IMG/VR virus record: IMGVR_UViG_2974542590_000001
Span: 91,054-155,053 of that record
Origin: a virus
Taxonomy: Duplodnaviria; Heunggongvirae; Uroviricota; Caudoviricetes; Herelleviridae
Length of the DNA: 64,000 nt
Strand: one strand, 5' to 3'
The notes under the pieces are model-generated. The model was not told the DNA's origin. It saw nothing but the letters and a program-made list of their open reading frames with translations, and did no database searches. Numbering within the stretch: the first letter of the stretch is position 1; every line of letters starts with the position of its first letter. The position numbers and the translations under genes are program-made. Positions 1 to 64,000 of this stretch are shown piece by piece.

Positions 1-736
1 GTCCTGCTTTAACGTGTAAGATACCACGTGTTGTTCCTCCGTGAGAGAAAAATCGGTCATTAAACGTCTCGGTGTTTTCATGTGCAATAAACTGCTTCAA
101 GGCAATCTCTAGTTCTGGATAACCGTACTGACCTACTTCAATATCAGCACGTGGGTTACGAACAGCAAAAGCCATTTCACGTTCATTAAATTTGGCTACG
201 ATTCGATTGTCTAGTACTTGTACAAATCGTTCTCCCTTTTCAATAATCTTTCCTTTACCGTTAGTAGCTAAGAAGATTGTTGTGGGGTCTACGGTATCAA
301 ATTTGATAAAGTTACCATCTTTATCGAATACCTTCTCAAAGTTAACTTGGTCATACATATAAGTTGCACGTACCATCTTCTTACAAAAAGCAGTAAAATT
401 ATCCCTATTTTGGTCTTTGAATACTGCGGTATTTTCTAAAAAGCTTTCAATTCTTTTAATATTTGCAATGTCATGTGTGGATGGCTCTTGTTCAATATCT
501 TTCAGCCGAACCTCGTAACCTACACCTGTCTCAGAGTTTCTTGCAGGTTTACAATACATAGATACCTGATTTGACCGTGTATTAATAATTGAATTAAGAA
601 TGATATTATTACCAAACTTCTTCAACATTTTGTGTAAATCCTGAGAATTTCTAATAGAAGGTTTTGTCTTAAATCCGGGGTTTACTGACATGTCACCAAT
701 TATAGGTTGCATGTATGCTACCGGTTTACCATTCAT
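1..736 (-). CDS. portal-like structural protein; the C-terminus runs off the window edge
   Basis: Open minus-strand frame from the window edge up to the ATG at 736, preceded by an AGAAAGG RBS. Translation begins MNGKPVAYMQPIIGDMSVNPGF... and continues ...FSHGGTTRGILHVKAG, weakly portal-like. TTG/GTG starts further upstream (~840) are possible. Confidence 0.4.
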   Translation of the reverse strand, partial: MNGKPVAYMQPIIGDMSVNPGFKTKPSIRNSQDLHKMLKKFGNNIILNSIINTRSNQVSMYCKPARNSETGVGYEVRLKDIEQEPSTHDIANIKRIESFLENTAVFKDQNRDNFTAFCKKMVRATYMYDQVNFEKVFDKDGNFIKFDTVDPTTIFLATNGKGKIIEKGERFVQVLDNRIVAKFNEREMAFAVRNPRADIEVGQYGYPELEIALKQFIAHENTETFNDRFFSHGGTTRGILHVKAG

Positions 737-881
737 ACCTTTCTCTACCGTTTCTGTTAACGGCTGTGCTTGAATTTCTTTAAGCAAGGTTTGGTAGACT
801 TCTTCGCTTTTAACGATGTCAGTATCTTCTTCTACACCCAACACTTTATCTAACCATTTTGGCAACTTGATTACACCTACC

Positions 882-1226
882 TCATATATAAATTTTTATT
901 CTTTGTTTACCGTTGAAGCTACAACCTTCCGGAAGTGTTAGTTCGACTTTGTGCATATCACTATAAAAGAAGCCTTTCTGACTGTCATTGACTACTTCAT
1001 AGTCCTCTACAGCAACATTTCCTTCTCTATCAACTAATAAAACCTGTTTGTTATCTAAGATTCGTAGTATGCGGTAATTTTTATTATCTATAGCAGTATG
1101 AACTTGTACATTGTTTCCACCGTTTTCATAGTAGAGGTGAATAATTAGAATCCAGTCTCCTACAAAACCGTTTTGTTTAGCTAACTGTTTTACTGCTTGC
1201 CATGTATCGTCCTGTAAGTATGCCAC
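882..1226 (-). CDS. hypothetical protein
   Basis: 114-aa ORF co-oriented with its neighbours in the late cluster. Confidence 0.5.
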   Translation of the reverse strand: MAYLQDDTWQAVKQLAKQNGFVGDWILIIHLYYENGGNNVQVHTAIDNKNYRILRILDNKQVLLVDREGNVAVEDYEVVNDSQKGFFYSDMHKVELTLPEGCSFNGKQRIKIYI

Positions 1227-1355
1227 GTATTCTTACCCCCCAAGCATTTGTACTAGTTTAAGTATACCACAGGTAGCCCTGTAACCATTTTTCATCACTG
1301 TCTACTAATTTAATATAGCACAAAAAAGAGGGCTAAATAGCCCTCTTAAGTCATG

Positions 1356-2309
1356 TTACTTAAATGTACCCCATGCTTTCTTACCTACAGGTCGTATAGG
1401 GATGTAACGTCCATCGTTTGCATAAATCCAGATGTATCCCTCAGCAGACTTCCAACCAAGGTATCTCACAGATTGTCCCGGATACAATGGTGTAGCTGTT
1501 GGAGAAGATAAGCTTGGTTTGTTCTTACGGGTAGTAATAGGAGCATTACCATTAATAAACGTAGCTTCTTCCTTCGTAAATCCGGCAGGTAGTTTAGGTT
1601 TGCTTCCCCCAACTCTATCTGAACCATATCCACCTTCAATGTCTTGGGAAAGAACCCATCCAAGTACTGTTCCTTTATTTACAATCAAGTATTCTTGATT
1701 AGAGTAAGAATAAGAAATTGGTCGTTGTTGTTTAACGTCAAATGTACCGCCTTTGACAAAGCTTGCCATCTTAGAACCTTTACTTGATGGAGACCAGTTG
1801 GTAGCGTGTTTAAGTACTTTTACTTTTTTAGTGTTTGGTTTTGAAGGAGTGCTTCCACCGTTTAAACGATACACATACCAACCCATGCTATATGGACAAG
1901 TAGTTGCTTCGTTATCTACGTAAACACCGTTAGCCGTTGCTGATTTCCATGTACAGTGAATAATCTGTGTACTACTAATGAAGATAACCACGTGACCTGC
2001 GGAACCGCCACTTGCACCTTTTTTACCAAAGATAACAATGTCTCCACGTTTAGCTGACCATTCCTGATTTTGTGCAATCAGTTTAAAACCATTTTTTTCT
2101 AGCCAACTGTGCATACTATCTGTATTAAGTACCCAACCTGCATCACTAGCCCCTGCCTTACGTAAAGAATCATAGACAGTACCAGAGCAATCCCCTGTGC
2201 CATCTGCACCTGTTCGGGAGTAGTTCATTGAGTAAGTAATACCTCGTGCTTTCAGAGCGTACATGTTCGCAATTGCGGTTTCCATGTTAATGTTACTCAT
2301 AGCTATCAC
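1356..2309 (-). CDS. NlpC/P60-family peptidoglycan endopeptidase with C-terminal SH3b-like wall-binding domain
   Basis: A DCSG catalytic-Cys motif and a downstream GHVVIF His motif mark the N-terminal domain. The C-terminal ~120 aa ends ...YIPIRPVGKKAWGTFK, which is SH3b-like. Confidence 0.55.
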   Translation of the reverse strand: MIAMSNINMETAIANMYALKARGITYSMNYSRTGADGTGDCSGTVYDSLRKAGASDAGWVLNTDSMHSWLEKNGFKLIAQNQEWSAKRGDIVIFGKKGASGGSAGHVVIFISSTQIIHCTWKSATANGVYVDNEATTCPYSMGWYVYRLNGGSTPSKPNTKKVKVLKHATNWSPSSKGSKMASFVKGGTFDVKQQRPISYSYSNQEYLIVNKGTVLGWVLSQDIEGGYGSDRVGGSKPKLPAGFTKEEATFINGNAPITTRKNKPSLSSPTATPLYPGQSVRYLGWKSAEGYIWIYANDGRYIPIRPVGKKAWGTFK

Positions 2310-2403
2310 TTCCTGTTTGTTTTTAAGTTACAGTTATAATATAGCATAAGAAAAAGACCCCCTAAAAAGAGAGTCTTTTTTTAATCTATTAGTATTTATT
2401 ATT

Positions 2404-3048
2404 TTAGTACCAACCGTTAGCTAACCAGAAAGCTTGTGCATTTTCCCATGAACCATAACGTCCTGCAACATAAGCATCTGCTACACGTTCTTGGTTTTCT
2501 GGTGAGTAGTCACCGTTTAAGTAAGATGAATCTAGTTGGTAACGTCCAATGTAACGTCCGTTAGTAGCTGAGTAAGAACCGCTAGATTCTTTTTGTGCAA
2601 TCCATTCTTTTGCTGAGTTAGATGTAACGGCAGGAGCTTGTTCTACTGGTTCTTGAACAACTGGTGCCTGTTCAACTACAGGTGTTTCTTCTACTACAGG
2701 TGTTTCTTCTACTACAGGCGCTTGTTCTACAACTGGTGTTTGTTCTACAACTGGTGCTTCTTGCACTGGTTGAGCTACAGGAGCTTGAACTTCACCGTTT
2801 AATGGTAATAATAGTTTGTCTCCAACATAAATCAAGTTAGCATCTGAAACTTTGTCTGAGTTTGCTTGGTGAATTAGGTTAAAATCAATTCCGTAACGAT
2901 TACCAATAGTTGATAATGTATCTCCGGATTCTACTTGCCAGTAAGTTTGTCCATTTTCTTGGATTTCGTCTGCGTGAGCTTTAGCTCCCAATCCTAATGA
3001 TAGTCCTAGTCCTAAAAGTCCTAATGTTGCAATTGTCGTTTTCTTCAA
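2404..3048 (-). CDS. secreted LysM-domain protein with Pro/Glu/Val-rich linker and Apf-like C-terminal domain
   Basis: Signal peptide MKKTTIATLGLLGLGLSLGLGAKA. LysM signature ...YWQVESGDTLSTIGNRYG.... Repetitive linker (PVVEQ)n. C-terminus ...AQAFWLANGWY resembles the Lactobacillus aggregation-promoting-factor family. Confidence 0.55.
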   Translation of the reverse strand: MKKTTIATLGLLGLGLSLGLGAKAHADEIQENGQTYWQVESGDTLSTIGNRYGIDFNLIHQANSDKVSDANLIYVGDKLLLPLNGEVQAPVAQPVQEAPVVEQTPVVEQAPVVEETPVVEETPVVEQAPVVQEPVEQAPAVTSNSAKEWIAQKESSGSYSATNGRYIGRYQLDSSYLNGDYSPENQERVADAYVAGRYGSWENAQAFWLANGWY

Positions 3049-3205
3049 GTTGTCGTTCTCCTTTGGGTTGTTTTAGTTTTATGTGTTGCTTACAGGAACT
3101 AATATAGCAAATTAATATTACAAAGGTAGTCCTAAATCATTACAGTTCTATTACATATTATTACAGTAATAAAAAAGACCCACCCGAAGGTAGGTCATTG
3201 TACTG

Positions 3206-4474
3206 TTACAATTTGTTAGTTCCACCAAGTTGTAACTGGTCAGAAATTCCTGTATTCCCTAATGGGTCGGAGCAGTAACGACTTAGGATATAGATGTCTT
3301 TACCACGTGCAGGAGATTTAGCATCTAGTGCATGAGCAAAAGCAAATCTACAGTTTCCTCGTTGCGCAATCGTTCCGTCATATAGTTTTTGAATATCAGG
3401 AGAAGCCTTGAATGAAGATTTTGTAACATCAAAACGTACGATTTCTTTATTTGTTTTCTTATCCATAATGAATAAGAAATGTTTGTCAGTATCTCTACGT
3501 TTAGAAGATAAGTGCCATCCGTGTAGTGTTACCTGACCTTTGTCACCTCTGATTACGTCTAAACAACCACGGTTAATTAATGCAGGGGCTTTAAAGACTT
3601 TATCTTTTACGTAAAGCTCTTCTTTGCTATCGTTGTTATAACGTAACAAGAAGTAATACTCTTTACCCATAAGATTTTGTGGAGTTAAGCCATTAACAGT
3701 AAAACCAACTTCTGCCCCGTTAGGGTTAGATGGGTATACTTTTTTAACGTCTTCACGAACTACACGTTTACCTTGGAAACGCCCAATTTCTTTGTTTGTA
3801 GCTTTATCCATAAAGTACAACCAGATAGATTGCCCTTTTGTAGACTTGCTAGGAATGAACCATCCTTGTACGTTAAATGCACCAGAGTTTACATTCACAA
3901 TATCAAAGAATGCTTGACGACCGTTTGTTTGACTAGGCTTAGGTGCGCTGTTATTTCCACCTGCCATAAATTGTTTTGCTTGGCGTACAACTTCGTCTAC
4001 GTTCATACCTCCGGGACATGCTGTTGAAGTCACTTCGTTATGACCTAAGACATGTTGGCGGTCACATGGGATACCGTAACGTTTACAAATATCTGCTACT
4101 AATCGAGCACAGTTTGTAACCGTACGAGGGTCAATTGACCAGTTAGGAGCACCACTTGAATTTAAGTTTTCGATACCGATTGAGCGTTGGTTAGGGTTAG
4201 ACATCTTAGGAATATCTGCACCACCAGTTCCTCCTGCGTGCCACGCTGCATATTGTTCACCTACGCAACCGATAATCTCTGTTGGAGTAACCTCATAGTG
4301 AGCAGATGTACCTGCACTACCACCCGCTACCCATGTGTTCATAGCAACATCCTTGTTTGTTGTTGCGTTGTGATGTAGAACAATGCGGTCAATAGCAATA
4401 CCGTTACGACTACCAGAGTTCATCAGTTTAGGGTTAACGCTTGTAATTAAATTACTAAATACTTCGCCTGCCAT
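3206..4474 (-). CDS. N-acetylmuramoyl-L-alanine amidase (amidase_2/PGRP) endolysin with two C-terminal binding repeats
   Basis: The amidase_2 region reads ...IDRIVLHHNATTN...AHYEV...CPGG. Two ~60-aa paralogous C-terminal repeats (..WLYFMDKATNKEIGRF.. and ..FLFIMDKKTNKEIVRF..). AGGAGG RBS 7 nt upstream of the ATG at 4474; the ORF track's 4501 start lacks an RBS. Confidence 0.65.
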   Translation of the reverse strand: MAGEVFSNLITSVNPKLMNSGSRNGIAIDRIVLHHNATTNKDVAMNTWVAGGSAGTSAHYEVTPTEIIGCVGEQYAAWHAGGTGGADIPKMSNPNQRSIGIENLNSSGAPNWSIDPRTVTNCARLVADICKRYGIPCDRQHVLGHNEVTSTACPGGMNVDEVVRQAKQFMAGGNNSAPKPSQTNGRQAFFDIVNVNSGAFNVQGWFIPSKSTKGQSIWLYFMDKATNKEIGRFQGKRVVREDVKKVYPSNPNGAEVGFTVNGLTPQNLMGKEYYFLLRYNNDSKEELYVKDKVFKAPALINRGCLDVIRGDKGQVTLHGWHLSSKRRDTDKHFLFIMDKKTNKEIVRFDVTKSSFKASPDIQKLYDGTIAQRGNCRFAFAHALDAKSPARGKDIYILSRYCSDPLGNTGISDQLQLGGTNKL

Positions 4475-4576
4475 CTTGCAACCTCCTGTAAAAAAAGTCA
4501 CAAAAAAAGAGTTCTCTTTCCTTGTGCAATGTTAATATAGCACAAGTAAAAAAGACTCTTTTTTAATCAGGAAATA

Positions 4577-4933
4577 TTAATGTTGTTCTAAGAATTGCTC
4601 AATTTCATCAATTTTTGTCTCCCCTGTGTAATAGAAAATACATTCCAAGATAGTGGAATAACGTCCATCTGTAAGGGTTACTTTTTCTCCTGCTTCAATT
4701 GCCACATCTAACCCAAAAGATTTATCAGCTCTAATTAAACCGATATTTTTAATAAATTTTAGTACCTCTTTGTCACCATCTGTTACTAAAACATTAGGAA
4801 TTGGAATCATAACTGACTGGGGTTCTGGTACATGTAGATTGCTTGCAATCAAGGACTCTCTTTTTCCTTGAAGTGCACGCAATTCTTTGATTAATGCTTG
4901 GTTTAATGTTACTTTGGTTGTAGGGTTTGCCAT
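4577..4933 (-). CDS. hypothetical protein
   Basis: 118-aa ORF, start overlapping the stop of the upstream gene. Confidence 0.5.
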   Translation of the reverse strand: MANPTTKVTLNQALIKELRALQGKRESLIASNLHVPEPQSVMIPIPNVLVTDGDKEVLKFIKNIGLIRADKSFGLDVAIEAGEKVTLTDGRYSTILECIFYYTGETKIDEIEQFLEQH

Positions 4934-5761
4934 TTAGAAATACCTCATGCTTTCTTTAATTTGTTTAACGAGTTCTTGTAGTTCGTGTTTTTCTGCGACT
5001 TCATCCACTAATTCGTTAATGACAGCCTCAGCAAGACGTGCAGATTTAACCACGTTGTCTTTTTGGATTGCTAGTTCTTGTTGCTCTTTCTTCTGCTTTT
5101 CCATTTCAGCAGTTTTTTCTTCAATCAGCTCTTCTTTACGCTCCATGTATGCTTTAGGTGCGAATACAATGTTTACACGTACTTCTTGTGCTTGAAGGAT
5201 AGAACTGCATCCGGATAAGTTAGGGTCTACAATGGCATCCCCTAGTGGTAGTACCTCTCCGTTTTGTAAAGCTTCGACAAAGAGTTTATTGATTTTAATA
5301 TCGTCTAACCCACGGTCAATAGCTAATCGGAATAAATACTCATATTCGACAGGGTATTCCTCTCTAAAAACTTGGAACCCTAAAAAATAACCTGACATGA
5401 AATCATCGGGTTGTGGGTCTTGACGAAGAAATTGATAATTTGAATATAAATCCTTTACAATCTCTGTCAGTTTCTCAATGAACAATTTGTAGTCGGCATC
5501 GCTTGCTTTTTCGACTAGCAAGTCAGAGAGTGTTTGTTCGTTAATAATTACGTTTTCTTTCTCTGGCAACTCCTGTACATCCCCTTTCAGTATGTTTGTT
5601 AACTTCTTCGTTAGCTCAGTTGCTCTTTCAGTTAGCACAACTTGTGCCTTTTTTCTCAAATCAAAAATTGTCTTGACTGTTTGAGCTACAAAAAGATTAT
5701 AGCATATAAACACAGTTGTTGAGAAGGCTAAAATTAAAAATAACTCAAAAGTTGAAATCAT
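4934..5761 (-). CDS. membrane-anchored coiled-coil protein
   Basis: The ATG at 5761 (MISTFELFLILAF..., an N-terminal TM) overlaps the upstream stop as ATGA and has a GGGGAG RBS. The rest is Lys/Glu-rich coiled coil. Confidence 0.5.
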   Translation of the reverse strand: MISTFELFLILAFSTTVFICYNLFVAQTVKTIFDLRKKAQVVLTERATELTKKLTNILKGDVQELPEKENVIINEQTLSDLLVEKASDADYKLFIEKLTEIVKDLYSNYQFLRQDPQPDDFMSGYFLGFQVFREEYPVEYEYLFRLAIDRGLDDIKINKLFVEALQNGEVLPLGDAIVDPNLSGCSSILQAQEVRVNIVFAPKAYMERKEELIEEKTAEMEKQKKEQQELAIQKDNVVKSARLAEAVINELVDEVAEKHELQELVKQIKESMRYF

Positions 5762-6606
5762 GGCTCCCCAAGCGCTTCCAATAGGGAACTCTTGGAAATT
5801 ATATAACAACTACCACTTTTTTTAAGTCCGTATTCTTTAAATAATTCTAGTGCTAACGGGTCATCAGTAGCATCAATCTTAGCACCTAAGCCAAGTTTAC
5901 GAGCACGTAACAATAGTTGTGTAAATGCTACATAAGCCACTCCACTTGTAAGGTCGTCTGATTGATAGAAAGCTAAGTATAAATAGCTACCCTCTTTACG
6001 ATAACCTGCCACACCACCAAGTTCTCCGGTTTCTCCTTGAAGAACTAAGTATGAAGAACAATCAGTTGAAAATGCCCCATTTAAACTACCTGCCTCAGTT
6101 TTAAGTTTAGCAATTTGTTTTGGGTCTATACCATTATGGTCATCTCCAATAATTGTTTTGCTTAAATCTCTAGCATTTCTTGGCTCAACATTTTCCTCTG
6201 TTTGAGTGTCCTTATCTAATGGGTTTTTATTATCATCATCTTCTCCGGAACTGTCTTCGTAGATAGTAGTCGTCATCATTTTACCATTTCTCATTACTCG
6301 TCTTTTAACTGGCTTCAACTTTGATAAATCTTTTTGACCACCTTTAATTAAATAGTCATTTAGTGAATCACAACTATCAGCATAGCAGTATAGGTCATAA
6401 AAGGAGTTAAAACCATAAGCCTTCACAATATGTGAATAGTCTTTTGATAATTTTTCATTTTCTGATATAACGTACCCATAGTTTAACTTCTTACCTAGCA
6501 TACCTTCTAAAAAGGACTTACTAACTGTAGCTTCTACAGGTTTAATCTCTGGAACAGAACTAAGAAGATTATCAACAAGAGCTTGGTATTCTTGATTGTC
6601 ATTCAT
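5758..6606 (-). CDS. protein with acidic N-terminal region and C-terminal GNAT-like acetyltransferase fold
   Basis: R-x-x-G-x-G/A motif RARKLGLGAK and surrounding beta-strand pattern ...AYVAFTQLLL... suggest a GNAT fold. Weak call. Confidence 0.4.
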   Translation of the reverse strand: MNDNQEYQALVDNLLSSVPEIKPVEATVSKSFLEGMLGKKLNYGYVISENEKLSKDYSHIVKAYGFNSFYDLYCYADSCDSLNDYLIKGGQKDLSKLKPVKRRVMRNGKMMTTTIYEDSSGEDDDNKNPLDKDTQTEENVEPRNARDLSKTIIGDDHNGIDPKQIAKLKTEAGSLNGAFSTDCSSYLVLQGETGELGGVAGYRKEGSYLYLAFYQSDDLTSGVAYVAFTQLLLRARKLGLGAKIDATDDPLALELFKEYGLKKSGSCYIISKSSLLEALGEP

Positions 6607-6710
6607 GTAAACGTCTCCTTTATTGTTATGACAAGAAAAATAACTAGTGCTATTATTGACAAGTAGTATAATAGCATATTATTTTTTGTCAATCAATAGC
6701 TAATTTGATA

Positions 6711-6843
6711 AAAATGTCCTATTTTAAATTTTTGTCTCCCTTATATAATATATTATACTATATATACTTAATAACTAGATATAGGTATATAGATATATAG
6801 TATTAATATATAAGGACGTAGAAAAATTAAAATAGGACATTTT
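6711..6843. repeat. palindromic element: 22-bp inverted repeat (AAAATGTCCTATTTTAAATTTTT / AAAAATTAAAATAGGACATTTT) flanking ~88 bp of TATATA-rich DNA
   Basis: Arms read directly at 6711-6733 and 6822-6843. A second copy at 13804-13939. The core motif is also present as a palindrome inside terL intron 1 (7728-7750). Confidence 0.7.
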
Positions 6844-6849
6844 GCTTTT

Positions 6850-7488
6850 TTAAGTAAATTGAGTAAAAATATCAGGAGGTGTAGGGTTCAATTGAGTAGA
6901 AATCCAATCAGAGTTAAACCCGTAGTCATCTGCCCCTGTAAATACGTTCATCAAATGTTCATAACCTAACATGGAATAAACACTAGCTTGTGAATAGTGG
7001 TCATCACCTTTACGTCCAATAGTTTGTCGGAATCCTGTAGGAGATTTTTCATCCTCTTCATCACGAATTACTACATTTCCCCAGTGTTCAATGTAAAGCA
7101 TTAGTTCACTATCCATTTTATGGTAGAAACCAATAACTCCATCTTTCATGTTTGAGATGTATCGTTTATTCTGCATTAGCTTATCAGCAGATACCTTGTT
7201 ACCTTGAACATTCCAACTAGGCACTAAGTTACCTGTAGATTTAGGTGTAGATGGATATACACAACCAAATACACGGTCTTTACCATAAATCTGAATCAGT
7301 TTAGCAACTTTATCACCAGAGTCACCAACATCAGCAACGATAATATCAGGTTCATATGGTGCTAATTGTAATCGAATTGACTGAATATCTGTATCAATTG
7401 CATCAGGGTTTAACGGGTTAGCTTTACCTACAGAGAACAATTTAATTAAATCTACTTGACCATTCGTTCTAACGCCATGAATGGACAC
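6850..7488 (-). CDS. terL: terminase large subunit, last exon (nuclease domain); the reading frame probably continues upstream toward ~7676
   Basis: The ORF starts MSIHGVRTNG... and contains ...IIVADVGDSGDKVAKL..., an RNaseH-like terminase nuclease-domain pattern. Upstream of the first Met at least the next ~5 codons (to ~7503) are open. The stretch 7504-7676 was not verified stop-free and does contain in-frame-candidate stop triplets. Confidence 0.6.
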   Translation of the reverse strand: MSIHGVRTNGQVDLIKLFSVGKANPLNPDAIDTDIQSIRLQLAPYEPDIIVADVGDSGDKVAKLIQIYGKDRVFGCVYPSTPKSTGNLVPSWNVQGNKVSADKLMQNKRYISNMKDGVIGFYHKMDSELMLYIEHWGNVVIRDEEDEKSPTGFRQTIGRKGDDHYSQASVYSMLGYEHLMNVFTGADDYGFNSDWISTQLNPTPPDIFTQFT

Positions 7489-7676
7489 CCAGTGTCTGTT
7501 TCCCCAGTCAATACCTACAGAGATAAACTTGTAATCTCCACGGTCTCTAGGAGATTCTGGGAGGTCTCCACGTCTATTACGTTCTACGTCACTAGCATTA
7601 ACAGTAAGTTTCTGGTCAGCATATGGATACGAATTACCGCTACTTTCGTAGTATTTTGTTACTGCTCTTAGCAGTC

Positions 7677-7949
7677 GGACTAGACTATATCATAACCCTT
7701 AGTTTAGGTTAAGGGTTCTCTGCTTTACATGTCCTATTTAAAATAGGACATTTTTATCTAGTTCTTGGCTACTCCATTTAGTAGCTTACCTAGAAATTTA
7801 GTCGTTAGGCATTTATGCACTTACAGTGCAATTTAGCACGGGATTCCCACTGTCCTATTTTAGGATTTAGGGTCTCTTATCAGGATATTGGTTATTTTCC
7901 TATGCCCGTTTAACAGAGTTTTCGACAATTGTTACCAATTGAAGGGGCG
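7677..7949 (-). mobile_element. group I intron (td-like IA2 core, no ORF) within terL
   Basis: On the minus-strand RNA: ...GTAATCCCGTGCTAAATTGCACTGTAAGTGCATAAATGCCTAACGACTAAA... and a 3' ...GATATAGTCTAGTCCG. These match the AATCCCGTGCTAAATTG / GCCTAACGACTA / GATATAGTC blocks as I recall them from the T4 td intron (recalled sequence, not checked here). Boundaries approximate. Confidence 0.6.
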
Positions 7950-8360
7950 TTACTCACCCAATGTATAGTTATAGAACGCTTGTTTTGATAGTGATGTTAA
8001 TTCTTTTGTTTTTAATTGGTCAGCAGATACCCAAACAGCGTTCATTTGAGAAATCATGTATCCTCTAATACCTAAACCATTTTTAGTACGGTCTGGATAT
8101 TTAGGAACCCATATACCATTGTACCAACGGTCTAATGGTTCTCCACATTTTTGACAAACGAATTGGAAAGAGCCATCCACAACTGTTTTAGCAATTGGGT
8201 CTACCCCTTTAGGGTTTACACAAAGGATGTTCCCTCTACGTTCCACTGGTGCCTCTGGTACATAGTCTTCATAGTTCATTTGGTTATAATGATTACACTT
8301 ATCACATTTGTGTAGATACCAGTATTGGTCAGACTGTTCAAACAAAGCATGGATGCCCAC
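7950..8360 (-). CDS. terL: terminase large subunit, internal exon
   Basis: 136-aa ORF (..ILCVNPKGVDPIAKTVVDGS..) bounded on both sides by intron-core sequence. Confidence 0.55.
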   Translation of the reverse strand: MGIHALFEQSDQYWYLHKCDKCNHYNQMNYEDYVPEAPVERRGNILCVNPKGVDPIAKTVVDGSFQFVCQKCGEPLDRWYNGIWVPKYPDRTKNGLGIRGYMISQMNAVWVSADQLKTKELTSLSKQAFYNYTLGE

Positions 8361-9653
8361 ATCTGGTGCGCTCGAATGTACCGTAGCTTTCGCTATACTT
8401 TAACACTACCTTAGGTAGTCGGACTAGACTATATCATACCCTATCTGATAGGGCTTCTGCTTTACATTGATTTACCTTGTTAACAATATGTTGCTCAATA
8501 GATTTCTCAGTCATCAAATAATTCACACGTAGTAGGTTAATGTGATTTTCCTCTGCGTACTCTGTTTTTTGCTTGTCTCGTCTTTGTTGAGATGCTAATT
8601 TTTTATCTCCACCAAAGTAAGCCACAGGTTTAAAATGTTGCACACCATCATATTCGATTAACAAGTTGCAATCGGGGATATAGAAGTCGAATCTTAGGTA
8701 AGAGCCATTGTTCTTTAAATCTTCGTATCCTTTTTGTAACTCGTAAGGAATTTTATGATTGTCTAATATTTTAGTAACAAGTTGCTCTCCTTTGGATTGT
8801 TTACAACGGGGACAACGGTTACCTCTAAGAAAATCTTTAGGTGTAACAGCATAGGTAAACCCACAAGCTATATGAGTAACCTCTACTTTTGTATGATTAT
8901 TTTTGTACTGAGATACAAGCTTGTATTCACCATTTGACAGCTCAGTTACTTCCTGACTAAACTGTTCTGTACTTTTACGTTTCGTTCCATAACAGTTTGG
9001 ACATCTACGACCTCTTAAAAAGTCTTTCGGTGTCATTTCGAATGTAGTTCCACAAGTATGATGCAAAATTTTAATTTTTTTAAAGCTCCGTATATACGGA
9101 GTAATCTGTGTGTACTCTATACCCGCTACTTGCTTAAACCGTTCTGCAAAGTCTTTCGGGTCAGTAGTATTTATTTTGCAATGACATCTACGGTTATCGT
9201 AGATAAAGTGGTTAGTGGTTGTCTCAAATGTTTCTCCACATTCTGCATGGTAAAACGTAACTTTTTGGTTACCTCGCACATAATCTGAAACTCTTTTGTA
9301 CTCGGCTCCTACAAGGTCATATATCCTTTTGTCAATATCTTCATTAGTAATTTTTTTAGCCATTTCCTACCTCCTACAATGTATAATATAGCATACATAC
9401 CGTAGTTGGGGGCAGTTAGGCTAAACTGGTAAATCAACTTTTATAGGCTTAGCAAACTAGTGTTTACTGCACCTAAGTTTAGTCGTTAGGCATTTACAAG
9501 CTTACGCTTGATTTAGCACGGGATTACCTCTATCCTTTAAGGACTTAGGCTCTCTTATCAGCTTATTCCTCCTTACAAATGAGTAAGGTTGGTTATTTTT
9601 GTGTACTTTCAGCTTTGCCCGTTTAACAGAATTTTTCAAAGGTCATTACTGAC
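8361..9653 (-). mobile_element. group I intron within terL carrying a homing-endonuclease ORF
   Basis: The same conserved core blocks as the 7677-7949 intron (tagtcgttaggcatttacaagc...atttagcacgggattacctc... on the + strand), with the HE ORF 8434-9363 in a peripheral loop. Boundaries approximate. Confidence 0.55.
8434..9363 (-). CDS. intron-encoded homing endonuclease: tandem CxxC zinc-finger repeats plus C-terminal PD-(D/E)xK nuclease motif
   Basis: The zinc-finger repeats read HTCGTTFEMTPKDFLRGRRCPNC and IACGFTYAVTPKDFLRGNRCPRC. The C-terminal nuclease motif is ..RFDFYIPDCNLLIEYDGVQHF... Paralogous to the ORFs at 10124-11044 and 54471-55202. Confidence 0.6.
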   Translation of the reverse strand: MAKKITNEDIDKRIYDLVGAEYKRVSDYVRGNQKVTFYHAECGETFETTTNHFIYDNRRCHCKINTTDPKDFAERFKQVAGIEYTQITPYIRSFKKIKILHHTCGTTFEMTPKDFLRGRRCPNCYGTKRKSTEQFSQEVTELSNGEYKLVSQYKNNHTKVEVTHIACGFTYAVTPKDFLRGNRCPRCKQSKGEQLVTKILDNHKIPYELQKGYEDLKNNGSYLRFDFYIPDCNLLIEYDGVQHFKPVAYFGGDKKLASQQRRDKQKTEYAEENHINLLRVNYLMTEKSIEQHIVNKVNQCKAEALSDRV

Positions 9654-10034
9654 CTAAGCCCCAATTAGTTTAGGGGTGCTCCAACGAGTAACAATCTTAT
9701 ATGGAGAAGATGACATAGATTCCAATGCAGAAGCTTCGGCTAATGCAGGAACACGGTCGTACTCGTCCATAGATAGGTAATCAATATCGACCCCTTCTAC
9801 AGCTCCCGGTTTAGAACTTGAACGGAAGTATAAAAAGCTATTACGAATCTTCTTAGCCTTTAATGAGTCTACTTCTGGGTCAATAATCGTACTGTAGTAA
9901 CCACGTTGTAATACTGGGTCAAGACGTGTTTGTACAAATTTAGTCATTTGTTCATTTGTTGGGAAGGTATACAAACACTTAACTGCATCGTAACTATGTG
10001 TATCTGCAAAGTGTAGCATGGTTCCTACACCCAT
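9654..10034 (-). CDS. terL: terminase large subunit, internal exon (Walker B region)
   Basis: The pattern ...KIRNSFLYFRSSSKPGAVEGVDIDYLSMDEYDRVP is similar to the T4 gp17 Walker B neighbourhood. Confidence 0.55.
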   Translation of the reverse strand: MGVGTMLHFADTHSYDAVKCLYTFPTNEQMTKFVQTRLDPVLQRGYYSTIIDPEVDSLKAKKIRNSFLYFRSSSKPGAVEGVDIDYLSMDEYDRVPALAEASALESMSSSPYKIVTRWSTPKLIGA

Positions 10035-11333
10035 TTCACTTACGTTATACCCTCGGTTTCCCGATATTTATTAGGGGACTAGACTATATCATCAACCTAA
10101 TTTTTGGTTTAGGTTGCTCTGCTTTACTTTATATTTTCTTCTAAGAATTTTTTAACATCTGATAGAGTTTTAACCGTATATGGAACTTCAATTAGATTAA
10201 AACCTTTAGCTTTAGCGTACTCTCTTTTTAACTCATCATTAATTTGCTGTAACTCAAACTTAATCTGGGCTTTTTCTTTTGACATACCTCCGAAGTTCTT
10301 ACACTTGAAGTGTTGTTCTCCTTGGTATTCGATAAGCAGTTTCTTACTCGGAACATAAAAATCATAAGATAGCTTGTTTATATTCTTTAAGTCATCAAAT
10401 GTTTTTTGCATTTCAAAAGATAGTCCGAGTTGAGTTAACACAGATTTAACAAGTTTCTCTCCGTTAGGCATGTTGCAGTACTTGCAAGAAACACCTTTGT
10501 AAATAACATCTGATAGTCGAGTATATGATATGTTACCACACATTTCATGTAGTATAGCTACCTTAGTTTGCATATTAGTGTACTCACCAATAATTTTAAA
10601 GTCAGTACCTATTGTCTCTTGCATTTTTCGTTCAGCTTCTTCTTTGGTTAACCTTAATGAATCCTTAGCGCATTTCGCACATCTAGTACCACATAGAAAG
10701 TTACCTGCTGATATTTTACATAAGGTTCCACATTTGTTGTGAATAATATCGATAGGTGTAGCTCTGTTTACATATTTACCAACTACAGTGTATTCATCGC
10801 CAACTAGTGCAAACACTTCTTTACTAAAAGTCTTTGTGTCTTTTCTAGTAGCATTGTTACCAAAACATTGGGGACAACGACTCTTAGAAAGCCTGTTGGG
10901 TGTTGTGGTGTATATGTTTCCACAAGTATTATGTCTAACCTTGATTGGGACGTTTGACTTTATATAAGGTTCTAGTGGAGTGTATTCATCCCCGTATACC
11001 TTATACAAGTCAGCTAAAAATTCTTCATTTGTTTTTCTTCTCATTCGTGATGCAACTCCTTAGTGCTTTCTATATGTAATATAGCACACATTAAGTTTTG
11101 TCAGTTGACATCATAAGAAAATATATTTTTTTATCTAGTTCTCACTAACCCCATTTGGTTAGCTACCTAGAAATTTAGTCGTTAGGCATTTATGCACTTA
11201 CAGTGCAATTTAGCACGGGATTACCTCTATCCCTTTCGGGACTTAGGTTCTCTTATCAGCTTATTGGTTATTCAGCTATGCCCGTTTAACAGAGTTTTCT
11301 TTACAAATCGCTTTATAAAGGGGCTAATCTTAA
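10035..11333 (-). mobile_element. group I intron within terL carrying a homing-endonuclease ORF; inserted in the Walker A codons
   Basis: The conserved core lies at 11150-11300 (+ strand tagtcgttaggcatttatgcacttacagtgcaatttagcacgggatt). A 3' GATGATATAGTCTAGTCC lies at ~10070-10090. The exon-1 ORF ends ...IKSRQLG just upstream. Confidence 0.55.
10124..11044 (-). CDS. intron-encoded homing endonuclease (zinc-finger + PD-(D/E)xK family)
   Basis: Repeated C-x2-C motifs, and a C-terminal ..KLSYDFYVPSKKLLIEYQGEQHF.. matching the 8434-9363 paralog. Confidence 0.6.
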   Translation of the reverse strand: MRRKTNEEFLADLYKVYGDEYTPLEPYIKSNVPIKVRHNTCGNIYTTTPNRLSKSRCPQCFGNNATRKDTKTFSKEVFALVGDEYTVVGKYVNRATPIDIIHNKCGTLCKISAGNFLCGTRCAKCAKDSLRLTKEEAERKMQETIGTDFKIIGEYTNMQTKVAILHEMCGNISYTRLSDVIYKGVSCKYCNMPNGEKLVKSVLTQLGLSFEMQKTFDDLKNINKLSYDFYVPSKKLLIEYQGEQHFKCKNFGGMSKEKAQIKFELQQINDELKREYAKAKGFNLIEVPYTVKTLSDVKKFLEENIK

Positions 11334-11600
11334 CCCAAGCTGTCTACTTTTGATTACAGCTTTAGTTCGGTGTTGGTCATTAATAATTTTTACTTGCCAA
11401 GGTCTATGCGCTTGGGCTTTTTGTTGGTCACGTCCGGAAATCATAAATGTAATCGGATGATTACGAACGGAGTGGTTTCTTAGTAAATATGTGGACGGGG
11501 TTAACATGTCTGTGATGTAGGCAAGCTGTGCAGTTGTTATTTTGTCCGTCCCATACATTTCTTTTGCCATTTTAGCAATATGTTGTGCTTTATTTGTCAT
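11313..11600 (-). CDS. terL: terminase large subunit, first exon; the trailing 7 codons are intron sequence
   Basis: The ORF translation ends ...TKAVIKSRQLG LRLAPL*. SRQLG is the start of the SRQLGKT Walker A motif known from T4 gp17. The ATG overlaps the upstream stop. Confidence 0.55.
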   Translation of the reverse strand: MTNKAQHIAKMAKEMYGTDKITTAQLAYITDMLTPSTYLLRNHSVRNHPITFMISGRDQQKAQAHRPWQVKIINDQHRTKAVIKSRQLGLRLAPL

Positions 11601-12064
11601 TAAAACGTTGCTTCGTTTTCTTTGTTCATTTGGATTTCCTTATCCAATAGCATCTTATCAATTTCTTCATCCGATAATTTAGCTAATTCCTCCAACGAAA
11701 CAACTTCCTCCTCCTCTCCGTCTATGGTAGCCTTTTCAGTGCTTACCTTGTCTGCAATAATATCTTTTTGCGTAGCACTAAGAGCAGGTAATTGACCAGT
11801 TCCCTCTTGCATTCCTGCATTGATATTATTAATTTGCATGTAGATTTGGAATAGACGGGTTAAATCCCCAACGTCATCTATATCTATTGAACCTGCCATA
11901 ACTTTAGCCATGAACTGGTTAATTAACGTGAGAGAAGCGTTATTAAATGTGTCACGTAATCGTTGTTCGGATGTACGTTCCATTTTCTTTTGTTCAGCAT
12001 TTTCTTTAATACGGTCTGCCATACTCATGTGGCTATTCCTCCCCCTTTTTACTTGTATACGCAT
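11600..12064 (-). CDS. hypothetical acidic protein immediately upstream of terL (terminase small subunit candidate by position only)
   Basis: 154-aa ORF whose stop overlaps the terL start. Confidence 0.45.
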   Translation of the reverse strand: MRIQVKRGRNSHMSMADRIKENAEQKKMERTSEQRLRDTFNNASLTLINQFMAKVMAGSIDIDDVGDLTRLFQIYMQINNINAGMQEGTGQLPALSATQKDIIADKVSTEKATIDGEEEEVVSLEELAKLSDEEIDKMLLDKEIQMNKENEATF

Positions 12065-12320
12065 AGCAAGACCGTATGTCTTCGCACATGTTCAATCGTA
12101 CTAAATCTGACATCTTACAGCTTACATGTGCTGTAGTAACTATTGCAGAACCATTAGTAAGAACAAGTCTAGACAACGGTCTTCCACATACTGCACACAT
12201 CCGTGTAGCACTTGCTATGCGTTTATCCCCTTTTCGTATATTTGTTGTCTTTTGAGCTTTGCTAAAAATATACTGCCTTTTTTGCTTTATTTCTTCTCTT
12301 GTAAGGGACATATCCTCCAC
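12033..12320 (-). CDS. small zinc-ribbon protein
   Basis: CAVCGRP...C motifs. 32-nt overlap with the downstream gene. Confidence 0.4.
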   Translation of the reverse strand: MEDMSLTREEIKQKRQYIFSKAQKTTNIRKGDKRIASATRMCAVCGRPLSRLVLTNGSAIVTTAHVSCKMSDLVRLNMCEDIRSCYAYTSKKGEE

Positions 12321-12330
12321 CCCTTATTAA

Positions 12331-12600
12331 TTATTTTTTGATTAACGCTTTTATCTCTTTTAAATCACGCAGTGCTTCATGAAGCTGTTGCTGTAGATTA
12401 TCTTTCTTTTTCCTCTGCTCATAAGAATCAAAGATAATACTAGCTATCCAAGCCCACAAAGAACCCCCTACAAGCATTGTTGCTGTAAAGTGTTGTTCTA
12501 AGCCTAGCATATCTGCAATCAGCTTACTTGCACAAATCATGATGATAACAAAGATGGTGATAAAAATTGATTTGTATAATAATTTTTTCCGTACCTTCAC
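12331..12600 (-). CDS. small membrane protein (holin-like topology)
   Basis: Two predicted TM segments plus a charged C-terminus. Confidence 0.4.
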   Translation of the reverse strand: MKVRKKLLYKSIFITIFVIIMICASKLIADMLGLEQHFTATMLVGGSLWAWIASIIFDSYEQRKKKDNLQQQLHEALRDLKEIKALIKK

Positions 12601-12717
12601 TTTTTCTCACTCTTCCGTTTATATTTTTAGCCTACATATTTAATCTAGCACACCTGATTATAAAGGCTTTGGTGTACTATATTAAAGATAGCTCTAGGAA
12701 AGAAGAGAGGCGATAGA

Positions 12718-12975
12718 ATGTACCGACTAGCATTTATTGCTATGTTATTACTACAGTTGTTCGTTTACTCAGCATCCTACTATGTCACCCGAGCTATACA
12801 GTACAAAAAACTGCAAGCAGATTTAAGTCCTTTGGCATCGTATAAGTATCTTTTGATATTATACGGACTTAGTGTTGGTAGCGTGGTTATGCTCTTCATT
12901 GGGCTGTATACTCCAATTATTTACCTTGTCGGATGTATTCTGGGCATAGGCGGTTACATGTGGTTTTCTAACTGA
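12718..12975 (+). CDS. small membrane protein
   Basis: Two hydrophobic segments. GAGAGG RBS. Confidence 0.5.
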   Translation: MYRLAFIAMLLLQLFVYSASYYVTRAIQYKKLQADLSPLASYKYLLILYGLSVGSVVMLFIGLYTPIIYLVGCILGIGGYMWFSN

Positions 12976-13014
12976 CCGGGAGATTGAGCTATACAACCGA
13001 GAGGGGGAGCACAA

Positions 13015-13362
13015 ATGAACGATTACCAAATAGGTGACCTAGTATTAAGACTGCAACGATTGGAAGACAAGCTCCAGCATGGAGAACTAACTGAGAAGGG
13101 CATTAAACAGGACAACACAGAACTGAATAATGCAGTTAGTGAATTGAAGGACATCGTTAACAGTCTTGATAAAAGGTTAGCTGTTCATGAAGAGAAATAT
13201 TCACATCTTACGTACCAGATTACAAAACTGGAAGAAACCATTGATGCTCTCGAAGGTGTAAACGACAAAGAGTTTGACCATAAAAGGGACATCGTGGAAA
13301 ACATCTTCATGATTGTTCTCGGTGCGGTTGTGACTTACGTGTTCAGCATTTTTAAACCATAG
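13015..13362 (+). CDS. coiled-coil protein with C-terminal TM anchor
   Basis: GAGGGGGAG RBS. Heptad-like repeats followed by IFMIVLGAVVTYVFSIF. Confidence 0.5.
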   Translation: MNDYQIGDLVLRLQRLEDKLQHGELTEKGIKQDNTELNNAVSELKDIVNSLDKRLAVHEEKYSHLTYQITKLEETIDALEGVNDKEFDHKRDIVENIFMIVLGAVVTYVFSIFKP

Positions 13363-13416
13363 AATATGTTATACTTATACTGTAATTATAGCATATTCTG
13401 AAAGGAGAAATTATAA

Positions 13417-13755
13417 GTGAACTATCCAACACACGAAAAGGTCGCAGAAATTACAGTAGGTACTGACAAGGTTTACCTATTTCCACGCTATATGGGCGGA
13501 ACTGTAGTTGATGCACTAACACAAGCTAATGGCTCTGTCAGAGGTAAAGAATTAACTTTCTTGCCTGTTCATACAGGTACTGATAGAACAACAGGTATTC
13601 GATATTTAAATCTACGTCAAGCTACTTTTATTGACTACAAGATGGTAGAGGTACCTACTACAATTACTGACTTGTATTTAGCTCCTAAAGATGAAACTGA
13701 GGAAGCTAAAGAAGCTAGAGAGTATACAATCAAGGAATACTTTGAAACACGGTAA
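13417..13755 (+). CDS. hypothetical protein
   Basis: AAAGGAGA RBS. 112 aa. Confidence 0.5.
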   Translation: MNYPTHEKVAEITVGTDKVYLFPRYMGGTVVDALTQANGSVRGKELTFLPVHTGTDRTTGIRYLNLRQATFIDYKMVEVPTTITDLYLAPKDETEEAKEAREYTIKEYFETR

Positions 13756-13803
13756 GAGGGCATTTTGCTCTCTTTCTTTTTATCTAAAAGTGAATTGTCA
13801 GAA

Positions 13804-13939
13804 AAATGTCCTATTTTAATTTTTTGCAAGTCTTATATATATTAATAATATATAGTCTAATATTTATATAATTTAGATATATAGATTTAATATATAGTAT
13901 TAAGTATATAAGGAGGTCAAAAATTTAAAATAGGACATT
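13804..13939. repeat. second copy of the palindromic element (AAAATGTCCTATTTTAATTTTTT ... AAAAATTTAAAATAGGACATT)
   Basis: Arms at 13804-13826 and 13919-13939. Internal TATATAAGGAGG as in the 6711-6843 copy. Confidence 0.7.
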
Positions 13940-14146
13940 AATTTGAATATTCTGATAATTTAACTATTTATAATCTTTTTTGAACTTTTTGTATTTAGTT
14001 GTTGTCAGGATGATAAAAATGTTGTATACTTTAGTTAGTGATTGACATACCTCAATTACTTCCTCTTTCTTTAAGTCTTTAACTATTGAGTAAGTTGCTG
14101 AATCAGTAGTTAAGAAAAAAGTTGTTAAGTTTGTAAAAAAGTTGCT

Positions 14147-14181
14147 AGTTCTATCAGCTTTTGTGTTATAATGTTGATAGA
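14147..14181 (+). promoter_or_regulatory. sigma-A-type promoter (TTGCTA-N17-TGTTATAAT) overlapped by a 10-bp-arm palindrome
   Basis: The promoter and palindrome read agTTCTATCAgcttttgtgttataatgtTGATAGAAct. Confidence 0.5.
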
Positions 14182-14254
14182 ACTAAAATTCACCTATGAT
14201 GAAACGGTATCATGACTGGCTGTTTTTTCTGACCTGTAATATTGTTTAACTTTT

Positions 14255-14677
14255 ATGCTAAACTCAAAACAGATTGGAAATATAACAGAAATAAAATGTA
14301 TGCTTGCCTTTTTAGAACAAGGATACAACGTTTTAACCCCCTATGGAGATTGTGAAAGATATGATTTTGTTGCTGATATAAAAGGAAATCTTGTTAGAAT
14401 TCAAGTAAAAACTTCAAAATTAGCAAGAAGAGGGAATGGTTTCAATTTCTCAATGAGAAGTAGCAATCGACAAAATGGAGCAATACTTCATCACCGATAT
14501 ACCAAAGAAGAAATTGATTTCTTCGCAACATATTATCAAGATAAATGTTATCTAGTTCCCGTTGAAGAGTGTGGAGCAGAAAAAACATTAAGACTTGACC
14601 CACCAGAAAATGGTCAACGTTATTCGATGGCTGAAGATTATGAATTGGAGGTTATGTTGAAACGATATTATGGCTGA
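14255..14677 (+). CDS. PD-(D/E)xK-family nuclease
   Basis: The motif ..CERYDFVADIKGNLVRIQVKTS.. has a D...(D/E)xK arrangement. Confidence 0.45.
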   Translation: MLNSKQIGNITEIKCMLAFLEQGYNVLTPYGDCERYDFVADIKGNLVRIQVKTSKLARRGNGFNFSMRSSNRQNGAILHHRYTKEEIDFFATYYQDKCYLVPVEECGAEKTLRLDPPENGQRYSMAEDYELEVMLKRYYG

Positions 14678-14815
14678 TGTAGAAAGCAACCAGTTCTTGT
14701 AGGTTCAAGTCCTGCTAGGTGAGTTGCTAGTCAAGATTACTTGGTTAGCAGATTCGTGTTTGTTAATAGCATGATAACCTCCCTCTTCCCCAAATTTAGG
14801 GAGGTTCCACCTTTT

Positions 14816-14887
14816 TGTTAGGTCGTCTAACAGGTAAGACACAATTCTTCGGAAATTGTGATACAGGTTCGAACCCTGTCCTGACAG
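14816..14887 (+). tRNA. tRNA-Arg (anticodon TCG)
   Basis: Hand fold: acceptor TGTTAGG/CCTGACA (one GU pair), D stem GTCT/AGAC, anticodon stem CAATT/AATTG with loop CTTCGGA, T arm ACAGG-TTCGAAC-CCTGT. Confidence 0.6.
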
Positions 14888-14901
14888 TTGTACAGTTACG
14901 G

Positions 14902-14995
14902 CTGTACAAACTATGTTTCTATGTTATAATGGTTGTAGGCTTTTAGAGACATCTCTCTTACCCCTGTTTAATTACAGGGGTTCCCTTTTTGCTTT
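14902..14995 (+). terminator. two hairpins downstream of tRNA-Arg (TTGTACAG-ttacgg-CTGTACAA, and CCCCTGT-ttaatta-ACAGGGG followed by TTCCCTTTTT)
   Basis: Read directly. The second hairpin has a U-rich tail. Confidence 0.45.
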
Positions 14996-15000
14996 TGGAA

Positions 15001-15098
15001 GGTTACTCGAATGGTTAAGAAGTGTTTAATTTGGTATCAGCCAAAGATATTGCAAACAATGACAACATCAGAGTGCAATTACAGAATATCTTCCATCA
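15001..15098 (+). ncRNA. degenerate type-II (Ser-like) tRNA-like element
   Basis: 5' GGAAGGTTACTCGAATGGTTAAGAAG is near-identical to the 5' end of the tRNA-Ser at 21089. The 3' ATCTTCCA can pair with the 5' end, but no canonical T loop is found. Confidence 0.25.
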
Positions 15099-15119
15099 AA
15101 AAAAAATAAAAAAACTTAC

Positions 15120-16230
15120 AAAAAGGTGTTTACAACTTTGTAATGTTATGCTATATTAGTATTACACCACAAGTTAGTGGTTAAAAATTGAAAACTTAAT
15201 AGATTTTGAACCTAGTGCAGAAAGTTTGAACAGCTTGCTAGGATAACGTGGCGTGAATCTGGATGTAACCGAAGGTGCGATAGTGCTTTTGGTTGCAGGT
15301 AGGTCTTATGGTAACATAGGAGTAACTATTAGTAAAAGCTAATATCAGTTAAGCGTTATGTGGAGTATACATGGATTGTAAGGTACAAGACTCTTGGGGG
15401 ATACAATAGACGTTCCTGTGGAAAAGAATCCAAGTTAGGTGGAAGTGTGAGAAGCTTGGCAGACCTTGGAAAACTCAAAAGACTCCCTTTGACGAGAACT
15501 GTAGAAATACAGGTTTAACAAGAGACCTTGGTACAAGTAGCTTAAGTCAGCGTTGGATGAAAATATTACAGAAGACATAAGGATATATGTTAATTAATAC
15601 TTTTAATAGCTGAATGTTTAGGTGAACGTTGTTAGCCACCGTGCTAGACCATACATTAAAGGCAGAGAGAAGCTATCGGGTAGCTCCCGATGGTTCAGCC
15701 TCTCTGAGTATGTGACCGAATGCAGTGAGTGTATATGAAGCAGGAAGAAAAGCCCTTAATCTATTAAGTTTTGAGTTTTTAAACATGTCACTGTGGCGGA
15801 AGTAGAAAATGCTATGGTAGTAAACCTGTTATGAGTAGTTTTTATCTATTAAGTTAACACTTTAATAGGCGTGAGTGGGGCAGTACCACTCCAGTGACTT
15901 AAAGAACCTACGGAAACAATCAATCTTATCGGATGCCGATTGGTTGGCTGAATTAAGCAGTGTGTCTGTGAATCAGTTAATAGGCATAAAATACTAGCAC
16001 AGACGTGTGCCACTCTCAGGTGTAGGTTAGGAGAGAAACATTAGCAACCGAGGGTTGGAAATGGGCGCTCAAAGTACACGAGCAAGGCGATGTCGGTAGT
16101 AATCGACGGAATCGGTGTAGGTTGCTTGATAGAGCTATAACTGCATCTCGTTTATGCGATGTGTTTTTTACAGATTAAATCATTCTAAGAGTGGTATTTT
16201 TATTTTACATAAAGGAGAGAATTTTCTCTT
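15120..16230 (+). ncRNA. ~1.1-kb ORF-free, GC-elevated, highly structured region
   Basis: No ORF of 60 aa or more on either strand, although flanking DNA is densely coding. TTTACA-N17-TATATT promoter at its 5' end. Multiple inverted repeats, e.g. CAGAGAGAAGCTATCGGGTAGCTCCCGATGG...CTCTCTG. Confidence 0.3.
15789..15907 (+). ncRNA. tRNA-like element bounded by GTCACTG...CAGTGAC (paralog of the 20515-20644 element)
   Basis: 5' GTCACTGTGGCGGAAGTAG... and 3' ...AGTGG-ggcagta-CCACT-CCAGTGAC. The same closing helix and TGGCGGAA motif occur at 20515. Confidence 0.3.
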
Positions 16231-16249
16231 TATTATTTTTATAGAAAGT

Positions 16250-16285
16250 GTTGACTTTCTGTACAACACATGATACTATAAGTTT
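16250..16285 (+). promoter_or_regulatory. phage promoter GTGTTGACTT-N17-TATACT
   Basis: gtgttgactttctgtacaacacatgatactataag. It lies upstream of the tRNA block. Confidence 0.5.
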
Positions 16286-16422
16286 ACAAGGTAAGCAGTA
16301 AGGGCTTGTAAGGTTCGAATCCTTAATTACCTATTCCACTTTTAATAGTGGCATGATTTAATTTCTATCTCTCATTATCTTACATTTTTCGGAGGGTTGC
16401 TAGTCCCTCCCCTCCGAATCTT

Positions 16423-16494
16423 GCGCTGTTGGTGTAGTGGCTATCATTTCCGGCTCCAACCCGGAAGACGGGGGTTCGAATCCTTCACGGCGTG
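16423..16494 (+). tRNA. tRNA-Trp (anticodon CCA)
   Basis: Anticodon stem TCCGG/CCGGA with loop CTCCAAC, D loop GTAGTGG, T arm GGGGG-TTCGAAT-CCTTC, and the acceptor pairs with GU pairs. Confidence 0.6.
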
Positions 16495-16636
16495 TATTTT
16501 TGGACAGCGGTGATAGTTATAGTGTATTATCCTTCACAGGAATGAATTACTGGTATGTAGCACTCTACTGGTAATTGTTGAAGAATGTGACGTGTTTACA
16601 AGATTAAAGTCATTCCGCCCCTCTCCATTGAAACAA

Positions 16637-16710
16637 GCTGATATTCCGTAATTGGTAACGGGACACACTTGTAATGTGTATACTTCTAGGTTCGAGTCCT
16701 AGTATCAGCA
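16637..16710 (+). tRNA. tRNA-Thr (anticodon TGT)
   Basis: Acceptor GCTGATA/TATCAGC is a perfect pairing. Anticodon stem ACACA/TGTGT with loop CTTGTAA. T arm CTAGG-TTCGAGT-CCTAG. Confidence 0.7.
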
Positions 16711-16812
16711 TTGTGAGCGGAAACTCACAAATTTATGTTTTGGTTGATTAATTGGTTATCTAGTTAGTTAGCGTGAACATTGCATACAGTTATCTATATA
16801 GAATTTTATCAA

Positions 16813-16884
16813 TAAGCTAGTTTTGTGTCTAGTGGTCTATGTGAGCTTCATAACCTCATGGCGGTTCGATTCCGTAAGGCTTAA
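16813..16884 (+). tRNA. tRNA with CAT anticodon (Met or Ile2); the D arm is weak
   Basis: Anticodon loop TTCATAA in a 4-bp stem. T arm GGCGG-TTCGATT-CCGTA. Acceptor TAAGCTA/AGGCTTA. An alternative perfect pairing GCTAGTT/AACTAGC suggests an extended precursor helix. Confidence 0.4.
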
Positions 16885-16902
16885 CTAGCTATTGGTAATC
16901 TT

Positions 16903-16976
16903 ATCTCCTTAGCTCAGTTGGTGGTAGCACCTGATTCTTAATCAGGGGGTCACAGGTTCGAATCCTGTAGGGGATA
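16903..16976 (+). tRNA. tRNA-Lys (anticodon CTT)
   Basis: Acceptor ATCTCCT/AGGGGAT, D loop AGCTCAGTTGGTGGTAGC, anticodon stem CCTGA/TCAGG with loop TTCTTAA, T arm ACAGG-TTCGAAT-CCTGT. Confidence 0.7.
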
Positions 16977-16978
16977 TT

Positions 16979-17052
16979 CTCGAAGAGTTGGTGTATGGCT
17001 TTGGTAACACGCCTCTTAGGAGGAGCAGGCAGTTCAAATCTGTCAGTCGAGA
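16979..17052 (+). ncRNA. tRNA-like element (T arm + acceptor) with no recognisable anticodon arm
   Basis: T arm GGCAG-TTCAAAT-CTGTC and 5/7-bp acceptor pairing CTCGAAG/AGTCGAG. The central region folds as CCTC-ttag-GAGG rather than an anticodon stem-loop. Confidence 0.3.
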
Positions 17053-17110
17053 CCCTTAGTTTTTCTATTAGTAACGGTTTTTCGAGAGGGTTATCTTGAA
17101 AAACACAACT

Positions 17111-17184
17111 GTCTCCATAGCTCAATCGGCTAGAGCACTCGACTTTTAATCGAGGGGTTCGGGGTTCAAATCCCTGTGGGGACA
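17111..17184 (+). tRNA. tRNA-Lys (anticodon TTT)
   Basis: Acceptor GTCTCCA/TGGGGAC, D stem GCTC/GAGC, anticodon stem CTCGA/TCGAG with loop CTTTTAA, T arm CGGGG-TTCAAAT-CCCTG. Confidence 0.8.
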
Positions 17185-17284
17185 TCGGTTAGTACATTAT
17201 GGTGCCACGGGTGTTTTGTAAGAGGGCACTTACAAGATAAATAAAGCAAGACAGCTTGCTTCCTGCGTAATTACTAACCTAGAA

Positions 17285-17357
17285 CGGCAGTTCGTCCAAT
17301 TGGCTAGGATGCTAGACTACGAATCTAGTGATAGAGGTTCGATTCCTCTGCTGTCGG
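17285..17357 (+). tRNA. tRNA-Arg (anticodon ACG)
   Basis: Acceptor CGGCAGT/GCTGTCG, anticodon stem CTAGA/TCTAG with loop CTACGAA, T arm AGAGG-TTCGATT-CCTCT. Confidence 0.7.
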
Positions 17358-17365
17358 TTAACATA

Positions 17366-17463
17366 CGGGAGTGGCGTGAGGCATACGCACCGTGGAAGAC
17401 ACGGGGAAGTTAATAATTCATGAATAAACCTTCCAATATCGCAGGTTCGAATCCTGCCTTCCG
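17366..17463 (+). ncRNA. 98-nt tRNA-like gene with long extra arm and 5-nt loop where the anticodon loop is expected
   Basis: Acceptor ACGGGAG/CTTCCGT, D stem GCGT/ACGC, extra arm GGAAG...CTTCC, T arm GCAGG-TTCGAAT-CCTGC. The stem CCGTG/CACGG closes the loop GAAGA. Confidence 0.3.
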
Positions 17464-17469
17464 TATAAA

Positions 17470-17500
17470 ATGCGGGTGTCAGAGGTTCAAATCCTCTCAC
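17470..17500 (+). ncRNA. isolated tRNA 3' fragment (T arm AGAGG-TTCAAAT-CCTCT + CACAGGT) with no 5' partner
   Basis: Only ~18 nt separate it from the preceding gene, and no complementary 5' acceptor strand was found. Confidence 0.3.
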
Positions 17501-17593
17501 AGGTATTTGCCTTAATTGGAAAACTATGACCTGTCGTTAGTTTACGTCTTACACTTTTGTGAAGAAACGTTTTTCGGGAGGTAGCTTTTATAT

Positions 17594-18031
17594 ATGAATG
17601 GAGGGGCAATTATGACATATAAAGTGTTACACGGAGAGGACAGTTTAGCGCCTCTGCTATGGACATTTTTTATTAGAGACGGACTATCTGTATCAGAAAC
17701 AGAAAGTTATAAATGTGTTGGTCAACGAGGACTAAATACAGATTATGTTCCACATGAACTAAGCCTTGATACACCTGTTATCTTTTATGAAATGAAGAGT
17801 ACTGTAGTATTTAAATGTGTTAACGGTGTGCAGGAAAAAACACCTTGTTTATTTTTTGATACATCCGAAAAAACTTGTTGTATTACGGAAGAACTATATG
17901 ATATTCTTGAAGAACTATATGGAACTGATATTTATTTCCTAGCTAAAACACTTGACCCAGAATTAGCATTGTCCTCCGTTTATTCAGAAGGTTGGTTATC
18001 TACTTTTATAGAGTTGAGACAGCAGGTTTAG
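17594..18031 (+). CDS. hypothetical protein
   Basis: 145-aa ORF with a GGAGG RBS region. Confidence 0.45.
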   Translation: MNGGAIMTYKVLHGEDSLAPLLWTFFIRDGLSVSETESYKCVGQRGLNTDYVPHELSLDTPVIFYEMKSTVVFKCVNGVQEKTPCLFFDTSEKTCCITEELYDILEELYGTDIYFLAKTLDPELALSSVYSEGWLSTFIELRQQV

Positions 18032-18106
18032 CACACAATAATAAGGAGTGGTTCCTGTGAAGAAAGTATTGTCTAAATTGTAAGTATCTATTAAGGAGGA
18101 CTTACA

Positions 18107-18358
18107 ATGAGTAGAAGTTACAGAAAACCCTATTACCGTTATGTTTGTATGAAGGATTCAACTGTTCGAGACATAAAAAGAATGGTTAACAGAAATTACA
18201 GGCATAAATTAAATCAAGGTCGTTTTGATGACGAAGTAACATTGACACATCATAAACGAGTAGAAGAAACTTGTTGGACGTATGATATGAAAAAATTTTA
18301 TGCTCACGAGGAAGATTACAAGGATAATAATTTTTATCATAAATTGAGAAGAAAGTAG
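18107..18358 (+). CDS. hypothetical basic protein
   Basis: AAGGAGGA RBS. 83 aa, Arg/Lys/Tyr-rich. Confidence 0.5.
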   Translation: MSRSYRKPYYRYVCMKDSTVRDIKRMVNRNYRHKLNQGRFDDEVTLTHHKRVEETCWTYDMKKFYAHEEDYKDNNFYHKLRRK

Positions 18359-18366
18359 GTAATATC

Positions 18367-18588
18367 TTGAAAGCAGATTATGTAGTTGCAGGAGACTGGG
18401 AAGGCATTTATCTTGATGATAAGCTTCAAGTAGAAGGACACAGTATACAAACACCAGATGCAATGAAACTTACTATTGAAAACGAAGTAACGGAGTTAAC
18501 TGTTTACGAGATTGACCAAGAGTATATGGAAGAGCTAGGTTCTCTACCAGAAAGTTTCTCTCAATTAGATTCGTCAAAACTTTTTTAA
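18367..18588 (+). CDS. hypothetical acidic protein
   Basis: 73-aa ORF, start uncertain. Confidence 0.4.
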   Translation: MKADYVVAGDWEGIYLDDKLQVEGHSIQTPDAMKLTIENEVTELTVYEIDQEYMEELGSLPESFSQLDSSKLF

Positions 18589-18599
18589 ATAAATTTATA

Positions 18600-18635
18600 T
18601 GTAAGTGTTGACTTTCCTTACAAGATGCTGTATAG
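18600..18635 (+). promoter_or_regulatory. phage promoter GTGTTGACTT-N17-TATAGT upstream of tnpB
   Basis: gtgttgactttccttacaagatgctgtatagtaattc. Confidence 0.5.
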
Positions 18636-18808
18636 TAATTCTTGTAAGGAACACATGATGGTGACTGTAGCCTAATGGTAAGGCAGTGTTCTGTGGAAAG
18701 AAATGTTCTGGTCTAAAAATTTTTGTCTTTTGACAACCGGCGGTGCACCCATCGGCGTCATAAAGAAATATATTCAGAATCAAGGGAACAATCATAAATA
18801 GAAAGCAG

Positions 18809-19960
18809 GTGAGCCTTATGGAACGACTAAAAGCATACAAATTCAGAATCTATCCAACAGAAGAACAAGAAATATTCTTTGCCAAATCTTTTGGTTGTGT
18901 CCGTAAGGTCTACAATCTAATGCTTGATGACCGAATGAAAACTTATGAAGAAACGAAGAATGACCCCTCTAAAAAAATGAGTTTTCCAACACCTGCGAAA
19001 TATAAAAATGATTTTCCGTTTTTGAAAGAAGTGGACAGTCTTGCTCTAGCCAATGCCCAACTTAATTTAGATAAAGCATATAAGAATTTCTTTCGAGATA
19101 AATCCGTTGGATTTCCTCGATTCAAAAGTAAGAAGAATCCAGTTCAAAGTTATACGACTAATAATCAAAATGGAACAATTGCTTTGATTGATAATAAATT
19201 TATCAAAATTCCTAAGTTGAAGTCACTAGTTAGAATCAAACTTCATAGACAGCCTAAAGGAATCATTAAGTCAGCTACAATATCACGTCATTCAAGTGGT
19301 AAATATTATATTTCCTTATTGTGTAAAGAAGAAATTATAGAATTACCTAAAACTAATTCTACAATTGGTATTGACTTAGGTATTATGGACTTTGCGATTC
19401 TTTCTGACGGACAAAAAATTGATAATAATAAATTCACGTCCAAAATGGAAAAGAAATTGAAACGTGAACAACGTAAGTTGTCTAGACGAGCTTTGGTAGC
19501 TAAAAAGAAAGGCGTAAACCTTTCTGAAGCTAAAAACTACCAAAAACAAAAACGTAAAGTCGCTCGTTTACACGAAAAAGTAGTGAATCAACGTACTGAT
19601 TTTCTGAATAAGTTGAGTACAGAAATTATCAAAAACCACGATATTATCTGTATTGAAGACTTAAACACAAAAGGTATGTTGCGTAATCATAAATTAGCAA
19701 AAAGTATTTCTGATGTGTCTTGGTCTAGTTTTGTAACTAAATTACAATACAAGGCTGACTGGTATGGACGAAAAATCATTAAAGTAGATAAATGGTTTCC
19801 ATCAAGTCAAATTTGTTCAGAATGTGGACATAAAGATGGCAAGAAATCTCTCGAAATTCGAGAATGGACTTGTCCTATTTGCCATACCCGACATGACCGA
19901 GACATCAACGCTAGTATAAACATTCTGAACGAAGGTCTACGAATACAATCACTAGTTTAG
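18809..19960 (+). CDS. tnpB: TnpB (IS200/IS605-family OrfB, RNA-guided RuvC nuclease)
   Basis: N-terminus MERLKAYKFRIYPTEEQE. C-terminal zinc finger CSECGHKDG...CPICHTRHDRDINASINIL (RuvC-III). GAGCC RBS. No tnpA nearby. Confidence 0.8.
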   Translation: MSLMERLKAYKFRIYPTEEQEIFFAKSFGCVRKVYNLMLDDRMKTYEETKNDPSKKMSFPTPAKYKNDFPFLKEVDSLALANAQLNLDKAYKNFFRDKSVGFPRFKSKKNPVQSYTTNNQNGTIALIDNKFIKIPKLKSLVRIKLHRQPKGIIKSATISRHSSGKYYISLLCKEEIIELPKTNSTIGIDLGIMDFAILSDGQKIDNNKFTSKMEKKLKREQRKLSRRALVAKKKGVNLSEAKNYQKQKRKVARLHEKVVNQRTDFLNKLSTEIIKNHDIICIEDLNTKGMLRNHKLAKSISDVSWSSFVTKLQYKADWYGRKIIKVDKWFPSSQICSECGHKDGKKSLEIREWTCPICHTRHDRDINASINILNEGLRIQSLV

Positions 19961-20160
19961 ATAAAAACAATAACCGTAGGAACTACGGGGATAGCTTGGT
20001 AAATAAGAGACACCGCTGTTAGTAAAAAAATAAACTATCAAGTATGCTCTATTCCCAAGAAGCTCCCACTTCAAGCGTAAGAAACCGCTAGGTTTAGCTA
20101 AGTGGTGAGTAGTTCACCCCATTCATAAGAAAAATGTTGATATATAAAGTGGTATTTTTT
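19930..20160 (+). ncRNA. expected omega-RNA / right-end region of the TnpB element (boundaries undefined)
   Basis: Placed by inference from TnpB-system architecture: the guide RNA scaffold overlaps the 3' end of tnpB and the right end. The sequence here is ORF-free and structured. Confidence 0.25.
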
Positions 20161-20449
20161 CAGAAGTGGGAAATCATAAATAATCTAGTTCACAAAGTGA
20201 TTATGTGGGTATGGCGGAATTGGTATATGATGTGAACTTCTCAGTTCAAGTCTGGGTGGAGGTATTACACATATAAAATAAAGTGCGAGGTCAATCATAT
20301 CATTACGATAGTGGATTGAATGATTAGGGTAAAAGACTAACAATCTCCTAATCTAAGAATAGGTAAGTTCCGTTAAATGTCACCCGTGTCCGTCTAAGTA
20401 CGTAAGGTAGAAGTTACACAAAGACAACTTTATTTTATTGGTTCCTTAG

Positions 20450-20515
20450 TGTAGTGGTTATCACATCGCCCTGTCACGGCGAAGATCACAGATTAAATTC
20501 CCGTCAGTTCCATAG
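20450..20515 (+). pseudogene. degenerate tRNA-Asp (GTC)
   Basis: 5' two-thirds is canonical (GGTTCCTTAGTGTAGTGGTTATCACATCGCCCTGTCACGGCGAAG). The T arm (CACAG-ATTAAAT-TCCCG) and 3' acceptor (CAGTTCC instead of AGGAACC) are not. Confidence 0.4.
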
Positions 20516-20644
20516 TCACTGTGGCGGAATAGGTAGACGTATAAGTAGCCAATACTAAAAACGTAGGGTATTTGGAGCTTATTTGAGGGATAGATAGGCG
20601 ACGGCTCGTTCCCAACTGCAAGGTGCAAATCCTTGCCAGTGACA
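20515..20644 (+). ncRNA. tRNA-like gene (Leu-like 5' end GTCACTGTGGCGGAATAGGTAGACG) with ~60-nt internal insertion
   Basis: Perfect acceptor GTCACTG/CAGTGAC and T arm CAAGG-TGCAAAT-CCTTG. The interior is far longer than any variable arm. Confidence 0.3.
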
Positions 20645-20807
20645 TAGACTGCCTTTGTCAAGCAGTCGAATCTTAACTAATTTTTTCACTAAATAAATAT
20701 CGAATTGTGGCTGATTTCTACGGATTCAGAGCGGAGCATCCCCGCAGGTTGGGCATACTACAGTCCCCCCATGATGCTTCATGGGTTATACATAGTTAGG
20801 GGGTAAC

Positions 20808-20993
20808 ATGATGTATTTAAAATTCATTGGTTTAAACGGAAGTTTAGGTTTAGTGAAGGACAAGACATACTTTGTTACCTCTGAGATAAATGAACATTAT
20901 ATTATTTTGAGAATACATGGTGTTCACGGTAGGACAGTAATGTGTCCGTACGAAGCATTAGAAAAAGTGTTAGAAAATTGGCAGGTCTGTTAG
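20808..20993 (+). CDS. hypothetical small protein
   Basis: 61-aa ORF after a GGGGG RBS. Confidence 0.4.
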   Translation: MMYLKFIGLNGSLGLVKDKTYFVTSEINEHYIILRIHGVHGRTVMCPYEALEKVLENWQVC

Positions 20994-21088
20994 TATGCAG
21001 ATAGTAGGGTGTGCATAAAGCCTAGGGAACAATATGCACAGAAGATTAGGTATTGTGTACTTGACACAAACCCGCCTGCTCCCGAGAC

Positions 21089-21175
21089 GGAAGGTTACTC
21101 AAACGGTAAAGAGGCTTGGTTGGAAACCAAGTAGATGTGTAACAGCATGTGTGGGTTCGAATCCCATGCCTTCCA
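21089..21175 (+). tRNA. tRNA-Ser (anticodon GGA), type II
   Basis: Acceptor GGAAGGT/GCCTTCC, anticodon stem CTTGG/CCAAG with loop TTGGAAA, long variable arm, T arm GTGGG-TTCGAAT-CCCAT. Confidence 0.6.
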
Positions 21176-21193
21176 TAGAACATGTAAGGAGAG

Positions 21194-21454
21194 ATGGACA
21201 TGAGCTTTATGACTGAACATTTAGCAACCATAGCTAGTAACATTGAAAAAGAAGCATTTGAAAAAGAAATTGAAGCTTCTAAACAAAAGCAAGCAGTAAT
21301 TAAACGAGCTAACCGTAAATTTAATTATGTTGAACCTTGTAAGATTGACTTTACACCATATAAAGGGAATGTACGTAAGTTTAAATCGGTTAGACATAGA
21401 AAATCACCTATTATTAGTAAACGACTAGCATTAAATCTAGTTTGGTTTTGGTAA
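21194..21454 (+). CDS. hypothetical protein
   Basis: AAGGAGAG RBS. 86 aa. Confidence 0.5.
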   Translation: MDMSFMTEHLATIASNIEKEAFEKEIEASKQKQAVIKRANRKFNYVEPCKIDFTPYKGNVRKFKSVRHRKSPIISKRLALNLVWFW

Positions 21455-21565
21455 GTTGTTTATCTAAAAACCTAAATAATAACTACTAAAGCTGTTTAAA
21501 GAGTTCGGTTTAAGTAGTTCCGGTTGGCTAGTCAACTAACAGTACTAGTCAATCAGTTTCTTTTT

Positions 21566-21625
21566 CGGGGAGTATCATAAGTAGACGTGTAAAAGCGTTT
21601 GGGGGTTCGAGTCCCGCCTCCTCGG
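21566..21625 (+). ncRNA. 60-nt armless tRNA-like minihelix
   Basis: Acceptor CGGGGAG/CTCCTCG and T arm GGGGG-TTCGAGT-CCCGC, with only ~25 nt between them. Confidence 0.25.
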
Positions 21626-21651
21626 TTCATTAAAGATAATGGAGGCTAATC

Positions 21652-22020
21652 ATGAGTTTTCGTAAAGGTAAACACAAGGAGCCTTCTAAGTGGCAAAGAT
21701 TTATTAAATCAATCATGGAAGTAGAAGGTGAAAACATGGAGGACACATTGTTTGAAAAAGCTTTTGATTCTTGGAAAGCAGGAGATAAGAGTGAAGAAGT
21801 ACAACGAGTTTTACTAGATTCTGGTTTAGAACAGTATAAAACTGGTGGTAAATATAATGTGGATGCTGTTAGAGAAATCTGTGAGAAAGCCCATAAAGGT
21901 GAGACTGTTTACAGGAAAGACAAGCATATCTTACAAGATTTCTATGAATGTTTAGAATGGGAAAACTTCCATACTGAAATTGAAGCAATTGAATTGTTTA
22001 CAGGAGTATCCTATATATAG
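21652..22020 (+). CDS. hypothetical protein
   Basis: GGAGG RBS. 122 aa. Confidence 0.5.
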   Translation: MSFRKGKHKEPSKWQRFIKSIMEVEGENMEDTLFEKAFDSWKAGDKSEEVQRVLLDSGLEQYKTGGKYNVDAVREICEKAHKGETVYRKDKHILQDFYECLEWENFHTEIEAIELFTGVSYI

Positions 22021-22049
22021 CCATATTTATAAATTAGGGGGTAATTGTT

Positions 22050-22214
22050 ATGAAATACACAGTTAAAAAAGGTGACACATTGTATTCTATTGCTAGAAAA
22101 TATTATGGCAAGCCTTGGTTATGGAGACTAATTTGGTTACATGGTCAGAATAGAAGTATTAAAGACCCTAATAAAATTAGAATTGGTCAAACAATTTATA
22201 TTCCGTTTAAGTAA
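22050..22214 (+). CDS. small LysM-domain protein (54 aa)
   Basis: Below the ORF-track length threshold. MKYTVKKGDTLYSIARKYYGKPWLWRLIWLHGQNRSIKDPNKIRIGQTIYIPFK. GGGGG RBS. Confidence 0.5.
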   Translation: MKYTVKKGDTLYSIARKYYGKPWLWRLIWLHGQNRSIKDPNKIRIGQTIYIPFK

Positions 22215-22222
22215 GTATATCT

Positions 22223-22281
22223 CCGTAGGCTAATCTATCCAATAGGACAGTGTTATACGGGTTCGATTCCCGTCTTGCGGG
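22223..22281 (+). ncRNA. 59-nt armless tRNA-like minihelix
   Basis: Acceptor CCGTAGG/CTTGCGG and T arm ACGGG-TTCGATT-CCCGT around a single CTAT/ATAG hairpin. Confidence 0.25.
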
Positions 22282-22394
22282 TTGCCCCTGCGGGTGGCTG
22301 AATGGTTAAAGCACACTGTCCCGAATGGATAAATTAAAAAAACTTACAAATAGTTGTTGACAGTATGTAAGTTTGTGTTATAATATATACATAC

Positions 22395-22512
22395 TTATAC
22401 GGGGAGTTATACCGTAAGTAGTAGCGGGGCTGACTGTAAATCAGTTGCGAAAGCTCGGGTGGTGCAACTCCATCACTCCCCATTAAAATAAAATGACCGG
22501 AGGTCACATAAC
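22395..22512 (+). ncRNA. structured 5' leader closed by GGGGAGT...ACTCCCC
   Basis: Lies downstream of the TTGACA-N17-TGTTATAAT promoter at ~22360 and upstream of the CDS at 22513. Confidence 0.3.
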
Positions 22513-22737
22513 ATGTCTAAATTTTATGGAATTATTTCAACAACTTCTACTCGTACAGAAGAGTACGAACAAAAGTTAAAAAACGGAAAGACAGTTAAGA
22601 AAACTCGTGAAATTACTGTGCCAAAAGAAGTTACAGTACAGTCTTCTCAACCAGACCGTTTAGGTGCTCGTAAAGAGCTAGAAGCTTTTGCACGTAAATG
22701 CAAAGGTACTGTTAAATATATTGGAGCTTTTAAATAA
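22513..22737 (+). CDS. hypothetical basic protein
   Basis: GGAGG RBS. 74 aa. Confidence 0.5.
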   Translation: MSKFYGIISTTSTRTEEYEQKLKNGKTVKKTREITVPKEVTVQSSQPDRLGARKELEAFARKCKGTVKYIGAFK

Positions 22738-23009
22738 GTTTCAATATATTTAAATTAATACTTGACAGTTTAAATAGCTTATGCTATTATAATGACAAGT
22801 TAAACGGTGGCCGCTAAACCGAATGTTTAACTGTCGGTTATTTGAAACTCATTCTTAATTGAATGGGTTTTTTATTTATAAAAGGTGTTGACTTACATAA
22901 TATTACATGTTATAGTTATGTTAGACAAAACATTACCATACAAAGGAGAAATGTCAGATACCATTTCTAGACAACCTAAAAGAAGAAACAACTGTTGGAC
23001 ATACAGAAA

Positions 23010-23168
23010 ATGAAGCGGTTTGACGAAGGTGATGTTGCGTTAGTATCTGGGTTCTCCACAAACATCTTAACACAAGTGTTGGGCGGAGAAATTACTTCCC
23101 CAGAAGAAATGATGTTGTCTGTGTTAAATAAACCAGAATACGACTTTGTAAAAGAAGCACTTAAATAA
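23010..23168 (+). CDS. small hypothetical protein (52 aa)
   Basis: Starts MKRFDEGDVALVSGF.... Preceded by the promoter at ~22880. Weak. Confidence 0.3.
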   Translation: MKRFDEGDVALVSGFSTNILTQVLGGEITSPEEMMLSVLNKPEYDFVKEALK

Positions 23169-23211
23169 TCTGTTTGCCCTAGGATTTCCTAGGGCTGTAG
23201 TTACATATAGA

Positions 23212-23442
23212 ATGGAGGGGAGAATCGTGGAAAGCAAGCCAAAGCCCTTGGTGCTGAAACGTGTTCGTGAAGAAAAGCATGAATCCTTGCGTTCTGTAGC
23301 TAAAAAACTAGGTGTACACTGGTCAACTGTATCCTATTGGGAGCACGGAATCAAAAAACCCAGAGCAAATAATCAAGCTAAATTAGCTCGGATTTTTGAT
23401 ATGCCTGCGGACAAGCTATTAGAACCTGATGACAAAAACTGA
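23212..23442 (+). CDS. XRE-family HTH transcriptional regulator
   Basis: HTH ..LRSVAKKLGVHWSTVSYWEHG... An alternative GTG start at 23227 has a better GGAGGGGAG RBS. Confidence 0.55.
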   Translation: MEGRIVESKPKPLVLKRVREEKHESLRSVAKKLGVHWSTVSYWEHGIKKPRANNQAKLARIFDMPADKLLEPDDKN

Positions 23443-23535
23443 TTGCCAAATATTTTTTGGCAATTTTTTGTAAGATAGGTGTTGACTTTTATAATATGTA
23501 ATGATATACTTTGAGTATAGTAAAGAAAGGGAGAG

Positions 23536-23847
23536 ATGGTCATGAGACTAACAACTACAGAAGTAAAAGAAAAAGAATTAGAGCGCAACTTTAAGGAATA
23601 CAAACGTGTTCAGGAATTGCTTGATTCTTTAAACGAGCAAAGAGATGAACTTAGAAAAGAAATTCTTGAACAAATGATTCAACTTAAGAAAACAAAAGTT
23701 GAATCTCAATACGGAACATTCAAACTTATTAGCGCCTATGAACGCATTGGTGTAGACCGAAATACCCTAGAAAAATGTTATCCTAATGTATTTAAAAAGG
23801 TTAAGAAAATCACTGAGGTAAGTCAAAGCATTCAATATAAAAAATAA
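23536..23847 (+). CDS. hypothetical coiled-coil protein
   Basis: GGGAGAG RBS. 103 aa. Confidence 0.5.
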   Translation: MVMRLTTTEVKEKELERNFKEYKRVQELLDSLNEQRDELRKEILEQMIQLKKTKVESQYGTFKLISAYERIGVDRNTLEKCYPNVFKKVKKITEVSQSIQYKK

Positions 23848-23865
23848 TTAAGGGAGAGATGACAG

Positions 23866-24696
23866 GTGTCTAAAGAAAAGAAGCAAGATAAAGCAGTAAA
23901 ACAGGTCTATGAAACAGCAGACTTGTCTAAATTCAAACAACTAAAAGGAAATAGACCAGTTAAAATTTCTAAGGCTTTACAAGACTCAATTGCGAAACGT
24001 GGGGTTCTTACTGAGATTAAAGTAAATCGAAAGATGGAAGTTATTGACGGACAACACCGTTTAGCTGTAGCTCGTGAACTTGGGTTACCCATTACTTATA
24101 CGTTCGATGACAGTGACATTGACGTTGCAGAATTGAATAGTACAAGTAAATCATGGAAGGTCGAAGACTACATCCATAAGTATGCCGAATCAGGATACCA
24201 AAGTTATAAACAACTATTGAACTTGATGTCCACGTATCCGGCATTACGGGTGTCCTCTACTATTGCTACTGCGTTAGGCTATAGTAGTACAGCAGGAAGA
24301 AAAACAGATGTTGTACGTGATGGTGCGTTCCGTTTTCGTAACTATAAAGAATATGTCAAGTTTGCTCAGTCATATCAAAAGTTTATTGATTCAACAGATT
24401 TTAGGTCAAACACACAGTTGCAGGGAGTTTATTTCTTGTTATATACGCTAGACTCATTTAATGCAGAGCGTTTCACTAAGAAAGTTATTGCACATGACCT
24501 TGCTAGTAAACTAGTAGGGGTGACTTCTTTCCCTCGATTGTTCCGAGCATTTTTAGATGTTAACAATAATCGTTTGAAACCGAAGTCTCCTTACTGGATT
24601 TCCGTGGTAACGAATGAACTTGGGGAAGCTGTTATTTCTGGAAAGTTCAATAATAAACTTCTTGAAGCTATGCCTAAAATTAAATTAAAAGATTAA
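23866..24696 (+). CDS. ParB-like nuclease domain protein
   Basis: ParB/Srx-fold motif ..NRKMEVIDGQHRLAVARELG... Confidence 0.55.
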   Translation: MSKEKKQDKAVKQVYETADLSKFKQLKGNRPVKISKALQDSIAKRGVLTEIKVNRKMEVIDGQHRLAVARELGLPITYTFDDSDIDVAELNSTSKSWKVEDYIHKYAESGYQSYKQLLNLMSTYPALRVSSTIATALGYSSTAGRKTDVVRDGAFRFRNYKEYVKFAQSYQKFIDSTDFRSNTQLQGVYFLLYTLDSFNAERFTKKVIAHDLASKLVGVTSFPRLFRAFLDVNNNRLKPKSPYWISVVTNELGEAVISGKFNNKLLEAMPKIKLKD

Positions 24697-24707
24697 GAGG
24701 TGTAACT

Positions 24708-24977
24708 GTGGCAATTAAGAATAAAATCGGAGCTTATACAACTGAGGATGGTACAGTCAAGGTGCAAATGTCAGGTAGTCGAGAAGAACTACTAGGGCTT
24801 CTAGCTGTACTGAATGCAAAGTTCTTACTTGATGCGACATCTAGTGCCGAAGAGTACCGTAGAGCTTTTGAAAGACTACAAGTTGAGACTGGTAACAAGT
24901 ACTTAATGTTTAAGACAGATGAGTACAAACACAAGAAACCAGATAACGGAGAGGACTTCTTAGGGGAGCTAATCTGA
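24708..24977 (+). CDS. hypothetical protein
   Basis: 89-aa ORF after a GAGGTG RBS. Confidence 0.45.
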   Translation: MAIKNKIGAYTTEDGTVKVQMSGSREELLGLLAVLNAKFLLDATSSAEEYRRAFERLQVETGNKYLMFKTDEYKHKKPDNGEDFLGELI

Positions 24978-25126
24978 GAAAAAATTAATCAATTTGTAAT
25001 ATTTGTTGAAAAAGACTACAACTTAGTTTGTAGTCTTTTATTTTTTGTTAACAATTACATCTTGTAATGTAAGTATTGTTATGCTATACTAAATATACTA
25101 GATATTGTAAGAAAGGCGGAGTTTAA

Positions 25127-25657
25127 GTGCAAGCAACACAAGATGTAGATGTTAAGACAAAACAGATTTTTGTAGTTAAACGAGACGGAAGAACTGTCAA
25201 GTTTAATGAAGGAAGGATTGTACGTGCCGTAGGACGAGCTGAGAAGGATGCTACGGGCGCTAAAACAGATTTAGGAGAGATTATAGCTGAACGTGTTAAA
25301 CGCTTTGTAGTGAAGCATTACAGCGATACAGGACGTGTCGATATTGCAAAACTCCAAAGTATTGTAGAGCAGGAATTAATGAAATCTTTTGCTAAAAACG
25401 TAGCTAGAAACTATATTGAGTTTCGTTCTTTACGTGATGCTGAACGGGAGCAGGAAACAAACATTAACGTACGCTTGAAAAAATTACAAGAACGAGATAA
25501 GACAATTGTTAATGAAAATGCAAATAAAGACTCTCGTACATTTTCCACGCAACGAGATTTAACAGCAGGTACAGTAGCAAAGGCTGAGGGATTGAATATG
25601 CTACCGAAACATGTAGCTAACGCCCATTTAAAAGGGGATATCCATTTCCATAAGTAA
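25127..25657 (+). CDS. nrdD: anaerobic ribonucleoside-triphosphate reductase NrdD, exon 1 (ATP-cone)
   Basis: GTG start. ATP-cone ..IFVVKRDGRTVKFNEGRIVRAV... The ORF closes ..GDIHFHK* at the intron. Confidence 0.65.
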   Translation: MQATQDVDVKTKQIFVVKRDGRTVKFNEGRIVRAVGRAEKDATGAKTDLGEIIAERVKRFVVKHYSDTGRVDIAKLQSIVEQELMKSFAKNVARNYIEFRSLRDAEREQETNINVRLKKLQERDKTIVNENANKDSRTFSTQRDLTAGTVAKAEGLNMLPKHVANAHLKGDIHFHK

Positions 25658-26581
25658 TTGTGGCTTTCTATGGTAACATAGATTGAAAAACTACGTGAAC
25701 CTAGAAATCTAGGGTGTATAGTCTACGTAAAGGAGTACTAGGAAATGAGTACTAGAGACTATGCTAACAGGGAAATCTTAGAAAGACAATCCTGTGCCAA
25801 GCACAACCTCTATGTTATTCACTAGAAAGGCTGTGATAACATGAGACAACAACAAATGTATAACTATATTGTTTATGAGAATGGAGACGTATTCTCGCTA
25901 AAAAGGAACATATTCCTAAAACGCTTAATCGACAGCCACGGTTACTTTTATTACAGACTATATAATAACGGAAAGTCTGAGCATTGGTTTGAGCATAAGC
26001 TAATTGCAATTCACTTCATTCCAAAAATCAAAGGTAAAAATTTCGTTAATCATATAGACGGAAACAAACGTAACAATAGCATTTCAAATTTAGAGTGGGT
26101 AACAATACAAGAAAATAATCTCCATGCTCGAAAAACAGGTTTAAACAACGTCAGCAAATCAAACAGAGAGCGATGTAAGAATGAAGAATTTCAAAAACGT
26201 GTCTCAGAAAAGATATCAAGTACTAGGAAAGAAAGACAACTATGCGTTGGACGAAAAAATCCAAACACAAAAATTGATTTAATGTATCAAGGTAGCTTAT
26301 ATACCATAACAGAGTTGTCCACTCTTCTAGGAATCCCCCTTAGTACACTAAGCTCAATGAAGCGCAGTTTAAAAAGAGGCTTAATGCCTGAACGTTGTAA
26401 GAAATTAGGTATAACATATATAGGTTGTGAAGGTTAATCGACTATCGAAAACAGAACCTTTGTCGAGAGGACATAGGGGAGTAAGTGAGTAGAGTACCTA
26501 TTAGGTGAAACTCCTAGTGGGGAAGTGCGTAGGCACTTTAGATAACGCTAAAGTGTATGATATAGTCAGGCAGGTAAACTT
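25658..26581 (+). mobile_element. group I intron in nrdD carrying an HNH homing endonuclease
   Basis: Core-like blocks CAATCCTGTGCCAAGC (25785-25800) and ..ATAACGCTAAAGTGTATGATATAGTCAGG (26540-26570). Boundaries approximate. Confidence 0.55.
25841..26437 (+). CDS. HNH homing endonuclease (intron-encoded)
   Basis: ..FVNHIDGNKRNNSISNLEWVT.. is an HNH_3-type motif. The Lys/Arg-rich C-terminus is a likely DNA-binding region. Confidence 0.6.
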   Translation: MRQQQMYNYIVYENGDVFSLKRNIFLKRLIDSHGYFYYRLYNNGKSEHWFEHKLIAIHFIPKIKGKNFVNHIDGNKRNNSISNLEWVTIQENNLHARKTGLNNVSKSNRERCKNEEFQKRVSEKISSTRKERQLCVGRKNPNTKIDLMYQGSLYTITELSTLLGIPLSTLSSMKRSLKRGLMPERCKKLGITYIGCEG

Positions 26582-28237
26582 ATGTACCTGTTGGATTTAG
26601 ATTACTCACCTTATACTACAATGAGTAACTGTATGCTGATTGACTTTAAAGGTATGTTAGAACATGGCTTTGTCATGGGTAATGCAGAAATAAAGTCCCC
26701 ACGGTCTATTCAAACAGCAACAGCACAAGTGAGCCAGATATTAGCTAATGTCGCAAGTCAACAGTACGGGGGTTGCTCATTTGATAGAATGGATGAAGTA
26801 CTCGCACCCTACGCTGAAATGAATTATAAGAAGCATTTAGCGGATGCAGACAAGTACGATATCCCTAACAAAGAAGTATACGCAACAGAAAAAACGCAAA
26901 AAGATGTCTATGATGCTTTTCAGGCATTGGAGCATGAAGTAAACACTCTGTTTTCAAGCAACGGGCAGACCCCTTTTGTGACGGTAGGTCTTGGATTGGG
27001 AACAGGTCGTTGGGAACGTGAAATTCAAAGAGCTACTCTTAAGGTGCGAATGGCAGGTCTTGGAGATGGTAGAACCGCTATTTTTCCTAAGATTTTATTT
27101 ACTCATAGAAAGGGTGTTAACTTTTATCCAACAGACCCTAACTATGATATTAAACGATTAGCATTGAAGTGTGCGGCTAAGCGAGTATACCCAGATGTCC
27201 TCAACTATGATAAAATAGTGGAAATTACAGGAAGTTTTAAAGCCTCAATGGGATGTCGCTCATTTTTACAACAGTATGTTGACCCTAAAACAGGGGAAGA
27301 AGTTCACGCAGGCAGACAAAACATGGGAGTAGTAACTCTTAACTTACCCCGTATCGCAATTGAGTCGGGTGGAGATAAGAAAGTATTCATGGAGCTTTTA
27401 GATGAACGTTTAGGTGTAATTCGAGATGCGCTAGTATTTAGAATTAACCGAGTGTTAGAAACGAAACCAGAAAATGCACCTATCCTCTATAAATACGGTG
27501 CAACAGGTGGTTGGTTGAATGACGGGGAGTCTATTGAACCACTAGTTAAAAACAAACGTGCTACTGCCTCTATTGGGTATATTGGGCTTTATGAAGTCGG
27601 AGTACTACTGTTTGGTGAAGATTGGCAAACAGACCACTATGTAGACCCCGTAGCAAAAGAGTTCCTAAAAGAAGTTATGCAACACATGAAGGATAAAGCA
27701 CTAGAATGGTCAAATGAATACGATGTCTGGTTTAGTGTTTATGGCACACCTTCAGAAAGTTTAACAGATAGATTCTGTCGGCTAGATACTGAAAAGTTTG
27801 GAGAAATTCACCGTGTTACCGATAAAGGTTTTTACGTTAACTCATTCCATTACAGTGAAGAATTAAAGCCTACCCCATTTGAAAAAATGGACTTTGAGGG
27901 TGAGTTCCAACCACTGTCATCTGGTGGATTCATCAGCTACGTTGAAGCACCTAGCCTAATAAACAACTTAGATGCTATGGAATCACTGTGGAACTACAGT
28001 TACGACAAAGTAGGATATTTTGGTGTTAACTCACCAGTAGACAAATGCTTTGAGTGTGGTTTTGAGGGCGAATTTATTCCGACAGTTAACAGCTACGAAT
28101 GTCCTAAATGTGGGAATCATGACCCGGCTAAAGCGGATGTAATCCGCCGTCAATGTGGTTACCTCGGACAACCACTAGCACGCCCTAACGTTAGTGGTCG
28201 TAAGAAAGAAATAGATGCACGTGTGAAACATATGTAA
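26582..28237 (+). CDS. nrdD: NrdD, exon 2 (catalytic and glycyl-radical domains)
   Basis: C-terminal ..VIRRQCGYLG.. is the glycyl-radical motif, and a Cys-rich zinc ribbon precedes it. The exon probably begins a few codons from the listed ATG. Confidence 0.65.
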   Translation: MYLLDLDYSPYTTMSNCMLIDFKGMLEHGFVMGNAEIKSPRSIQTATAQVSQILANVASQQYGGCSFDRMDEVLAPYAEMNYKKHLADADKYDIPNKEVYATEKTQKDVYDAFQALEHEVNTLFSSNGQTPFVTVGLGLGTGRWEREIQRATLKVRMAGLGDGRTAIFPKILFTHRKGVNFYPTDPNYDIKRLALKCAAKRVYPDVLNYDKIVEITGSFKASMGCRSFLQQYVDPKTGEEVHAGRQNMGVVTLNLPRIAIESGGDKKVFMELLDERLGVIRDALVFRINRVLETKPENAPILYKYGATGGWLNDGESIEPLVKNKRATASIGYIGLYEVGVLLFGEDWQTDHYVDPVAKEFLKEVMQHMKDKALEWSNEYDVWFSVYGTPSESLTDRFCRLDTEKFGEIHRVTDKGFYVNSFHYSEELKPTPFEKMDFEGEFQPLSSGGFISYVEAPSLINNLDAMESLWNYSYDKVGYFGVNSPVDKCFECGFEGEFIPTVNSYECPKCGNHDPAKADVIRRQCGYLGQPLARPNVSGRKKEIDARVKHM

Positions 28238-28306
28238 GGTTTATTAGAGCCTGCTAGTCAGGCTCTTAATATTGTCAAAAATAAGAAAAAGTTAGAGGAG
28301 ATGGTT

Positions 28307-29122
28307 ATGATAATTACATTAGCCGGAGTTATTGGTGTAGGTAAATCATCAATGACAGAAATATTAGCAAATCTTTTAAATACAAAAGCAGTTTATGAAC
28401 CTGTAGAGGAAAATCCAATGCTTGAATTGTTCTACCAAGATAAAGCAAAGTATGGACTGCTTTTTCAAATAGACATGCTGTCTAAACGATTCGAAATGAT
28501 TCAAGAAGCTATGAGTGTAGATAATGGAATTTTAGACCGTTCTATTTTTGAAGACAGTATCTTCTTAGACCAACTAGTACAAGAGGGTCATGTTACAGAA
28601 ATGGAACAGGGAGTTTATCACCGATTGCTTAATCGTATGTTAAAAGAATTAGAACCATTACCTAAAAAGACTCCCGATTTAATGATTGTATTAAATTGTT
28701 CTTTTGAAGAAGAAATCAAACGAATCAATGCACGTGCCCGTGAGTTTGAGAAAGTAGAAGAGGGTACTGAATTATACGAATACTTTAAACGCCATCATGA
28801 GAACTATCAAAATTGGTTACAAAAAGACATGGGATTCCCTAAAATTGTTTTAGATGTAACAGATAAAGACTTTGTGAATGATAAAGGAGACCGTGTTTAC
28901 TTGTTAACAATTATTTTGAGTAAGTTGTGTGAAGTCGGGGCACTATCTACTGTAGATACGGTTAAATGTTTATGTGAGTTAAATGGCTTACCTTGGTGTA
29001 AAGACCACGCTACACAAGTTGCATTGAAGCTATACAATAGATTAGAGGGTAAACTACCTTTCCATGAATTAAGCAAGTTTACTGACAATCAAGACTTATA
29101 CACACTAGAGAAAGCTATTTAA
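28307..29122 (+). CDS. deoxynucleoside kinase
   Basis: P-loop ..LAGVIGVGKSS.. and dNK-family pattern ..ILDRSIFEDSIF... The second ATG (28307) has proper RBS spacing. Confidence 0.6.
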   Translation: MIITLAGVIGVGKSSMTEILANLLNTKAVYEPVEENPMLELFYQDKAKYGLLFQIDMLSKRFEMIQEAMSVDNGILDRSIFEDSIFLDQLVQEGHVTEMEQGVYHRLLNRMLKELEPLPKKTPDLMIVLNCSFEEEIKRINARAREFEKVEEGTELYEYFKRHHENYQNWLQKDMGFPKIVLDVTDKDFVNDKGDRVYLLTIILSKLCEVGALSTVDTVKCLCELNGLPWCKDHATQVALKLYNRLEGKLPFHELSKFTDNQDLYTLEKAI

Positions 29123-29139
29123 TGGAGGAAAAATAACAA

Positions 29140-29904
29140 ATGGACAAGTTAAAAAAGTTTTGGAAAGATAACAAAGAAAATATTGAAAAATTATTCACTT
29201 ACGAATATTATAAAGATGGTTTAACTGGTTGGAACAAATCAGCTCGTGTATTATGGTTTGTCGGAATTGCAGTCCAAGTATTCACCGGTATTATTCTACC
29301 TATGCTACAAGGTCAAGGGTTAACAATGACAGGGTTTACTGCTACAATTGCAGGAATTATTGGATTTACATGTACTGTAACAATTACAATGGGTAAATCA
29401 ATTAATGGTATTTTAGGATTTATTTCTGCTATTTTATTAATCGGTGTAGCAACTGTAACAGGTAACTACAGTGATATTATTATGCAAACTGCTTATATTG
29501 TTTTGTTAGATATTCCTATCATCTTCTCTAAACAATGGAATGAGGGTTTGAAACCTCGTAAAATGCAACCTGTACACATGCTTAAAACATTAGGTCTTAT
29601 TGTTGTTTTCTGGGTTGCTTTATACTTATTAGATACGGTTGTTTTACACTCACCGCAGGCTTTCTTAGATGCAACAAGTGCAATGATTGGTTTAGTTGGA
29701 GCTGTACTGTGTGTGAAAGGCTTTAGAGCACAATATTACTTCTGGACTTTCCAAGGTCTAATGTCAGTAGCTCTATGGATTCAAACAGCTTTACATGGAC
29801 ATGCGGTTTATGTACTAATGCTAACTTACATGTTATATCTAGCAAATGATGTATTAGCATTTACAAACTCTAAATGGTTTAAAAAGGAGGCTCCTCATGC
29901 CTAA
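29140..29904 (+). CDS. pnuC: PnuC-like nicotinamide riboside transporter
   Basis: ~250-aa polytopic membrane protein with N-terminal ...FTYEYYKDGLTGWNKSARVLWF... and Trp-rich TM helices typical of PnuC. Confidence 0.45.
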   Translation: MDKLKKFWKDNKENIEKLFTYEYYKDGLTGWNKSARVLWFVGIAVQVFTGIILPMLQGQGLTMTGFTATIAGIIGFTCTVTITMGKSINGILGFISAILLIGVATVTGNYSDIIMQTAYIVLLDIPIIFSKQWNEGLKPRKMQPVHMLKTLGLIVVFWVALYLLDTVVLHSPQAFLDATSAMIGLVGAVLCVKGFRAQYYFWTFQGLMSVALWIQTALHGHAVYVLMLTYMLYLANDVLAFTNSKWFKKEAPHA

Positions 29905-30136
29905 AGTAACAGTCTACTCAAAAAATGGTTGTGGTCAGTGTACATTCGTGAAACGTATGCTTGAAGGGGAGAAAATTCTCTTTGAAGAACGAAACATTGA
30001 TGAAGACCCAACAGCCAGAGAGTACCTAGTTAACAAATCTGTGACATCTTTACCTTATGTAGAGACATCTACAGGTATTAGTTTTACTGGAGTACAAATT
30101 GGTAAAATCAAAGAAATTAAAAAATCTTACAATTAA
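29897..30136 (+). CDS. nrdH: NrdH-like glutaredoxin
   Basis: KVTVYSKNGCGQCTFVKRML has a CxxC thioredoxin-fold start. 79 aa. Confidence 0.55.
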   Translation: MPKVTVYSKNGCGQCTFVKRMLEGEKILFEERNIDEDPTAREYLVNKSVTSLPYVETSTGISFTGVQIGKIKEIKKSYN

Positions 30137-30305
30137 TTTGTAAGATAGTGTTGACTTAATGACACTCGTAAGGTATACTTCTTCTTGTAACAAAGAGGGG
30201 TATACCTTTTTTATTCGTTGAAAAATTTCATGAAAAATTGTTGACTATACTATAAAGTTTGGTATAGTTAATTATAGTAAAAAATACCTAAAAGGAGGAA
30301 GTAAA

Positions 30306-30617
30306 ATGAATGAAAAAGAACTAGAGCAGTTTAATGCTGAAAGTGCTAGAAAGCTGTATACAGAAGAAAATTATATAAAAGAGCTTAATCATATCTTGCG
30401 TTTAATCAAAGAACAAGCCCCACACAGTAGAGAATTAATTTTAGCTTCAAATAGAAATGCGTTAGCGTGGAAGATGTTTTATAGTCAGGAGCAAGTTCTG
30501 TCAGAGGTTTTGGCAGAAAGAGGTTTTACAGTAAATGCTAAAACGCATAGTTACATCAATGGGGAACCGGTAAGAGTAGTTATAATTTCTTGGGCAAAAA
30601 CAAAGGAGGAGAAATAA
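30306..30617 (+). CDS. hypothetical protein
   Basis: AGGAGGAAG RBS. Confidence 0.5.
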   Translation: MNEKELEQFNAESARKLYTEENYIKELNHILRLIKEQAPHSRELILASNRNALAWKMFYSQEQVLSEVLAERGFTVNAKTHSYINGEPVRVVIISWAKTKEEK

Positions 30618-30708
30618 TATGAAAGCATTTATGGACAATATTCCACTAGCTAATGGAAAGTGGCAAATTAAATAAACAAAAAGTTATTGAATAAATGGAG
30701 GAATTAAC

Positions 30709-31176
30709 ATGATTGAAAAAGTAGGATTTAACATTACGTTATTACCATTAAGATACCGTCCCGAAACAGGAGGTATGGTGTTGCTACACCGAGTTCAAGA
30801 AGGGGTATACGAAATACCTAATGCTTTCTTGGGAGCTACGGATACACCTGAAATGACTGCACACAGTGTTTTAGAGGAGCTTGGTTTAGATGGTCAAGAA
30901 GAATCAATTAGTGCATCAACCATCTTCGGAGAACCTTCTAGAGACCCATCAGGACATAATGTAGCTCAGTTTTACGTTGCTCAAATGAAACAAGATGCTG
31001 AACGTAAAACAGATGAAACAGATAGTGATTATGTATGGTTTGTTGCTACTTCTCACGAAGCAAAAGTAGACCTTTCTACTGATGATACTACAATTATCTT
31101 GTATCGTGATGGTAGAATTACAGGAGATGCAACATTAGCCCTAGACCATAGCAACATGTTTACAACAATTTTCTAA
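30709..31176 (+). CDS. hypothetical protein
   Basis: GGAGG RBS. 155 aa. Confidence 0.5.
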   Translation: MIEKVGFNITLLPLRYRPETGGMVLLHRVQEGVYEIPNAFLGATDTPEMTAHSVLEELGLDGQEESISASTIFGEPSRDPSGHNVAQFYVAQMKQDAERKTDETDSDYVWFVATSHEAKVDLSTDDTTIILYRDGRITGDATLALDHSNMFTTIF

Positions 31177-31249
31177 TACAGTGTTGACTTTATTCCTTAC
31201 AGATGATATATTACTTACTGTAAGGAATATTTTTTTAGGAGGAAATATC

Positions 31250-31999
31250 ATGACCGAAAACTTAACAACTAAATCAGTAGAGGAACTTTCACCAACAGAA
31301 TTTTTCGAACGGGTGAAACAAAGTAAAAAAGAAAACCAAGATGCTGACCTAGACCGTTATTACGCAAATGCACTACGTATGCTAGAGAAAGCAATTAAAA
31401 CGAAGCAAGACCGACAAATATCATTGCTACGTCATCACATTCGAACGATTCAACTAGAAAAAGAAATTCGTGATATGGGTATTACAACCTTTGTATACTC
31501 AGAAGACGTTGAGAATTTTATTGAAAACGTAGAAAATCGCACAGTTAAACTAGCTGACCTTAAAGATTTTCCTCGTGAAATACCGGATGAGGTTGTTCCT
31601 GTAATTGAACGTGTACAAGATAAATTTGACCGTCTGGTTGTCATGTTTACAGACTATACAGATGAAGTAGGTCAACAAGTAGCAAAAGATAGTAGAGACA
31701 AAGACCCAATTTTATTTGGTGTATTCTTAGATGAAACATCAGATTATGTCATGGAGCGTATGTATTTCTTAGCTGACTGGGAAGACGAGTATTGTGATTT
31801 GACTCTTGATAAATTGATTGAAGAAAATAGAGAGCTAACTGGGGAAGAGATTGCTTTTTATTGTGAAACAGTGAACCCTGATGAACTGCTAACACTTGCA
31901 GATAATTACAATGATAAATTAAAACGTACAAATTCTGAGTACAAGGAACCTGAAAAGAAACCTCCTTTCAGTAAAGTGCGTTCATGGCTAGGTTTGTAA
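31250..31999 (+). CDS. hypothetical acidic protein
   Basis: The ATG at 31250 follows AGGAGGAAATATC. The track's 31181 start lies inside the promoter. Confidence 0.5.
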   Translation: MTENLTTKSVEELSPTEFFERVKQSKKENQDADLDRYYANALRMLEKAIKTKQDRQISLLRHHIRTIQLEKEIRDMGITTFVYSEDVENFIENVENRTVKLADLKDFPREIPDEVVPVIERVQDKFDRLVVMFTDYTDEVGQQVAKDSRDKDPILFGVFLDETSDYVMERMYFLADWEDEYCDLTLDKLIEENRELTGEEIAFYCETVNPDELLTLADNYNDKLKRTNSEYKEPEKKPPFSKVRSWLGL

Positions 32000-32000
32000 T

Positions 32001-32630
32001 ATGCAAGGTATAGACTACACACGAGGACGTTTATTCACAAAGAAAAGACGTAAACGTATAACAGATGTTCGGGTGTTAGCAGACCGAGAAGAACGCAATG
32101 TAGTTACTCCGGTAATTAGCCCCTCTGGAACAATTAGTTTTTCTTTTAATTTTGATGGTAATGACCCAGTTGGTGTTAAGGTTAAGAAAAACAAAATAGT
32201 ACTAAGGAAAAGAGTTAAAATAACTCAAACTAAATTGAGGCTTACACCAAAGTCACCTCGTAAGGGTGTAAACTACTATGAACTTAATTATGGAACTGAG
32301 TGCATACGTTGTGGTAGAACCCTACCAGATTTGAGTGTGCTAAATAGGAAAAAAGAGCCGGAGGAGCTGTGTAAGGGATGCAAAAAGTTATTTCCTCCAA
32401 AACCTACTATTTCACGATTAATGCTTATAGGTAATACTGGCGGGGTAAACAAGATTATTGACGTCATAGACAAAAACAAACCATTAGTATTCAAACGTAA
32501 AAAACGGGAAGAAGTCAAGAAGTGGTATGGTTCTTTAAAAGCAATTGCGCAAGAAGAGCACAATAGCTACACAGATTGGGTACGCAGAAAAGGGTACACA
32601 GATGCTATCAATATAGTTAGACGAACATAG
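32001..32630 (+). CDS. basic protein with CxxC...CxxC zinc ribbon
   Basis: CIRCGR....CKGCKK. Confidence 0.5.
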   Translation: MQGIDYTRGRLFTKKRRKRITDVRVLADREERNVVTPVISPSGTISFSFNFDGNDPVGVKVKKNKIVLRKRVKITQTKLRLTPKSPRKGVNYYELNYGTECIRCGRTLPDLSVLNRKKEPEELCKGCKKLFPPKPTISRLMLIGNTGGVNKIIDVIDKNKPLVFKRKKREEVKKWYGSLKAIAQEEHNSYTDWVRRKGYTDAINIVRRT

Positions 32631-32645
32631 AGAAGGAGAATATAC

Positions 32646-33605
32646 ATGAGTTTTGATAATATTTACGCTGACCTTGTGTTAGCTATCAAAGAAAAGGGTA
32701 TTTTGCAAAACCCCGATGAAGTACGAGCACACTATGAAGATGGGGAACCTGCTCCTGCATATGCAATTGAAGGTGTAAGCTTTGAAATTACACCAGACAT
32801 GGGACTGCCAATTCTTAAGAGTAAGTTTGTAGGCTCTAAGTGGGCGTTTACAGAGTTAGAATGGATTTGGCAAGCAATGTCTAACGATGTCAAGTGGTTA
32901 CAGGAACGAGGAGTTACTATTTGGAACGAGTGGGTGCAAGAGGACGGAACAATTGGAAAAGCTTATGGTTGGCAGTTACGTAATAAAGAACGATTTGTTG
33001 CATCAGGCGATGGGATTACGTTAGCTAAAAATCGGTTAGAAGATTGCCCAATTACAAAGTTTGTACCACTGGATGGTTACAATTTAGGTAGTTACCAACC
33101 TTATATAAAGCTGAATCAGGTAGAGGCAGTTATTGCACAGCTTAAAAACAACCCAAGTTCACGAAGAATTATGACTACTTTATGGGATGTCGAAGACTTA
33201 GATGACATGGCTTTAGAGCCTTGTGTATGGGCTACGCATTGGACTGTACAAAATGGTAAGTTAAACCTACATGTTAAACAGCGTAGTTCAGATTGTTGCT
33301 TAGGACTCCCATTCAATGTACTACAGTACCATGCTTTACAGGTAGTTATGGCTAAGGTATCTGGTTTAGAGTTGGGTACAATGTTCTGGAATATCGACAA
33401 TGCACATATCTACGACCGGCATATGGAACGAGCTGTCGAACAAGTAACTGCTCCTATGACAGAGGAAGTTTTAAACGCAGAACCTAAGCTAGTATTACCT
33501 TGGGAAGAAGCTGATATGACTAACTTTTTTGAGTGTCCTCTGTCTGAACTTAAGGTTGAAGGCTACAAACATAACGGAAGATTTAATTACGAGGTGGCAA
33601 TTTAA
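32646..33605 (+). CDS. thyA: thymidylate synthase (ThyA), no intron
   Basis: The active-site Cys pattern ..LEPCVWATHW.. and the ..RSSDCCLGLPFNVLQYHAL.. block are present. Full-length 319 aa. Confidence 0.75.
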   Translation: MSFDNIYADLVLAIKEKGILQNPDEVRAHYEDGEPAPAYAIEGVSFEITPDMGLPILKSKFVGSKWAFTELEWIWQAMSNDVKWLQERGVTIWNEWVQEDGTIGKAYGWQLRNKERFVASGDGITLAKNRLEDCPITKFVPLDGYNLGSYQPYIKLNQVEAVIAQLKNNPSSRRIMTTLWDVEDLDDMALEPCVWATHWTVQNGKLNLHVKQRSSDCCLGLPFNVLQYHALQVVMAKVSGLELGTMFWNIDNAHIYDRHMERAVEQVTAPMTEEVLNAEPKLVLPWEEADMTNFFECPLSELKVEGYKHNGRFNYEVAI

Positions 33606-33898
33606 TGAATACAGCTTCCTCTTTACAAAATCTTTTAGCTATTGCAGAGTCTGCAATTCTACATGAAGAGCGTAGACATCTTGCAAAGAAAGAACGATTA
33701 ATCAAGCAACGAAACGAAATATTAAATGCGCTACAAAAAGCGTGTACCCACCAAGATGAAGACGGGGAAGACCAAGTGGTTCCGTATAATAATCTAGGGT
33801 ACAAAGCCTATAAGTGTGCAATTTGCCAAGCTAAGTTTACCCAATCAGGGTATGACGAAGGCTTACATGTTAAGAAAGAAGGAAATACAGATGAGTAA
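33605..33898 (+). CDS. hypothetical protein with C-terminal Cys pair
   Basis: 97-aa ORF. Confidence 0.45.
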   Translation: MNTASSLQNLLAIAESAILHEERRHLAKKERLIKQRNEILNALQKACTHQDEDGEDQVVPYNNLGYKAYKCAICQAKFTQSGYDEGLHVKKEGNTDE

Positions 33899-34505
33899 AG
33901 ACCCAATGACATGGACAGCAGAAAGATTGTCTAAGGGTAAATATGCTGATTACAAGTTTCCTGTAATGGTAGACGGTATCGGGGTACGTGGAAGTATCTA
34001 CGTCTCCGGTTGCCCTTTTAATTGTTTAGGATGTTACAATAAAAAGGCACAAAACTTTAGTTGGGGAAAAGACTATACCCAAGAAGTAGAAGACCAAATC
34101 CTTAAAGATATTTCACAAGATTATTGTGATGGTATTACTTTGTTAGGCGGAGAACCTTTCTTAAATACACAAGTCCTATTGCCTTTAGCTAAACGTATTA
34201 AATCGGAGCTAACAGGTAAAACAATATGGTCATGGTCAGGTTACACATTTGAAGAGCTTACAGATTCTAACGCTGAAAACTGGGAAGATAAGCTTGAACT
34301 ATTATCTTACGTAGATGTACTCGTAGATGGGCGTTTTGAGCAGGATAAATTCAACCCTAACCTTGTTTTCCGTGGTTCATGGAATCAACGTATCATTGAT
34401 GTACAGAGAAGCCTAGAGAAAAGCTCAGTGGTCTTGTGGGAAGATGGTAAATATCTTGAAGGAGAAGACCATACACCCATTAAATTATTTTCTACAAGAA
34501 AATAA
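33891..34505 (+). CDS. nrdG: anaerobic RNR activating protein NrdG (radical SAM)
   Basis: CPFNCLGCYN is a CxxxCxxC cluster motif. ATG at 33891 after AAGAAGGAAATACAG. Confidence 0.65.
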   Translation: MSKDPMTWTAERLSKGKYADYKFPVMVDGIGVRGSIYVSGCPFNCLGCYNKKAQNFSWGKDYTQEVEDQILKDISQDYCDGITLLGGEPFLNTQVLLPLAKRIKSELTGKTIWSWSGYTFEELTDSNAENWEDKLELLSYVDVLVDGRFEQDKFNPNLVFRGSWNQRIIDVQRSLEKSSVVLWEDGKYLEGEDHTPIKLFSTRK

Positions 34506-34602
34506 AAAAAGTTGTTGACTTGTTATAAAGTGTAAGGTATACTATTATTTGTAAGGGGAAAACTTACACATAAAAAACTAAATATTGGAGGAATTATTTT
34601 TT

Positions 34603-35460
34603 ATGAGCGAGAAGACGTTTAAACGCCTAGTCGTAACCGGAGTGGTTGCAGTTATTTTATTGATTGGAGGTACAATCGGTGCGTTCCGTTTCTTCGAACG
34701 AATCGACAACGGTTATGTAGGTGTACGTTTCTCACCTAACGGTGGTGTTAAATCCGAAGCATTACAGCCCGGTGTTAAATGGGTAGGTATTGACAAAGTA
34801 ACACAATACCCAATCCGTTTACAAACTATCCAAGCTAAAGATGTTGCGGTTTCTACATCTGACGGTAAGAAAACTGTAGTTAACATTAAGTATGACTACA
34901 AAGTAGACCCTAAACAAGCAACTAAAATGTACAAAGAGTTCGGTAACGTAACATCTGAGGATATTGAAAAAGGTTGGTTGAAATCTCGTCTACAAAAGAC
35001 TGCTCGTGAAGTTTACTCTAAGTACAGCTTGCTAGATGTTCTTTCAGGTAAGTCTTCTGAGGTTGAGGGAGAAGTGCTAGCTCGTTTCTCTGATTCAGTT
35101 GAAGGTAAAGGTTTCTTAGTTGAAAACGTAACGGTAGGTGTACCTGACGTTGACCCAGAAACACAAAAATCAATTGATGCAATCATCCGTTCAGGACAAG
35201 AAGCTAAAAAAGCTGAGTTAGATGCTAAAACTCAAAAAACACAAGCAGAAACTGAGGCTACAAAAGTTACTTTGAAAGCCCAAGCAGAAGCCCAAGCTAT
35301 TAAAGACAAAGCTAATGCACAAGCAGAAGCTAACAAGAAAATTGCAGAATCTGTTACGGATGAACTAGTTCGTTACGAAGAAGCACAAGGACGTAAGGAA
35401 CACGGTTGGGTTACTACAATCGTAGGTGACGGACAAGCAATCGTGGACACTGATAAGTAA
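34603..35460 (+). CDS. SPFH/band-7 (prohibitin/HflC-like) membrane protein
   Basis: N-terminal TM, an SPFH core and a C-terminal KAQAEAQA coiled coil. ATG at 34603 after GGAGGAATTATTTTTT. Confidence 0.55.
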   Translation: MSEKTFKRLVVTGVVAVILLIGGTIGAFRFFERIDNGYVGVRFSPNGGVKSEALQPGVKWVGIDKVTQYPIRLQTIQAKDVAVSTSDGKKTVVNIKYDYKVDPKQATKMYKEFGNVTSEDIEKGWLKSRLQKTAREVYSKYSLLDVLSGKSSEVEGEVLARFSDSVEGKGFLVENVTVGVPDVDPETQKSIDAIIRSGQEAKKAELDAKTQKTQAETEATKVTLKAQAEAQAIKDKANAQAEANKKIAESVTDELVRYEEAQGRKEHGWVTTIVGDGQAIVDTDK

Positions 35461-35663
35461 TGGGATTCTTCATTGCTAAATTCTTTATCGCTCTTATTAT
35501 ACTGTTGCTTGGGGGTATAGCTTTCTCTATTGGTTACTACTTTGTCAAGAAAAATAAAGAAGAGCAACCAGAGGAAGATGAGCATGTTAATGTTAAGAAC
35601 ATTAAAGGTAAAGAACACTACACAGATGATTCTTATGATAAAGATGATTGGTGTGATTTTTAG
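35460..35663 (+). CDS. small membrane protein
   Basis: One TM plus an acidic tail. Confidence 0.45.
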   Translation: MGFFIAKFFIALIILLLGGIAFSIGYYFVKKNKEEQPEEDEHVNVKNIKGKEHYTDDSYDKDDWCDF

Positions 35664-35755
35664 GACAGCAGAAATGCTGTTCTTTTTTTTGTAAAAAAAG
35701 TGTTGACTTACTGATACCATAGAGGTATACTGTATACATGAGAGGTGAGGAAATC

Positions 35756-36142
35756 ATGAGTAAGGTTTTAGTACCGGATAACTGTCCTTACTGTGGAGCT
35801 AAAGTTATTTGGACAAGTAATGAAATATTATACGGGAAAGTTTACGGTAATGGTAAATGTTATTACTGTACAGGTTGTGGTGCTAGTGTAGGGACTCACA
35901 AGAACAGACCAAAAGAACCACTAGGTATCTTAGCTACACCACCTATGAAACGATGGAAAAAATTATGTCACAGTTTATTCGACCCTGTATGGAAATCTAG
36001 ACAGATAAGTAGAGGGGAGCTGTACAGTGTGTTAGCCTGTAAGCTTGGTATTCCTAAAGAGGACTGTCATTTTGGACATTTCAATGAAGAACAACTAAAA
36101 AGAGCGTGGCAAGTTATTAAAGAACCTAACTGGTGGAGGTAG
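35756..36142 (+). CDS. zinc-ribbon protein
   Basis: CPYCGAKV....CYYCTGCG. GAGGTGAGG RBS. The earlier ATG at 35738 sits at the transcription start. Confidence 0.5.
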   Translation: MSKVLVPDNCPYCGAKVIWTSNEILYGKVYGNGKCYYCTGCGASVGTHKNRPKEPLGILATPPMKRWKKLCHSLFDPVWKSRQISRGELYSVLACKLGIPKEDCHFGHFNEEQLKRAWQVIKEPNWWR

Positions 36143-36278
36143 ACATGGACACATTGATTATTCATAAGAACTTCAAGAAAAATTATGAAGATATGTGTAA
36201 ATTATCGAAGAAAGCTGATGAATTTGAATTTGGTGTTGAATTAGACAGAAAATTTGGGGATTTAAAGGAGGAATAATA

Positions 36279-36809
36279 ATGAATCACATTGAACATGCAA
36301 TTGATGAAATTGAACGAGTTTTGATTGGTAATAAAAGTCGGGATGTCGAAGAAGTTTACTTACAAAATGCTATTCGTTCGCTAAAAGAGTATCAGGACAA
36401 CTATCAGAAGGTTATAGCATACCGAGCGGATAAGTGGCATGAAGACATGGGAGATGTTCTTTGGTGGGAGTCTCCTATTAGGGAAGCGCCTTATTGCGGT
36501 ACCCCATTAGACGATGGCTTCCCAGAGTACAAAACGCACTTTACAATAATTAAATTCCCAGATGAGGTAGAGCCAGTATCTAAATGGGAAGTGAATATTG
36601 GGGACTTAGTTATCCGTAAAGGTAAACACGAAGCAAAGGTATACTTTGTTGAAGGCGTAGACGATGACGGGGTGCTTTTAGTTAACGGAATAAAAGATGA
36701 ATTTTACACTGATGAAGACGATGGGGCTATCGGTGACGAAACTTTAGATTATTTTTATACTAATTTTCGGTTACTAGCTAAGAGTGAGAATTTAGAGGAG
36801 GAAAATTAA
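36279..36809 (+). CDS. hypothetical acidic protein
   Basis: AAGGAGGA RBS. Confidence 0.5.
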   Translation: MNHIEHAIDEIERVLIGNKSRDVEEVYLQNAIRSLKEYQDNYQKVIAYRADKWHEDMGDVLWWESPIREAPYCGTPLDDGFPEYKTHFTIIKFPDEVEPVSKWEVNIGDLVIRKGKHEAKVYFVEGVDDDGVLLVNGIKDEFYTDEDDGAIGDETLDYFYTNFRLLAKSENLEEEN

Positions 36810-36810
36810 G

Positions 36811-37374
36811 ATGAGTGAACCATTAAAGTTGTATGTTGCAGTAAGAGAAGACGGTTTTTATAAAACAGGATACAACAGTGCTTCTGGAACAATGGTACGG
36901 GATGCCCTAATGTGTAGTTATCTTGGAGCTAAAGATAGACTACGTACACCAAATGAAGTAGAAAAAGGTAAAGTAGTCGAGGTTGTTGTAGTAGAAAAAG
37001 AACACTATGATAGTTTAAAACATTCAAATGAACTACGTATGAAAAAAGGCGTAATGGACTACGTAACACCTTTCTTTAACTTAACAGGAATTAAGTTCTA
37101 TGAAGTAACTAGTCCTTATTTTGCTCTTATATCAGCTTATAGTCCTAGCAAAGCTTTAGAGATATACAAAGAGCAAGCCTATGTGGATGACGAAGACAAT
37201 ACCTCTGTTGAACTAAAAGAGGTCTCCCAAGTTCATGCAATACGGATTTTAGCTAAGACTTATTCCGAGGATACGAATACAACTATTTCACTGGATGAAG
37301 CAGTTAATCAAGTAGAAGAAGCTGTAAAAGATAAGTATTCTGGTATACTAAGTATTTCGTTAGAACTTGTGTAA
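36811..37374 (+). CDS. hypothetical protein
   Basis: GAGGAGG RBS. Confidence 0.5.
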   Translation: MSEPLKLYVAVREDGFYKTGYNSASGTMVRDALMCSYLGAKDRLRTPNEVEKGKVVEVVVVEKEHYDSLKHSNELRMKKGVMDYVTPFFNLTGIKFYEVTSPYFALISAYSPSKALEIYKEQAYVDDEDNTSVELKEVSQVHAIRILAKTYSEDTNTTISLDEAVNQVEEAVKDKYSGILSISLELV

Positions 37375-37387
37375 AGGAGATTCTGTT

Positions 37388-37570
37388 ATGCGCAACAAGT
37401 ATCCGGGTTACTGTTATCGGTGTGGTACCTTTGTAGAGAAAGGTCGAGGTCATTTTGAAAGAAAGAATGGCTATTGGAGACTACAGCACGCTGACTGTGC
37501 TATTAAGTATAGGGGAACAAAAGTACAAGGAAACGGAACAAGACCAACAAAAGGGAGGAATAGCAATTGA
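37388..37570 (+). CDS. small zinc-ribbon protein
   Basis: CYRCGTF....HADC. AAAGGAG RBS. Confidence 0.45.
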   Translation: MRNKYPGYCYRCGTFVEKGRGHFERKNGYWRLQHADCAIKYRGTKVQGNGTRPTKGRNSN

Positions 37571-37932
37571 TTAAACTAAAGGAACACAAGAACCTGCTGT
37601 GTAAAAAGACATTTGTGCAGGGAAGTCATACATTGTTTGTAAAAGGTAAATACTACCCTGTCGAACACATTGGTTGCGTGAGTTATCTAACAGATGAATT
37701 AGACCAACCGTGGGATCAGGAATGGTATAATAAATTAGTCTACAGAGCGTTTGAACCAGAAGTAACATCTGAACCAGAAGTAACATCAGAGGTTAAAATA
37801 CCAGTTAGCAAAGTATTAGCTAGAATCATGGTTTCATCAAATATGGTTGAACTTGAAACTTGGCTTAAAGCTTACCGAGAAGGTTATAACGATTGCAGGG
37901 AGGAACAGGAATGGACTGGTTTAACTTTATAA
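37567..37932 (+). CDS. hypothetical protein
   Basis: Internal tandem repeat EPEVTSEPEVTSE. Confidence 0.45.
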   Translation: MIKLKEHKNLLCKKTFVQGSHTLFVKGKYYPVEHIGCVSYLTDELDQPWDQEWYNKLVYRAFEPEVTSEPEVTSEVKIPVSKVLARIMVSSNMVELETWLKAYREGYNDCREEQEWTGLTL

Positions 37933-38135
37933 AAAAGAAGCCAGAGCCTTACGTATACGAAAGAACAAACATCATACAATATGATGAAATGGGATACCCT
38001 TTAAGACTGTTTCGAATGAGTGATGGTAGTAAACGTTGGCTTGATACAATTGAGGAATCGGGAGATGTTGTTCTTAGACGGACAACAGAGTTCATTCCGT
38101 TAGAGAAACTATTAGATGAGGGTGGTAGAATATAA
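37911..38135 (+). CDS. hypothetical protein
   Basis: GGGAGGAACAGGA RBS. Confidence 0.45.
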   Translation: MDWFNFIKKKPEPYVYERTNIIQYDEMGYPLRLFRMSDGSKRWLDTIEESGDVVLRRTTEFIPLEKLLDEGGRI

Positions 38136-38485
38136 TGACACCATATATTACTATGTTTGTTATGTTAGTAGGAGCACATGCTGTAGGAGATTACGCACTA
38201 CAAAGTGAATATATTGCAAGAGAAAAAACAAAAGACTTGTATGTGTTATTTATTCATGCAACTATTTGGACTTTTACAATTGCTATGACAGGCTACCTAA
38301 TTGGTTTGTCTATTACATTAGTACACATTTTACTTGTTCTATGGTTACCACACTTTGTAATGGACTATTTCAAAGCACAAAGTACATGGTTTCCTTCGAT
38401 AGTACCAGACCCCAAAACACAATTAACAATTGACCAAACAGTTCATTACCTTCAATTGCTAGTTCTATTAATAGTCACAACATAA
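38135..38485 (+). CDS. polytopic membrane protein
   Basis: Three to four TM helices. Confidence 0.5.
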   Translation: MTPYITMFVMLVGAHAVGDYALQSEYIAREKTKDLYVLFIHATIWTFTIAMTGYLIGLSITLVHILLVLWLPHFVMDYFKAQSTWFPSIVPDPKTQLTIDQTVHYLQLLVLLIVTT

Positions 38486-38512
38486 TCATAATTAAATTGC
38501 ATAGAGGAGTAA

Positions 38513-39046
<534 letters not shown>

Positions 39047-39622
39047 ATGAGTAAGATTTGGTTCACGTCTGATACACACTTTGGGCAAGAGCGTACTTTT
39101 AAATATTCTATGCGAGGTATGTATTTTGATAATGTAGAACATGCTGATTTAGCTATGATAGAACGGTGGAACGATGTTGTAGATGAAGAAGACACTGTTT
39201 ACCATTTAGGAGATTTCGGTAACTTCGAAGTAGCTAAACAGCTTAAAGGTAAAATTCATTTATTATTTGGTAACTATGAACGGGATGGTAAAGGTGGATT
39301 TATTACTCCGGAACAAGAAAAATATTTTGAATTTGTTCGAAAAGGAGAAGTTGTCACTCTTGTAGACCAAAAATTAGTTCTTGTCCATGAGCCTTCCCAT
39401 ATGAGTTATTCAGAAGATAAAATCAAAGATGGGTACTTTGGCTTATTCGGACATATTCATGAAAAGCAAAAAGTAAAACGTAATGCTCTTAACGTAGGGG
39501 TAGACGTACACAACTTCACCCCAGTTAGTCTGGAGACTGTAGAGTTCTATCGGAATGCCATTCAAAATGTATACAATGCAGAGTGTTTCGATAACTTTGA
39601 ATTGGGAGGGTTGCTAGAATGA
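39047..39622 (+). CDS. calcineurin-like metallophosphoesterase
   Basis: ..WFTSDTHFG.., ..HLGDFGN.., ..GNYE.. and ..GHIHE.. metal-ligand motifs are all present. Confidence 0.6.
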   Translation: MSKIWFTSDTHFGQERTFKYSMRGMYFDNVEHADLAMIERWNDVVDEEDTVYHLGDFGNFEVAKQLKGKIHLLFGNYERDGKGGFITPEQEKYFEFVRKGEVVTLVDQKLVLVHEPSHMSYSEDKIKDGYFGLFGHIHEKQKVKRNALNVGVDVHNFTPVSLETVEFYRNAIQNVYNAECFDNFELGGLLE

Positions 39623-40227
39623 AAACATACGTAATTTCAGACATGCACTTCAATCATCACAATATTTGTGGAGAAGATGGCTTTGTAGAGACAAGGCGCC
39701 GGTTTGCTAATGTAGACGAAATGAATGAATATTTAATTAAGACATGGAATAAACGAGTTCGTCCGGAAGATACTGTGTACCATCTAGGGGACTTTGCTAT
39801 GAACCAGAAACCAAAGGATACCCTAGAGATTCTTCGTAAGCTAAACGGTACCATTATCATGGTTAAAGGTAACCACGACAGTACTAAGCTTTTAAAAACA
39901 ATTAATCGGGATGAGGAATTACGTGAACGAGTATTTTGGAGTGATGTGGGCGTAATACTAAAGCAAGAAAGAAAAATCATCCATTTAACGCACTATCCAC
40001 TTATTATTGGTAGTCGAGGAAACCGAGTAAACTTACATGGACACATCCACGAAATGGCTTATCAAGAACCTAACTTATTAAATGTAGGTGTCGATTCACC
40101 AGAATTAACTTTACATCCTTTTGGGACACCATACACAATTAAAGAGTGTATTGACCTGATTGAAGAAAAGGAAAAGCGTTTCAATGAGTCCGGCTTAACT
40201 TATACGAAACATGGTACAATAGAATGA
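39619..40227 (+). CDS. calcineurin-like metallophosphoesterase (paralog)
   Basis: ..VISDMHFNHHN.., ..HLGDFAMN.., ..GNHD.. and ..GHIHE.. motifs are present. Confidence 0.6.
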   Translation: MKTYVISDMHFNHHNICGEDGFVETRRRFANVDEMNEYLIKTWNKRVRPEDTVYHLGDFAMNQKPKDTLEILRKLNGTIIMVKGNHDSTKLLKTINRDEELRERVFWSDVGVILKQERKIIHLTHYPLIIGSRGNRVNLHGHIHEMAYQEPNLLNVGVDSPELTLHPFGTPYTIKECIDLIEEKEKRFNESGLTYTKHGTIE

Positions 40228-40481
40228 GACCGACATACGAACATGTTTTAGGAAAGAGGTACCGTCCTAAAAAGCGGTACCCTAAATTATTAATGCGAGA
40301 AGTCATTCCAACAAGAGTTTACTATGATTACCCTCGCAGACTTCCTTGGGAACCAATAGACCCTCATGCAGTTAAACACAAATACGTTGAGTTTACATTT
40401 ATGTACGAGAGTAAGCAGGTTACTGAACGATATGATTGGTATGCGTTCTTTCGATATTTTGAGAAAGTAGAGGACGATTAA
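40224..40481 (+). CDS. hypothetical basic protein
   Basis: 85-aa ORF. Confidence 0.45.
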   Translation: MRPTYEHVLGKRYRPKKRYPKLLMREVIPTRVYYDYPRRLPWEPIDPHAVKHKYVEFTFMYESKQVTERYDWYAFFRYFEKVEDD

Positions 40482-41221
40482 TGAGCAAGGAGAAAGCGTT
40501 CGTAGTATCAGATATACATGGTATGTACGATGAGTTTATGGAGTTATTAAAATATTGGAATCGTGAAGAACAAGAATTGGTTCTTTTAGGAGACTATGTA
40601 GACAGAGGTCTCCAATCAAAAGAAGTTCTAGGGTTTGTTTATGAGCACATGGCTTCTGGTGGCACAGCAATTAAAGGGAACCATGACCAGATGTTGTTAG
40701 ATTTCCTTAGTTTTCCTTTGGTACGAGATGCCGATTTTGAGGATTTAAAAGATATATATTCAGTATGGTACAATCAGGGAGGTCGAGAGACTGCTGATTC
40801 TATTCTGGAGGTGAATACAGCTTCTTGGAGTGCCCTAGCGTTACGTATGGAGCTTCTTAGCAAGTCTAACTTAAAAGACACCCTAGAACTGCTAGAACCT
40901 TACTACGAGTTCGGTAACGTGCTATTTGTACATGGTGGTATTCCTAGATGGAGACAACCAGACTGGAAAACAGCAGAAGAACATGAAATGCTTTGGACTA
41001 GACCAAATCCACTTCAAAAGAACGAGACAAGTAAAACTATCATTGTTGGACATACCCCTACAGTGAACTTTCATAAAGGCAATAACTGTGATATTTATTT
41101 AGGAGACCGTACAATATATATTGATGGTGCCTGTGCCTATGGCGGACAGTTAAACGGCATTGTTGTAGATAAAGACGGCAATATTCAAGAGAAATATTTT
41201 GTACCGAAAAAACATACTTAG
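40481..41221 (+). CDS. PPP-family metallophosphatase (PrpE/ApaH-like)
   Basis: ..VVSDIHGMYDE.., ..LGDYVDRG.., ..GNHD.. and ..VGHTP.. motifs are present. Confidence 0.55.
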   Translation: MSKEKAFVVSDIHGMYDEFMELLKYWNREEQELVLLGDYVDRGLQSKEVLGFVYEHMASGGTAIKGNHDQMLLDFLSFPLVRDADFEDLKDIYSVWYNQGGRETADSILEVNTASWSALALRMELLSKSNLKDTLELLEPYYEFGNVLFVHGGIPRWRQPDWKTAEEHEMLWTRPNPLQKNETSKTIIVGHTPTVNFHKGNNCDIYLGDRTIYIDGACAYGGQLNGIVVDKDGNIQEKYFVPKKHT

Positions 41222-41294
41222 TTGTATGTTTTTTTATTTTATTGTTGACTTTTGTAAGGCTTAACATGTATACTATGTACATGGAGGTGAAAAC

Positions 41295-41615
41295 ATGTTA
41301 GACAGGTTAAAGAAGCGGTTTAACCAAAAACTAGATAACTGGGCATTTTCTCGAGTTGGGAAGAGTCCTCTTATAGGGGAACCCCTAACAGTCACCCGTG
41401 TACACCAACAAGTATTACCTTACAGAGTAAGGTTAGATGTGAGTGTATTTGACAGTGATGAACTTGTAAACTTACGAATGCTAGAAGCTTCGCATAAGTT
41501 AGGAGAAGGACTGCTAAGAGAAGGTGTAATCAAGAAGGTCAGAGATGAAGTACACGAAATAGAACCTATTAGAACCATTGTATTAGAGGCATATGTTGCA
41601 AAAGAAGAGAGATAA
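41295..41615 (+). CDS. hypothetical protein
   Basis: GGAGGTG RBS. Confidence 0.5.
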   Translation: MLDRLKKRFNQKLDNWAFSRVGKSPLIGEPLTVTRVHQQVLPYRVRLDVSVFDSDELVNLRMLEASHKLGEGLLREGVIKKVRDEVHEIEPIRTIVLEAYVAKEER

Positions 41616-41624
41616 GAGAGGTAA

Positions 41625-43265
41625 TTGGATGTGGCAAAAGAATCGAAAACTGTGATAGTACACTATAGAAAACACTGCAAAAATATAAACAGACCACAAT
41701 ATGAGAGTGATTTTACTAAACGTATAAATGAGCTTGAAGCTATCGGCATAGTTGTTCAGGACATTTATTTTTCTAAGTCTAGTGAATCTGTTTATGTAAC
41801 GTTTACCCTAGGAAATCGTAATGAAAACCGTTTAAATTTAAAAGGTAAACGATATATTGGGCAGTTTGCTATTTCGAGTCATGAACGTTTCTATGATACG
41901 ACAATCAGAACATTTAAGACTCAGAAGGCAAAAGATGCAAATGATTTATTTAAACAGATTTTGCAAGAGATGAACACCGCTTTAGCTTATGAAAACAAAA
42001 TCAGTCAGTATGTTGTAACTATTGAGGAACGAGAATTAGAGGCACTTCGTATAATTGATAAACTAGGCAGACAAAAACGTGGGTTAGAGGTGGAGCACGC
42101 AGCTTTTGTTAAGCAAAAGAACTTCCCTGTCTTCTATATGGAGTATGGATATAAACAAATATTAAAACTTATTGAAGATAAAGCAACGAACGCTATGTTA
42201 CTTTCTTTGCGATATAAAGGGTGTATTCAAGATTACAACGAAGGTATCAATAGTCGAGGTAAGGTTACATTAACTTCAATTGGAAAGCAGATGTTATTGC
42301 AATATGGAGAAGACCCGAGTGATACATTATGGAGAGAGTTTTGTCTCCGTAAAACATTTGATTTATGGGATAATGATTTAGATAGCATGGAAGTTGAGGA
42401 AGACACGTCTGCTACTATTGATGTTCCAGTAGATGAAGAATTAACTAAACTAAAAATTTCCGAAGATTGGTATACTGCGTTTGACCTTCTGTTCTATAAA
42501 CTTCAAAAGAAAGAAGCACTAGTCAAGGACGAGAAGTTCTTATGGAAAGAACTTCTAGGTAGTTTTATTGAGTCACATCTACCAGAAACCCAAGAATTTA
42601 TCCATGTAGGATTTGTCCCAAGTAGCTTCTTAACTACTATTTTTATCGGGGAAGACAGCGACCTAGAGGGAGCTACTATATATGGAATCTCTTGTGCAAA
42701 AGAGGTAATAAATACGTCTGACTATATCAGTATTTCTTACTCTGGTAAGAGACCTGTAACCTTCTTAAGTAGCATTGTAGAATGGATAAATGCAGACCAT
42801 TCAAAATACCAAAAATCATTCTCAGAAGATGACTTGCGATGCTATTTACAGCTTAAGTTCCTAGAACAATCAAAGGTTGGTTTAACTACTACAGAGTACT
42901 TCTTAAATAGTGATACTACAATGAAGTTATCTGCACAAGCAATTCCAATTTATATGGAACAACGATTGAAGAAGAAAATAACATATTCTCCGGCTTTAGA
43001 AGACGAAAACATTACAAGAATGTTTAAGTTGTTATGTAAGCTAAGTAAAAATCAGGCAATTATAGCAAACCCTACGGATAAGAAACGGATACGATTAATA
43101 ACAACGGGTAGTTCAGATGCTATCTTCCGTTATGTTGAATCAGAGATGCTATATGTACGAGATAACATCATGTATGAAGACAAAGCAGAGTACCCGATTG
43201 TCCAGGACGTAGAAAAGGGTTTGATTACTTACATTAACGTAGCTTCCTTATTATCTGTACAGTAA
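41625..43265 (+). CDS. large hypothetical protein (546 aa)
   Basis: No recognisable motif. Confidence 0.5.
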   Translation: MDVAKESKTVIVHYRKHCKNINRPQYESDFTKRINELEAIGIVVQDIYFSKSSESVYVTFTLGNRNENRLNLKGKRYIGQFAISSHERFYDTTIRTFKTQKAKDANDLFKQILQEMNTALAYENKISQYVVTIEERELEALRIIDKLGRQKRGLEVEHAAFVKQKNFPVFYMEYGYKQILKLIEDKATNAMLLSLRYKGCIQDYNEGINSRGKVTLTSIGKQMLLQYGEDPSDTLWREFCLRKTFDLWDNDLDSMEVEEDTSATIDVPVDEELTKLKISEDWYTAFDLLFYKLQKKEALVKDEKFLWKELLGSFIESHLPETQEFIHVGFVPSSFLTTIFIGEDSDLEGATIYGISCAKEVINTSDYISISYSGKRPVTFLSSIVEWINADHSKYQKSFSEDDLRCYLQLKFLEQSKVGLTTTEYFLNSDTTMKLSAQAIPIYMEQRLKKKITYSPALEDENITRMFKLLCKLSKNQAIIANPTDKKRIRLITTGSSDAIFRYVESEMLYVRDNIMYEDKAEYPIVQDVEKGLITYINVASLLSVQ

Positions 43266-43340
43266 AAAAGTTACCTAGAGTGTTGACAGATGCTCTGGGT
43301 TTTGATATACTTTAGGTAACAGGTAAGGAGGAACTAAATC

Positions 43341-43604
43341 ATGGCAAGTGGCACAAAGGAAGAATTTGTACAAATCTGTGACCTATTACAGGAGTTGTAT
43401 GACTTAAAAGGACACCACATAAGATTCCATCAGTTTATGTATCATGTTAACCATGAGTTCTATAGACGTATTGGTGTGGACTATGCGTATCATAGAGAAC
43501 TAGGAGCCGTATATGTTCAAGATATGTTTAATATAGAAAATCCAAGGTACATTAATTTTTTACAAAGTGAAATTCAAAAAGCGAAGGAGGAGCAACATGT
43601 GTAA
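43341..43604 (+). CDS. hypothetical protein
   Basis: AAGGAGGAA RBS. Confidence 0.5.
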   Translation: MASGTKEEFVQICDLLQELYDLKGHHIRFHQFMYHVNHEFYRRIGVDYAYHRELGAVYVQDMFNIENPRYINFLQSEIQKAKEEQHV

Positions 43605-43989
43605 TTGGTGTGAGGGTGGAGCATTACTTTATAATTTAGAGGACGAATCCGGAGGTATCGGAGTAGACATAGACCATAATGTACTACGTGTACAATTTGG
43701 CTTCCATAGTTATGGGAATGTTCGTACGACAATGACCGCAGAAGCTAGAACATTTATTAAGTTTTGCCCAATGTGCGGTAAGTACCTTAAGGGAGTATTT
43801 AACATTGGAGATTGGGTTCTCTACTCACCGTCAGGACTTTATACAAGAAATGAACAACTAATGGGAGCTAATTTAATAATTATTGGGTATGATGAAGATA
43901 AACTTAGAGTAGCAGTTCTTAATAAAGACGGAATTAGGGGTGAAGAACATTATTCAGTATCACCAACAGACCTCATTTTAAGACAGTAG
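43597..43989 (+). CDS. zinc-ribbon protein
   Basis: CNWCEG....CPMCG. GAAGGAGGAG RBS. Confidence 0.5.
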   Translation: MCNWCEGGALLYNLEDESGGIGVDIDHNVLRVQFGFHSYGNVRTTMTAEARTFIKFCPMCGKYLKGVFNIGDWVLYSPSGLYTRNEQLMGANLIIIGYDEDKLRVAVLNKDGIRGEEHYSVSPTDLILRQ

Positions 43990-44175
43990 CAAACCGGGCG
44001 TGTCACACTAACGGTATGTATAGGGTGTGTTTATCCTTAGCCCTTACCTAGATAGTAACCTCCGCTGTTAGCGGACAGGTCTAGGTACGAGGCTTTTATC
44101 CGAGTCTAATCAAGTAAGCTTTCAGCTAAGGTGTGTATCTTAGACTCTATTCACGCACACCGGAAAGGAAAATAT

Positions 44176-44622
44176 ATGGATTTAGGAGCAAATGAAACAG
44201 AGAATCGTATTACTCTTCTATTAGACTATACAAAAGACCATCTATACGAAATAGACAATCGTCTCAAGATGGCTTACTATAAACCAGTCTTTTATGATGC
44301 GCAATATGACCAATTGATTATTCGATTACGCTTTTCTATCTATGATAAATACACAGTTGAACGAGTCCTCATTATTGGCAGTAATACCATTGACTATTAC
44401 ATGTTAGCTACTGATGAATATTACCTAGCTAAATATGTAGGTGAAAAGTTACGTGCAGAGATTGACTATTGTTCTTCTCTTGCAGATATGTTTGAACGCC
44501 AATCAGACAAGAAGATTCGGCTTAAACGTAAGTATCAGGAAGTCAAGCGCAACACCCGTGTTTTACCACGTAAATTTAAACCTCATACAGGGAACCAACG
44601 AATGAAAGGGAGAGAGAAATAA
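44176..44622 (+). CDS. hypothetical protein
   Basis: GAAAGGAAAATAT RBS. Upstream, 44000-44130 is a GC-elevated structured leader. Confidence 0.45.
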   Translation: MDLGANETENRITLLLDYTKDHLYEIDNRLKMAYYKPVFYDAQYDQLIIRLRFSIYDKYTVERVLIIGSNTIDYYMLATDEYYLAKYVGEKLRAEIDYCSSLADMFERQSDKKIRLKRKYQEVKRNTRVLPRKFKPHTGNQRMKGREK

Positions 44623-44918
44623 TGTTAAACATGAAAGTATTAGACTACCGCATTACTAGTGATGCAGACAACGTAACCGTAAGACGGGTAGTTCGTAATG
44701 AGAAGGGTGAGATTACCTACAATAAAAAAGGAAATGAAAACACCTCTTTAGTCGGTTACCAAACAAACCTTACCAAAGCGCTACACATGATTCAACGTAA
44801 CTGGGTCTTAGGTGGGAATGGGAAAGAAATTACAACTATCCGAGAATACCAAGAAGCCATTGAAGAAATCACTGAAATCGCAAAACGTGAACTTGATTTA
44901 GACGAAGCGTTTAAGTAG
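44622..44918 (+). CDS. hypothetical protein
   Basis: 98-aa ORF. Confidence 0.45.
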   Translation: MLNMKVLDYRITSDADNVTVRRVVRNEKGEITYNKKGNENTSLVGYQTNLTKALHMIQRNWVLGGNGKEITTIREYQEAIEEITEIAKRELDLDEAFK

Positions 44919-44929
44919 GGGGAGTCACT

Positions 44930-45160
44930 ATGTATAAAGGGTACATTATAGAAGAGAGGGAACTGTACCCCACTTGTCCATTTTGTAAGGAAACTATGAA
45001 AGATGAGGAAGACCTGTATCATTCTGGAATCTATAGTTCCGAGAATACGGAGGAGGGGGCAATTTGGGAAACAACTTGTCCAAATTGTGATAAGGTTTTT
45101 TATGTTAGAACACAGGTTCACTACTCCTATGAAACGTTTAAAGAAGAAGATTGTATTTAG
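44930..45160 (+). CDS. small zinc-ribbon protein
   Basis: CPFCKE....CPNCDK. Confidence 0.45.
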   Translation: MYKGYIIEERELYPTCPFCKETMKDEEDLYHSGIYSSENTEEGAIWETTCPNCDKVFYVRTQVHYSYETFKEEDCI

Positions 45161-45288
45161 GGAAAGGTTTCAATGCCCTAGAGAGATAAAAAATCCCAGT
45201 ATTTACTGGGATTTTTTTATTTAAAGTTGTTGACGTACTGAAAGGTATCTGATATACTATAGGTATAGATAGTTAAGGGGGAGAAAAC

Positions 45289-45771
45289 ATGCTTAAATCA
45301 TCGAATTTAAAACATGGAGACACTATTAAATATTTGTCTAGTACCAATGACAAGTTTATAAAGAACAAAGTATATCTAGTATGGGTAGTTGACCATAGCG
45401 GGATTCCAGTTGTACTATCAGAAGAACAGAACTATGTGTCTGTCATTGATTTAAACCCGCAGAACTGGGAGAGTAGTAAAGGACAAGTAATGGAAAAGAT
45501 TAACTTGAATGAAGTAGTTACTGAACTAGGTGTTAATAAAGATGATACAGAAGAGTATACACGTGCTTTATCTGATACACTACGAGGATATATTCACAGC
45601 GCAAGAGAAGAGCAAGGGTTATCGCAACGGGCATTAGCTACGAAGGCAGGCATTACACAAAAAGCCATTTCTACATATGAAAATGGGTTAACTGTAATTA
45701 GCTTACCATCCTTGTTCAAGATTATGGCTGTGTTAGGTATAGAAGTTACAATTTCAATTCCGGAGGAGTAA
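45289..45771 (+). CDS. protein with C-terminal XRE-type HTH
   Basis: ..LSQRALATKAGITQKAISTYENG... Confidence 0.5.
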   Translation: MLKSSNLKHGDTIKYLSSTNDKFIKNKVYLVWVVDHSGIPVVLSEEQNYVSVIDLNPQNWESSKGQVMEKINLNEVVTELGVNKDDTEEYTRALSDTLRGYIHSAREEQGLSQRALATKAGITQKAISTYENGLTVISLPSLFKIMAVLGIEVTISIPEE

Positions 45772-45773
45772 TA

Positions 45774-46088
45774 GTGACTGTTGTAAATAATACTATACTA
45801 GATAACTTGTCTTTTATTAACATGACAGAACGGGCGTTACTGCTACACAGTTATCTGTACTATGAATTAGATGCAATTAAAATCTCTGACCACCAGTTTG
45901 ACCATCTTATGTATCGAATGGTTGAACTAAAGAAATGGGACGAATTTAAAGAATCAGAGTTCTATGAAGAATTTAAAGACTTCGAAGGTGCTACAGGAAT
46001 GGACTTAGACTATGATAAACCTTTTTGTCGTAAATGGGCACATATATGGGGTCTAGATAAAGATAAAGCAGGAGGAAAGAAAAAATGA
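45774..46088 (+). CDS. hypothetical protein
   Basis: GTG start after GGAGGAG. Confidence 0.4.
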   Translation: MTVVNNTILDNLSFINMTERALLLHSYLYYELDAIKISDHQFDHLMYRMVELKKWDEFKESEFYEEFKDFEGATGMDLDYDKPFCRKWAHIWGLDKDKAGGKKK

Positions 46089-46939
46089 GTAATGAGTCTT
46101 TAGTAGGAAAATGGATGTGTGCAAGTGATACAGATGTGGAAGTTTGGAGAGCTTGTGCTTATTTCGACACCAAAGAAGATGCTATCCATGCAGGTAAACT
46201 AGCTGTAGATGCAATTAGAAATGGAAAAACTTTTGTAGAGGAGATTTGGGAACATGTAGAGGACATTTTAGGTTTTCTTCCAGAAGAACCAATCAACAGT
46301 TTTGTAGTTGGAAGAGTGGCTCCAGTTTACCTTCCTGTAGATGTTACGTCATTATTAGAACAAACCCAAGAAATGATTTATCAAGAGGTTGGGGAAGTTG
46401 CAGATTCTTATTACTTAACGGATGAGATTCCAGAAGACAAACAGGATGAATTACAATCTCTAATCATAGGTTGGTTTGCTAAGAATGGCTATGACTGCCC
46501 ATTTACTAAGATTGTAGATATTGAACCCGTATACATTTCAAGAGATGATTCTTTATATTTAGTTGGTGTACGAGTAGATGTTAGACCATCAGAAGTAATC
46601 GAAGGGGGCTTTACATGTACCACTCGTGTAATGAAAGTCCGAGAAGAAGACTTGAAAATTACTGAGAAACAGATTGAAAACCGTAGTAAAGAGCCAGACT
46701 ATCTGTTTAAAACTCGTGTGCTAAAAAGTGAGTTGGATACACCTCTTTGGGCATTTTGTAAAGATAACATCACAATGTATTCACTAGTGCGGGAAGCATA
46801 TGTAGATTCAAAAGCATCTGAATTTGAAAATAACATTAAAACGTTGCTAGCTTTTCATTATACCGAACAAGCTAACATGTTTAACAATAAAATCAAATCT
46901 CTAAAACTAGGAAAAGAGATTGGAGTGGGTGTGCAGTGA
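46085..46939 (+). CDS. hypothetical protein (284 aa)
   Basis: No recognisable motif. Confidence 0.5.
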   Translation: MSNESLVGKWMCASDTDVEVWRACAYFDTKEDAIHAGKLAVDAIRNGKTFVEEIWEHVEDILGFLPEEPINSFVVGRVAPVYLPVDVTSLLEQTQEMIYQEVGEVADSYYLTDEIPEDKQDELQSLIIGWFAKNGYDCPFTKIVDIEPVYISRDDSLYLVGVRVDVRPSEVIEGGFTCTTRVMKVREEDLKITEKQIENRSKEPDYLFKTRVLKSELDTPLWAFCKDNITMYSLVREAYVDSKASEFENNIKTLLAFHYTEQANMFNNKIKSLKLGKEIGVGVQ

Positions 46940-47319
46940 TGTCAGCAGATGAGGCTCGTAACAAGGTAGCCAACAGGGAACAAGAAATAAAGGAGAAAAT
47001 AGCTCGGAAATCCGCAGACTTCATTAATAATAAAGTACTACCTAGTATCAATAAAACAATAGAACTTGGCGGGTACTCTTGTAGAATTTCTGGTAATGAG
47101 TTAACTGAGCAGGAGCTTACAGCTATTAAAAAGGTACTAACAGCCAAAGGTTATAAAGTAACCATTTGGTCAGAAGAGTCTGTACGCTATGTTTGTGGCG
47201 GTCGCAAAGTGACAGGAAGAGATAGAGGACTAGAAATAACATGGTTTCCGCCAGAACCAGAGCCTGATAAGGTTGGATTACTAACCAAGTTGTATAATAA
47301 AATAACAGGAGGAAACTAA
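46936..47319 (+). CDS. hypothetical protein
   Basis: 127-aa ORF. Confidence 0.45.
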   Translation: MMSADEARNKVANREQEIKEKIARKSADFINNKVLPSINKTIELGGYSCRISGNELTEQELTAIKKVLTAKGYKVTIWSEESVRYVCGGRKVTGRDRGLEITWFPPEPEPDKVGLLTKLYNKITGGN

Positions 47320-47320
47320 T

Positions 47321-47563
47321 ATGAAATACATGGCGTTTTACATTGCTGACTTCTTATACCCAGATGAAAGAATCGGGGACTTATGCTTTTTCTATAATAA
47401 AGACACTGGCATGTTTGAAATGGAGTGTGACCCTGAAACAGCATACGAACCTACCGTTGTCTGCGATATGCCAGAGTTCTTACTGTTTAAAGTTCAAGGA
47501 ACCGAGGAAGAAGGAACAATAAAGCCAGTGGACAAAACTAAATTTTTAGAGGAGATTAAATAA
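47321..47563 (+). CDS. hypothetical protein
   Basis: AGGAGGAAACTAAT RBS. Confidence 0.5.
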   Translation: MKYMAFYIADFLYPDERIGDLCFFYNKDTGMFEMECDPETAYEPTVVCDMPEFLLFKVQGTEEEGTIKPVDKTKFLEEIK

Positions 47564-48318
47564 TGAAACTACGTACACTATTTGGTGGAAATAAAACCGC
47601 AGAAGAACTAGCTAGCCAGATTGCAGAAGTACCTGCAGATACAAACATCATGGTAACAAAATTACCTTTAGACGTGTTCTATGCGTTACCTTTCGAAACA
47701 ACACAGGTTCTCTCTTGGGGGGAAATTATAGATAAAGCAGAGGAATTAGAGGAACCAGATTGGATAGATAACTGGGGAGAAGGAAGCCCTTTCGTATATT
47801 GCAAGTCAAGTCAAACAGCTTTTTACCGTGCAAACCCTGTAGAGAGTGACCTATCCGTGGCAATTACCTCTGCGGGCGTAGCAGACCGAGACATTGTAGA
47901 CGAAGCTTACTTAACTGTATTCTTAAGTGGGTATGTTCCTGTGTCATTTCATGATATTGGTGTAAATGACTTGAAAAAACTAATGGCTTCTACAGATGCT
48001 ATTACAAAAAGTAATGTAGTTGTATCTGTACAAGGATTTGAAGGGGCGTTACCTGTAGTCCTTGCAGGTTTAATTGATTTACCTATTATTGCTGTACCGA
48101 CTTCAACAGGTTACGGTATCTCAGCAGATGGCTACACTGCATTAAACACTGCACTAACTAGTTGCACTTCTGGTATTTCTGTTGTGAATATCAATAATGG
48201 TTTTGGTGGTGCATCACAAGCTGTACGTATACTAGAACAGATAGAAAAAGCTAGAGAAGTCTTCTTTAAAAATGAAGGTACTCAACGTGTAGGGGGAGTA
48301 CAAAATGCCGTTTGTTGA
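47563..48318 (+). CDS. protein with C-terminal PurE (N5-CAIR mutase)-like / LarB-like domain
   Basis: Residues ~150-240 ..VVVSVQGFEGALPVVLAGLIDLPIIAVPTSTGYG...ALNTALTSCTSGISVVNINNGFGGASQAVRIL align by pattern to the PurE block ..VIIAGAGGAAHLPGMIAA.T..PVLGVPV...G.DSL.SIVQMP.G.PV.T.AI...A.NAALLAAQIL. Recall-based and unverified. Confidence 0.4.
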   Translation: MKLRTLFGGNKTAEELASQIAEVPADTNIMVTKLPLDVFYALPFETTQVLSWGEIIDKAEELEEPDWIDNWGEGSPFVYCKSSQTAFYRANPVESDLSVAITSAGVADRDIVDEAYLTVFLSGYVPVSFHDIGVNDLKKLMASTDAITKSNVVVSVQGFEGALPVVLAGLIDLPIIAVPTSTGYGISADGYTALNTALTSCTSGISVVNINNGFGGASQAVRILEQIEKAREVFFKNEGTQRVGGVQNAVC

Positions 48319-48895
48319 TGAAAAACATTTCGATTTTATTAAGTTTGTAGAAGCTCAGCATAACTTAAACATGCGAGGTGCACGTGAAGTTGTTCCATTT
48401 GATTACTTCCCATTTAAAGAGGGTGACATTGTTGAGTACATCGGAGCAGGGGTAGATAAGAGCCTTGAAGATACGGAGGTACCCTTAGTTAAAGGGAGAA
48501 AATACGTTATTGCTAAGGCTAAGTATAAATTTGAGAATGGTCGGTTTTGGTATCCAAATAGTCCGCTCATCTATCTTTATATTGACCGTCCAGATGAAAT
48601 AGAAAAAGCGAGCGCAGAAAGCTTACTGCGAAAATCAGAAGCAAGTGTAAGGGCAAGTTACTTTAATATTAGACCTGTACCTACAAAATTAGACATTGAC
48701 TTAAATAAACTAGACCCAGACCAACTTATCAGATATGTTGAGTTGATAACTGAATATAAAAAAATACTCAATGCCAGAGTACAGCAAGAACGTATTGAAC
48801 GTGAACTATGTCAGTTATTTGGTGCAACAACACCTAAAGACGTTGATGACGTTTTTAACCTTATTAAAAAGAAAACGGGGGAAGAATCTGTTTAA
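48305..48895 (+). CDS. hypothetical protein
   Basis: 196-aa ORF. Confidence 0.45.
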   Translation: MPFVDEKHFDFIKFVEAQHNLNMRGAREVVPFDYFPFKEGDIVEYIGAGVDKSLEDTEVPLVKGRKYVIAKAKYKFENGRFWYPNSPLIYLYIDRPDEIEKASAESLLRKSEASVRASYFNIRPVPTKLDIDLNKLDPDQLIRYVELITEYKKILNARVQQERIERELCQLFGATTPKDVDDVFNLIKKKTGEESV

Positions 48896-48983
48896 AAAAA
48901 TATAGCAAGTAGTGTAAAAACTGCTTGCTTCTTTTTATCTTACATGATATACTTTAAGTATAAAAAACAAGGAGGTACTTGTA

Positions 48984-49172
48984 ATGGAATTTGAAGCTAC
49001 ACCATTTACACGTAAATTAGAAGAACTAACTACAGAAGAACTATTTGCTTATGCTAAGTATAAAAAACAGCGTGAACACCATGCAAAGCTAGCTCAGGAA
49101 CAACAAGAGATTATACAGAGACTAGACGAAAAGATGAAGAAAGTATTAGTGGGGGAGAAAACTGATGAATAA
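48984..49172 (+). CDS. small hypothetical protein
   Basis: AAGGAGG RBS. Confidence 0.45.
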   Translation: MEFEATPFTRKLEELTTEELFAYAKYKKQREHHAKLAQEQQEIIQRLDEKMKKVLVGEKTDE

Positions 49173-50409
49173 CTTAATTGAACTTAACGGTAAGTATACC
49201 GATGCGAAAATGTTTATTAACACGGTGGATGAAGGCACTATCGGTCAGGTTACAACAATGATTAATGAACCGGTAACAGACGGTGGCATTGTTAGAATTA
49301 TGCCAGATGCACACTATGGTAAAGGTTCTACAGTTGGGACAACAATTCATTATCCAGATGGTATCAATCGAGTTGTACCCTCTATTGTTGGCGTAGATGT
49401 AGGTTGTGGTATTATGGTAGCTCAAATTGAAAAGCCAGAAGACACGACAGATACCGAATGGGCTAAATTGGATGCAGTGATTAACAAAGTGGTTCCTTCT
49501 GGGTTTAACATTAGAGAAACTTTGGACGAACTTCATCCTACTGTACCGAATACGATTAAGCACATGTTAGAATCTATGACGTTTAAAGGTGCAACAGAAG
49601 AACCATTTATTGAACGTGTTACCTTGTCTTTAGGTACTTTAGGTGGTGGAAATCATTTTATCGAATTAAGTAAAGATGACGAAAACAACTACTATTTGTT
49701 AGTTCATACAGGTTCCCGTTCTTTAGGACTTAAAGTAGCCCAATATCACCAGAAGAAAGCGGATTTATACCATGAACGTGATGACAAAGGTTTAGCAACT
49801 ATGATTGAGACACTTAAGCAAGAAGGCAGACAGTCAGAAATTCAAGAGGCTATTAAGAATTTTAAAGCTGTCAATGTTAAACCGCAATTGCCATACTTAG
49901 AAGGTTCCGCAGTGGATGACTATTTAAACGATATGAAACTAGCACAACGTTATGCTTACATGAATCGTAAAACTATCATTGATAAGATTGTTACTAATAT
50001 GGGGTGGACTGTAGTTGATTTATTTGACTCTATTCATAATTACATTGATGTAGACTCCAACACTATTCGTAAAGGTGCCACAGATGCACAGAAGGGTGTT
50101 AGACTTGTTATTCCTTTAAACATGAAAGAAGGTTCTATCATCGGTGTAGGAAAAGGAAACACTGATTGGAATAATTCTGCACCTCATGGAGCAGGACGTG
50201 TATTGTCTCGTTCTAAAGCAAAAGAACTGCTTGACTTAGACGAATTTAAACAAACAATGTCTGGTATCTATACAACATCTGTTGTTCAAAGTACATTAGA
50301 CGAAGCACCAAAAGCATACAAGAATGCTGACGAAATCAAAGAAATCATCAAAGATACAGTAGATATTCAAAAGATTGTCAAACCTGTATATAATTTTAAA
50401 GCGAAATAG
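49165..50409 (+). CDS. rtcB: RtcB RNA ligase (3'-phosphate/5'-OH)
   Basis: Full RtcB signature set: ..IMPDAHYGKG.., ..GVDVGCGIM.., ..GGGNHFIEL.., ..HTGSRSLG.. and ..APHGAGRV... Confidence 0.75.
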   Translation: MNNLIELNGKYTDAKMFINTVDEGTIGQVTTMINEPVTDGGIVRIMPDAHYGKGSTVGTTIHYPDGINRVVPSIVGVDVGCGIMVAQIEKPEDTTDTEWAKLDAVINKVVPSGFNIRETLDELHPTVPNTIKHMLESMTFKGATEEPFIERVTLSLGTLGGGNHFIELSKDDENNYYLLVHTGSRSLGLKVAQYHQKKADLYHERDDKGLATMIETLKQEGRQSEIQEAIKNFKAVNVKPQLPYLEGSAVDDYLNDMKLAQRYAYMNRKTIIDKIVTNMGWTVVDLFDSIHNYIDVDSNTIRKGATDAQKGVRLVIPLNMKEGSIIGVGKGNTDWNNSAPHGAGRVLSRSKAKELLDLDEFKQTMSGIYTTSVVQSTLDEAPKAYKNADEIKEIIKDTVDIQKIVKPVYNFKAK

Positions 50410-50472
50410 AGGAGGACAATTAGAAGAAGCAAACTATCAAAAGAGTAATTAGGTATAAGAGGAGAGGTTATC

Positions 50473-50910
50473 ATGGTTATTTTAGCAGAAGAAACTGTGG
50501 CGTTCAATTTGGGACTGAGAGATACCATCTTTATTGGGGCATCAGAACTTAAACGTGTTGTACGGGAGCATTTTGCAACTTCTGTAGGCAAGAATGGCAT
50601 ATTTGTTGTTTCTAAATTGGAACAACTAGCTAAGTTTTCTAAATTATCAGGAAAACATGGAAAAGATTATGCACTAGGAATTATGCTAGGTTATCCACCA
50701 AAGTGTGTAAACTGGTTTGTCAATAGTACTATGGAAGAGCATATAGCTTGCAAAGATGTAGATGGCGGTTCATTTAGTTTTAAGTGTCCAGAGCATTTAT
50801 TTGATTATGCAAAAACCTACATGAAAGAGAATCATAATGTAGAGTTGCATTATGCTACTCCGCTAGAAGACATTTTTGTTATAAGAAACGATATATTCCT
50901 ATGGGAGTAA
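50473..50910 (+). CDS. hypothetical protein
   Basis: AGAGGAGAGG RBS. Confidence 0.5.
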   Translation: MVILAEETVAFNLGLRDTIFIGASELKRVVREHFATSVGKNGIFVVSKLEQLAKFSKLSGKHGKDYALGIMLGYPPKCVNWFVNSTMEEHIACKDVDGGSFSFKCPEHLFDYAKTYMKENHNVELHYATPLEDIFVIRNDIFLWE

Positions 50911-50932
50911 TACCCAACAAGGAGGAGAAACA

Positions 50933-51316
50933 ATGGCAGTAACCTATTATTTAGAAAGACTAGACAATATTTGGATACCAGATAAAGCAAGAGGGTTAAC
51001 TGATTGGCGGTTACTTGAATATGGAGATGCTTATATTGAACACTACCCCGAAAAATACCAAGTAATTGAAAAGGTGGATTTTAAAGGACACATTCGTATT
51101 CTAGACTCCTACAAGGGTCGTTCAGCATCAGGAGCGCATGTACTTGTAGAGGGGCACCCATTTGGTAAGTCTTTTATTGCTAATATGAGTAGTGCTAATT
51201 TAGTTAAGCTACTTAAAAACGAGGTAGTAACTAAAGGGGAAGCTACAGGTATGTTTACCCTAGCTAAACAAGGGGCAAACTACTTTGTACAATATATTGG
51301 AGGTATACAAGAATGA
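50933..51316 (+). CDS. hypothetical protein
   Basis: AAGGAGGAGAAACA RBS. Confidence 0.5.
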   Translation: MAVTYYLERLDNIWIPDKARGLTDWRLLEYGDAYIEHYPEKYQVIEKVDFKGHIRILDSYKGRSASGAHVLVEGHPFGKSFIANMSSANLVKLLKNEVVTKGEATGMFTLAKQGANYFVQYIGGIQE

Positions 51317-51735
51317 TTGAATTAATTAAACATACTGTGGTCATTACAGAGGCTGAGCACCCAGAGGTAGATAGTGACGACCTAGATGTAATAATGGAAC
51401 ATGCTGATTTCCAAACGAGATACGAGCAACTATATTTACCAGAGGAATTTACTCACGAAAAAATTAAAACATATTTACAGGAACGTGACCTATCATTTAC
51501 TAAATACTACTACAATGTGCAGTTTTTAGCTAGTAAACCTGTTAAAGCCTATATAGCTGACGAACTCGTAGACGAATTAACTGAGGCTATAAAAGATAGT
51601 CTTGATGGTTACCACGTAGGGCATGGTAACTTTTATGACAGCCAGTCAGATTGGACGTATGAACCTCCGACAGAAGAAGAAAAGACTGAGACTGTTACAG
51701 AAATTCTTAAAGAGGTCGGACTATATGAATACTGA
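51313..51735 (+). CDS. hypothetical acidic protein
   Basis: 140-aa ORF. Confidence 0.5.
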   Translation: MIELIKHTVVITEAEHPEVDSDDLDVIMEHADFQTRYEQLYLPEEFTHEKIKTYLQERDLSFTKYYYNVQFLASKPVKAYIADELVDELTEAIKDSLDGYHVGHGNFYDSQSDWTYEPPTEEEKTETVTEILKEVGLYEY

Positions 51736-51889
51736 GTTATGTTGTGCTGATTGCGGGAGATTAGTAAGTGAGTTAGACTGTGACTTCGATTACACCTTCG
51801 AAACCTGTTATAGTTGTATAGACAGAGACATAGAACTACAAGAAGACATGGCTATTTATGAAGAGCAAGAAAGGTACAGTGGTGTGTAA
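51725..51889 (+). CDS. small Cys-rich protein (54 aa)
   Basis: MNTELCCADCGRLV....CYSC. The track's 51623 start overlaps the previous gene out of frame. Confidence 0.35.
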   Translation: MNTELCCADCGRLVSELDCDFDYTFETCYSCIDRDIELQEDMAIYEEQERYSGV

Positions 51890-52086
51890 TGGAGCCAGTA
51901 CGCATTGTTAACAAAGTTTTTAGTATTGCGGAAGCTAGTAGTTTTATACGGGAAGAATGCCTCTACACTGTACGCTTGTATGAAGTAATAAGCTATAGTC
52001 CCTACGTTATCATAGGCAGGAACATTCATACACGTAAAGTAGTGGTGTTCCGCCCACAACAAAATAGAAAGATTTCATGGGTATAG
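51889..52086 (+). CDS. hypothetical protein
   Basis: 65-aa ORF. Confidence 0.4.
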   Translation: MEPVRIVNKVFSIAEASSFIREECLYTVRLYEVISYSPYVIIGRNIHTRKVVVFRPQQNRKISWV

Positions 52087-52098
52087 GAGGAATTAATT

Positions 52099-52617
52099 AT
52101 GGCTATTGTGTCTTTTTGGGGGCATATTACTAAAAATCCAAACAAAATAGGAAAAGAATGTTTATCACAATGGTATCCTGCATCATTCACTAACTTAGAA
52201 GGTACCATATCTTTCCCTACATGCGAACATTTTATGATGTATAACAAAGCTATTTATTTTGGTGATTTTGAGACAGGAAGTAAGATATTACAAGTTGCTA
52301 CACCTAAAGAAGCAAAGGCATTAGGGAGACAAGTGAAGAACTTCGATGAATCTGAATGGCAACTTGTTAGAGAACGTATTGTTTACTATGGTAACTTTTA
52401 TAAGTTTACACAGAATAAGGAACTGTTAGACTTCCTGTTAAGCTTTCCGAAGGATACAGTATTTGTTGAAGCTAGCCCTTACGATAGAATTTGGGGTGTT
52501 GGACTAAAAGAGAATGACCTACGTATTAACTACCCAGAACAATGGCAGGGGCTAAACTTGTTAGGTAAAGCTCTTAGCAAGGTTCGAATGGATGCAGACT
52601 ATTTGAGTGGAGAGTAA
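52099..52617 (+). CDS. NADAR-domain (YbiA-like) protein
   Basis: ..VSFWGH.., ..SQWYPASF.., ..FPTCEHFMMYNKA.. and ..EASPYDRIWGVG.. match conserved NADAR blocks. Confidence 0.6.
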   Translation: MAIVSFWGHITKNPNKIGKECLSQWYPASFTNLEGTISFPTCEHFMMYNKAIYFGDFETGSKILQVATPKEAKALGRQVKNFDESEWQLVRERIVYYGNFYKFTQNKELLDFLLSFPKDTVFVEASPYDRIWGVGLKENDLRINYPEQWQGLNLLGKALSKVRMDADYLSGE

Positions 52618-52620
52618 CTT

Positions 52621-52785
52621 ATGAAAAAGAAGATTACCTTATTTTTATTATATGCCTATTTATCATCATTAATTTTTGAAGTTATTTTGATGTTGGTAAC
52701 TTCATGGTTACCAAGTAGAGTAAACATTGTATTGATACATTTTCTTGCGATGTTATCCATTATTATGGTAATAAAGGAGGAATAA
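52621..52785 (+). CDS. small membrane protein (54 aa)
   Basis: MKKKITLFLLYAYLSSLIF.... Below the track threshold. Weak RBS. Confidence 0.3.
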   Translation: MKKKITLFLLYAYLSSLIFEVILMLVTSWLPSRVNIVLIHFLAMLSIIMVIKEE

Positions 52786-52786
52786 C

Positions 52787-53014
52787 ATGATTTATATACA
52801 CAAGTTAACAGGTGAACGTTACGAACTATTAGACACGGAGAAGACTCCATTGTTTGTAGTGGACAAAGACGGAAACTCTCGTGAAGACGGGGAAGAGGTC
52901 ACATACAAGTTAAGACAAGTGACAGGTAGTAGAGAAGGAGAAATCACTTATGTAAACAAGTATGCAATCTCCGACTTCTACCTGCAAGACTCATTAAATA
53001 CGGAGGAAGACTAA
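52787..53014 (+). CDS. hypothetical protein
   Basis: AAAGGAGGAATAAC RBS. Confidence 0.5.
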   Translation: MIYIHKLTGERYELLDTEKTPLFVVDKDGNSREDGEEVTYKLRQVTGSREGEITYVNKYAISDFYLQDSLNTEED

Positions 53015-53239
53015 ATGAAGTATTATACAGAATTATATGACGTTGTTCAAATAGTCCCGCATTTTGATGCTGTATTTGGGGGATGTTTTGCTACAGTAAC
53101 CGAAGTCAAAGACTGGGGTGTAGTTGCTTACGTATGTTCTCCGGGAGTGTTGGGAGTTAATTATAAGTATGTAAGGTTAAAAGAAAAGGAATATGCACCA
53201 TTAAAGGCTAAAGCAAAATTTATATTGGGGGAAGATTAA
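53015..53239 (+). CDS. hypothetical protein
   Basis: GGAGG RBS. Confidence 0.5.
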   Translation: MKYYTELYDVVQIVPHFDAVFGGCFATVTEVKDWGVVAYVCSPGVLGVNYKYVRLKEKEYAPLKAKAKFILGED

Positions 53240-53464
53240 ATGAAGTATCTAATCTATGTTTTATTAACAATCGAGGGGGCACTCCTCTTATTTGCTTCCT
53301 GTGCACTCGGATATGGCACATACTGGGAGTTAACAAATGAAGCAAGTAGACCTACGCCTTGGCTCGTTATTATATTATGCGCAGTCGGGATACTAGTGCT
53401 AATTGCTACATTTATTCTACAAATAATCATTTTTAGAAAAATAAACAGAATGGACAAATTTTAA
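53240..53464 (+). CDS. small membrane protein
   Basis: Two TM helices. Confidence 0.5.
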   Translation: MKYLIYVLLTIEGALLLFASCALGYGTYWELTNEASRPTPWLVIILCAVGILVLIATFILQIIIFRKINRMDKF

Positions 53465-53477
53465 GGAGGAAAAACAA

Positions 53478-53888
53478 ATGGAAAACAAAAAACAAGAAAA
53501 CTGGGAAGAACGCTTAGAAGGCGCAAAGTATATAGGGAAGATTATCATGCAAGGTAACCGAACTACTATTACGCTTCAAGGTATCGTAGACGAAGAAAGC
53601 CTAATGGTTATTCTTGGAGGGTTCCATGCAGAAGAGATTTATTCCCATACAGAAGCAGATAACCTATGGATGGGTATTCGAGCTAATCACTTCGCTGTAG
53701 AAATTGGTACGATTGAGCATAATCTAGAATACTTAGGGCTTGATGACTTAGGTGTTACAGAAGCCTTACATCACGTAGAGGACGGTATCTACGAAGGAGA
53801 GTCCGCACAGTTCTGCTTGGTAACAGGTAACCATAAGGGTACTCGAGTTACTACTATATGGTTATTAAAAGACACACTTAAATTTTAG
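53478..53888 (+). CDS. hypothetical protein
   Basis: AAGGAGGAAAAACAA RBS. Confidence 0.5.
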   Translation: MENKKQENWEERLEGAKYIGKIIMQGNRTTITLQGIVDEESLMVILGGFHAEEIYSHTEADNLWMGIRANHFAVEIGTIEHNLEYLGLDDLGVTEALHHVEDGIYEGESAQFCLVTGNHKGTRVTTIWLLKDTLKF

Positions 53889-53905
53889 TAGTTAGGAGCA
53901 TTAGC

Positions 53906-54178
53906 ATGAAGAAACGATACAGATATTACACATATAGAGGGTTCGACATAAACCTTAAGGACGACACCCTTATTAATGGTAAACCTTGTATACGTGTAAT
54001 TGTGAGATATAGTGACACACAGGCAATCTACGATGAAGAAGTCTACTGGAGGGGAGAACCTATGGATGTAGTCAAGGCACTTGTCCAATCTTCATTAGAG
54101 GCGTACCTATATGACCTATATGGACATGAACCAGATTTTGTACCCTATGCAGAGAAAATGGTTGTACGTAAGAATTAA
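53906..54178 (+). CDS. hypothetical protein
   Basis: AGGAG RBS. Confidence 0.5.
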   Translation: MKKRYRYYTYRGFDINLKDDTLINGKPCIRVIVRYSDTQAIYDEEVYWRGEPMDVVKALVQSSLEAYLYDLYGHEPDFVPYAEKMVVRKN

Positions 54179-54470
54179 TAAAAAGACCTCATCCCTATAG
54201 GGAACCAAGTATACAGAAGAACGGATTAAGATTACTTTTTATAAAGGAAATGAGGTACAACATGGAATTAACACAAAGAGAAAAAAATATAATAAAGCTA
54301 AGTCTGAAGAAGCGGGGTGGAATTTCATTGAGAAATCAGGAGACTATTTTATTCTGACATGTCAAAAAGAGCATAGATTTAAATTCAGACTAGATGGGCA
54401 TTATACTCCTAGACATGATTGTGTCTTTTGTAGAGGTAAAAGACATACAGAAAAGGACTTTAGAACTAAA

Positions 54471-55202
54471 ATGCAAATTAAAGGTTGTACAGTAATAGAT
54501 GTAGTTAGTATTGTAGATACTCATGGTAATACAACTGTACGAATGAGGGATAAAGTAACCTTTATGTGTAGTAGGGGTCATGAACAAACTAGAAGAGTCT
54601 ATCAGTGTCTACAGGAAGGCAGTCCCTGTACAGCATGTAAAGGTACGGTTGGGTATACAGGATACTCAAGGTCAGAAGAGATAATATCTAGGGTACTGTC
54701 ATACCATGGTGTAGAACACTTAAGAGAACACAAAATCGTGCACGAAGGGGAGTTACTAAGGGTAGATTTTTACATCCCCAGTATAAATACAATAATAGAG
54801 TATGATGGTAAACAGCATAAGATAGGTAGACCTAAACAAGAAAGTATGAGTGTAGAAGAGCGCACAAGACGAGATAATCTACGTGATGAATACGCACGTT
54901 TACATGGTGTAACTATGATACGTATAGACGACAAAGAAAAAGGAAATAGACTTATTCAGCATATGGCAAAGATATTTCCCGAAATGGGTATTAACCCTCA
55001 GAGTACAGATATGATAGATATAACTCGTGAAGTGTATAACCAGTCAGCAGAAATGTTTGGGTGGACTTCTTATGATGAATTGGAGCGAATAAGTAATATG
55101 CAGAAGCAGTATGGCATTAAAGAAACTATGCGGCTGACAGGTCTGACAAGTTCCCCTATAGGCAGAGCAGTGCATGTTGTAAGAGGTAAAAGTGGGTGTT
55201 GA
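54471..55202 (+). CDS. free-standing homing endonuclease of the zinc-finger + PD-(D/E)xK family; the N-terminal region is frameshifted
   Basis: ..LLRVDFYIPSINTIIEYDGKQHKIG.. matches the two terL-intron HEs. The homologous N-terminal coding continues upstream in the same frame (54309-54470: ...GDYFILTCQKEHRFKFRLDGHYTPRHDCVFCRGKRH) without a start codon. A start-bearing ORF (MELTQREKNIIKLSLKK...) sits in another frame at 54262-54356. Confidence 0.5.
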   Translation: MQIKGCTVIDVVSIVDTHGNTTVRMRDKVTFMCSRGHEQTRRVYQCLQEGSPCTACKGTVGYTGYSRSEEIISRVLSYHGVEHLREHKIVHEGELLRVDFYIPSINTIIEYDGKQHKIGRPKQESMSVEERTRRDNLRDEYARLHGVTMIRIDDKEKGNRLIQHMAKIFPEMGINPQSTDMIDITREVYNQSAEMFGWTSYDELERISNMQKQYGIKETMRLTGLTSSPIGRAVHVVRGKSGC

Positions 55203-55241
55203 CTTTTAGTGTTGACTTTTAGTGTTGACTTTCCAAATTTC
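55203..55241 (+). repeat. triple tandem GTGTTGACTTTTA (three stacked -35 elements)
   Basis: Read directly: gacttttagtgttgacttttagtgttgactttcc. Confidence 0.6.
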
Positions 55242-55371
55242 TAGAAAAAATTTCTAGCTCCCAAAAAATAAGCCCGAGGGTGCGCCCTGCCCTGATAACC
55301 CCCACCCCTAGTAGGGAAAATTTAGTACGGGGTGGGGTTAACTGGTCTAGTCCTATAATACTGGTCTAGTC

Positions 55372-55515
55372 CTATTCGGTTACCTCTTCGAGTTCTTCGA
55401 TTAGTCTTTGGAATGCTTGGTAAACTTCTTCTGAATAATCATCTATATCCATCAAATCATTTTGTAATAGTTCCACTTCTTTTAATAGTCTTTCATATGC
55501 TTTGTTAGTTTCCAT
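55372..55515 (-). CDS. small acidic protein (47 aa)
   Basis: METNKAYERLLKEVELLQNDLMD.... Preceded by the TTGACA-N17 cassette and an AAAGAGAG RBS. Confidence 0.4.
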   Translation of the reverse strand: METNKAYERLLKEVELLQNDLMDIDDYSEEVYQAFQRLIEELEEVTE

Positions 55516-55818
55516 TCTTAACACTCTCTTTCATTTGTTTTATTTATCTTACAAATATAGAATACCAAAGTCATTGCTTAATGTCAATAAAAAAGACTAA
55601 ATGATTAGATAATAATTTTATAGCCCGATTTTAATACTGTACTAATCTTACAATCTGGCAAGCCTAACACCTCCATAGCAAAACCCGCCCGCCATGCTTC
55701 TTTACTCACTAGCCACCTAACGCCCTCATTTTCCACCGTAAGCACCTTATATCCTCCTTTAAGGTATTTATATGTAAAGCCCGCTAAAACCTCGCTACGG
55801 GCTTTATATGCCGTTATA

Positions 55819-56085
55819 TTATAGTCCTAGTTCTGAAAATAACTCTTTTTCATTTGGGTAGATAAGACTTACATTCTTATAAACAAATACTAATTCCGAT
55901 AACTCCTTGTTTTCTAGTTCTTCATTTGATATTTCTACGCTGTAAGCTCCTTGCATGTAAGCAATCAAAACCGGATTTGGATCTACTATGTTCCCTCTAG
56001 TTAGTTCATAGCCTCCTAACTCGTTATATGCTTCTAGTGTAGCGCCTTTGTGTTCTGCTAGTTTGATGAAGTCTTTTAGTTTCAT
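55819..56085 (-). CDS. hypothetical small protein
   Basis: AGAAAGGGAATGAAT RBS. 88 aa. Confidence 0.5.
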   Translation of the reverse strand: MKLKDFIKLAEHKGATLEAYNELGGYELTRGNIVDPNPVLIAYMQGAYSVEISNEELENKELSELVFVYKNVSLIYPNEKELFSELGL

Positions 56086-56137
56086 TTTTATTCATTCCCT
56101 TTCTTGTGTGAGTGAGAGAGGCTTTCCCCTCTCTCTC

Positions 56138-56284
56138 TTATTCTGGATACCGTCCCGTGTCTGCTAGTGTGTTCCCGTCTTCTTCGTCCTTGAATTGGTC
56201 AAAAAATCCCTCGTTTTCTAGTTCGTCCATGAAGTCCTTGAATTCTTTACTATCTAATAACTCGTCTAGTGTCTTGTATTCCAT
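56138..56284 (-). CDS. small acidic protein (48 aa)
   Basis: MEYKTLDELLDSKEFKDFMDELENEGFF.... GGAGGAAACAAC RBS. Replaces the antisense ORF-track call 56112-56321. Confidence 0.45.
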   Translation of the reverse strand: MEYKTLDELLDSKEFKDFMDELENEGFFDQFKDEEDGNTLADTGRYPE

Positions 56285-56496
56285 GTTGTTTCCTCCTTTT
56301 CGTGCATATCTTTTAGTTTAAATTGATAATTTGTTCTATTATTTAAATAATCAATTGTCCATTGTCCGCCATAATCATCAACGAAGTACATTTCACCATA
56401 TTTATTTACTACTACATTATACTCTTTACCTGTCGTCCACCAAGGTGTATCTGACTTCATACATACATATGTTTGCCCTTCGTTTGCGTTTAACAT
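56266..56496 (-). CDS. hypothetical small protein
   Basis: AGGAGGAAAACAAA RBS. Confidence 0.5.
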   Translation of the reverse strand: MLNANEGQTYVCMKSDTPWWTTGKEYNVVVNKYGEMYFVDDYGGQWTIDYLNNRTNYQFKLKDMHEKEETTWNTRH

Positions 56497-56570
56497 TTTG
56501 TTTTCCTCCTCTTTATCTTATGAACTAAGTATAGCATGAGTTGACAATGGTCTCAACTCGTGCTATGATG

Positions 56571-56831
56571 TTAGATATATTCATAAGCTAATTTATCTAA
56601 CCATTTTAGCATCTTTATTTCAGTGCTAACGTCGTTCCCTACCTCTCTTTCTGCTTCTAGCGCGTTCGCAACGTCTTTACAAGCTAATAAATAAGCGCCT
56701 TCGCAACTGAATGGATTTTTGATTGGTTCGATAAAATTGCCGTCTTCGTCGATATGGATGAATGGGTTGTTTTGCTCGTTTTCAATAATTCTGTCATATG
56801 CTTCGTAGTACGCTTCTTTTAAAGTTGTCAT
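56571..56831 (-). CDS. small protein; its N-terminus (MTTLKEAY) is paralogous to the ORF at 59019-59402
   Basis: ATG at 56831 after the AAAGAAAGAGGGAACTAAAA cassette. Confidence 0.55.
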   Translation of the reverse strand: MTTLKEAYYEAYDRIIENEQNNPFIHIDEDGNFIEPIKNPFSCEGAYLLACKDVANALEAEREVGNDVSTEIKMLKWLDKLAYEYI

Positions 56832-56841
56832 TTTTAGTTCC

Positions 56842-56905
56842 CTCTTTCTTTTATTTATCTTACAAATATAGAATACCAAAGTTATCTCTTTTTGTCAATA
56901 GAAAA
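56842..56905 (-). promoter_or_regulatory. representative early-promoter/RBS cassette (TTGACA-N17-TATTCT... AAAGAAAGAGGGA)
   Basis: Minus-strand reading of the region gives ...ctaTTGACAaaaagagataactttggTATTCTatatttgtaagataaataaaagaaagaggga. The cassette is present before 16 minus-strand genes. Confidence 0.55.
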
Positions 56906-57457
56906 GTATAAATTTTTTTCTTTGTGTGGTCGTGCTCGTTTTCCTGTAAGGTTTAACCCTAACCACACCTTTATATTATCATGTATGTTTTAACTTGTCA
57001 AGTATTAAACTCAACTTTTTTTGTTTTGTTTCTCGTCCGATTAGATGCCTCTCTCTTAACTATCTATACTATACCATGTATAGAGATGAAATGCAAGTAT
57101 AAACTATTAAATATTTCAATTTATTTTAAGCTATTTTGAAGCATTCTAACATAGTTCTGTTTATTTATGGATAATTATATATAAATCTATGTAAAACCCC
57201 GCTACGGGCTTTCTGTGGCTTCCTGTGGCTATTATACGCCCTCCAGCTTCCTATTTGTGCTAGAATGATAGAAAAAACAGTGTGCGCCTCTATAAGCGGG
57301 TTCCAAAAAGCTCGACTTTTGAAAATCTGGGGCTTTAGGTCTTTTTAGTTCTTTGGTCTTTTTTCTTATTTTGCTCCTTTTAGGTCTTTTTTTTGAGTTC
57401 CTTGCTCCTTTGCTCCTCTCTCCCTCCCCTCTCTCTCCCTCTCCCTCTCTTATGTCT

Positions 57458-57784
57458 CTATCTACCCCCCTTTGCTCGTCTTTCTGCTCGATTTCTTGAT
57501 ACGGTGCTATATAGTTGCATTTGTCTTTCTGCTTTCTTAAGTTTTTGGCATAGTCGTTTCTGTTCCTGTTCTGATAAGTTCCCTATTGATGTAATACCCC
57601 TCATTCCTTGTATAGTTGCATTTCTCGGGTCTAGTTCTTGCTGTTCTTGCTGTTCATGTTCTAAAATCATTACAAGCCCCTCCCCTTGTCCTTGTCCTTG
57701 TCCTTTTCCTCTCTCTCTTTCCTTATCAAGTTTATTTCTTTTTGTTTGTTTGTTTGTGGTTACATTTAAGAACGTACTCCGCAA
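57458..57784 (-). CDS. possible Gly/Gln/Glu-rich low-complexity protein
   Basis: 108-aa ORF across a polypurine tract. Could be a non-coding compositional artefact. Confidence 0.2.
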   Translation of the reverse strand: MRSTFLNVTTNKQTKRNKLDKERERGKGQGQGQGEGLVMILEHEQQEQQELDPRNATIQGMRGITSIGNLSEQEQKRLCQKLKKAERQMQLYSTVSRNRAERRAKGGR

Positions 57785-58001
57785 TCAATTCAAGCTCCCC
57801 GTCAGTATTTGTAGGAATGTATACACGTTTATAGAATTGTGCTGTATGAAATAGGTAACCGCTACGCCCGTGCAAGCGTAACCGAAAAGCAATAAACTCC
57901 TTTAGGCTTTCTTTTTCCTTTTCTGTGAGTGGTTCTTTTGTTATTGACTCGCAAGCCTTTAAAATGCCACCAATCAAAAGTTCCTCTTTCGTTTGTTTCA
58001 T
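57732..58001 (-). CDS. hypothetical small protein
   Basis: ATG at 58001 after the cassette (..AAGAAAGAGAGTGATAAGA). Confidence 0.5.
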   Translation of the reverse strand: MKQTKEELLIGGILKACESITKEPLTEKEKESLKEFIAFRLRLHGRSGYLFHTAQFYKRVYIPTNTDGELELIAEYVLKCNHKQTNKKK

Positions 58002-58123
58002 TCTTATCACTCTCTTTCTTATTTATCTTACAAGTTAATTGTACCAAGTTTATCTCTTTTTGTCAATAGATAAACATAAAAATTTTTAATTTTAGAAAGA
58101 GGGGTTTCCCCCTCCCCCCTTTG

Positions 58124-58537
58124 TTATGCCTGTACCCGGTTAAATTCATTTATAACGGCGTTTTCCCCGTGTTCGTCTAAATAGATTTCTTGTCTTTCCC
58201 CGTCCTTGTAAGTGAATAACCAAAAGCCACCATTTACAGGTTTATAACCAAAGTCAAAATTTTGAAAACCTAACTCAGATAAGAAAGTTGCCACGCTATC
58301 ACTATCAGAACGGCTTTCCCCGTATACCTCTATTAGTTGCATGTTTTCAAGGTCAACTTTTGCGGTTAGTGTTTCATAGTGGTATAAGCTTACTGTTTTA
58401 CCGTTGTTTTCTACTCTATACACTTCTTGTAAGTCCCCCACGCCCCACATGTCTCTTTGTCTTGCTCGTTTGATTGCTTTCCCTTTCTTTTCTGCTCGTT
58501 TCATTAGTGTGATAACTGTTTCAACTTTTTTACTCAT
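58124..58537 (-). CDS. hypothetical protein
   Basis: Cassette-driven. 137 aa. Confidence 0.55.
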   Translation of the reverse strand: MSKKVETVITLMKRAEKKGKAIKRARQRDMWGVGDLQEVYRVENNGKTVSLYHYETLTAKVDLENMQLIEVYGESRSDSDSVATFLSELGFQNFDFGYKPVNGGFWLFTYKDGERQEIYLDEHGENAVINEFNRVQA

Positions 58538-58623
58538 TTTTTAGTCCCTCTTTCTTTTATTTATCTTACATGCTTATTGTATCAAGTTTATCTCTTTTTG
58601 TCAATAACTTTTTTTAAATTTTT

Positions 58624-58902
58624 TTATTCGTGTTTATTCACGTTTTTCCCTAGTTCGTTGCCTAGTTGGTTTTTTACACTTCTAATATATAACTCCAATG
58701 AGCATGCAAGGTTAGAAAGTTCGTTCATTTCTTTCGCTAGTTCTTCCAGTTGTTTGGCTACGTGTTCCGGTGTAGCTCCTTTTCTTGTCTGGTTCTTTAA
58801 GTTGTTAATTTCTTGCTTGTGTAATACTGATAAACGTTTAACGTCGTTTATTGGGTAAAAACTTCTTTCTAGTTGCTGATATAAATATTCTATATTTAAC
58901 AT
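58624..58902 (-). CDS. hypothetical coiled-coil protein
   Basis: AGAAAGGGAGCATAAGA RBS. Confidence 0.5.
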   Translation of the reverse strand: MLNIEYLYQQLERSFYPINDVKRLSVLHKQEINNLKNQTRKGATPEHVAKQLEELAKEMNELSNLACSLELYIRSVKNQLGNELGKNVNKHE

Positions 58903-58992
58903 TCTTATGCTCCCTTTCTATGTCTTTATATTATCAAATTTATTTCTTTTTGTCAATAGATAAACATAAAAAATTTTTATTTTTTTATGTAA

Positions 58993-59011
58993 GGCGGGAA
59001 CACGTCCCGCC
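58993..59011 (-). terminator. rho-independent terminator hairpin GGCGGGAC-gtgt-TCCCGCC
   Basis: Identical copies at 60846-60864 and 61724-61742, each directly downstream of a minus-strand gene and followed (minus sense) by an A/T-rich run. Confidence 0.55.
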
Positions 59012-59018
59012 GTGTTTG

Positions 59019-59402
59019 TTATGCTTCTTCTAGTTCGTCAAGTTCTTGTCTTGCTAGTTCTTCCACCGCAAACCATGCCAGTAAGTTTTGGTTGTTTTGG
59101 TCTGCTAACGGATCTAGGTCGTCCGCTTCTTCTTCTAACAAGTCTTCCCAATCGTTCCACTTGTCACCAAAAAGCCCTTTTTCGTCTAGCCCTGTATCTT
59201 CTTTTAGTTCGTGTAACATTGCAAGAATCTCGTCACGGTGTTCGTTAAAAAATTGAGTTGTTTCGTGGTAGTAAATCAAACCGCCAACCATTCCACTGAT
59301 TGCCCCGTGTTGTGTTAAGTCCTGTAAGTATGTTTTTCGTTCTTCTGGTTCGTTTAGGTTGCTTCCAATAATTTCGTTATATGCTTCTTTTAAAGTTGTC
59401 AT
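59019..59402 (-). CDS. hypothetical acidic protein (MTTLKEAY... paralog)
   Basis: Cassette-driven. 127 aa. Confidence 0.55.
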   Translation of the reverse strand: MTTLKEAYNEIIGSNLNEPEERKTYLQDLTQHGAISGMVGGLIYYHETTQFFNEHRDEILAMLHELKEDTGLDEKGLFGDKWNDWEDLLEEEADDLDPLADQNNQNLLAWFAVEELARQELDELEEA

Positions 59403-59576
59403 TTTTAGTTCCCTCTTTCTTTTATTTATCTTACAAGTTTATTGTATCAGGTCTATTTCTTTTTGTCAATAACTTTGACTAAAATTTTTATACTCTTTTT
59501 TGAGTTCGTCCGAATAAGTGTTTCCTTTGTTTACATGTATAATGTTACCATGTATGTTTTTATTTGTCAACTTTTT

Positions 59577-59750
59577 TTATTCTCGTTTTTTAATTCCTTT
59601 GAGTCGTTTTCTTTCTTCCATGAAATAGTACATTTCTTCTTGTGTGTAGTTACCGTTGTAAATAAATTCGATTGGCTTTTTGATTGTCTCCCGGGCTAAC
59701 TTTTCCATTCTAGCCCGTTTCAAAAATTCTAGTTTTTTGTTCGGTTTCAT
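59577..59750 (-). CDS. small basic protein (57 aa)
   Basis: MKPNKKLEFLKRARMEKLARE.... AAAGGGGGGACGG RBS. Confidence 0.4.
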   Translation of the reverse strand: MKPNKKLEFLKRARMEKLARETIKKPIEFIYNGNYTQEEMYYFMEERKRLKGIKKRE

Positions 59751-59771
59751 ATCGTCACACCGTCCCCCCTT

Positions 59772-60149
59772 TTAATCTCTTTCAATGTACACAAGCCCGT
59801 CAAGTGTAAACACGTTATAAATTTCGGTGTAAGCTCGTATATAATCCCACTTTGTCAAGTCGGTGCTTTCTTCCATTTCGTCTATCATACTATAGGAATC
59901 TGTTTCGTGTAGGTCTGTGTAAATAGCTTCCAAAATGTTTTCATCTGTTAACTCGAAAAACGTGTTTTTTTGTGTAGCCCCGTTGTAGGTTGATAGTGTA
60001 ATGTTTTGGATGTAACCATCTGCGATTTTTTCGTTGAAATCGGCTTGCGCTTCTTCTGGTGTTTCATGGGCTTGTTTGTAGTCATTCATATCCTTATAAC
60101 GTGTAACGTTTGCCAATGCTAGTTGAATATTAGAATTTTTATTTGTCAT
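59772..60149 (-). CDS. hypothetical acidic protein
   Basis: AAGGAGGAACTAAAAA RBS. Confidence 0.55.
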   Translation of the reverse strand: MTNKNSNIQLALANVTRYKDMNDYKQAHETPEEAQADFNEKIADGYIQNITLSTYNGATQKNTFFELTDENILEAIYTDLHETDSYSMIDEMEESTDLTKWDYIRAYTEIYNVFTLDGLVYIERD

Positions 60150-60163
60150 TTTTTAGTTCCTCC

Positions 60164-60418
60164 TTAGAATGTTTCCGCAATAAGTTCCGCTATTACGTCG
60201 TTAACAGTTAACCAAGTCCGGTCACTCTCCGGATATTTATAGCCCGCAAGCTTTACCGCTTTTTTGCTTTTTTCATAGAAATATTTATTTGTAACACCGT
60301 TGTATTTTAGTTCTGAAATTGGTCGACTTGCTAACCATGAATTTTGCACCTCTGCTTTAAAACCTGTAAAATCTACATTTTTTCTTAGATAGTTTTTTAC
60401 CTTTGCTTTTTTACTCAT
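60164..60418 (-). CDS. hypothetical basic protein
   Basis: Cassette-driven. Confidence 0.55.
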   Translation of the reverse strand: MSKKAKVKNYLRKNVDFTGFKAEVQNSWLASRPISELKYNGVTNKYFYEKSKKAVKLAGYKYPESDRTWLTVNDVIAELIAETF

Positions 60419-60503
60419 TTTTTTAGCCCCTCTTTCTTTTATTTATCTTACAAATATAGAATACCAAAGTTATTTCTTTTTGTCAATAACTTTTTTTATT
60501 TTT

Positions 60504-60740
60504 TTATTCTTCTTCTAACGTTTTCCAACTGTTTTCCTTTATTAAGTCTATATCTAAGTTTTGCAAGTCTGAAAATAAAAGGTTTAAATCATACTTTTCT
60601 AGCTCCTGTTGATTGTCTGCCACGTCACCAATATCAATAAGATAGTCTTTTCCCGTTTCTTTTTCGATTAGATGATAATTCATATCCCACGAATTTAATG
60701 GATATTTTAATAAATATTTTTCGTTTTCTGCAATAATCAT
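60504..60740 (-). CDS. hypothetical acidic protein
   Basis: Cassette-driven. Confidence 0.55.
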   Translation of the reverse strand: MIIAENEKYLLKYPLNSWDMNYHLIEKETGKDYLIDIGDVADNQQELEKYDLNLLFSDLQNLDIDLIKENSWKTLEEE

Positions 60741-60876
60741 TTTTTTAGTCCCTCTTTCTTTTATTTATCTTACAAGTTTATTATATAGTGTTTATTTCTT
60801 TTTGTCAATAGATAAACATAAAAATTTTTAATTTTTTTTATGTAAGGCGGGAACACGTCCCGCCGTGTTTGTTATG

Positions 60877-61167
60877 CTAGTAATAAATAGCGTTGTCCCT
60901 ATATTGTTTGACTTCTCTTTGTAGCACGTCTTTCGCTTTGCATGTATTTGCGACTATTCCTCTAGTGCTTGCGGTCGTGCTGTAAAGCTCGTAAACTGTT
61001 CCATCGTTCATCGTTACATATTGATAAACGTAGTGACTGCCGTAGCTAGTTGGTCTTGATTGGATAAAATATGATTGTTCTTGATTGATTTGTGTAGTAT
61101 CTAGGTAGCCCTCACTTCTCCATTCTGTAGCCTTTAACATATGTTTTTGATTGAATTGTTTTTCCAT
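60877..61167 (-). CDS. hypothetical protein
   Basis: Cassette-driven, followed by the terminator. Confidence 0.55.
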   Translation of the reverse strand: MEKQFNQKHMLKATEWRSEGYLDTTQINQEQSYFIQSRPTSYGSHYVYQYVTMNDGTVYELYSTTASTRGIVANTCKAKDVLQREVKQYRDNAIYY

Positions 61168-61252
61168 TTTTAGTTCCCTCTTTCTTTTATTTATCTTACA
61201 AATACATTGTATAGCGTTTATTGTCTTTTGTCAATAACTTTTTTAAATTTTT

Positions 61253-61441
61253 TTATTTATTTTTTACTGTATAATCTAAATCATCGAAAATCATAAAAGC
61301 AAAAATGAACGAAGTTAGTCCGATAATTAGTGACACTGTAAACGAAAATACTGCCGTAACAACTGAACCAAGTAAAAACATGACAGCAAAGGCAGCCAAC
61401 TTTTTATAAAAATTTCTTTTCTTGTATAGTTTCTTTTGCAT
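61253..61441 (-). CDS. small membrane protein
   Basis: AAGGAGGAAAAAGAAAC RBS. One to two TM segments. Confidence 0.5.
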   Translation of the reverse strand: MQKKLYKKRNFYKKLAAFAVMFLLGSVVTAVFSFTVSLIIGLTSFIFAFMIFDDLDYTVKNK

Positions 61442-61752
61442 GTTTCTTTTTCCTCCTTGTTTTACCTTACATCTTTATTATATAGTGTTTATTTCTTTTT
61501 GTCAATAGTTTTGTATAAGTTTTTTATTTAAATTTTTAAGCTCGTTTATTGCCTTGCTTCTTGTCTGTAAAATTTCTTTTATTTCTCTCTTTTCCCTCCT
61601 TGCGATAAAAAAGGTTTTTGCTTTTTTCATGTTTTCCCCTCTCTTTCTATGTCTTTATAATATCAGGTCTATTTCTTTTTGTCAATAGATAAACATAAAA
61701 ATTTTTAATTTTTTTTTATGTAAGGCGGGAACACGTCCCGCCGTTTTATATG

Positions 61753-62028
61753 TTAGTTTTCTGTAATTAGTAAAGCATTTTCCAAAGCTTTTAAGGCGTT
61801 TTCTTTTTGCTCGTTTGTTCCTAAAAATAAGTTGTCAAGTGTTTTACGTGTATAATGTAAGTCCATGTTTACGGTGTCGGGATTGATTGTTTTCATTGCT
61901 AACTTGATACCGTTATACATGCCAACAAGTTCGCTGTGAGTTTCGTTTTCAGATTTTAAACCTCTGTTTACCATTTTAATATTTTTTTCAATCTCTTTTA
62001 AAAAGTTTACAATAATTTGTTTTTCCAT
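61753..62028 (-). CDS. hypothetical protein
   Basis: Cassette-driven, followed by the terminator. Confidence 0.55.
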   Translation of the reverse strand: MEKQIIVNFLKEIEKNIKMVNRGLKSENETHSELVGMYNGIKLAMKTINPDTVNMDLHYTRKTLDNLFLGTNEQKENALKALENALLITEN

Positions 62029-62320
62029 TTTTAAGTCCCTCTTTCTTTTATTTATCTTACAAGTTTATTATATAGTGTTTATTTCTTTTTGTCAATAACT
62101 TTTTTTAAATTTTTTTATTTATTTTTTTGTTAGCTCCTTTCTTTAACTGTCTATACTATACCATGCTTATTTCTTAATGTCAATATAAAACACTAAAAAA
62201 GATGAAAAACTTTTTTCTTCTATATATAAGGAAAAAACGGGTTTGAGTGGTGGCGGATCGAACGGGCAAAGGTGGCAGGTCTGGCGGTCGGATGCCACGC
62301 TTCGAAACTTTATAAGCTGT

Positions 62321-62459
62321 TTGTAGCCCGCTACTTAGAGGATTTTTGTAGCCTGCTACTTAGGGTTTTTTACTGTAGCCCGTTACTTAGAAGATTTTAG
62401 CTAACCTGCTACTTAGAAGAAAAAAGCTAGCCTGCTACTTAGGCTAGCCTGTTACTTAG
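62321..62459. repeat. iteron array: 7 copies of TAGCCYGYTACTTAG at ~20-25-bp spacing
   Basis: The copies read gtagcccgctacttag / gtagcctgctacttag / gtagcccgttacttag / ctaacctgctacttag / ctagcctgctacttag / gctagcctgttacttag. A GC-rich island lies just upstream (62230-62300). Confidence 0.7.
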
Positions 62460-62905
62460 TTATCATATGGTATTGTAAACGTCCCTTGTTCTAATTGAGT
62501 GGCAAGCTGTTCAGCAATGATTAGAAGCCCTAAACGAGCCACCAGACCACGATTGTGTTCTTCTAGTACTAATGGGTCATAATCTTCCCACATCCAACCT
62601 GAGCGCTCGTCAGCTACCTTATTGAATGTAGCTCCTGCACGTAATTCATCTGTGTAATCTCTAAGTATTTCGTTTAGCTCTTCTGTGTAGCCTGTGTACA
62701 CATCTACCAGTTCAGCAGGAGTATCTACATGTAATAAGTCTGCTAGATTCGTGCAACGGTCTTTCCAATTATCTACTGTCAGATTATCAACCTCTTCCTT
62801 CCATACGTCTAAGCTTTGTGTGTCTCTCTCGTCCTCACTAATTTGGTTATGAATTACGGCTACTAAATACTCTCTAAGTGAATCATATTCTGCTGTACCT
62901 AACAT
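62456..62905 (-). CDS. hypothetical acidic protein
   Basis: 149-aa ORF flanked by the two iteron arrays. Confidence 0.5.
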   Translation of the reverse strand: MLGTAEYDSLREYLVAVIHNQISEDERDTQSLDVWKEEVDNLTVDNWKDRCTNLADLLHVDTPAELVDVYTGYTEELNEILRDYTDELRAGATFNKVADERSGWMWEDYDPLVLEEHNRGLVARLGLLIIAEQLATQLEQGTFTIPYDN

Positions 62906-62923
62906 TGTATCATATCCCCTTTC

Positions 62924-63045
62924 ATCCTATCCTAAGTGTATCCTATCCTAAGTGCATCCTATCCTAAACCTATCCTATCTTATCCTAAATGTATCCTATC
63001 TTATCCTATCCTAATAGCTATTCATCCTCGTATATCCTATCTATA
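62924..63045. repeat. second iteron array: ~8 copies of ATCCTATCCTAA(G/A)TG and TATCCTATCT variants
   Basis: Read directly. Confidence 0.7.
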
Positions 63046-63506
63046 ACTAGTCTTAGCGCCTCTGATGGGGTTTCCTCATATGCACCAAGATATGCACGTA
63101 AAGCATCTAACAGTTGTTTATTTCCTATCATAGGAACCTGCTTACCATCTCCACCTTTTTTATGGAAAAGGCTATTATATTCCCCACTCATTGCATTAAA
63201 GATAATAGAATCAACTACCTCCTTAATTGGCTTTCCTTCCTTTTCAGCTTGTTGGACTATTCTTTCTCTCTGTCTCTTCGTTATTGCAAAAGTACTAATG
63301 TCTGTTCGTTTCTCATCAATTTCGTGCTTTCTTGGTCTACCAGCTTTAGGTCTAATCTTATTTAACGAGGTTTCTCGTTTGTATATCTGTTGTACTCGTT
63401 GTTGAGAGATGTTATACTCAGAAGCAATATCCTTAAACGTTCTTCCTGCCTGTCTCATACGTACAATTGCTTGATTTCTTTTCTTTTTAGTTACCATATC
63501 ATGCAT
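63018..63506 (-). CDS. DNA-binding protein with N-terminal HTH
   Basis: ..IVRMRQAGRTFKDIASEYNISQQRVQQIYKR.. has a Hin/sigma-4-like helix-turn-helix. Confidence 0.5.
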   Translation of the reverse strand: MHDMVTKKKRNQAIVRMRQAGRTFKDIASEYNISQQRVQQIYKRETSLNKIRPKAGRPRKHEIDEKRTDISTFAITKRQRERIVQQAEKEGKPIKEVVDSIIFNAMSGEYNSLFHKKGGDGKQVPMIGNKQLLDALRAYLGAYEETPSEALRLVIDRIYEDE

Positions 63507-63519
63507 TAGTCTTAACCTC

Positions 63520-63852
63520 CTATTCTACTCCAAAACTTTCTAGTAAACCTGTCCAATCAATGTCCAAGCTGTTTGCAAAATCTGCAAGACCTGCTTCTTC
63601 ATAGTACTCTACAATCTCGTCTAAGTCCATATATACTAATACTTCTTTTTCCGTCATATCTTTAAAGTGTTCAATAGCTTCCGTGTCTCCGTCATCCTTC
63701 TTGTCTGCGACCCACTGTTTGAACAAAGCTAGTTTCTTCTTGTCACTCGATTCTAGTTCAGCAATAATATGTTCTACCACTGCATCGTCATATTCTCCAT
63801 CTCTAATAATATCCTCTACTGTTACATGTTTGTTAAAGTTTAACATTGTCAT
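63520..63852 (-). CDS. hypothetical acidic protein
   Basis: 110-aa ORF. Confidence 0.45.
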   Translation of the reverse strand: MTMLNFNKHVTVEDIIRDGEYDDAVVEHIIAELESSDKKKLALFKQWVADKKDDGDTEAIEHFKDMTEKEVLVYMDLDEIVEYYEEAGLADFANSLDIDWTGLLESFGVE

Positions 63853-64000
63853 CTCTCCCTTTCCTTATCTTCATACATAGTATAACTCTTATATTGTTTA
63901 TTGTCAATAGGTTTGTATAAATAAAATTCTACCGCACATTCCTGTTAAATATACGGTAGAATTAGGACTTCTACGCTGTTAAGATGAAACCGCGTCTTCA

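Follow-up and report, generated by a model that had tools for sequence, protein, structure and literature searches.

The tRNA island of Enterococcus phage EFP01 (Schiekvirus) contains a region of 1.1 kb (15120–16230) without any open reading frame (ORF) of 60 aa or more on either strand, which raises the question of what is encoded there. All positions refer to the window, i.e. the whole stretch of 64,000 nucleotides analysed, which shows 100 % identity to KY549443. The lack of ORFs, noticed already in a preliminary description of the locus, was confirmed by an ORF scan (longest ≤54 aa), and the full ORF-free gap extends from 14678 to 16900 (2223 nt) and is the longest one in the window. A GC content well above a background of about 36 % had also been claimed, but the increase is a modest one: 39.0 % compared to 36.5 % in the window, which corresponds to the 87th percentile among windows of 1111 nt. 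The tRNA island overall (14700–17400) has 40.2 % GC; its tRNAs are located at 14815, 16422 and 16637, and others further along. The island has a mosaic make-up with damaged tRNAs and endonuclease insertions and includes one real gene interruption, that of tRNA-Asn.

The region had been regarded as one single feature, but it comprises two unrelated RNAs which were set side by side by recombination. Most probably, they form one non-coding transcription unit consisting of a ROOL RNA and a second, unrelated structured RNA, called element X in the following, which has been acquired recently.

Promoter and ROOL RNA

The presumed start of the transcription unit is a predicted sigma-70-type promoter on the + strand (TTTACA-N17-TATATT with a TG extended −10, score 10/12 including the TG). 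This motif had been reported before at 15124–15152, but it is located 5 nt further downstream, at 15129–15157. Promoter-like sites are not enriched above chance between 14700 and 16700 (five found, 5.0 expected). The sequence of the promoter is identical in the phages Porthos and EfV12-phi1, and a stronger TTGACA promoter is present at the equivalent spot upstream of ROOL in Kochikohdavirus. The following promoter lies at 16251–16279, and a predicted terminator hairpin (16214–16240) ends the unit in front of it.

The first half of the region (15187–15773, + strand) is a bona fide ROOL RNA (RF03087), and the earlier suggestion of a long non-coding RNA is correct for this half. In an Rfam search, a check which had been proposed, the covariance model matched with 264.8 bits (gathering score 99.1, E 2e-59) and was covered from position 1 to 574 of 574 over 587 nt, i.e. 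without truncation. The RNA has the full-length architecture of about 580 nt, with a terminal helix enclosing multi-stem junctions. This helix covaries between Schiekvirus (CTTAATAGAT/ATCTATTAAG) and Kochikohdavirus (CTTAATATAATAG/CTATTATATTAAG). An inverted repeat described as long-range (CAGAGAGAAGCTATCGGGTAGCTCCCGATGG...CTCTCTG) is indeed present at 15663–15706 on the + strand, but represents a local hairpin, an internal ROOL helix which is aligned as paired at model positions ~455–507. Orthologues were found in EfV12-phi1 (260.1 bits) and in a Kochikohdavirus (268.9 bits), both with an upstream promoter, and the ROOL part is matched by 68 phage records. Throughout Brockvirinae, ROOL is passed on by vertical inheritance, and it is equipped with a host-type promoter of its own. 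In the GenBank record of EFP01 it is not annotated.

Members of the ROOL family (RF03087; Weinberg et al. 2017, PMC5737381) form RNA-only hexameric or octameric nanocages according to cryo-EM (PMC12286853), with the structures PDB 9J3T, 9J6Y and 9MDS (listed in PMC12990946). The cryo-EM work on these homo-oligomeric cages covers the ROOLs of E. faecalis (PDB 9ISV, 9J3R and 9J3T), L. salivarius and env-120. The EFP01 copy shares with the family the match to the whole model, the location in a phage (Herelleviridae), the neighbouring tRNAs of a tRNA island and the promoter of its own, and the RNA itself shows no differences. What differs is the downstream neighbour: a few Schiekviruses have a foreign RNA directly after ROOL where others have a tRNA. 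Downstream of ROOL, Kochikohdavirus has a long hairpin and no directly adjoining tRNA; therefore a definition of the ROOL 3′ end by RNase P cannot be general.

Element X and its structured parts

Element X (15785–16240) is separate from ROOL and is composed, in this order, of a tRNA-like cloverleaf, a pseudoknotted core of about 140 nt, a variable stem-closed module and terminators. It is carried by only about six Schiekvirus genomes (six distinct GenBank genomes, identity ≥98.7 %) and is missing in EfV12-phi1, where a tRNA follows directly after ROOL. The left junction is a stretch of 43 nt (15740–15782, + strand) comprising the ROOL 3′ end and a spacer; it is directly duplicated across X in Porthos-type genomes (~3140–3182 and ~3643–3685 in L002) and single-copy in EfV12-phi1. 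Comparison with sister phages shows X as an intergenic insertion which does not interrupt a gene, and alignments likewise show its homology to other phage elements, its modular anatomy and the boundaries of the insertion. Within Schiekvirus about 18 sites vary among five copies, and the tRNA-like structure, the core and the closing stems are intact in every copy seen in GenBank, IMG/VR and metagenomes; a metagenome scan did not detect intermediate forms. X is a candidate for a new RNA family; Rfam searches at E<10 over 13700–16450 and several relatives returned no known family for it. A paralogue within the window was not found by blastn, but a motif search later revealed a second copy of the tRNA-like structure at 20515–20644.

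The tRNA-like structure (TLS; 15787–15899, + strand) was recognised by pattern, fold and family alignment (A2). The GTCACTG...CAGTGAC element noticed earlier is real (15787–15898, 0 expected by chance) and forms a predicted acceptor stem of 7 bp, which is followed by a D-arm (GCGG...TGC), an insert of 60 nt where a tRNA has its anticodon arm, and a hairpin resembling a T-arm (GAGTGG GGCAGTA CCACTC). One tRNA-like unit is thus present, but not the array of degenerate tRNAs that had been considered. The relatives amount to 91 unique variants on at least 119 viral contigs and fall into two subtypes with co-varying D-loop and T-arm, the EFP01 copy belonging to subtype 2. Among them, the 7-bp acceptor stem and a T-type hairpin with a 7-nt loop are kept, and the anticodon arm with its 7-nt loop is replaced by variable inserts of 25–190 nt. 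The T stem has 6 bp, which results in a stack of 13 bp. The minimum-free-energy fold of the EFP01 copy retains acceptor and T-arm, and that of a minimal relative of 77 nt is a cloverleaf. In the family alignment 98.2 % of the TLS cells are paired compared to 22–51 % in slid controls. Four pairs of the T stem have changes on both sides; the variation seen in the acceptor stem consists of wobble pairs or mismatches only, and none of its pairs is doubly compensated. Most copies have a T at −1 and U-rich trailers lacking CCA, which would be indirect signs of cleavage by RNase P or RNase Z. The T-loop of the EFP01 copy (GGCAGTA) does not show the T-psi-C consensus and its D-loop lacks GG, so that recognition by RNase P is not assured. 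Neither ARAGORN nor the Rfam tRNA model (RF00005) accepted 15787–15899 as a tRNA, ARAGORN called a tRNA in 0 of the 91 variants, and the most tRNA-like relative gave no tRNA match at E<10 in a search with 101 nt. A likeness of 12–15 nt between the insert of the TLS and the terminal ROOL helix (E ~3.6) was treated as chance.

The core (15904–16044, + strand) was derived from a second alignment (A1), RNAalifold and our own covariance model (R1). It consists of the predicted hairpins H1 (15917–15946), H2 (15948–15976), H3 (15997–16010) and H4 (16013–16035), and complementarity suggests a pseudoknot between AACCTAC (15905–15911) and GTAGGTT (16022–16028) in the loop of H4. In A1 99.7 % of the core cells are paired (24–42 % in slid controls) and five pairs have double compensatory changes. 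The covariation score was reached by 0 of 500 shuffles, a control which related sequences can exceed without any structure. RNAalifold independently chooses the pairing AACCUACG:UGUAGGUU. The single R1 match in the window (15904–16044, 164.3 bits) holds by construction, since the window sequence is part of the training alignment; independent support is given by the pair counts, RNAalifold and the matches of 25–30 bits to a divergent relative described below. Covariation is shown by the aligned helices of both X and the TLS, resting on few independent events because the family is narrow and recombining. U-G pairs, which would be A-C mismatches on the opposite strand, show the predicted RNA of X to be that of the + strand. 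Folding-energy z-scores, suggested earlier as a check, are −2.5 (+ strand) and −2.1 (− strand) for 15780–16172; they do not tell the strands apart.

The variable module (16043–16126, + strand) was identified by its conserved flanks and its fold and is closed by the stem AGCAACC (16043–16049)/GGTTGCT (16120–16126). In relatives the flanks are kept and the interior is swapped among at least five versions, and in about 40 other loci this GCAACC-closed module comes directly after the TLS. Downstream, an intrinsic terminator-like hairpin with a T-run (16141–16169, + strand) is homologous to the leader terminator of temperate loci of the L026/L072 type; in EFP01 it is weakened by one mismatch (GCGATG compared to GAGATG in Porthos). 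The adjacent segment (16177–16219, + strand) can be aligned to GATCACTCnnTGAGTGGTCTTTTTATTTT...AAAGGAGG, a sequence located ahead of the first late gene in temperate phages, and represents what is left of the second terminator of the donor, with the ribosome-binding site of the donor (ACATAAAGGAG) behind it. At its right junction, X has a hybrid terminator-like hairpin with a T-run (16214–16240, + strand) resembling the EfV12-phi1 terminator after the second tRNA-Met; EFP01 lacks the four tRNAs located between the two terminators.

Relatives of X in temperate and lytic phages

Homologues of X with 84–95 % identity occur in E. faecium phage-type "plasmids" of 36–58 kb. About 42 further variants were found in IMG/VR, and a genome collection gave matches in three Enterococcus species and in one contig of 518 nt labelled Vibrio olivae. 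Most homologues are located in the leader of temperate phages between the late activator ArpU and the packaging genes; three annotated cases have them on the gene strand, with the ArpU gene on one side and HNH/terS on the other, and an ArpU homologue is present at most 1.5 kb upstream in 73 of the 127 TLS copies with enough upstream DNA. They are non-coding everywhere, and swaps of the module break any reading frame. The same element is found together with different terminase types and three ArpU-box types. Over 146 nt, the core of EFP01 does not differ from temperate copies such as L007, which points to a recent transfer. Around 40 IMG/VR loci which share only the 16-mer GAACCTACGGAAACAA reached ≤17.5 bits with R1 and, like three further environmental matches to a degenerate pattern, were considered as chance.

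The upstream part of these leaders fits a known system. The relatives of X begin downstream of a promoter and three direct repeats of 7 nt, which come after the ArpU gene as in phiFL2A; this corresponds to the late-operon leaders controlled by RinA/ArpU/Ltr and to the experimentally shown design of ArpU binding (PMC3753634). That paper treats DNA repeats and activator but not a structured leader of 700–900 nt; the tRNA-like head and the terminator of the leader are absent from it, and the word tRNA is not used (Quiles-Puchalt et al. 2013, PMC3753634). Literature searches for the TLS or the leader RNA yielded no relevant description, and the commonest TLS gave only two partial matches among GenBank phages.

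A divergent native relative of the core, here called core-prime, was detected in other Schiekviruses with 25–30 bits (noise ≤17.5 bits), where it has a pseudo-tRNA-Met on one side and tRNA-Asp on the other. The pairing of its pseudoknot is changed in register, with ACCGC:GCGGU instead of AACCUAC:GUAGGUU. X lies sense-oriented in an RNA operon, at a place where sister phages have a tRNA-like gene and a related core, and EFP01 has lost the native core together with four tRNAs and retained X.

Origin and possible role of the composite unit

ROOL and X may be co-transcribed from the promoter at 15129–15157. X has been acquired recently and is a copy of a modular RNA which is usual in the long, ArpU-activated late-operon leader of temperate Enterococcus phages. 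G15787 would be the site of RNase P cleavage, and RNase Z would act near 15899, behind the acceptor end lacking CCA. By these cuts ROOL would obtain a trimmed 3′ end and the core would be set free as a stable RNA, similar to the native core-prime of sister phages, for which flanking tRNAs would provide the punctuation. We tentatively propose, at somewhat less than even confidence, that X belongs to an undescribed class of modular RNAs confined to Enterococcus phages, in which a decoding-incompetent tRNA mimic forms the head of exchangeable modules (pseudoknotted core, GCAACC-closed module, true tRNAs). Such an RNA would be made from the ArpU late promoter, excised by tRNA-processing enzymes and act in trans as a stable late RNA, and the lytic Schiekvirus would have captured it beside ROOL in replacement of the distantly related native RNA.

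tRNA-like elements serving in processing are known from the MALAT1 mascRNA, the tRNA-like domain of tmRNA and the bacterial YrlA Y RNAs; further cases are the stable species 1 and 2 RNAs of the phage T4 tRNA cluster. Like these, the TLS as a putative processing element has an acceptor stem stacked on the T-arm without a decoding anticodon loop, a U at −1 and a CCA-less U-rich 3′ trailer, and its location is one at which the enzymes of tRNA maturation are active anyway. The commoner subtype 1, but not the EFP01 copy, also has a loop of the T-psi-C type and a GG-containing D-loop. In contrast to the known elements the TLS has the 6-bp T stem, the 13-bp stack and the long inserts (25–190 nt) in place of the anticodon arm, and it has no sequence relationship to any of them; a tmRNA was not found by ARAGORN. 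Another comparable RNA is GOLLD (RF01998), which likewise occupies phage or prophage sites near tRNAs, combines conserved and variable domains and sometimes embeds true tRNAs, as L007 does (UUU anticodon loop, 68.9 bits). However, sequence and helices of GOLLD are unrelated to those of X, which is smaller and confined to Enterococcus phages, and no GOLLD match was obtained at E<10 over 13700–16450, at E<1 in L007–L009 or at the gathering threshold in eight further loci.

A different reading, which we consider possible but rather doubtful, takes X as non-functional recombination debris, a piece of a temperate late leader which was carried along into a few Schiekviruses and has so far escaped decay, so that only ROOL would matter. 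It is in line with the identity of the core to temperate copies, with the patchy occurrence in six distinct GenBank genomes among 68 phage records matching the region, with a useless ribosome-binding site, a degenerate second terminator and a mismatched first terminator stem, and with the mosaic of damaged tRNAs and endonuclease insertions around it. Against debris speak the integrity of TLS, core and closing stems in all of the Schiekvirus copies seen, the sense orientation at the very position of a tRNA-like gene and a related core, and the retention of X in EFP01 while the native core and four tRNAs were lost. It is improbable that one extended ROOL-type RNA occupies the entire 1.1 kb, X being its lineage-specific 3′ domain: the gap between ROOL and X is only 13 nt and contains no promoter, the ROOL 3′ strand is duplicated after X in Porthos so that X could formally loop inside the terminal helix, and the comparable GOLLD RNA can carry covalently linked tRNAs (PMC12286853), but the ROOL model is complete at 15773, X is missing from most ROOL-bearing relatives, and Rfam scans of 11 temperate loci found no ROOL near the relatives of X.

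Conservation of X as a DNA site, either cos/pac or a regulator-binding site upstream of the terminase genes, is very unlikely. Temperate X lies just upstream of HNH/terS, a place where cos sites are often located, the TLS contains TGGCGGAAAG, similar to an ArpU box of phiFL1A, and the core contains GTGTAGGTT twice, similar to the TGTAGGG repeats of L009. The likeness of TGGCGG and TGTAGG to ArpU boxes is regarded as coincidence because the TLS is unchanged across phages with different ArpU boxes, and a third box type, TTATACC, has no counterpart. Helices preserved by double compensatory changes, U-G pairs fitting only a + strand RNA, the unchanged element next to different terminase types and three ArpU-box types, and its presence in other contexts including the tRNA island of a lytic phage argue for an RNA. 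The previously suggested decayed intron or ribozyme, or a pseudogene, is hardly conceivable: the region is ORF-free and structured and the island has one true gene interruption (tRNA-Asn), but a group I intron or ribozyme was rejected because Rfam families of group I/II introns and self-cleaving ribozymes gave no matches at E<10 and X, an intergenic insertion, interrupts no gene; furthermore, the homologues are non-coding, module swaps break the frames and ORFs do not exceed 54 aa.

The ROOL half is ordinary, and new is only the annotation that is missing from the GenBank record. It places an RNA of the nanocage family in a lytic phage and host which are amenable to genetics (Schiekvirus and E. 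faecium), with natural variants carrying different fusions at the ROOL 3′ end. Due to these natural presence/absence variants (EFP01, Porthos, EfV12-phi1) the role of island RNAs of the ROOL/GOLLD type becomes more directly testable. The X half points to modular RNAs headed by a tRNA mimic, which are neither covered by Rfam models nor described in the searchable literature. If the mimic serves as a handle for processing, the tRNA-maturation machinery would be used by phages to excise non-tRNA RNAs, following the same excision logic as tRNA punctuation and mascRNA. The transfer of such RNAs across the boundary between temperate and lytic phages would mark them as portable functional cargo, and the modular-RNA reading, if true, would imply that the non-tRNA RNAs encoded in phage tRNA islands have a function in common.

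ROOL and the tRNA island of EFP01

A full-length ROOL RNA (Rfam RF03087) lies on the plus strand at 15187-15773; the Rfam scan of the whole window gave 264.8 bits (gathering score 99.1; E 2e-59) over model positions 1-574 of 574. It is a member of a known family, first described as an ornate RNA of ~581 nt from phages and prophages, often near tRNAs (Weinberg et al. 2017; PMC5737381), and seen by cryo-EM to form RNA-only cages, hexameric or octameric, one of them from E. faecalis (PMC12286853, PMC12990946, PMC12191101). The ROOL part is matched by 68 phage records at 80-100% identity. Orthologues in EfV12-phi1 and in Kochikohdavirus vB_EfaM_Ef2.3 score 260.1 and 268.9 bits, respectively, and the terminal helix shows compensated differences between Schiekvirus and Kochikohdavirus. 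ROOL is followed by a separate element at 15785-16240, here called X, without an Rfam match even at E<10. The 1.2 kb around both RNAs are 100% identical to Enterococcus phage EFP01 (KY549443; Herelleviridae, Brockvirinae, Schiekvirus), whose record holds no annotation across this region. Despite this, the EFP01 ROOL is catalogued knowledge, because Kretsch et al., in their survey, applied the Rfam ROOL model to GenBank's phage genomes as of March 2024. Rfam 15 contains no family covering X, and no description of it was found in the searchable literature.

Both RNAs are located within the EFP01 tRNA island, with tRNAs at 14815, 16422, 16637, 16902, 17110, 17285, 20440 and 21089 (ARAGORN and Rfam). 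The preliminary description rightly called 15120-16230 free of ORFs; the gap without an ORF of at least 60 aa is in fact wider (14678-16900) and the longest in the window. Its statement that GC content is well above background went too far (39.0% against 36.5% in the window, 87th percentile). The promoter TTTACA-N17-TATATT, with its TG extended −10, does exist, 5 nt off the position first given, at 15129-15157. It is identical in sister phages, and a near-consensus promoter occupies the same relative position in Kochikohdavirus; promoter-like sites in the region are not enriched (5 found, 5.0 expected). The inverted repeat, present at 15663-15706, is a local hairpin forming one ROOL helix and not a long-range pairing.

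The island holds several further features. An insertion of 469 nt (14226-14694), placed exactly 3' of the anticodon, splits its tRNA-Asn(GTT) gene (~14190-14723), which is intact in the sister phage Porthos (gactggctgttaaccagttcttgtagg). The insertion ORF (14255-14677) encodes a 140-aa PD-(D/E)XK endonuclease (Pfam PF11645, E 1.6e-32), a family which we take to be that of the tRNA-intron homing endonuclease I-Ssp6803I. As the ORF takes up all but ~46 nt of the insertion and no group I intron match was found, this is apparently an endonuclease gene inserted without an intron, or else an intron of a very unusual kind. A remnant of a tRNA-Ser gene intact in EfV12-phi1 (14997-15097) keeps the first ~24 and the last ~9 nt around a middle that is unrelated but about as long; in Porthos the replacement at this site is a different one. 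At 16251-16332 a promoter (TTGACT-N17-TACTAT with TG) precedes a 44-nt tRNA minihelix-like element, composed of an acceptor-like stem and TAAGG TTCGAAT CCTTA without D or anticodon arm; it is conserved in EfV12-phi1 and Porthos. A 383-aa TnpB-type protein (18809-19960; OrfB_IS605, Cas12f1-like TNB, HTH_OrfB_IS605), annotated as transposase, is followed by 500 ORF-free nt (19961-20460), where its guide (omega) RNA and the element's right end could lie. An extremely AT-rich stretch (13800-14100; 20-25% GC), packed with TATATA-type repeats and also conserved in Porthos, separates the island from the last gene upstream of it. Sister Schiekviruses carry one or two genes for HNH endonucleases directly upstream of the ROOL promoter (collected loci L004 1061-2502, L005 1424-2002, L006 1924-2502). 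The mosaic state of the island may stem from its being a hotspot of homing-endonuclease traffic.

Architecture of X

X is headed by a tRNA-like structure (TLS) at 15787-15899 on the plus strand. Its acceptor stem has 7 bp and is followed by a D-arm; a variable insert takes the position of the anticodon arm, and the T-type hairpin is a 6-bp stem capped by a loop of 7 nt. The GTCACTG...CAGTGAC pair pointed out earlier (15787-15898) is real, with no chance occurrence expected. A scan with the TLS 5' motif found at least 119 viral contigs; among the matches listed and other collected loci there are 181 instances of 76-359 nt. In a spliced alignment of acceptor and T-arm 98.2% of cells are paired (slid controls 22-51%). 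Both sides have changed in four pairs of the T-stem; acceptor variation is limited to wobble pairs or mismatches. ARAGORN called none of 91 variants a tRNA, and a 77-nt minimal relative, predicted to fold as a cloverleaf, has no tRNA match at E<10. Of two TLS subtypes, one combines a GG D-loop with GCAAKG as stem and TTCRAWT or TGCAAAT as loop; the other subtype, to which EFP01 X belongs, has an AGTAGAA D-loop, a GWGTGG stem and other loops. A second copy (20515-20644; GTCACTGTGGCGGAATAGGTAGACG...GCAAGG TGCAAAT CCTTGC CAGTGAC) starts 2 nt past a weak tRNA with GTC anticodon (20440-20512, 37.6 bits) and is followed by a hairpin and T-run instead of a core.

The core (15904-16044, plus strand) comprises four hairpins and a pseudoknot between AACCUAC and GUAGGUU in the loop of the fourth. 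Across 22 distinct sequences 99.7% of cells are paired, compared with 24-42% in slid controls; double compensatory changes occur in five pairs, and the covariation score was not reached by any shuffle. RNAalifold independently picks the long-range AACCUACG:UGUAGGUU pairing, and U-G pairs in H1 and H4 are compatible with the plus strand only. Our covariance model finds the core once in the window (164.3 bits). Downstream on the same strand are a variable module (16043-16126), closed by AGCAACC/GGTTGCT with an interior exchanged among at least five versions, and two terminator-like hairpins (16141-16169 and 16214-16240). In the collected loci the TLS is followed by the core in 44 cases, by the GCAACC module directly in ~40 and otherwise by other modules, some with true tRNAs (68.9 bits in the temperate-phage leader L007, 70.2 bits in the phiFL1A leader).

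The D-arm (15794-15803) holds TGGCGGAAAG, near-identical to the middle ArpU box of phiFL1A (cf. locus L089 2500-2540), and the core holds GTGTAGGTT twice, resembling the TGTAGGG boxes of another ArpU type (cf. leader L009 3660-3700). This likeness is treated as coincidence; alternatively, these could be regulator decoys.

Temperate-phage leaders and the order of elements in Schiekviruses

Homologues of X with 84-95% identity were found by plasmid-record search in non-mobilisable E. faecium "plasmids" of 36-58 kb, which are temperate phage genomes. In three annotated cases the homologue lies on the gene strand in a non-coding gap of 800-950 nt, from an ArpU-family late activator to the packaging genes HNH/terS. 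At the start of the gap stand three direct repeats of 7 nt (TGGCGGT in two types) and a promoter, a design experimentally shown for ArpU of phiFL2A (PMC3753634); at its end, a strong terminator directly precedes the first late gene's ribosome-binding site. In 73 of 127 TLS copies with sufficient upstream DNA, an ArpU homologue on the same strand lies at most 1.5 kb upstream; other copies occur in different contexts. Pattern scans found ~42 distinct X-core variants in IMG/VR, and a species-representative genome collection yielded matches in three Enterococcus species and one 518-nt contig labelled Vibrio olivae. This contig (L093) bears the X core, and records named "Listeria phage" LM 4-11-1 and 4-14-1 and "Acinetobacter phage" D2SVT (OR846730, OR848098, OR848937, PQ554527) match the leader of Enterococcus temperate phages at 84-92%; their host labels or assemblies look doubtful. 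From a leader of the L026/L072 type, the 3' end of EFP01 X keeps a terminator, a second one as a degenerate copy, and the ribosome-binding site ACATAAAGGAG. Given the homologues and these retained donor signals, X is a horizontally acquired piece of a temperate leader, from the TLS through the ribosome-binding site.

Only six distinct GenBank Schiekviruses carry X (at least 98.7% identity). In EfV12-phi1 a tRNA-Met-like gene directly follows ROOL, then Asp, Glu and Met; in Porthos X lies between ROOL and these genes, where a direct duplication of 43 nt from the ROOL 3' end flanks it. EFP01 lacks all four tRNAs, and its X end joins the sequence that follows the terminator after the second tRNA-Met in EfV12-phi1, a junction which fits a deletion between two similar terminators. 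The lost block held core-prime, a divergent relative of the core native to Schiekviruses and situated between pseudo-tRNA-Met(CAT) and tRNA-Asp. The covariance model detects it at 25-30 bits (noise at most 17.5 bits across ~0.7 Mb) in L002 (Porthos-type; 3776-3900), L003 (3277-3399), L004 (3277-3400), L006 (3762-3899), L099, L112 and L116. Its pseudoknot, read by eye, is ACCGC:GCGGU in register with that of X, with two double compensations.

Possible working of X

RNAs of the X family are probably functional in temperate phages; for X in EFP01 the chances seem even. The main competing explanation, that X is debris of a recent recombination, is somewhat less probable, and draws on a very recent transfer (the X core is identical to temperate copies), a patchy distribution and the keeping of useless donor signals. 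X as a DNA site, or as an intron or ribozyme, is poorly supported. In context and modularity X is like GOLLD, but the GOLLD covariance model does not match it; in design it is like tRNA-like processing handles.

With identities, boundaries, strand, helices and homologies of ROOL and X established, a functional X would most likely work as follows. The promoter at 15129-15157 would drive a single transcript that covers ROOL and X and ends at the terminators. RNase P may cleave 5' of G15787, where a T stands at −1 as in most TLS copies, and RNase Z on the CCA-less, U-rich 3' side of the TLS. Both cuts would separate ROOL from X and free the core, and the flanking tRNAs would do likewise for core-prime. 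As core-prime follows ROOL and a tRNA-like gene, Schiekviruses natively have the order of ROOL, tRNA-like gene and core, which X recreates.

Follow-up and report, generated by a model that had tools for sequence, protein, structure and literature searches.

TnpB is accepted to restore its own transposon after excision by TnpA, and nuclease-dead TnpB derivatives serve as regulators. To our knowledge, plasmids are the only case in which TnpB alone was shown to drive spread from one co-resident genome to another; for phages, the idea has so far been put forward on theoretical grounds only. Among described systems, the ISDra2 TnpB–omega-RNA complex (8EXA, 8BF8, 8H1J) shares with the unit reported here the RuvC triad, the zinc-finger cysteines and an omega-RNA located at the 3' end of the gene and extending to the right end (RE) of the element, but differs in TAM (TTGAT vs TTTAA), in identity (only ~40%) and in belonging to a complete transposon with tnpA. 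The genome-editing nuclease ISAam1 TnpB resembles it in the 5'-TTTAA TAM only (PMC11224200, PMC12908284). TnpB gene drive on multicopy plasmids (Mears et al. preprint, PMC11870625), a precedent for TnpB-driven, TnpA-independent spread, consists in a TnpA-independent bias in which element-free copies are cut; it involves complete elements, in contrast to the non-mobile fragment in a lytic phage replicon, with putative activity, considered here. Free-standing homing endonucleases of the SegB type in phage T4 are encoded in a phage tRNA cluster and have their target at the equivalent site in related phages. Intronless homing and marker exclusion lead to preferential inheritance and co-conversion of flanking markers, and ‘non-restorative homing’ into co-infecting phages was proposed as a possibility (PMC13565253).

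The stretch of DNA analysed (the window, 64,000 nt) is part of the genome of Enterococcus phage EFP01 (Schiekvirus, Herelleviridae). To judge from its anatomy, the locus is a broken remnant of a host insertion sequence, which has lost the transposase and one end and retains an intact gene of an RNA-guided nuclease (Table 1). The genome is that of a strictly lytic member of the Herelleviridae.

Table 1. Features of the tnpB locus of phage EFP01 (positions in the window)
Feature	Position	Strand	Description
Sigma-70-type promoter, TTGACT-17-TATAGT	18608..18636	+	10/12 matches, best in 18300-20500
Truncated tRNA-His(GTG)	18660..18699	+	G-1, acceptor 5' strand, D arm, anticodon stem 5' strand, anticodon loop
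Deletion junction, TGGAAA	18694..18699	+	6-nt microhomology between tRNA-His anticodon loop (cTGTGGAAAc) and tnpA (tTTGGAAAg)
tnpA 3' remnant	18700..18801	+	Last 36 codons (TnpA residues 99-134) and stop; without HUH motif
tnpB, 380 aa	18818..19960	+	Intact gene of RNA-guided RuvC nuclease (activity predicted from sequence)
Omega-RNA scaffold and right end (RE)	19972..20117	+	Ends ...GAGTAGTTCAC; RNA 5' end may lie further upstream
Guide-encoding flank CCCATTCATAAGAAAAATGT	20118..20137	+	Phage DNA just past RE; omega-RNA would carry it as guide
Degenerate tRNA-Leu(TAA) homolog	~20205..20275	+	Outside the element, 87 nt beyond RE

The open reading frame of tnpB begins mechanically with GTG at 18809; the likely start is ATG at 18818, preceded by AGGTGA, and the stop is at 19960. 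Three Pfam domains, all far above the cut-offs, were found in the protein: the N-terminal HTH domain HTH_OrfB_IS605 (PF12323, 5.5e-20), the RuvC domain OrfB_IS605 (PF01385, 1e-26) and the C-terminal zinc-ribbon Cas12f1-like_TNB (PF07282, 4.8e-25). Its alignment with ISDra2 TnpB, a protein of solved structure, runs over the full length (E 1.6e-77), and its RuvC triad D186/E280/D362 corresponds to D191/E278/D361, the established catalytic residues of ISDra2. The CxxC pairs of the zinc finger are represented by CSEC at 333 and CPIC at 352. In the alignment of 47 bacterial homologs, 158 columns have a conservation of 95% or more, and the protein agrees with the consensus in each of them. The domains and the full-length alignment bear out the identification of this frame as TnpB in the earlier sequence-only reading, and the zinc finger and the catalytic D/E/D residues named there are all in place.

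The stretch between the tnpB stop and RE, 19961-20117 (157 nt), contains a conserved structured omega-RNA scaffold (~19972-20117). The position of RE at 20117 (...GTAGTTCAC) is fixed by ~60 independent bacterial insertions, in which unrelated sequence is found beyond GTAGTTCAC; the terminal ...GAGTAGTTCAC at 20107-20117 is present as in all members of the ISEfa4 family. The omega-RNA and RE are 94-96.5% identical to those of ISEfa4, which is above the identity of the open reading frame. The consensus structure of the omega-RNA comprises 38 pairs, with 97.6% of cells paired and compensatory changes in 9 pairs; its score was reached by none of 500 shuffles, slid controls gave 27-47%, and the MFE z-score was -2.7. 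The only Rfam match of the omega-RNA was a sub-threshold one to Ref70, end to end, which scored 29.7 bits where the gathering score is 115, and was used as a lead, not as evidence. The omega-RNA previously proposed to lie 3' of the stop is represented by a conserved scaffold with covarying pairs that terminates exactly at RE, the RNA itself being predicted. By the rule for IS200/IS605 elements, the guide is the DNA adjoining RE (PMC8612924, PMC10055086). The layout of the omega-RNA and guide is that of an unmodified transposon.

Over its full 1436 nt, the element has an identity of 88.6% to copies that are found by the hundreds on plasmids of E. faecium and carry the annotation ISEfa4 tnpA and tnpB; for tnpB, the identity to ISEfa4 is 93.2% at the amino acid level and 88.9% at the nucleotide level, with dN/dS of 0.06. 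ISEfa4 (IS605 group, E. faecium, with relatives in enterococci and Bacilli) and the phage copy have in common tnpB, the RE ending in GTAGTTCAC and the C-terminus of TnpA, whereas the left end, the TAM and TnpA residues 1-98 are absent from the phage copy, which is fused to the 5' half of tRNA-His. Relatives nearer than ISEfa4 were found only in metagenomes, with identities of 98% (P0006, in which tnpA is also deleted) and 99% (P0003/L101). By these alignments, the element is what remains, on the right-hand side, of an IS200/IS605 insertion sequence of the ISEfa4 family that came from an enterococcal host. TTTAA is located 5' of the left end in 38 of the 41 insertions of the family, and T occupies position -5 in 40 of 41 natural sites; the same TTTAA TAM was published for ISAam1 TnpB (PMC11224200).

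A tblastn search with ISEfa4 TnpA located residues 99-134 at 18691-18798 (94% identity, E 2.5e-20). A Y1 (HUH) transposase TnpA is not encoded here, as these residues alone are present, without the HUH motif. Beyond this remnant of the last 36 codons, which is the one exception to the earlier statement that tnpA is missing, the window was found to contain neither a further tnpA nor a left end, nor another TnpB; the left end sequence AGGCAGAAGTCGCCC is absent from it, and the left boundary is formed by a tRNA-His::tnpA fusion. The truncated tRNA-His, 40 nt long, matches without a difference the 5' part of tRNA-His as annotated in phages vB_Edu_21C1 and phiSHEF16, in agreement with the description of this flank as a tRNA 5' half. 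The 3' half of tRNA-His was not found anywhere in the window with up to 3 mismatches allowed, and neither ARAGORN nor Rfam called a tRNA in the 5' flank, which lacks the acceptor 3' strand and T arm of a complete cloverleaf.

The deletion junction was defined by three-way comparison of the window, sister phage L002 and ISEfa4 copies L004-L006. By this comparison, a deletion at the microhomology took the 3' half of tRNA-His, the adjoining spacer together with the target motif and, on the side of the element, the left end as well as about three quarters of tnpA. With the left end, the target motif and most of tnpA deleted, the element is past excision or transposition, even in trans. Taken as a whole, this origin and anatomy of the stranded element is held with high confidence.

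The promoter is the sole strong promoter-like site upstream of tnpB. As the sequence-only reading had noted, it precedes the TnpB frame; its sequence is that of the tRNA-His promoter of sister phages and is conserved in those without TnpB. Transcription of tnpB would be expected to start from this tRNA-His promoter, and since the deletion placed the gene behind a promoter that is strong and conserved, at least some expression would be difficult to prevent. An intact, expressible nuclease–RNA unit is considered probable.

The position of the element directly after a tRNA anticodon loop is reminiscent of IStrons, combinations of group I introns with IS200/IS605 TnpB known in Firmicutes, including an example from E. 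faecium (PMC4227781). In such a case the element would be spliced from the tRNA-His precursor and the tRNA would be functional. This explanation has a negligible probability, because no 3' exon is present, the 3' half of tRNA-His being absent, and the tnpA coding sequence lies directly past the break; in Rfam, no match to a group I intron or another ribozyme was obtained within 14000-23000 at E up to 1.

In TnpB-less sister phages (empty-site sequences L002, L003, L087-L092 and L094), an intact tRNA-His is followed by a 122-nt spacer and then by CTTAA immediately adjoining CCCATTCATAAG. The retention of this arrangement in the sister phages places the insertion in the spacer between tRNA-His and tRNA-Leu, and not in a tRNA. 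From the tRNA-like flanks, the sequence-only reading had suggested that the element entered or captured a tRNA gene; in this explanation, both flanks would be tRNA halves related to the insertion. The 5' flank is indeed a genuine tRNA-His 5' half, and on one metagenomic scaffold, L101 (sample ERZ28574727), a full-length copy adjoins the anticodon loop of a phage tRNA-Lys(UUU), where CTTTTAA includes a perfect TTTAA; unless this scaffold is an assembly chimera (two copies or a deletion variant being the other readings), anticodon loops of tRNAs can therefore be targets of the ISEfa4 family. In EFP01, however, the break meets the interior of tnpA and not the left end, and coincides with the TGGAAA microhomology; RE adjoins the spacer 122 nt past the break, by the TAM-like CTTAA of the empty allele, and the sister phages together with a metagenomic relative place the insertion between CTTAA and CCC. 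Insertion into the tRNA-His gene was ruled out by the three-way junction comparison, and the tRNA-based explanation as a whole is very improbable.

In the same explanation, the 3' flank would likewise be half of a tRNA gene. A tRNA-like sequence is indeed present there, and 20205-20275 is aligned with the 5' part of tRNA-Leu(TAA) of vB_OCPT_CCS1, but it is unrelated to the element: the same degenerate form of tRNA-Leu is found in the TnpB-less IMG/VR contig L087, by which its assignment to the element was ruled out. No tRNA was called at 20205-20275 by ARAGORN or Rfam and no complete cloverleaf is formed; with introns allowed, ARAGORN gave only low-stringency, implausible calls within 20150-20750.

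The comparison with relatives lacking the element, recommended in the sequence-only reading, defined its insertion site. The 25 nt of the guide flank following CTTAA are perfectly matched in 9 of the 12 TnpB-less sister phages. The perfect target is present in phiSHEF16, EfV12-phi1 and vB_Edu_21C1, among others, and has diverged in phiSHEF13 and EFDG1. In EFP01 itself, the position of the TAM holds ...GTTCAC instead of CTTAA or TTTAA, so that its own copy should be protected. As in the homing class, the target is present in the element-free allele and the TAM is lost from the element-bearing one. The TAM of the empty allele is CTTAA vs the family consensus TTTAA, with C at -5, and cleavage of this allele may be weak, given the prevalence of T at this position in natural sites.

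Both junctions of EFP01 are found, identical, in the metagenomic phage contigs L097 (ENA, 70.7 kb) and L104 (ENA), with different flanks, and the left junction is shared by L100 (Logan). The L097 cassette (1417 nt) has 2 differences from that of EFP01 outside one 44-nt patch, while the 662 nt to its left contain 24 differences. The cassette occurs on at least three left-flank haplotypes, each sharing stretches with TnpB-less phages. Among the Schiekvirus records of the phage collection its frequency is 1 in ~37; the exact right junction had no matches in IMG/VR or JGI metagenomes, and the two tRNA-Lys junctions had none in IMG/VR. The junction k-mers are GTGTTCTGTGGAAAGAAATGTTCTGG, TAGTTCACCCCATTCATAAG and CTCGACTTTTAACAGAATTAGG. 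Relatives at the DNA level are present in many large phages, namely Brochothrix A9, Bacillus Shbh1 and BSP12, Geobacillus E3, Lactobacillus 3-521, Listeria LPJP1 and Staphylococcus JDF86, as well as in IMG/VR contigs of 130-200 kb; the view that TnpB elements are uncommon in large virulent phages was overstated.

The open reading frame, omega-RNA and right end are intact in all four phage copies. These copies are young (0-1% divergence), so that selection in the phage cannot be read from the intactness of the open reading frame. The dN/dS value reflects the bacterial history of the ISEfa4 family and not selection in the phage, and was dropped as a sign of the latter because the phage copies are too alike to be informative. 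The youth of the cassette also bears on possible domestication of TnpB for a non-nuclease or non-selfish function, as a TldR-like guided repressor or a weapon against host DNA; nuclease-dead TnpB derivatives acting as regulators are mentioned in PMC12908284. Although the location of tnpB behind a strong phage promoter speaks for such a function, the cassette is too young for visible domestication, neither the triad nor any of the highly conserved columns is altered, the omega-RNA and guide are arranged as in an unmodified transposon, and the guide is adjacent phage sequence and not the promoter of another gene. Domestication is very unlikely.

The comparisons show two steps in the history of the locus. 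The element entered the tRNA-His/tRNA-Leu spacer between CTTAA and CCCATTC, with RE against CCCATTC, and ~586 nt, including the 122-nt spacer with the target motif, were then lost between two TGGAAA hexamers. The predicted ancestor is a full or tnpA-deleted element in a Schiekvirus, with the left end directly after ...ATATCTTAA. In the truncated locus, the strong tRNA-His promoter would read tnpB and the omega-RNA, and TnpB would process this one transcript into guide RNA. Since the guide is the phage sequence adjoining the right end, the complex would be directed at the element-free allele of sister Schiekviruses, which carries CTTAA and a perfect match. In a mixed infection, the empty allele would be cut and repaired from the TnpB-bearing genome, and the cassette, together with the tRNA-His truncation, would be copied into the competitor. 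The outcome would be TnpA-independent homing, a gene drive similar to that of the free-standing homing endonucleases of the T4 tRNA region. Unlike the latter, which rely on protein recognition, the EFP01 unit would use a guide RNA and a 5-nt motif, and self would putatively be distinguished from non-self by the presence of the element and not by substitutions.

A selfish homing cassette is the most likely reading of the locus overall, with about an even chance of being correct; an inert recent remnant is nearly as likely. That homing is the reason for the persistence of the cassette is given, on sequence grounds, an even chance at best. The stronger proposition, that a TnpB–omega-RNA unit without transposase and left end owes its survival in lytic phages entirely to a role as RNA-guided homing endonuclease, expressed from a hijacked tRNA promoter, is more tentative, and its probability is put at about one third.

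As an inert remnant, the cassette would have the same origin and no consequence for the phage, being a young, near-neutral passenger, too recent to have decayed and moved from one backbone to another by ordinary homologous recombination among mosaic Schiekviruses, and this is a serious alternative whose probability is somewhat short of even. Consistent with it are the low frequency of the cassette among sequenced Schiekviruses, the non-consensus CTTAA of the sister phages, the divergence between phage copies, which is so slight that their intactness is uninformative, and the differences between copies, which are gene-conversion patches and not selected changes. The cassette is much less diverged than its flanks, but the flanks of Schiekviruses are mosaic, with short recombination blocks throughout, and this mosaicism explains the pattern equally well. 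Several flank haplotypes therefore need no nuclease-driven conversion, and the haplotypes were set aside as a co-conversion signature, being inseparable from background mosaicism. Against inertness argue the preservation of the coding frame, omega-RNA and right end in four of four copies, the deletion that set tnpB right behind a strong conserved promoter, the perfect match of the guide to a conserved sister allele and the high activity of the ISEfa4 family in the host, where it is present in hundreds of copies. The rarity of the cassette, in turn, counts against an efficient drive, under which a higher frequency would be expected.

If the homing reading is correct, the locus would represent the first natural case of TnpA-independent (‘non-restorative’) TnpB homing between viruses and a route from a transposon nuclease to a free-standing weapon of phage–phage competition. 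It offers a natural test case, in which an intact nuclease and guide are combined with an inability to transpose, available sister phages have conserved the target, and the cassette occurs on several backbones.

In GenBank, tnpB is annotated, from the same ATG at 18818, as CDS EFP01_113, ‘transposase’. Schiekviruses serve as therapeutic phages, and at this locus the label does not mean that the phage is able to transpose DNA. In the same region of other Schiekviruses, genes of endonucleases of the HNH or GIY-YIG type are present.

Enterococcus phage EFP01 (KY549443.1; Schiekvirus, Herelleviridae; host E. faecium) is matched at 100% identity by positions 17600-21600 of the window; subtracting 91053 from a record position gives the window position. 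The ORF recognized as tnpB in a sequence-only reading of this DNA is EFP01_113 in GenBank, where 'transposase' is its sole annotation. Its identity is borne out by the domains HTH_OrfB_IS605, OrfB_IS605 and Cas12f1-like_TNB, each far over the Pfam threshold, and by full-length alignment with ISDra2 TnpB in a search against solved structures (E 1.6e-77). The RuvC D/E/D triad, on whose retention that reading made its claim depend, is present: D191/E278/D361 of ISDra2 are aligned to D186/E280/D362 of the phage protein. Both CxxC pairs are retained, and, when aligned to 47 intact bacterial homologs, the phage protein matches each of the 158 columns conserved at ≥95%. The supposed lack of tnpA holds for a functional gene in the 64 kb, but a remnant encoding TnpA residues 99-134 is present; no further tnpA, left-end sequence or second TnpB was found in the 64-kb window.

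Hundreds of E. faecium plasmid loci, annotated as 'ISEfa4 family transposase' (tnpA) and 'RNA-guided endonuclease TnpB', align with window 18690-20125 over the entire 1436 nt at 88.6% identity. Scanning a single genome from each species gave 80 loci with TnpB 64-93% identical, from enterococci and other Bacilli. In every aligned family copy the right terminus is ...GAGTAGTTCAC, with unrelated flanks beyond; the guide-encoding sequence following the right end (RE) in EFP01, which would be carried by the omega-RNA, begins CCCATTCATAAGAAAAATGT... Alignment of the ends showed TTTAA and then C before the left end of family copies; TTTAA was found at 38 of 41 parsable insertion sites, and 40 of these 41 sites have T at -5. 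Since the C is the first left-end base according to the phage data and the metagenomic contig L101, the target motif (TAM) is TTTAA, as published for ISAam1 TnpB (PMC11224200). The EFP01 locus is thus shown to be an immobile fragment that keeps an apparently functional nuclease gene, a guide-RNA scaffold and the RE.

The proposed comparison with related phages lacking the element was made with the TnpB-less Schiekviruses vB_Edu_21C1, phiSHEF16, EfV12-phi1, CCS1 and phage 113 and four IMG/VR contigs, and gave the target site, CTTAA/CCCATTC, and the left break. Behind the same promoter, these contain an intact tRNA-His(GTG), a spacer, ...ATATCTTAA/CCCATTCATAAGAAAAATGTTGATA..., and tRNA-Leu. Right-side homology of EFP01 to the empty sites restarts exactly at CCCATTC past the RE, which places the insertion point after CTTAA, a motif close to the TAM consensus. 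On the left side, the match of EFP01 to tRNA-His ends at ...CTGTGGAAA, and GAAATGTTCTGG..., the interior of tnpA, follows; ISEfa4 tnpA reads ...TTTCTTTGGAAAGAAATGTTCTGG at the corresponding junction. The hexamer TGGAAA, present in both tRNA-His and tnpA at this point, is, on these alignments, the signature of a microhomology-mediated deletion, with the loss of 122 nt of phage DNA (tRNA-His 3' half, spacer and TAM) and ~464 nt of element DNA, comprising the left end and codons 1-98 of TnpA. No tRNA-His 3' half occurs elsewhere in the window, and no intron-type RNA was detected with Rfam in 14000-23000. That the element inserted into or captured a tRNA gene, as suggested earlier from the tRNA-like flanks, is ruled out by this evidence together with the junction comparison; judged from the same junctions, tRNA-His is collateral damage of a deletion postdating the insertion.

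The 3' tRNA-like sequence, likewise taken for a trace of tRNA insertion, starts 87 nt past the RE. Homology to the tRNA-Leu(TAA) in sister phages (other Schiekviruses) covers its first ~45 nt and is then lost, and neither ARAGORN nor Rfam calls a tRNA there. L087, a TnpB-less IMG/VR contig, has this degenerate form too, together with the same sequence downstream; by this homology the flank belongs to the variable tRNA cluster of the phage, not to the element.

Features of the EFP01 locus (window positions) and phage contigs with the same arrangement
Feature	Position or source	Remarks
ROOL RNA, full-length	15187-15773 (+)	Rfam RF03087, 264.8 bits, E 3e-60; in the phage tRNA cluster, with tRNA-Arg and tRNA-Trp on either side
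tRNA-His promoter	18608-18636	TTGACT-17-TATAGT
9-bp inverted repeat	18616-18650 (+)	CCTTACAAG...CTTGTAAGG
End of match to tRNA-His	18699	
TnpA remnant	18691-18798	
tnpB ORF	18809 or 18818 to 19960	GTG 18809 or, more plausible, ATG 18818, preceded by AGGTGA
tnpB difference patches	19033-19057, 19194-19237, 19270-19396, 19940-19964	
Ref70 match	19968-20099 (+)	RF02841, 29.7 bits
RE	20117	
Guide-encoding sequence	from 20118	
tRNA-Leu-like sequence	~20205-20275	
tRNA-Asp(GTC)-like sequence	20440-20512 (+)	37.6 bits (Rfam tRNA model), no ARAGORN call; several sister phages have a tmRNA gene here instead
tRNA-like unit	20516-20645 (+); vB_Edu_21C1 (L002) 3975-4097	Perfect 7-bp acceptor stem GTCACTG...CAGTGAC, D-arm-like start, T arm CAAGG-TGCAAAT-CCTTG; intervening ~70-nt insert wholly different in the two phages; no ARAGORN or Rfam call, unannotated in record
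YrlA-like (Y-RNA-like) match	22235-22335 (+)	27.6 bits, weak, sub-threshold (Rfam); downstream of tRNA cluster
tRNA-like match	22403-22480 (+)	27.7 bits, weak, sub-threshold (Rfam); adjoins YrlA-like match
Contig L097	ENA ERZ27310192, 70.7 kb	TnpB 99%; left and right junctions identical to EFP01
Contig L100	Logan SRR31546738	TnpB 100%; left junction identical; contig stops within omega-RNA
Contig L104	ENA ERZ24991164	TnpB 97%; left and right junctions identical to EFP01

An omega-RNA encoded after the tnpB stop, as had been expected, is supported by a conserved predicted structure reaching up to the RE. The 145 nt preceding the RE are 94-96.5% identical to ISEfa4, compared with 88.9% for the ORF. 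RNAalifold, applied to 37 distinct aligned family members, predicted 38 pairs in 8 helices, with standard pairs in 97.6% of cells and both-side changes in 9 pairs; pairing fell to 27-47% when the 3' partners were slid. None of 500 column shuffles reached any of five measures, but this control takes no account of relatedness, and it is therefore the slid controls and the pairs with compensatory change that carry the evidential weight. Single-sequence folding of the EFP01 region gave z = -2.7. No curated Rfam family matched the region at threshold; the only match, end-to-end and sub-threshold, was Ref70 ('Enterococcus sRNA 70'), which has the 5' hairpin AACnGUAGGnACUACnGG in common with the scaffold and is suspected to be an omega-RNA belonging to a different enterococcal TnpB element, not a free-standing sRNA.

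The phage-type promoter noted before tnpB proved to be the best promoter-like site in 18300-20500 and is conserved in sister phages as the tRNA-His promoter. Owing to the deletion, tnpB lies 182 nt downstream of this strong phage promoter, and no terminator-like site was found on the + strand between it and tnpB or the omega-RNA. TnpB processes the 3' end of its own mRNA into omega-RNA (PMC10278001); both tnpB and the omega-RNA would be expressed from the tRNA-His promoter. The inverted repeat enclosing the -10 hexamer is kept in sister phages and resembles an operator.

In the GenBank phage collection the cassette was found in EFP01 only. Relatives closer than ISEfa4 were found by protein search, among them three further phage sequences, each from an independent sample, with the same arrangement (L097, L100 and L104), in which the tRNA-His::tnpA junction is identical. 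The cassettes of EFP01 and L097 differ at 14 positions, 12 of them within one 44-nt patch, and the 662 nt to the left at 24; the same pattern, in three or four patches, is seen in L104. At least three left-flank haplotypes are linked to the cassette, each with stretches common to TnpB-less phages. The same junctions, the near-identical cassette and the varied flanks clearly point to a single origin with subsequent transfer between phage backbones, and, since the flanks are everywhere mosaics of short blocks, ordinary recombination can explain this transfer. Among the four phage copies, tnpB differs solely in short, dense patches separated by fully identical sequence. This pattern suggests that, during infection, gene conversion took place with other members of the family (in the host).

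The guide region is identical in 25/25 nt to a conserved site in 9 of the 12 sister phages examined. In EFDG1 (L093 ~1085-1110) and phiSHEF13 (L095 ~1083-1108), 4-6 mismatches are concentrated in the 8 target nt closest to the TAM, and in UTI-EfS3 (L096) the region is missing, tRNA-His and the spacer being replaced; these three alleles would escape the EFP01 guide. The EFP01 copy itself would be protected, because the RE occupies the TAM position. In a mixed infection, the TnpB-omega-RNA complex could cut the empty allele of a sister phage, recombinational repair could copy the cassette in, and TnpB would thereby act as a free-standing homing endonuclease resembling SegB of the T4 tRNA region, the EFP01 case being proposed from sequence. 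Homing-type spread of TnpB was demonstrated in plasmid populations (PMC11870625) and was considered a theoretical possibility for co-infecting phages (PMC13565253). Homing between co-infecting phages, which is weakened by a C at TAM position -5, where the consensus has T, and by the rarity of the cassette, has a nearly even chance of being the explanation; its main rival, according to which the cassette is a young, inert remnant, is a serious possibility though short of an even chance. The components, namely, ISEfa4-family TnpB, omega-RNA and microhomology deletions, are all already known; the cassette is a clean natural case for testing whether TnpB homes between viruses independently of TnpA, and the sister phages are available in culture collections.

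A complete element with left end, tnpA, tnpB and RE was found in one short scaffold, L101 (ENA ERZ28574727 scaffold_18062, 2.6 kb, 1-2628; TnpB 99%), with tnpA of the ISEfa4 type and tnpB of the EFP01 type. Its right flank is the His-Leu spacer site of EFP01, followed farther right by another jump, which joins the T arms of tRNA-Leu(TAG) and tRNA-Ser; its left flank is phage tRNA-Lys(UUU), whose anticodon loop is interrupted behind CTTTTAA and thus has a TAM with no mismatch. L101 may represent two copies, at tRNA-Lys(UUU) and the His-Leu site, that recombined or were collapsed by the assembler, or else a deletion variant. Exact-junction searches, of the right junction in JGI metagenomes and of the tRNA-Lys junctions in IMG/VR, gave no second example.

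Among large phages, TnpB genes are not rare, contrary to the earlier impression for virulent ones. A different phage (L111 and L127 ~2700-4300; IMG/VR UViG 3300020216_000016 and 3300010165_000005) contains an ISEfa4-family element (TnpB 88%) whose tnpA has an internal deletion and whose two ends are intact; it is located 380 nt upstream of a tRNA-Trp/Asn/Tyr cluster. Copies with deleted tnpA were also found in four bacterial or conjugative-element contigs (L098, L099, L102 and L103).

Follow-up and report, generated by a model that had tools for sequence, protein, structure and literature searches.

Three probably separate accessory functions, rather than one NAD+ module, for the Pnu, LarB-type and NADAR genes of Enterococcus phage EFP01

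Our analysis suggests that the PnuC-like transporter, the LarB-type protein and the NADAR protein of Enterococcus phage EFP01 probably provide three separate accessory functions rather than a single NAD+ module, and that only one of them, LarB, is unusual. The window (the whole 64-kb stretch of DNA that was analysed) is the final 64 kb of EFP01 (Schiekvirus, Herelleviridae), to which its positions 44000-52000 are 100% identical (NC_047796.1 / KY549443.1), and subtracting 91053 from a record position gives the window position. What was observed in EFP01 and other phages is the family to which each gene belongs, the residues that are conserved, the order of the genes and their pattern of presence and absence, while substrates, biological roles and all transcription units, as well as promoter and terminator sites, are predictions (Table 1).

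Table 1. Features of the window discussed in the text, in window coordinates.
Feature	Position	Strand	Evidence
NrdD (anaerobic ribonucleotide reductase), interrupted by HNH endonuclease gene	25127..28237	+	dNTP-supply block
Deoxynucleoside kinase, 273 aa	28301..29122	+	Pfam dNK 129 bits
PnuC-like (Pnu family) membrane transporter, 254 aa	29140..29904	+	PF04973, TIGR01528, PHROG 1880
NrdH-like glutaredoxin	29897..30136	+	Pfam Glutaredoxin 48.9 bits
Promoter-like site before seven-gene LarB unit	45230..45258	+	TTGACG-17-TATACT, upstream TG, 10/12; consensus match only
HTH_3 (Cro/C1-type) transcriptional regulator, first gene of the unit	45289..45771	+	Pfam HTH_3 53.3 bits
Solo NLig-Ia (NAD+-dependent-ligase domain Ia), 104 aa	45774..46088	+	PHROG 6466, LigA matches
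284-aa protein, Schiekvirus-restricted	46085..46939	+	PHROG 34873/1672, function-unknown
Two small proteins, 127 aa and 80 aa	46936..47563	+	Function-unknown PHROGs only
Short LarB-type enzyme (predicted), 251 aa, EFP01 gp161	47563..48318	+	NF033503, 7MJ0, hhalign
196-aa protein, RefSeq-unannotated, not NADAR	48305..48895	+	No family match
Terminator-like hairpin, end of seven-gene unit	48904..48929	+	10-bp stem, 6-nt loop, TCTTTTTATC tail
RtcB RNA ligase, separate unit, between LarB and NADAR	49165..50409	+	Pfam RtcB 201.7 bits
NADAR-domain protein, 172 aa, gp167	52099..52617	+	PF08719 161 bits (gathering score 35.1)

In the case of the transporter, the PnuC-type assignment made by an earlier, sequence-only reading of this DNA was borne out, as the gene matches Pfam NMN_transporter PF04973 at 81.5 bits (gathering score 27.3), NCBIfam TIGR01528 at 72 bits (cut-off 42.45) and PHROG 1880, which carries a PnuC-like annotation, at E = 1e-64; in RefSeq it is gp127 and is already named PnuC-like. 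Its location within a nucleotide-metabolism block was also correctly recognized, since it belongs to a predicted NrdD/kinase/Pnu/NrdH unit, even though membership in an NAD(+) module does not follow. The two parts of NrdD (25127-25657, with an ATP-cone and NrdD profile positions 1-47; 26582-28237, with NRDD profile positions 44-562 at 522 bits) flank an HNH_3 gene at 25841-26437. Seventeen nucleotides separate the kinase and Pnu genes, while Pnu and NrdH share an 8-nt overlap that takes in the stop codon of Pnu. Beyond NrdH come a 9-bp inverted repeat with a T-run and two promoter-like sites, 30151-30179 and 30241-30268.

Pnu transporters are facilitators, and trapping of their cargo depends on a kinase. 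Because the neighbouring kinase has deoxynucleoside/deoxyguanosine kinases as its closest solved structures (8PUU, E = 4.5e-23; 2JAS), deoxynucleoside uptake would be the likeliest function of the transporter, and we propose this enzyme as the trapping kinase for its cargo. On balance, we lean towards a unit in which Pnu would import deoxynucleosides and the adjacent kinase would phosphorylate and trap them for phage DNA synthesis, as in the 'PnuN' class, for the prediction of which PMC7749635 cites Rodionov & Gelfand 2005. The less favoured alternative, possible in our opinion although unlikely, is that Pnu imports nicotinamide riboside (NR) as half of a NARP3-like route in which host NadR/NR kinase and NMNAT would raise NAD+. 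TIGR01528 is, in fact, the NCBI 'equivalog' model of the NR transporter PnuC, which the gene passes, and this result, as well as the PHROG annotation, speaks against the PnuN reading; NARP3 also sets a precedent for phage PnuC-type importers serving NAD+ restoration. However, the NARP3 partner is NadR-like, and in the unrelated siphovirus VPE25 the nucleoside deoxyribosyltransferase, deoxyguanosine kinase and PnuC-like genes are consecutive, with 50% identity to EFP01 for the kinase (full length) and 41% for the transporter. Such coupling of kinase and Pnu in two unrelated phage lineages counts against NR as the cargo. Furthermore, the NR-bound structure of N. mucosa PnuC (4QTN) is matched at 35 bits only, and while the ligand-binding motif of the family is WxxW(x)3[D/N] (PMC5749112), the corresponding site in the EFP01 sub-clade is Y199-Y-F-W202-T-F-Q205-G206, i.e. 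YxxW(x)2QG, with Gly replacing the consensus D/N and with W202, Q205 and G206 invariant in 12/12 sub-clade sequences. A deoxynucleoside is hence more likely than NR to be the predicted cargo, and the altered motif and the kinase coupling bring this gene part of the way to the generic permease that the sequence-only reading had set against its own proposal.

The picture is less uniform among relatives of this transporter. Bacterial homologues (Companilactobacillus, Lactobacillus, Fructobacillus) lack adjoining dNK or nrd genes, and two of them lie upstream of QueT, which hints at another nucleoside-like cargo; phages Maenad and WCP30 carry the Pnu gene without an annotated kinase. Several GenBank/UniRef records label an orthologue 'NrdR-regulated deoxyribonucleotide transporter, PnuC-like', and a search of the window for an NrdR box found none.

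As for gp161, the sequence-only reading had assigned a PurE-like fold to its C-terminal half, an assignment that held in profile searches (Pfam AIRC, 31.9 bits against a gathering score of 30, residues 146-226) and could be made stronger still. The protein scores 160 bits against the NCBIfam LarB model NF033503 over residues 77-225, under the curated cut-off of 175, compared to only 17 bits for purE TIGR01162 (cut-off 149.6), and it matches the Lactiplantibacillus plantarum LarB structure 7MJ0 at E = 4e-29 over residues 98-223. When the phage clade of gp161 was aligned to canonical LarB profile to profile with hhalign, the probability was 100% (E = 6e-57), pairing phage residues 4-236 with canonical residues 52-256. 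Profile comparison thus confirms gp161 as a true LarB relative, beyond the shared PurE fold. The catalytic residues Cys201, Glu160 and Asp108 (canonical Cys221, Glu180 and Asp128) are all kept; among 20 phage and canonical sequences, with identities down to 34%, 27 columns are invariant, including Cys201, Asp108 and PTSxGYG, NxxNG is also invariant, and at least 90% of the sequences share Glu160. Where canonical LarB has Ser127 the phage protein has Ala107, as do three of the seven full-length canonical LarBs of our alignment A2, and an engineered S127A LarB has activity, with a preference for the dicarboxylated product (PMC13524815). On the other hand, the short, phage-specific clade lacks canonical residues 1-51, with the invariant D41, R44 and R47, and the canonical-invariant T128, R161, A179 and M181 are altered, so that substrate or activity may differ.

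Based on these alignments, gp161 is probably a catalytically intact, N-terminally shortened LarB-type enzyme. By homology, it would bind a pyridine (nicotinic acid) dinucleotide and, through attack of a cysteine on the ring, carboxylate C5 and cleave the phosphoanhydride to yield P2CMN and AMP. The enzyme would act alone, as neither LarC nor LarE was found in the phage, with the net effect that NaAD or a related NAD-type molecule would be consumed and NAD+ would not be rebuilt. We infer that gp161 is a host-specific accessory or conflict gene.

The seven-gene unit to which gp161 is predicted to belong also contains the solo NLig-Ia gene, overlooked by the sequence-only reading. This gene matches PHROG 6466 ('DNA ligase') at E = 2e-34, residues 8-42 of its product match NCBIfam LigA (E = 0.004), and 14 of its 15 weak PDB matches are LigA N-termini; compared to E. 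coli LigA (4GLX), Y22, D32 and D36 are kept, while H23 is replaced by Y and Y35 by F. It is therefore a predicted NMN/NAD+-binding domain without a ligase catalytic module, of a kind reported as solo NLig-Ia proteins in 81 phages (PMC9503650). A search for LarE/LarC-like or NMN adenylyltransferase folds had been suggested for gp161 and its neighbours 46085-46939 and 48305-48895, and no family of known function was found for either neighbour. The former has no family in Pfam, NCBIfam or PADLOC, an unusable AF2 model (pLDDT 35.9) and 69/69 homologues at least 86% identical, and no homologue of it was found adjoining LarB in other phages; nor were the 127-aa and 80-aa proteins found beside LarB elsewhere. 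Neither Pfam (with the limit relaxed to E <= 1) nor NCBIfam, PHROGs or PADLOC has a family that matches the latter (AF2 pLDDT 40.8), which is conserved in 22 Enterococcus phage records (38-93% identity), some without LarB.

The distribution of LarB among phages supports its independence from Pnu. The near-identical Schiekviruses Porthos, phiSHEF16, 113 and iF6 carry Pnu at 99.6% identity and no LarB at all, while in Schiekviruses 163 and CCS1, with Pnu again at 99.6%, LarB is reduced to its last 30 codons; conversely, LarB is found at 73% identity in eight Kochikohdavirus records, none of which is among the best 60 Pnu matches, and temperate-phage contigs carry LarB without an EFP01-type PnuC. 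Using tblastn, we compared 32 EFP01 proteins to the LarB loci of other phages. LarB was the sole locally shared gene in L006 and the only shared gene in L007, L009, L011, L012, L013 and the 6-kb flanks of the Kochikohdavirus locus L034; L010 and L014 each had a single further match, weak and unrelated. Across at least nine phage contexts, LarB is the only gene in common. No conserved partner gene was seen beside LarB in the phages examined, and LarB occurs on its own in temperate siphophage-like contigs, among other settings, and adjoins Gad2 in L006. Phage LarB is dispensable and is gained and lost independently; what remains of interest is this solitary gene, annotated in some GenBank records and yet unstudied.

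Two other explanations of gp161 need to be considered. It is improbable, in our view, that phage LarB is an auxiliary metabolic gene which, in infection or lysogeny, supplies P2CMN to host LarE/LarC and so increases the nickel-pincer cofactor available to lactate racemase or enzymes related to it. Such a role would agree with a close LarB relative that retains its catalytic residues, with the occurrence of its clade in phages of Lactobacillales (the order where the Lar system was discovered), with the 72% identity between the terminases of one LarB-bearing temperate contig and a Lactobacillus crispatus phage, and with the label 'LarB: implicated in lactate racemization' in the Ef2.3 annotation. 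However, out to 7-8 kb from LarB, the phage contigs examined contain no LarC, LarE or LarA, and the clade has lost the canonical N-terminus; moreover, the LarE and LarC proteins of L. plantarum are believed to turn over only once, so that extra LarB alone would add little cofactor, and virulent Herelleviridae would probably gain little from lactate racemisation. Slightly less probable still is that gp161 has decayed or become non-enzymatic, a remnant that would serve as a binding protein or sponge and catalyse nothing. The score under the LarB cut-off, the N-terminal loss and altered positions, and the deletion of the gene in some sister phages would all fit a remnant, but the invariant active-site motifs, together with 49-70% identity within the phage clade across very different phages, argue for purifying selection acting on the active site, consistent with an intact LarB-type enzyme.

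With respect to NADAR, the statement that such a protein follows the LarB-like gene was correct insofar as gp167 lies nearby, while the next ORF is not a NADAR and gp167 falls outside the 29140-48318 span originally considered. The gap from LarB to NADAR is 3.8 kb and contains a terminator-like site as well as eight ORFs, one of them RtcB. The protein also matches PDB 8BAU (E = 9.5e-15) and PADLOC PDC-M42C (E = 1e-38), and is predicted to be an independent enzyme for ADP-ribose removal, of a type common in large myoviruses: NADAR is found in 27% of myoviruses and in 48% of medium and jumbo phages (PMC9503650), and phage NADAR is also known under the name AdfN, an anti-DarT factor (PMC11825919). 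NLig-Ia, LarB and NADAR all lie inside 6.9 kb, and this closeness may represent a loose NAD/ADPr 'conflict' neighbourhood.

The proposal of the sequence-only reading, a new NAD+ or NAD+-rebuilding module (a 'NARP4') in which PnuC would work together with the LarB-like protein and NADAR against NAD+-depleting defences, is very unlikely, in spite of all three families touching NAD-type molecules and of the predicted NAD+-binding NLig-Ia domain in the LarB operon: about 35 genes, or 17.7 kb, separate PnuC from LarB, the two are predicted to be transcribed in different units, their presence and absence are uncoupled both ways, and NADAR is frequent in myoviruses regardless. The LarB-NADAR spacing of 6.5 kb in L006, which resembles EFP01, is ordinary synteny of related Herelleviridae. 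One metagenomic contig (L012), where a more distant LarB-like gene lies 425 bp from a canonical-motif PnuC with a NUDIX gene close by, leaves room for some link between LarB and NAD uptake. No enzyme for the conversion of NR, NMN or ADPR to NAD+ was found in EFP01: NadR, NMNAT, Nampt, Prs, LarC and LarE are all missing among ~70 scanned window ORFs and in the whole-genome annotation, and NRK was not found either; since LarB chemistry, as far as it is known, uses up NaAD, from which NAD+ is directly made (PMC13524815, PMC11796402), gp161 would be unable to rebuild NAD+. That this gene set does not match NARP1 or NARP2 had rightly been pointed out, and it does not match NARP3 (PnuC plus a NadR-like enzyme; PMC13464706) either: there, neither gene works alone and the partner of PnuC is the adjacent NadR-like enzyme, whereas the neighbour of Pnu in EFP01 is a deoxynucleoside kinase.

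The protein encoded by the LarB-like gene of Enterococcus phage EFP01 (gp161, 251 aa) is best described as a representative of a short, solitary phage clade that is a variant of the LarB enzyme family, and this is what our analysis adds; the PnuC-like and NADAR annotations were already available and are of known kinds, and LarB is annotated in some records, where existing labels include LarB, P2CMN synthase, nickel-pincer cofactor protein, AIR carboxylase, and "circadian phase modifier". That the C-terminal half of this protein carries the PurE fold, as proposed in the sequence-only reading, was borne out by a Pfam AIRC match (31.9 bits, residues 146-226). Its true affinity is with LarB: NCBIfam NF033503 scored 160 bits over residues 77-225 (profile positions 59-208 of 209), below the equivalog cut-off of 175, and the structures of Lactiplantibacillus plantarum LarB (7MJ0/8SOQ) matched with E = 4e-29. 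Identity as PurE (N5-CAIR mutase or AIR carboxylase) was rejected, TIGR01162 giving 17.2 bits against 149.6, with the fold alone common to both. A search of 5.8 billion proteins returned 3929 relatives at E <= 1e-10, among them a tight clade of 225-252 aa with 48-75% identity across some 90% of the query; beyond this clade, scores fall to the level of canonical LarBs, for which the alignment spans no more than about half of the query. When the profile of the phage clade was compared to that of canonical LarBs (probability 100%, E = 6e-57), phage residues 4-236 corresponded to canonical residues 52-256, and because the alignment begins at canonical position 52, the phage clade lacks residues 1-51, which include the invariant D41, R44, and R47.

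The catalytic residues are in place. Cys201 (in SCTSGI), Glu160 (in GFEGAL), and Asp108 correspond to Cys221, Glu180, and Asp128 of L. plantarum LarB, and among 20 sequences Cys201 and Asp108 are invariant while Glu160 is conserved in at least 90%. Every residue invariant in both groups is kept by the phage clade, including those of PTSxGYG and NxxNG, and four positions invariant in canonical LarBs are altered (T128 to V, I, or L; R161 to K; A179 to Q; M181 to F), with H160 being variable. Ala107 occupies the position of L. plantarum Ser127, as does an Ala in three of the seven full-length canonical LarBs that we aligned, and an engineered S127A LarB retains activity, with a preference for the dicarboxylated product (PMC13524815); by analogy, Ala at this position would be compatible with LarB activity. 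Putative roles of residues other than Cys221, Ser127, and Glu180 are assigned by conservation.

In the phage collection the LarB-like gene is found in 38 records, of which 25 are Schiekviruses (90-100% identity), nine are Kochikohdaviruses (73%), two are faecal contigs, and two, both Schiekviruses, hold only a remnant of the last 30 codons. A 97.5-kb uncultured Herelleviridae-like contig (L006), which has just a 263-bp nucleotide match to isolated phages, carries LarB followed by a Gad2-family gene and YoqU, with a NADAR gene 6.5 kb downstream of LarB; at 8001-9936 of this contig, the Gad2-family (Gabija anti-defence) gene is the third gene downstream of the LarB-like gene, with YoqU near, a closeness that places LarB in an anti-defence neighbourhood. 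Three temperate siphophage-like contigs of 28-38 kb (L007-L009), found in 157 index blocks, share the order repressor/Cro, Rha, DUF1351, ERF, LarB, VRR_NUC, terminase; one of them, L007, had no nucleotide match to isolated phages, and its terminase is nearest to that of a Lactobacillus crispatus phage. Similar temperate phages with LarB are L010 and L013, a further LarB phage (L011) encodes a PolIII alpha subunit, a nucleoside deoxyribosyltransferase, a thymidine kinase, and a Mom-like gene, and L014 and Kochikohdavirus Ef2.3 provide additional contexts. Among the contexts examined, LarB and PnuC genes adjoin each other only in phage contig L012 (3209-7234). There the LarB-like gene (211 aa) is more distantly related; it and the gene for a divergent PnuC are 425 bp apart and divergently transcribed. 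This PnuC has the canonical WxxW(x)3N motif (QWTFWFVYN), and genes for a NUDIX hydrolase and a SocA/Panacea-like protein are found close by. The same contig carries, at 229-1512, an IS605 OrfB/TnpB-like gene similar to one in the early region of EFP01 (18809-19960; HTH_OrfB_IS605, OrfB_IS605, and Cas12f1-like TNB domains).

No gene accompanies LarB consistently. In the phage contexts examined, neither LarC nor LarE nor LarA was found within 7-8 kb of LarB, and in EFP01 neither LarC nor LarE was found among the scanned window ORFs or in the whole-genome annotation. Searching 32 EFP01 proteins by tblastn against LarB-bearing loci revealed no conserved partner: in L006 no common gene but LarB is near LarB, and LarB is the sole gene in common with most other loci, the extras being one weak unrelated match each in L010 and L014 and one short match 6 kb away in a Kochikohdavirus locus (L034). 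Among Schiekviruses, EFP01, vB_Edu_21C1, and EFDG1 carry LarB. Phages Porthos, phiSHEF16, 113, and iF6 lack it although their Pnu gene is 99.6% identical, and in phages 163 and CCS1, with the Pnu gene at the same identity, LarB is reduced to its last 30 codons; the solo NLig-Ia gene and the gene for a 196-aa protein found next to LarB in EFP01 are both still present in LarB-negative phages. Conversely, LarB-positive Kochikohdaviruses are absent from the best 60 Pnu matches. The pattern of presence and absence in Schiekvirus indicates that LarB is a cassette these phages can do without, that it occupies a variable site, and that it is not linked to PnuC; these six phages are natural LarB deletion variants, usable as controls.

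Between positions 44000 and 52000, the window is 100% identical to EFP01 (NC_047796.1 / KY549443.1; Herelleviridae, Brockvirinae, Schiekvirus; 155,053 bp), and since window coordinates equal record coordinates minus 91053, the window is the final 64 kb of the record. Genes between roughly 12.5 and 55 kb are on the plus strand, with positive GC skew, and this block is made of early/middle accessory and nucleotide-metabolism genes. It also includes three clustered genes for calcineurin-like metallophosphoesterases (39047-39622, 39619-40227, and 40481-41221), an arrangement kept in L006. LarB is the sixth of seven genes that run from a promoter-like site to a terminator-like hairpin and encode, in order, an HTH regulator, a solo NLig-Ia domain, proteins of 284, 127, and 80 aa, LarB, and the 196-aa protein. 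In the NLig-Ia domain, the NMN-binding residues Y22, D32, and D36 are kept, while H23 is changed to Y and Y35 to F, going by the roles of E. coli LigA residues attributed to Sriskanda & Shuman 2002 where that work is cited in PMC9503650. RtcB and NADAR belong to units later than that of LarB. Seven tRNA genes (Arg-TCG, Trp, Thr-TGT, Lys-CTT, Lys-TTT, Arg-ACG, and Ser-GGA, at 14815-17357 and 21089-21175) are unannotated in RefSeq and, together with RtcB, could serve in tRNA replacement or repair against anticodon nucleases.

Coordinates of the main features (window positions of EFP01 unless another phage is named)
Feature	Position	Strand	Remarks
nrdD, split gene	25127-28237	+	25127-25657 encodes the ATP-cone and NrdD profile positions 1-47
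HNH endonuclease gene, inside nrdD	25841-26437	+	Between the two nrdD parts
Promoter-like site	26537-26566		Ahead of NrdD
nrdD, remainder	26582-28237	+	NrdD profile positions 44-562
Deoxynucleoside kinase	28301-29122	+	Pfam dNK, 129 bits; 17 nt upstream of the Pnu gene
PnuC-like transporter	29140-29904	+	Pfam PF04973
NrdH-like glutaredoxin	29897-30136	+	8-nt overlap with the Pnu stop codon
Promoter-like sites	30151-30179 and 30241-30268		After NrdH
Promoter-like site	45230-45258	+	Ahead of seven tightly packed or overlapping genes
Solo NLig-Ia	45774-46088	+	PHROG 6466, E = 2e-34; LigA N-terminal matches
LarB-like protein	47563-48318	+	gp161
196-aa protein	48305-48895		Unannotated in RefSeq NC_047796.1
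Terminator-like hairpin	48904-48929	+	Closes the seven-gene set
RtcB	49165-50409
NADAR	52099-52617		gp167
30-codon LarB remnant, phage 163	113243-113332		CAJDKA010000002.1
30-codon LarB remnant, vB_OCPT_CCS1	9807-9896		ON113170.1

The 196-aa ORF is a real, fast-evolving gene: it is found at 38-93% identity in 22 Enterococcus phage records and stops 8 nt before the hairpin, which is a strong one. For this ORF and for that at 46085-46939, Pfam, NCBIfam, PHROG, and PADLOC gave no match to LarE, LarC, or NMNAT at the sequence-profile level, and inspection by eye found no PP-loop SGGxDS motif in either. Predicted structures were of too low confidence for fold comparison, both for the 196-aa protein (single sequence, pLDDT 40.8) and for the product of 46085-46939 (AlphaFold, nine-sequence alignment with all members at least 86% identical, pLDDT 35.9).

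The PnuC-type gene is real, as the sequence-only reading held, and was already annotated in RefSeq (gp127). PF04973 scored 81.5 bits against a gathering score of 27.3, over profile positions 5-173 of 175 and across the 7-TM core, and PHROG 1880 matched with E = 1e-64; similarity to the NR-bound PnuC of N. mucosa (4QTN) is weak (35 bits). As to its cargo, gene context and motif incline us, if only slightly, towards a deoxynucleoside or related nucleoside, as in the PnuN class predicted for the Pnu family (Rodionov & Gelfand 2005, as cited in PMC7749635). Pnu proteins act as facilitators and depend on a kinase to trap what they import (PMC5749112; NARP3 is an example), and the kinase gene just upstream in EFP01 encodes a protein whose nearest solved structures are deoxynucleoside and deoxyguanosine kinases. 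NrdD is found immediately upstream, and ThyA and NrdG come after. From the promoter-like sites, a 9-bp inverted repeat with a T-run 3' of NrdH, and the spacing of the genes, we infer that NrdD, the kinase, Pnu, and NrdH would form one transcription unit. The nrdD gene itself is interrupted by the HNH gene in a way that looks like a homing-endonuclease or intron-type insertion. The ligand-binding motif of TM6, WxxW(x)3[D/N] (PMC5749112), is replaced in EFP01 by Y199-Y-F-W202-T-F-Q205-G206, and across 12 sequences of this sub-clade the W, Q, and G are invariant, the first W of the motif is Y or F, and an invariant Gly stands in place of D/N. The unrelated siphovirus VPE25 has the order nucleoside deoxyribosyltransferase, deoxyguanosine kinase, PnuC-like, with its kinase 50% identical to that of EFP01 over the full length and its transporter 41% identical, and several GenBank/UniRef records label orthologues "NrdR-regulated deoxyribonucleotide transporter, PnuC-like".

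Uptake of nicotinamide riboside would be the other reading of this transporter, which we hold to be unlikely but worth weighing. The protein exceeds the cut-off of TIGR01528, the NCBI equivalog for NR transporters (72 bits against 42.45), and several observations speak against a deoxynucleoside: the NrdR operator ACACWATATATWGTGT had no match in the entire window at up to three mismatches, although a phage gene need not keep this operator, and certain phages have a Pnu gene and no annotated kinase. Likewise, no dNK, nrd, or nadR gene adjoins the bacterial homologues of the sub-clade in 16 genomes (mostly Fructobacillus and Companilactobacillus), and two of these homologues head a QueT operon; because all three kinds of gene are missing there, however, the bacterial contexts are uninformative on substrate. 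The QueT operon hints that the sub-clade could carry a queuosine-related nucleoside. The two loci concerned (L004, Companilactobacillus sp. DQM5; L005, Lactobacillus sp. YT155), whose operon heads are the nearest relatives of the phage Pnu protein in bacteria, share a conserved leader of about 75 nt at approximately 5925-5995 in each, with the blocks GTTGAAGAAGGACAAC..AAACCTTGGGTT..CGAGGGGATTCTAAAT..GAGGGAGATTTAGA, followed by genes for the pnuC-like protein, QueT, a Tad2-like protein (DUF2829, 74 aa), and an SDR. This leader had no Rfam match, even at E <= 10, and may be an unclassified riboswitch-like element. More generally, "PnuC" labels in phages of Gram-positive bacteria should not be taken as NAD+ salvage unless the partner kinase is checked.

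To our knowledge, the LarB family is known solely from nickel-pincer cofactor synthesis, and no known phage function acts at the NaAD node; we found no paper discussing a phage LarB, and LarB and PnuC both go unmentioned in a 2022 systematic survey of viral NAD+/ADPr systems. LarB carboxylates NaAD at C5 via a cysteinyl-pyridine adduct and hydrolyses the phosphoanhydride, yielding P2CMN and AMP (PMC13524815, PMC11796402), so that a stand-alone LarB would drain NaAD, the immediate NAD+ precursor, which is the opposite of reconstitution. The phage enzyme would act on NaAD or a related NAD-type molecule, and with its N-terminus lost and conserved positions altered, its substrate may have changed. 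Because its catalytic residues are kept, it moves as a single gene, its location is accessory (beside Gad2 in L006), and it is lost in sister phages, we infer that phage LarB may be a host-specific accessory or conflict gene; retention of catalytic residues with gain and loss between near-identical phages is characteristic of accessory or counter-defence genes that are host-specific. A metabolic role in supplying the host nickel-pincer pathway, the one pathway linked to the family so far, is weakened by the lack of LarC and LarE in every phage context examined and by the fact that these are reportedly single-turnover. A more specific form of the conflict reading, which we put forward tentatively and consider rather improbable, is that the short solitary clade represents a new phage conflict enzyme altering or cleaving a pyridine dinucleotide, whether NaAD, NAD+, or an NAD-derived immune signal. 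Such an enzyme might starve or poison NAD+-using defences, or destroy a signal, and the solo NLig-Ia domain might work alongside as an NAD+ sensor or shield. If true, phages would have a non-reconstitutive way into the NAD+ arms race that differs from NARP1-3, sponges, and phosphodiesterases. The shortened LarB has spread without companion genes in both virulent and temperate phages of lactic acid bacteria, and the existence of LarB-positive and LarB-negative sister phages makes its role directly testable.

We regard as highly improbable the earlier idea that PnuC, LarB, and NADAR make up a coordinated module for NAD+ reconstitution, given that LarB occurs uncoupled from PnuC and with no common partner, that its chemistry drains NaAD, and that no NAD+-building enzyme was found. 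If right, the idea would have meant a fourth NAD+-restoring pathway; evidence against it saves effort. Neither the approximately 70 scanned window ORFs nor the whole-genome RefSeq annotation yielded NadR, NMNAT, Nampt, Prs-like Adps, NadE, LarC, or LarE, the ORFs having been searched at the level of sequence profiles. The Adps + Namat and Nampt + Nmnat pairs were likewise not among the scanned ORFs or in the annotation, and the reported lack of a match to NARP1 or NARP2 thus holds. That the three genes have separate functions appears to us reasonably likely. A NADAR protein does exist, as had been noted, but does not directly follow LarB: the next ORF, that of the 196-aa protein, has no family match, and the real NADAR is 3.8 kb on, outside the span first proposed and with RtcB intervening (PF08719, 161 bits against 35.1; 8BAU, E = 9.5e-15). 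Pfam and a phmmer search with an E. coli YbiA sequence both indicated this later ORF, and the 196-aa ORF was rejected as NADAR; that three neighbouring ORFs at 52787-53464, each of about 75 aa, are paralogues was also rejected. A NADAR gene in EFP01 is nothing unusual, since such domains are encoded by 27% of myoviruses and, among medium and jumbo phages, by 48% (PMC9503650). It was the sole PADLOC match, to the candidate defence model PDC-M42C (E = 1e-38), so the same domain is also catalogued on the bacterial defence side.

Comparison with known systems shows both commonalities and differences. NARP3 of Escherichia phage TrudiRoth (Bas30_86/87) combines a PnuC-like NR importer with an adjacent NadR-like NR kinase/NMNAT, neither gene being effective alone (PMC13464706). 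EFP01 resembles it in having a Pnu transporter directly beside a kinase able to trap the import; however, this neighbour is a deoxynucleoside kinase rather than a NadR-like partner, no NMNAT domain was found among the scanned ORFs or in the genome annotation of EFP01, the ligand motif of Pnu is altered, and the hosts are Lactobacillales, not Enterobacteriaceae. With PnuN, the EFP01 transporter shares the linkage to genes for ribonucleotide reductase and deoxynucleoside kinase, but not an NrdR box in the window or bacterial homologues beside dNK/nrd. Like AdfN, the NADAR anti-DarT factor of T4-like phages (PMC11825919), and other viral NADARs (PMC9503650), that of EFP01 consists of a single domain and comes from a large myovirus, where its gene is part of the early/accessory region, although it does not adjoin NAD+ salvage genes or ARTs. 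The phage LarB has the fold and catalytic domain of L. plantarum LarB (about 50% identity across residues 98-223), keeps Cys221, Glu180, Asp128, and the PTSxGYG and NxDNG motifs, and also has the N-terminal GxxKT...TR sub-domain of canonical LarBs; it differs from them in the variable insert that its clade carries between the two sub-domains and in being encoded alone, never with LarC, LarE, or LarA in the phage contexts examined. Lastly, solo NLig-Ia domains are reported in 81 phages, with a role in NAD+ sensing or shielding proposed (Iyer et al., PMC9503650), and the EFP01 protein is likewise a stand-alone domain Ia of about 100 aa with no annotated NAD+-ligase catalytic module there, but it shares its predicted operon with a LarB-type enzyme.
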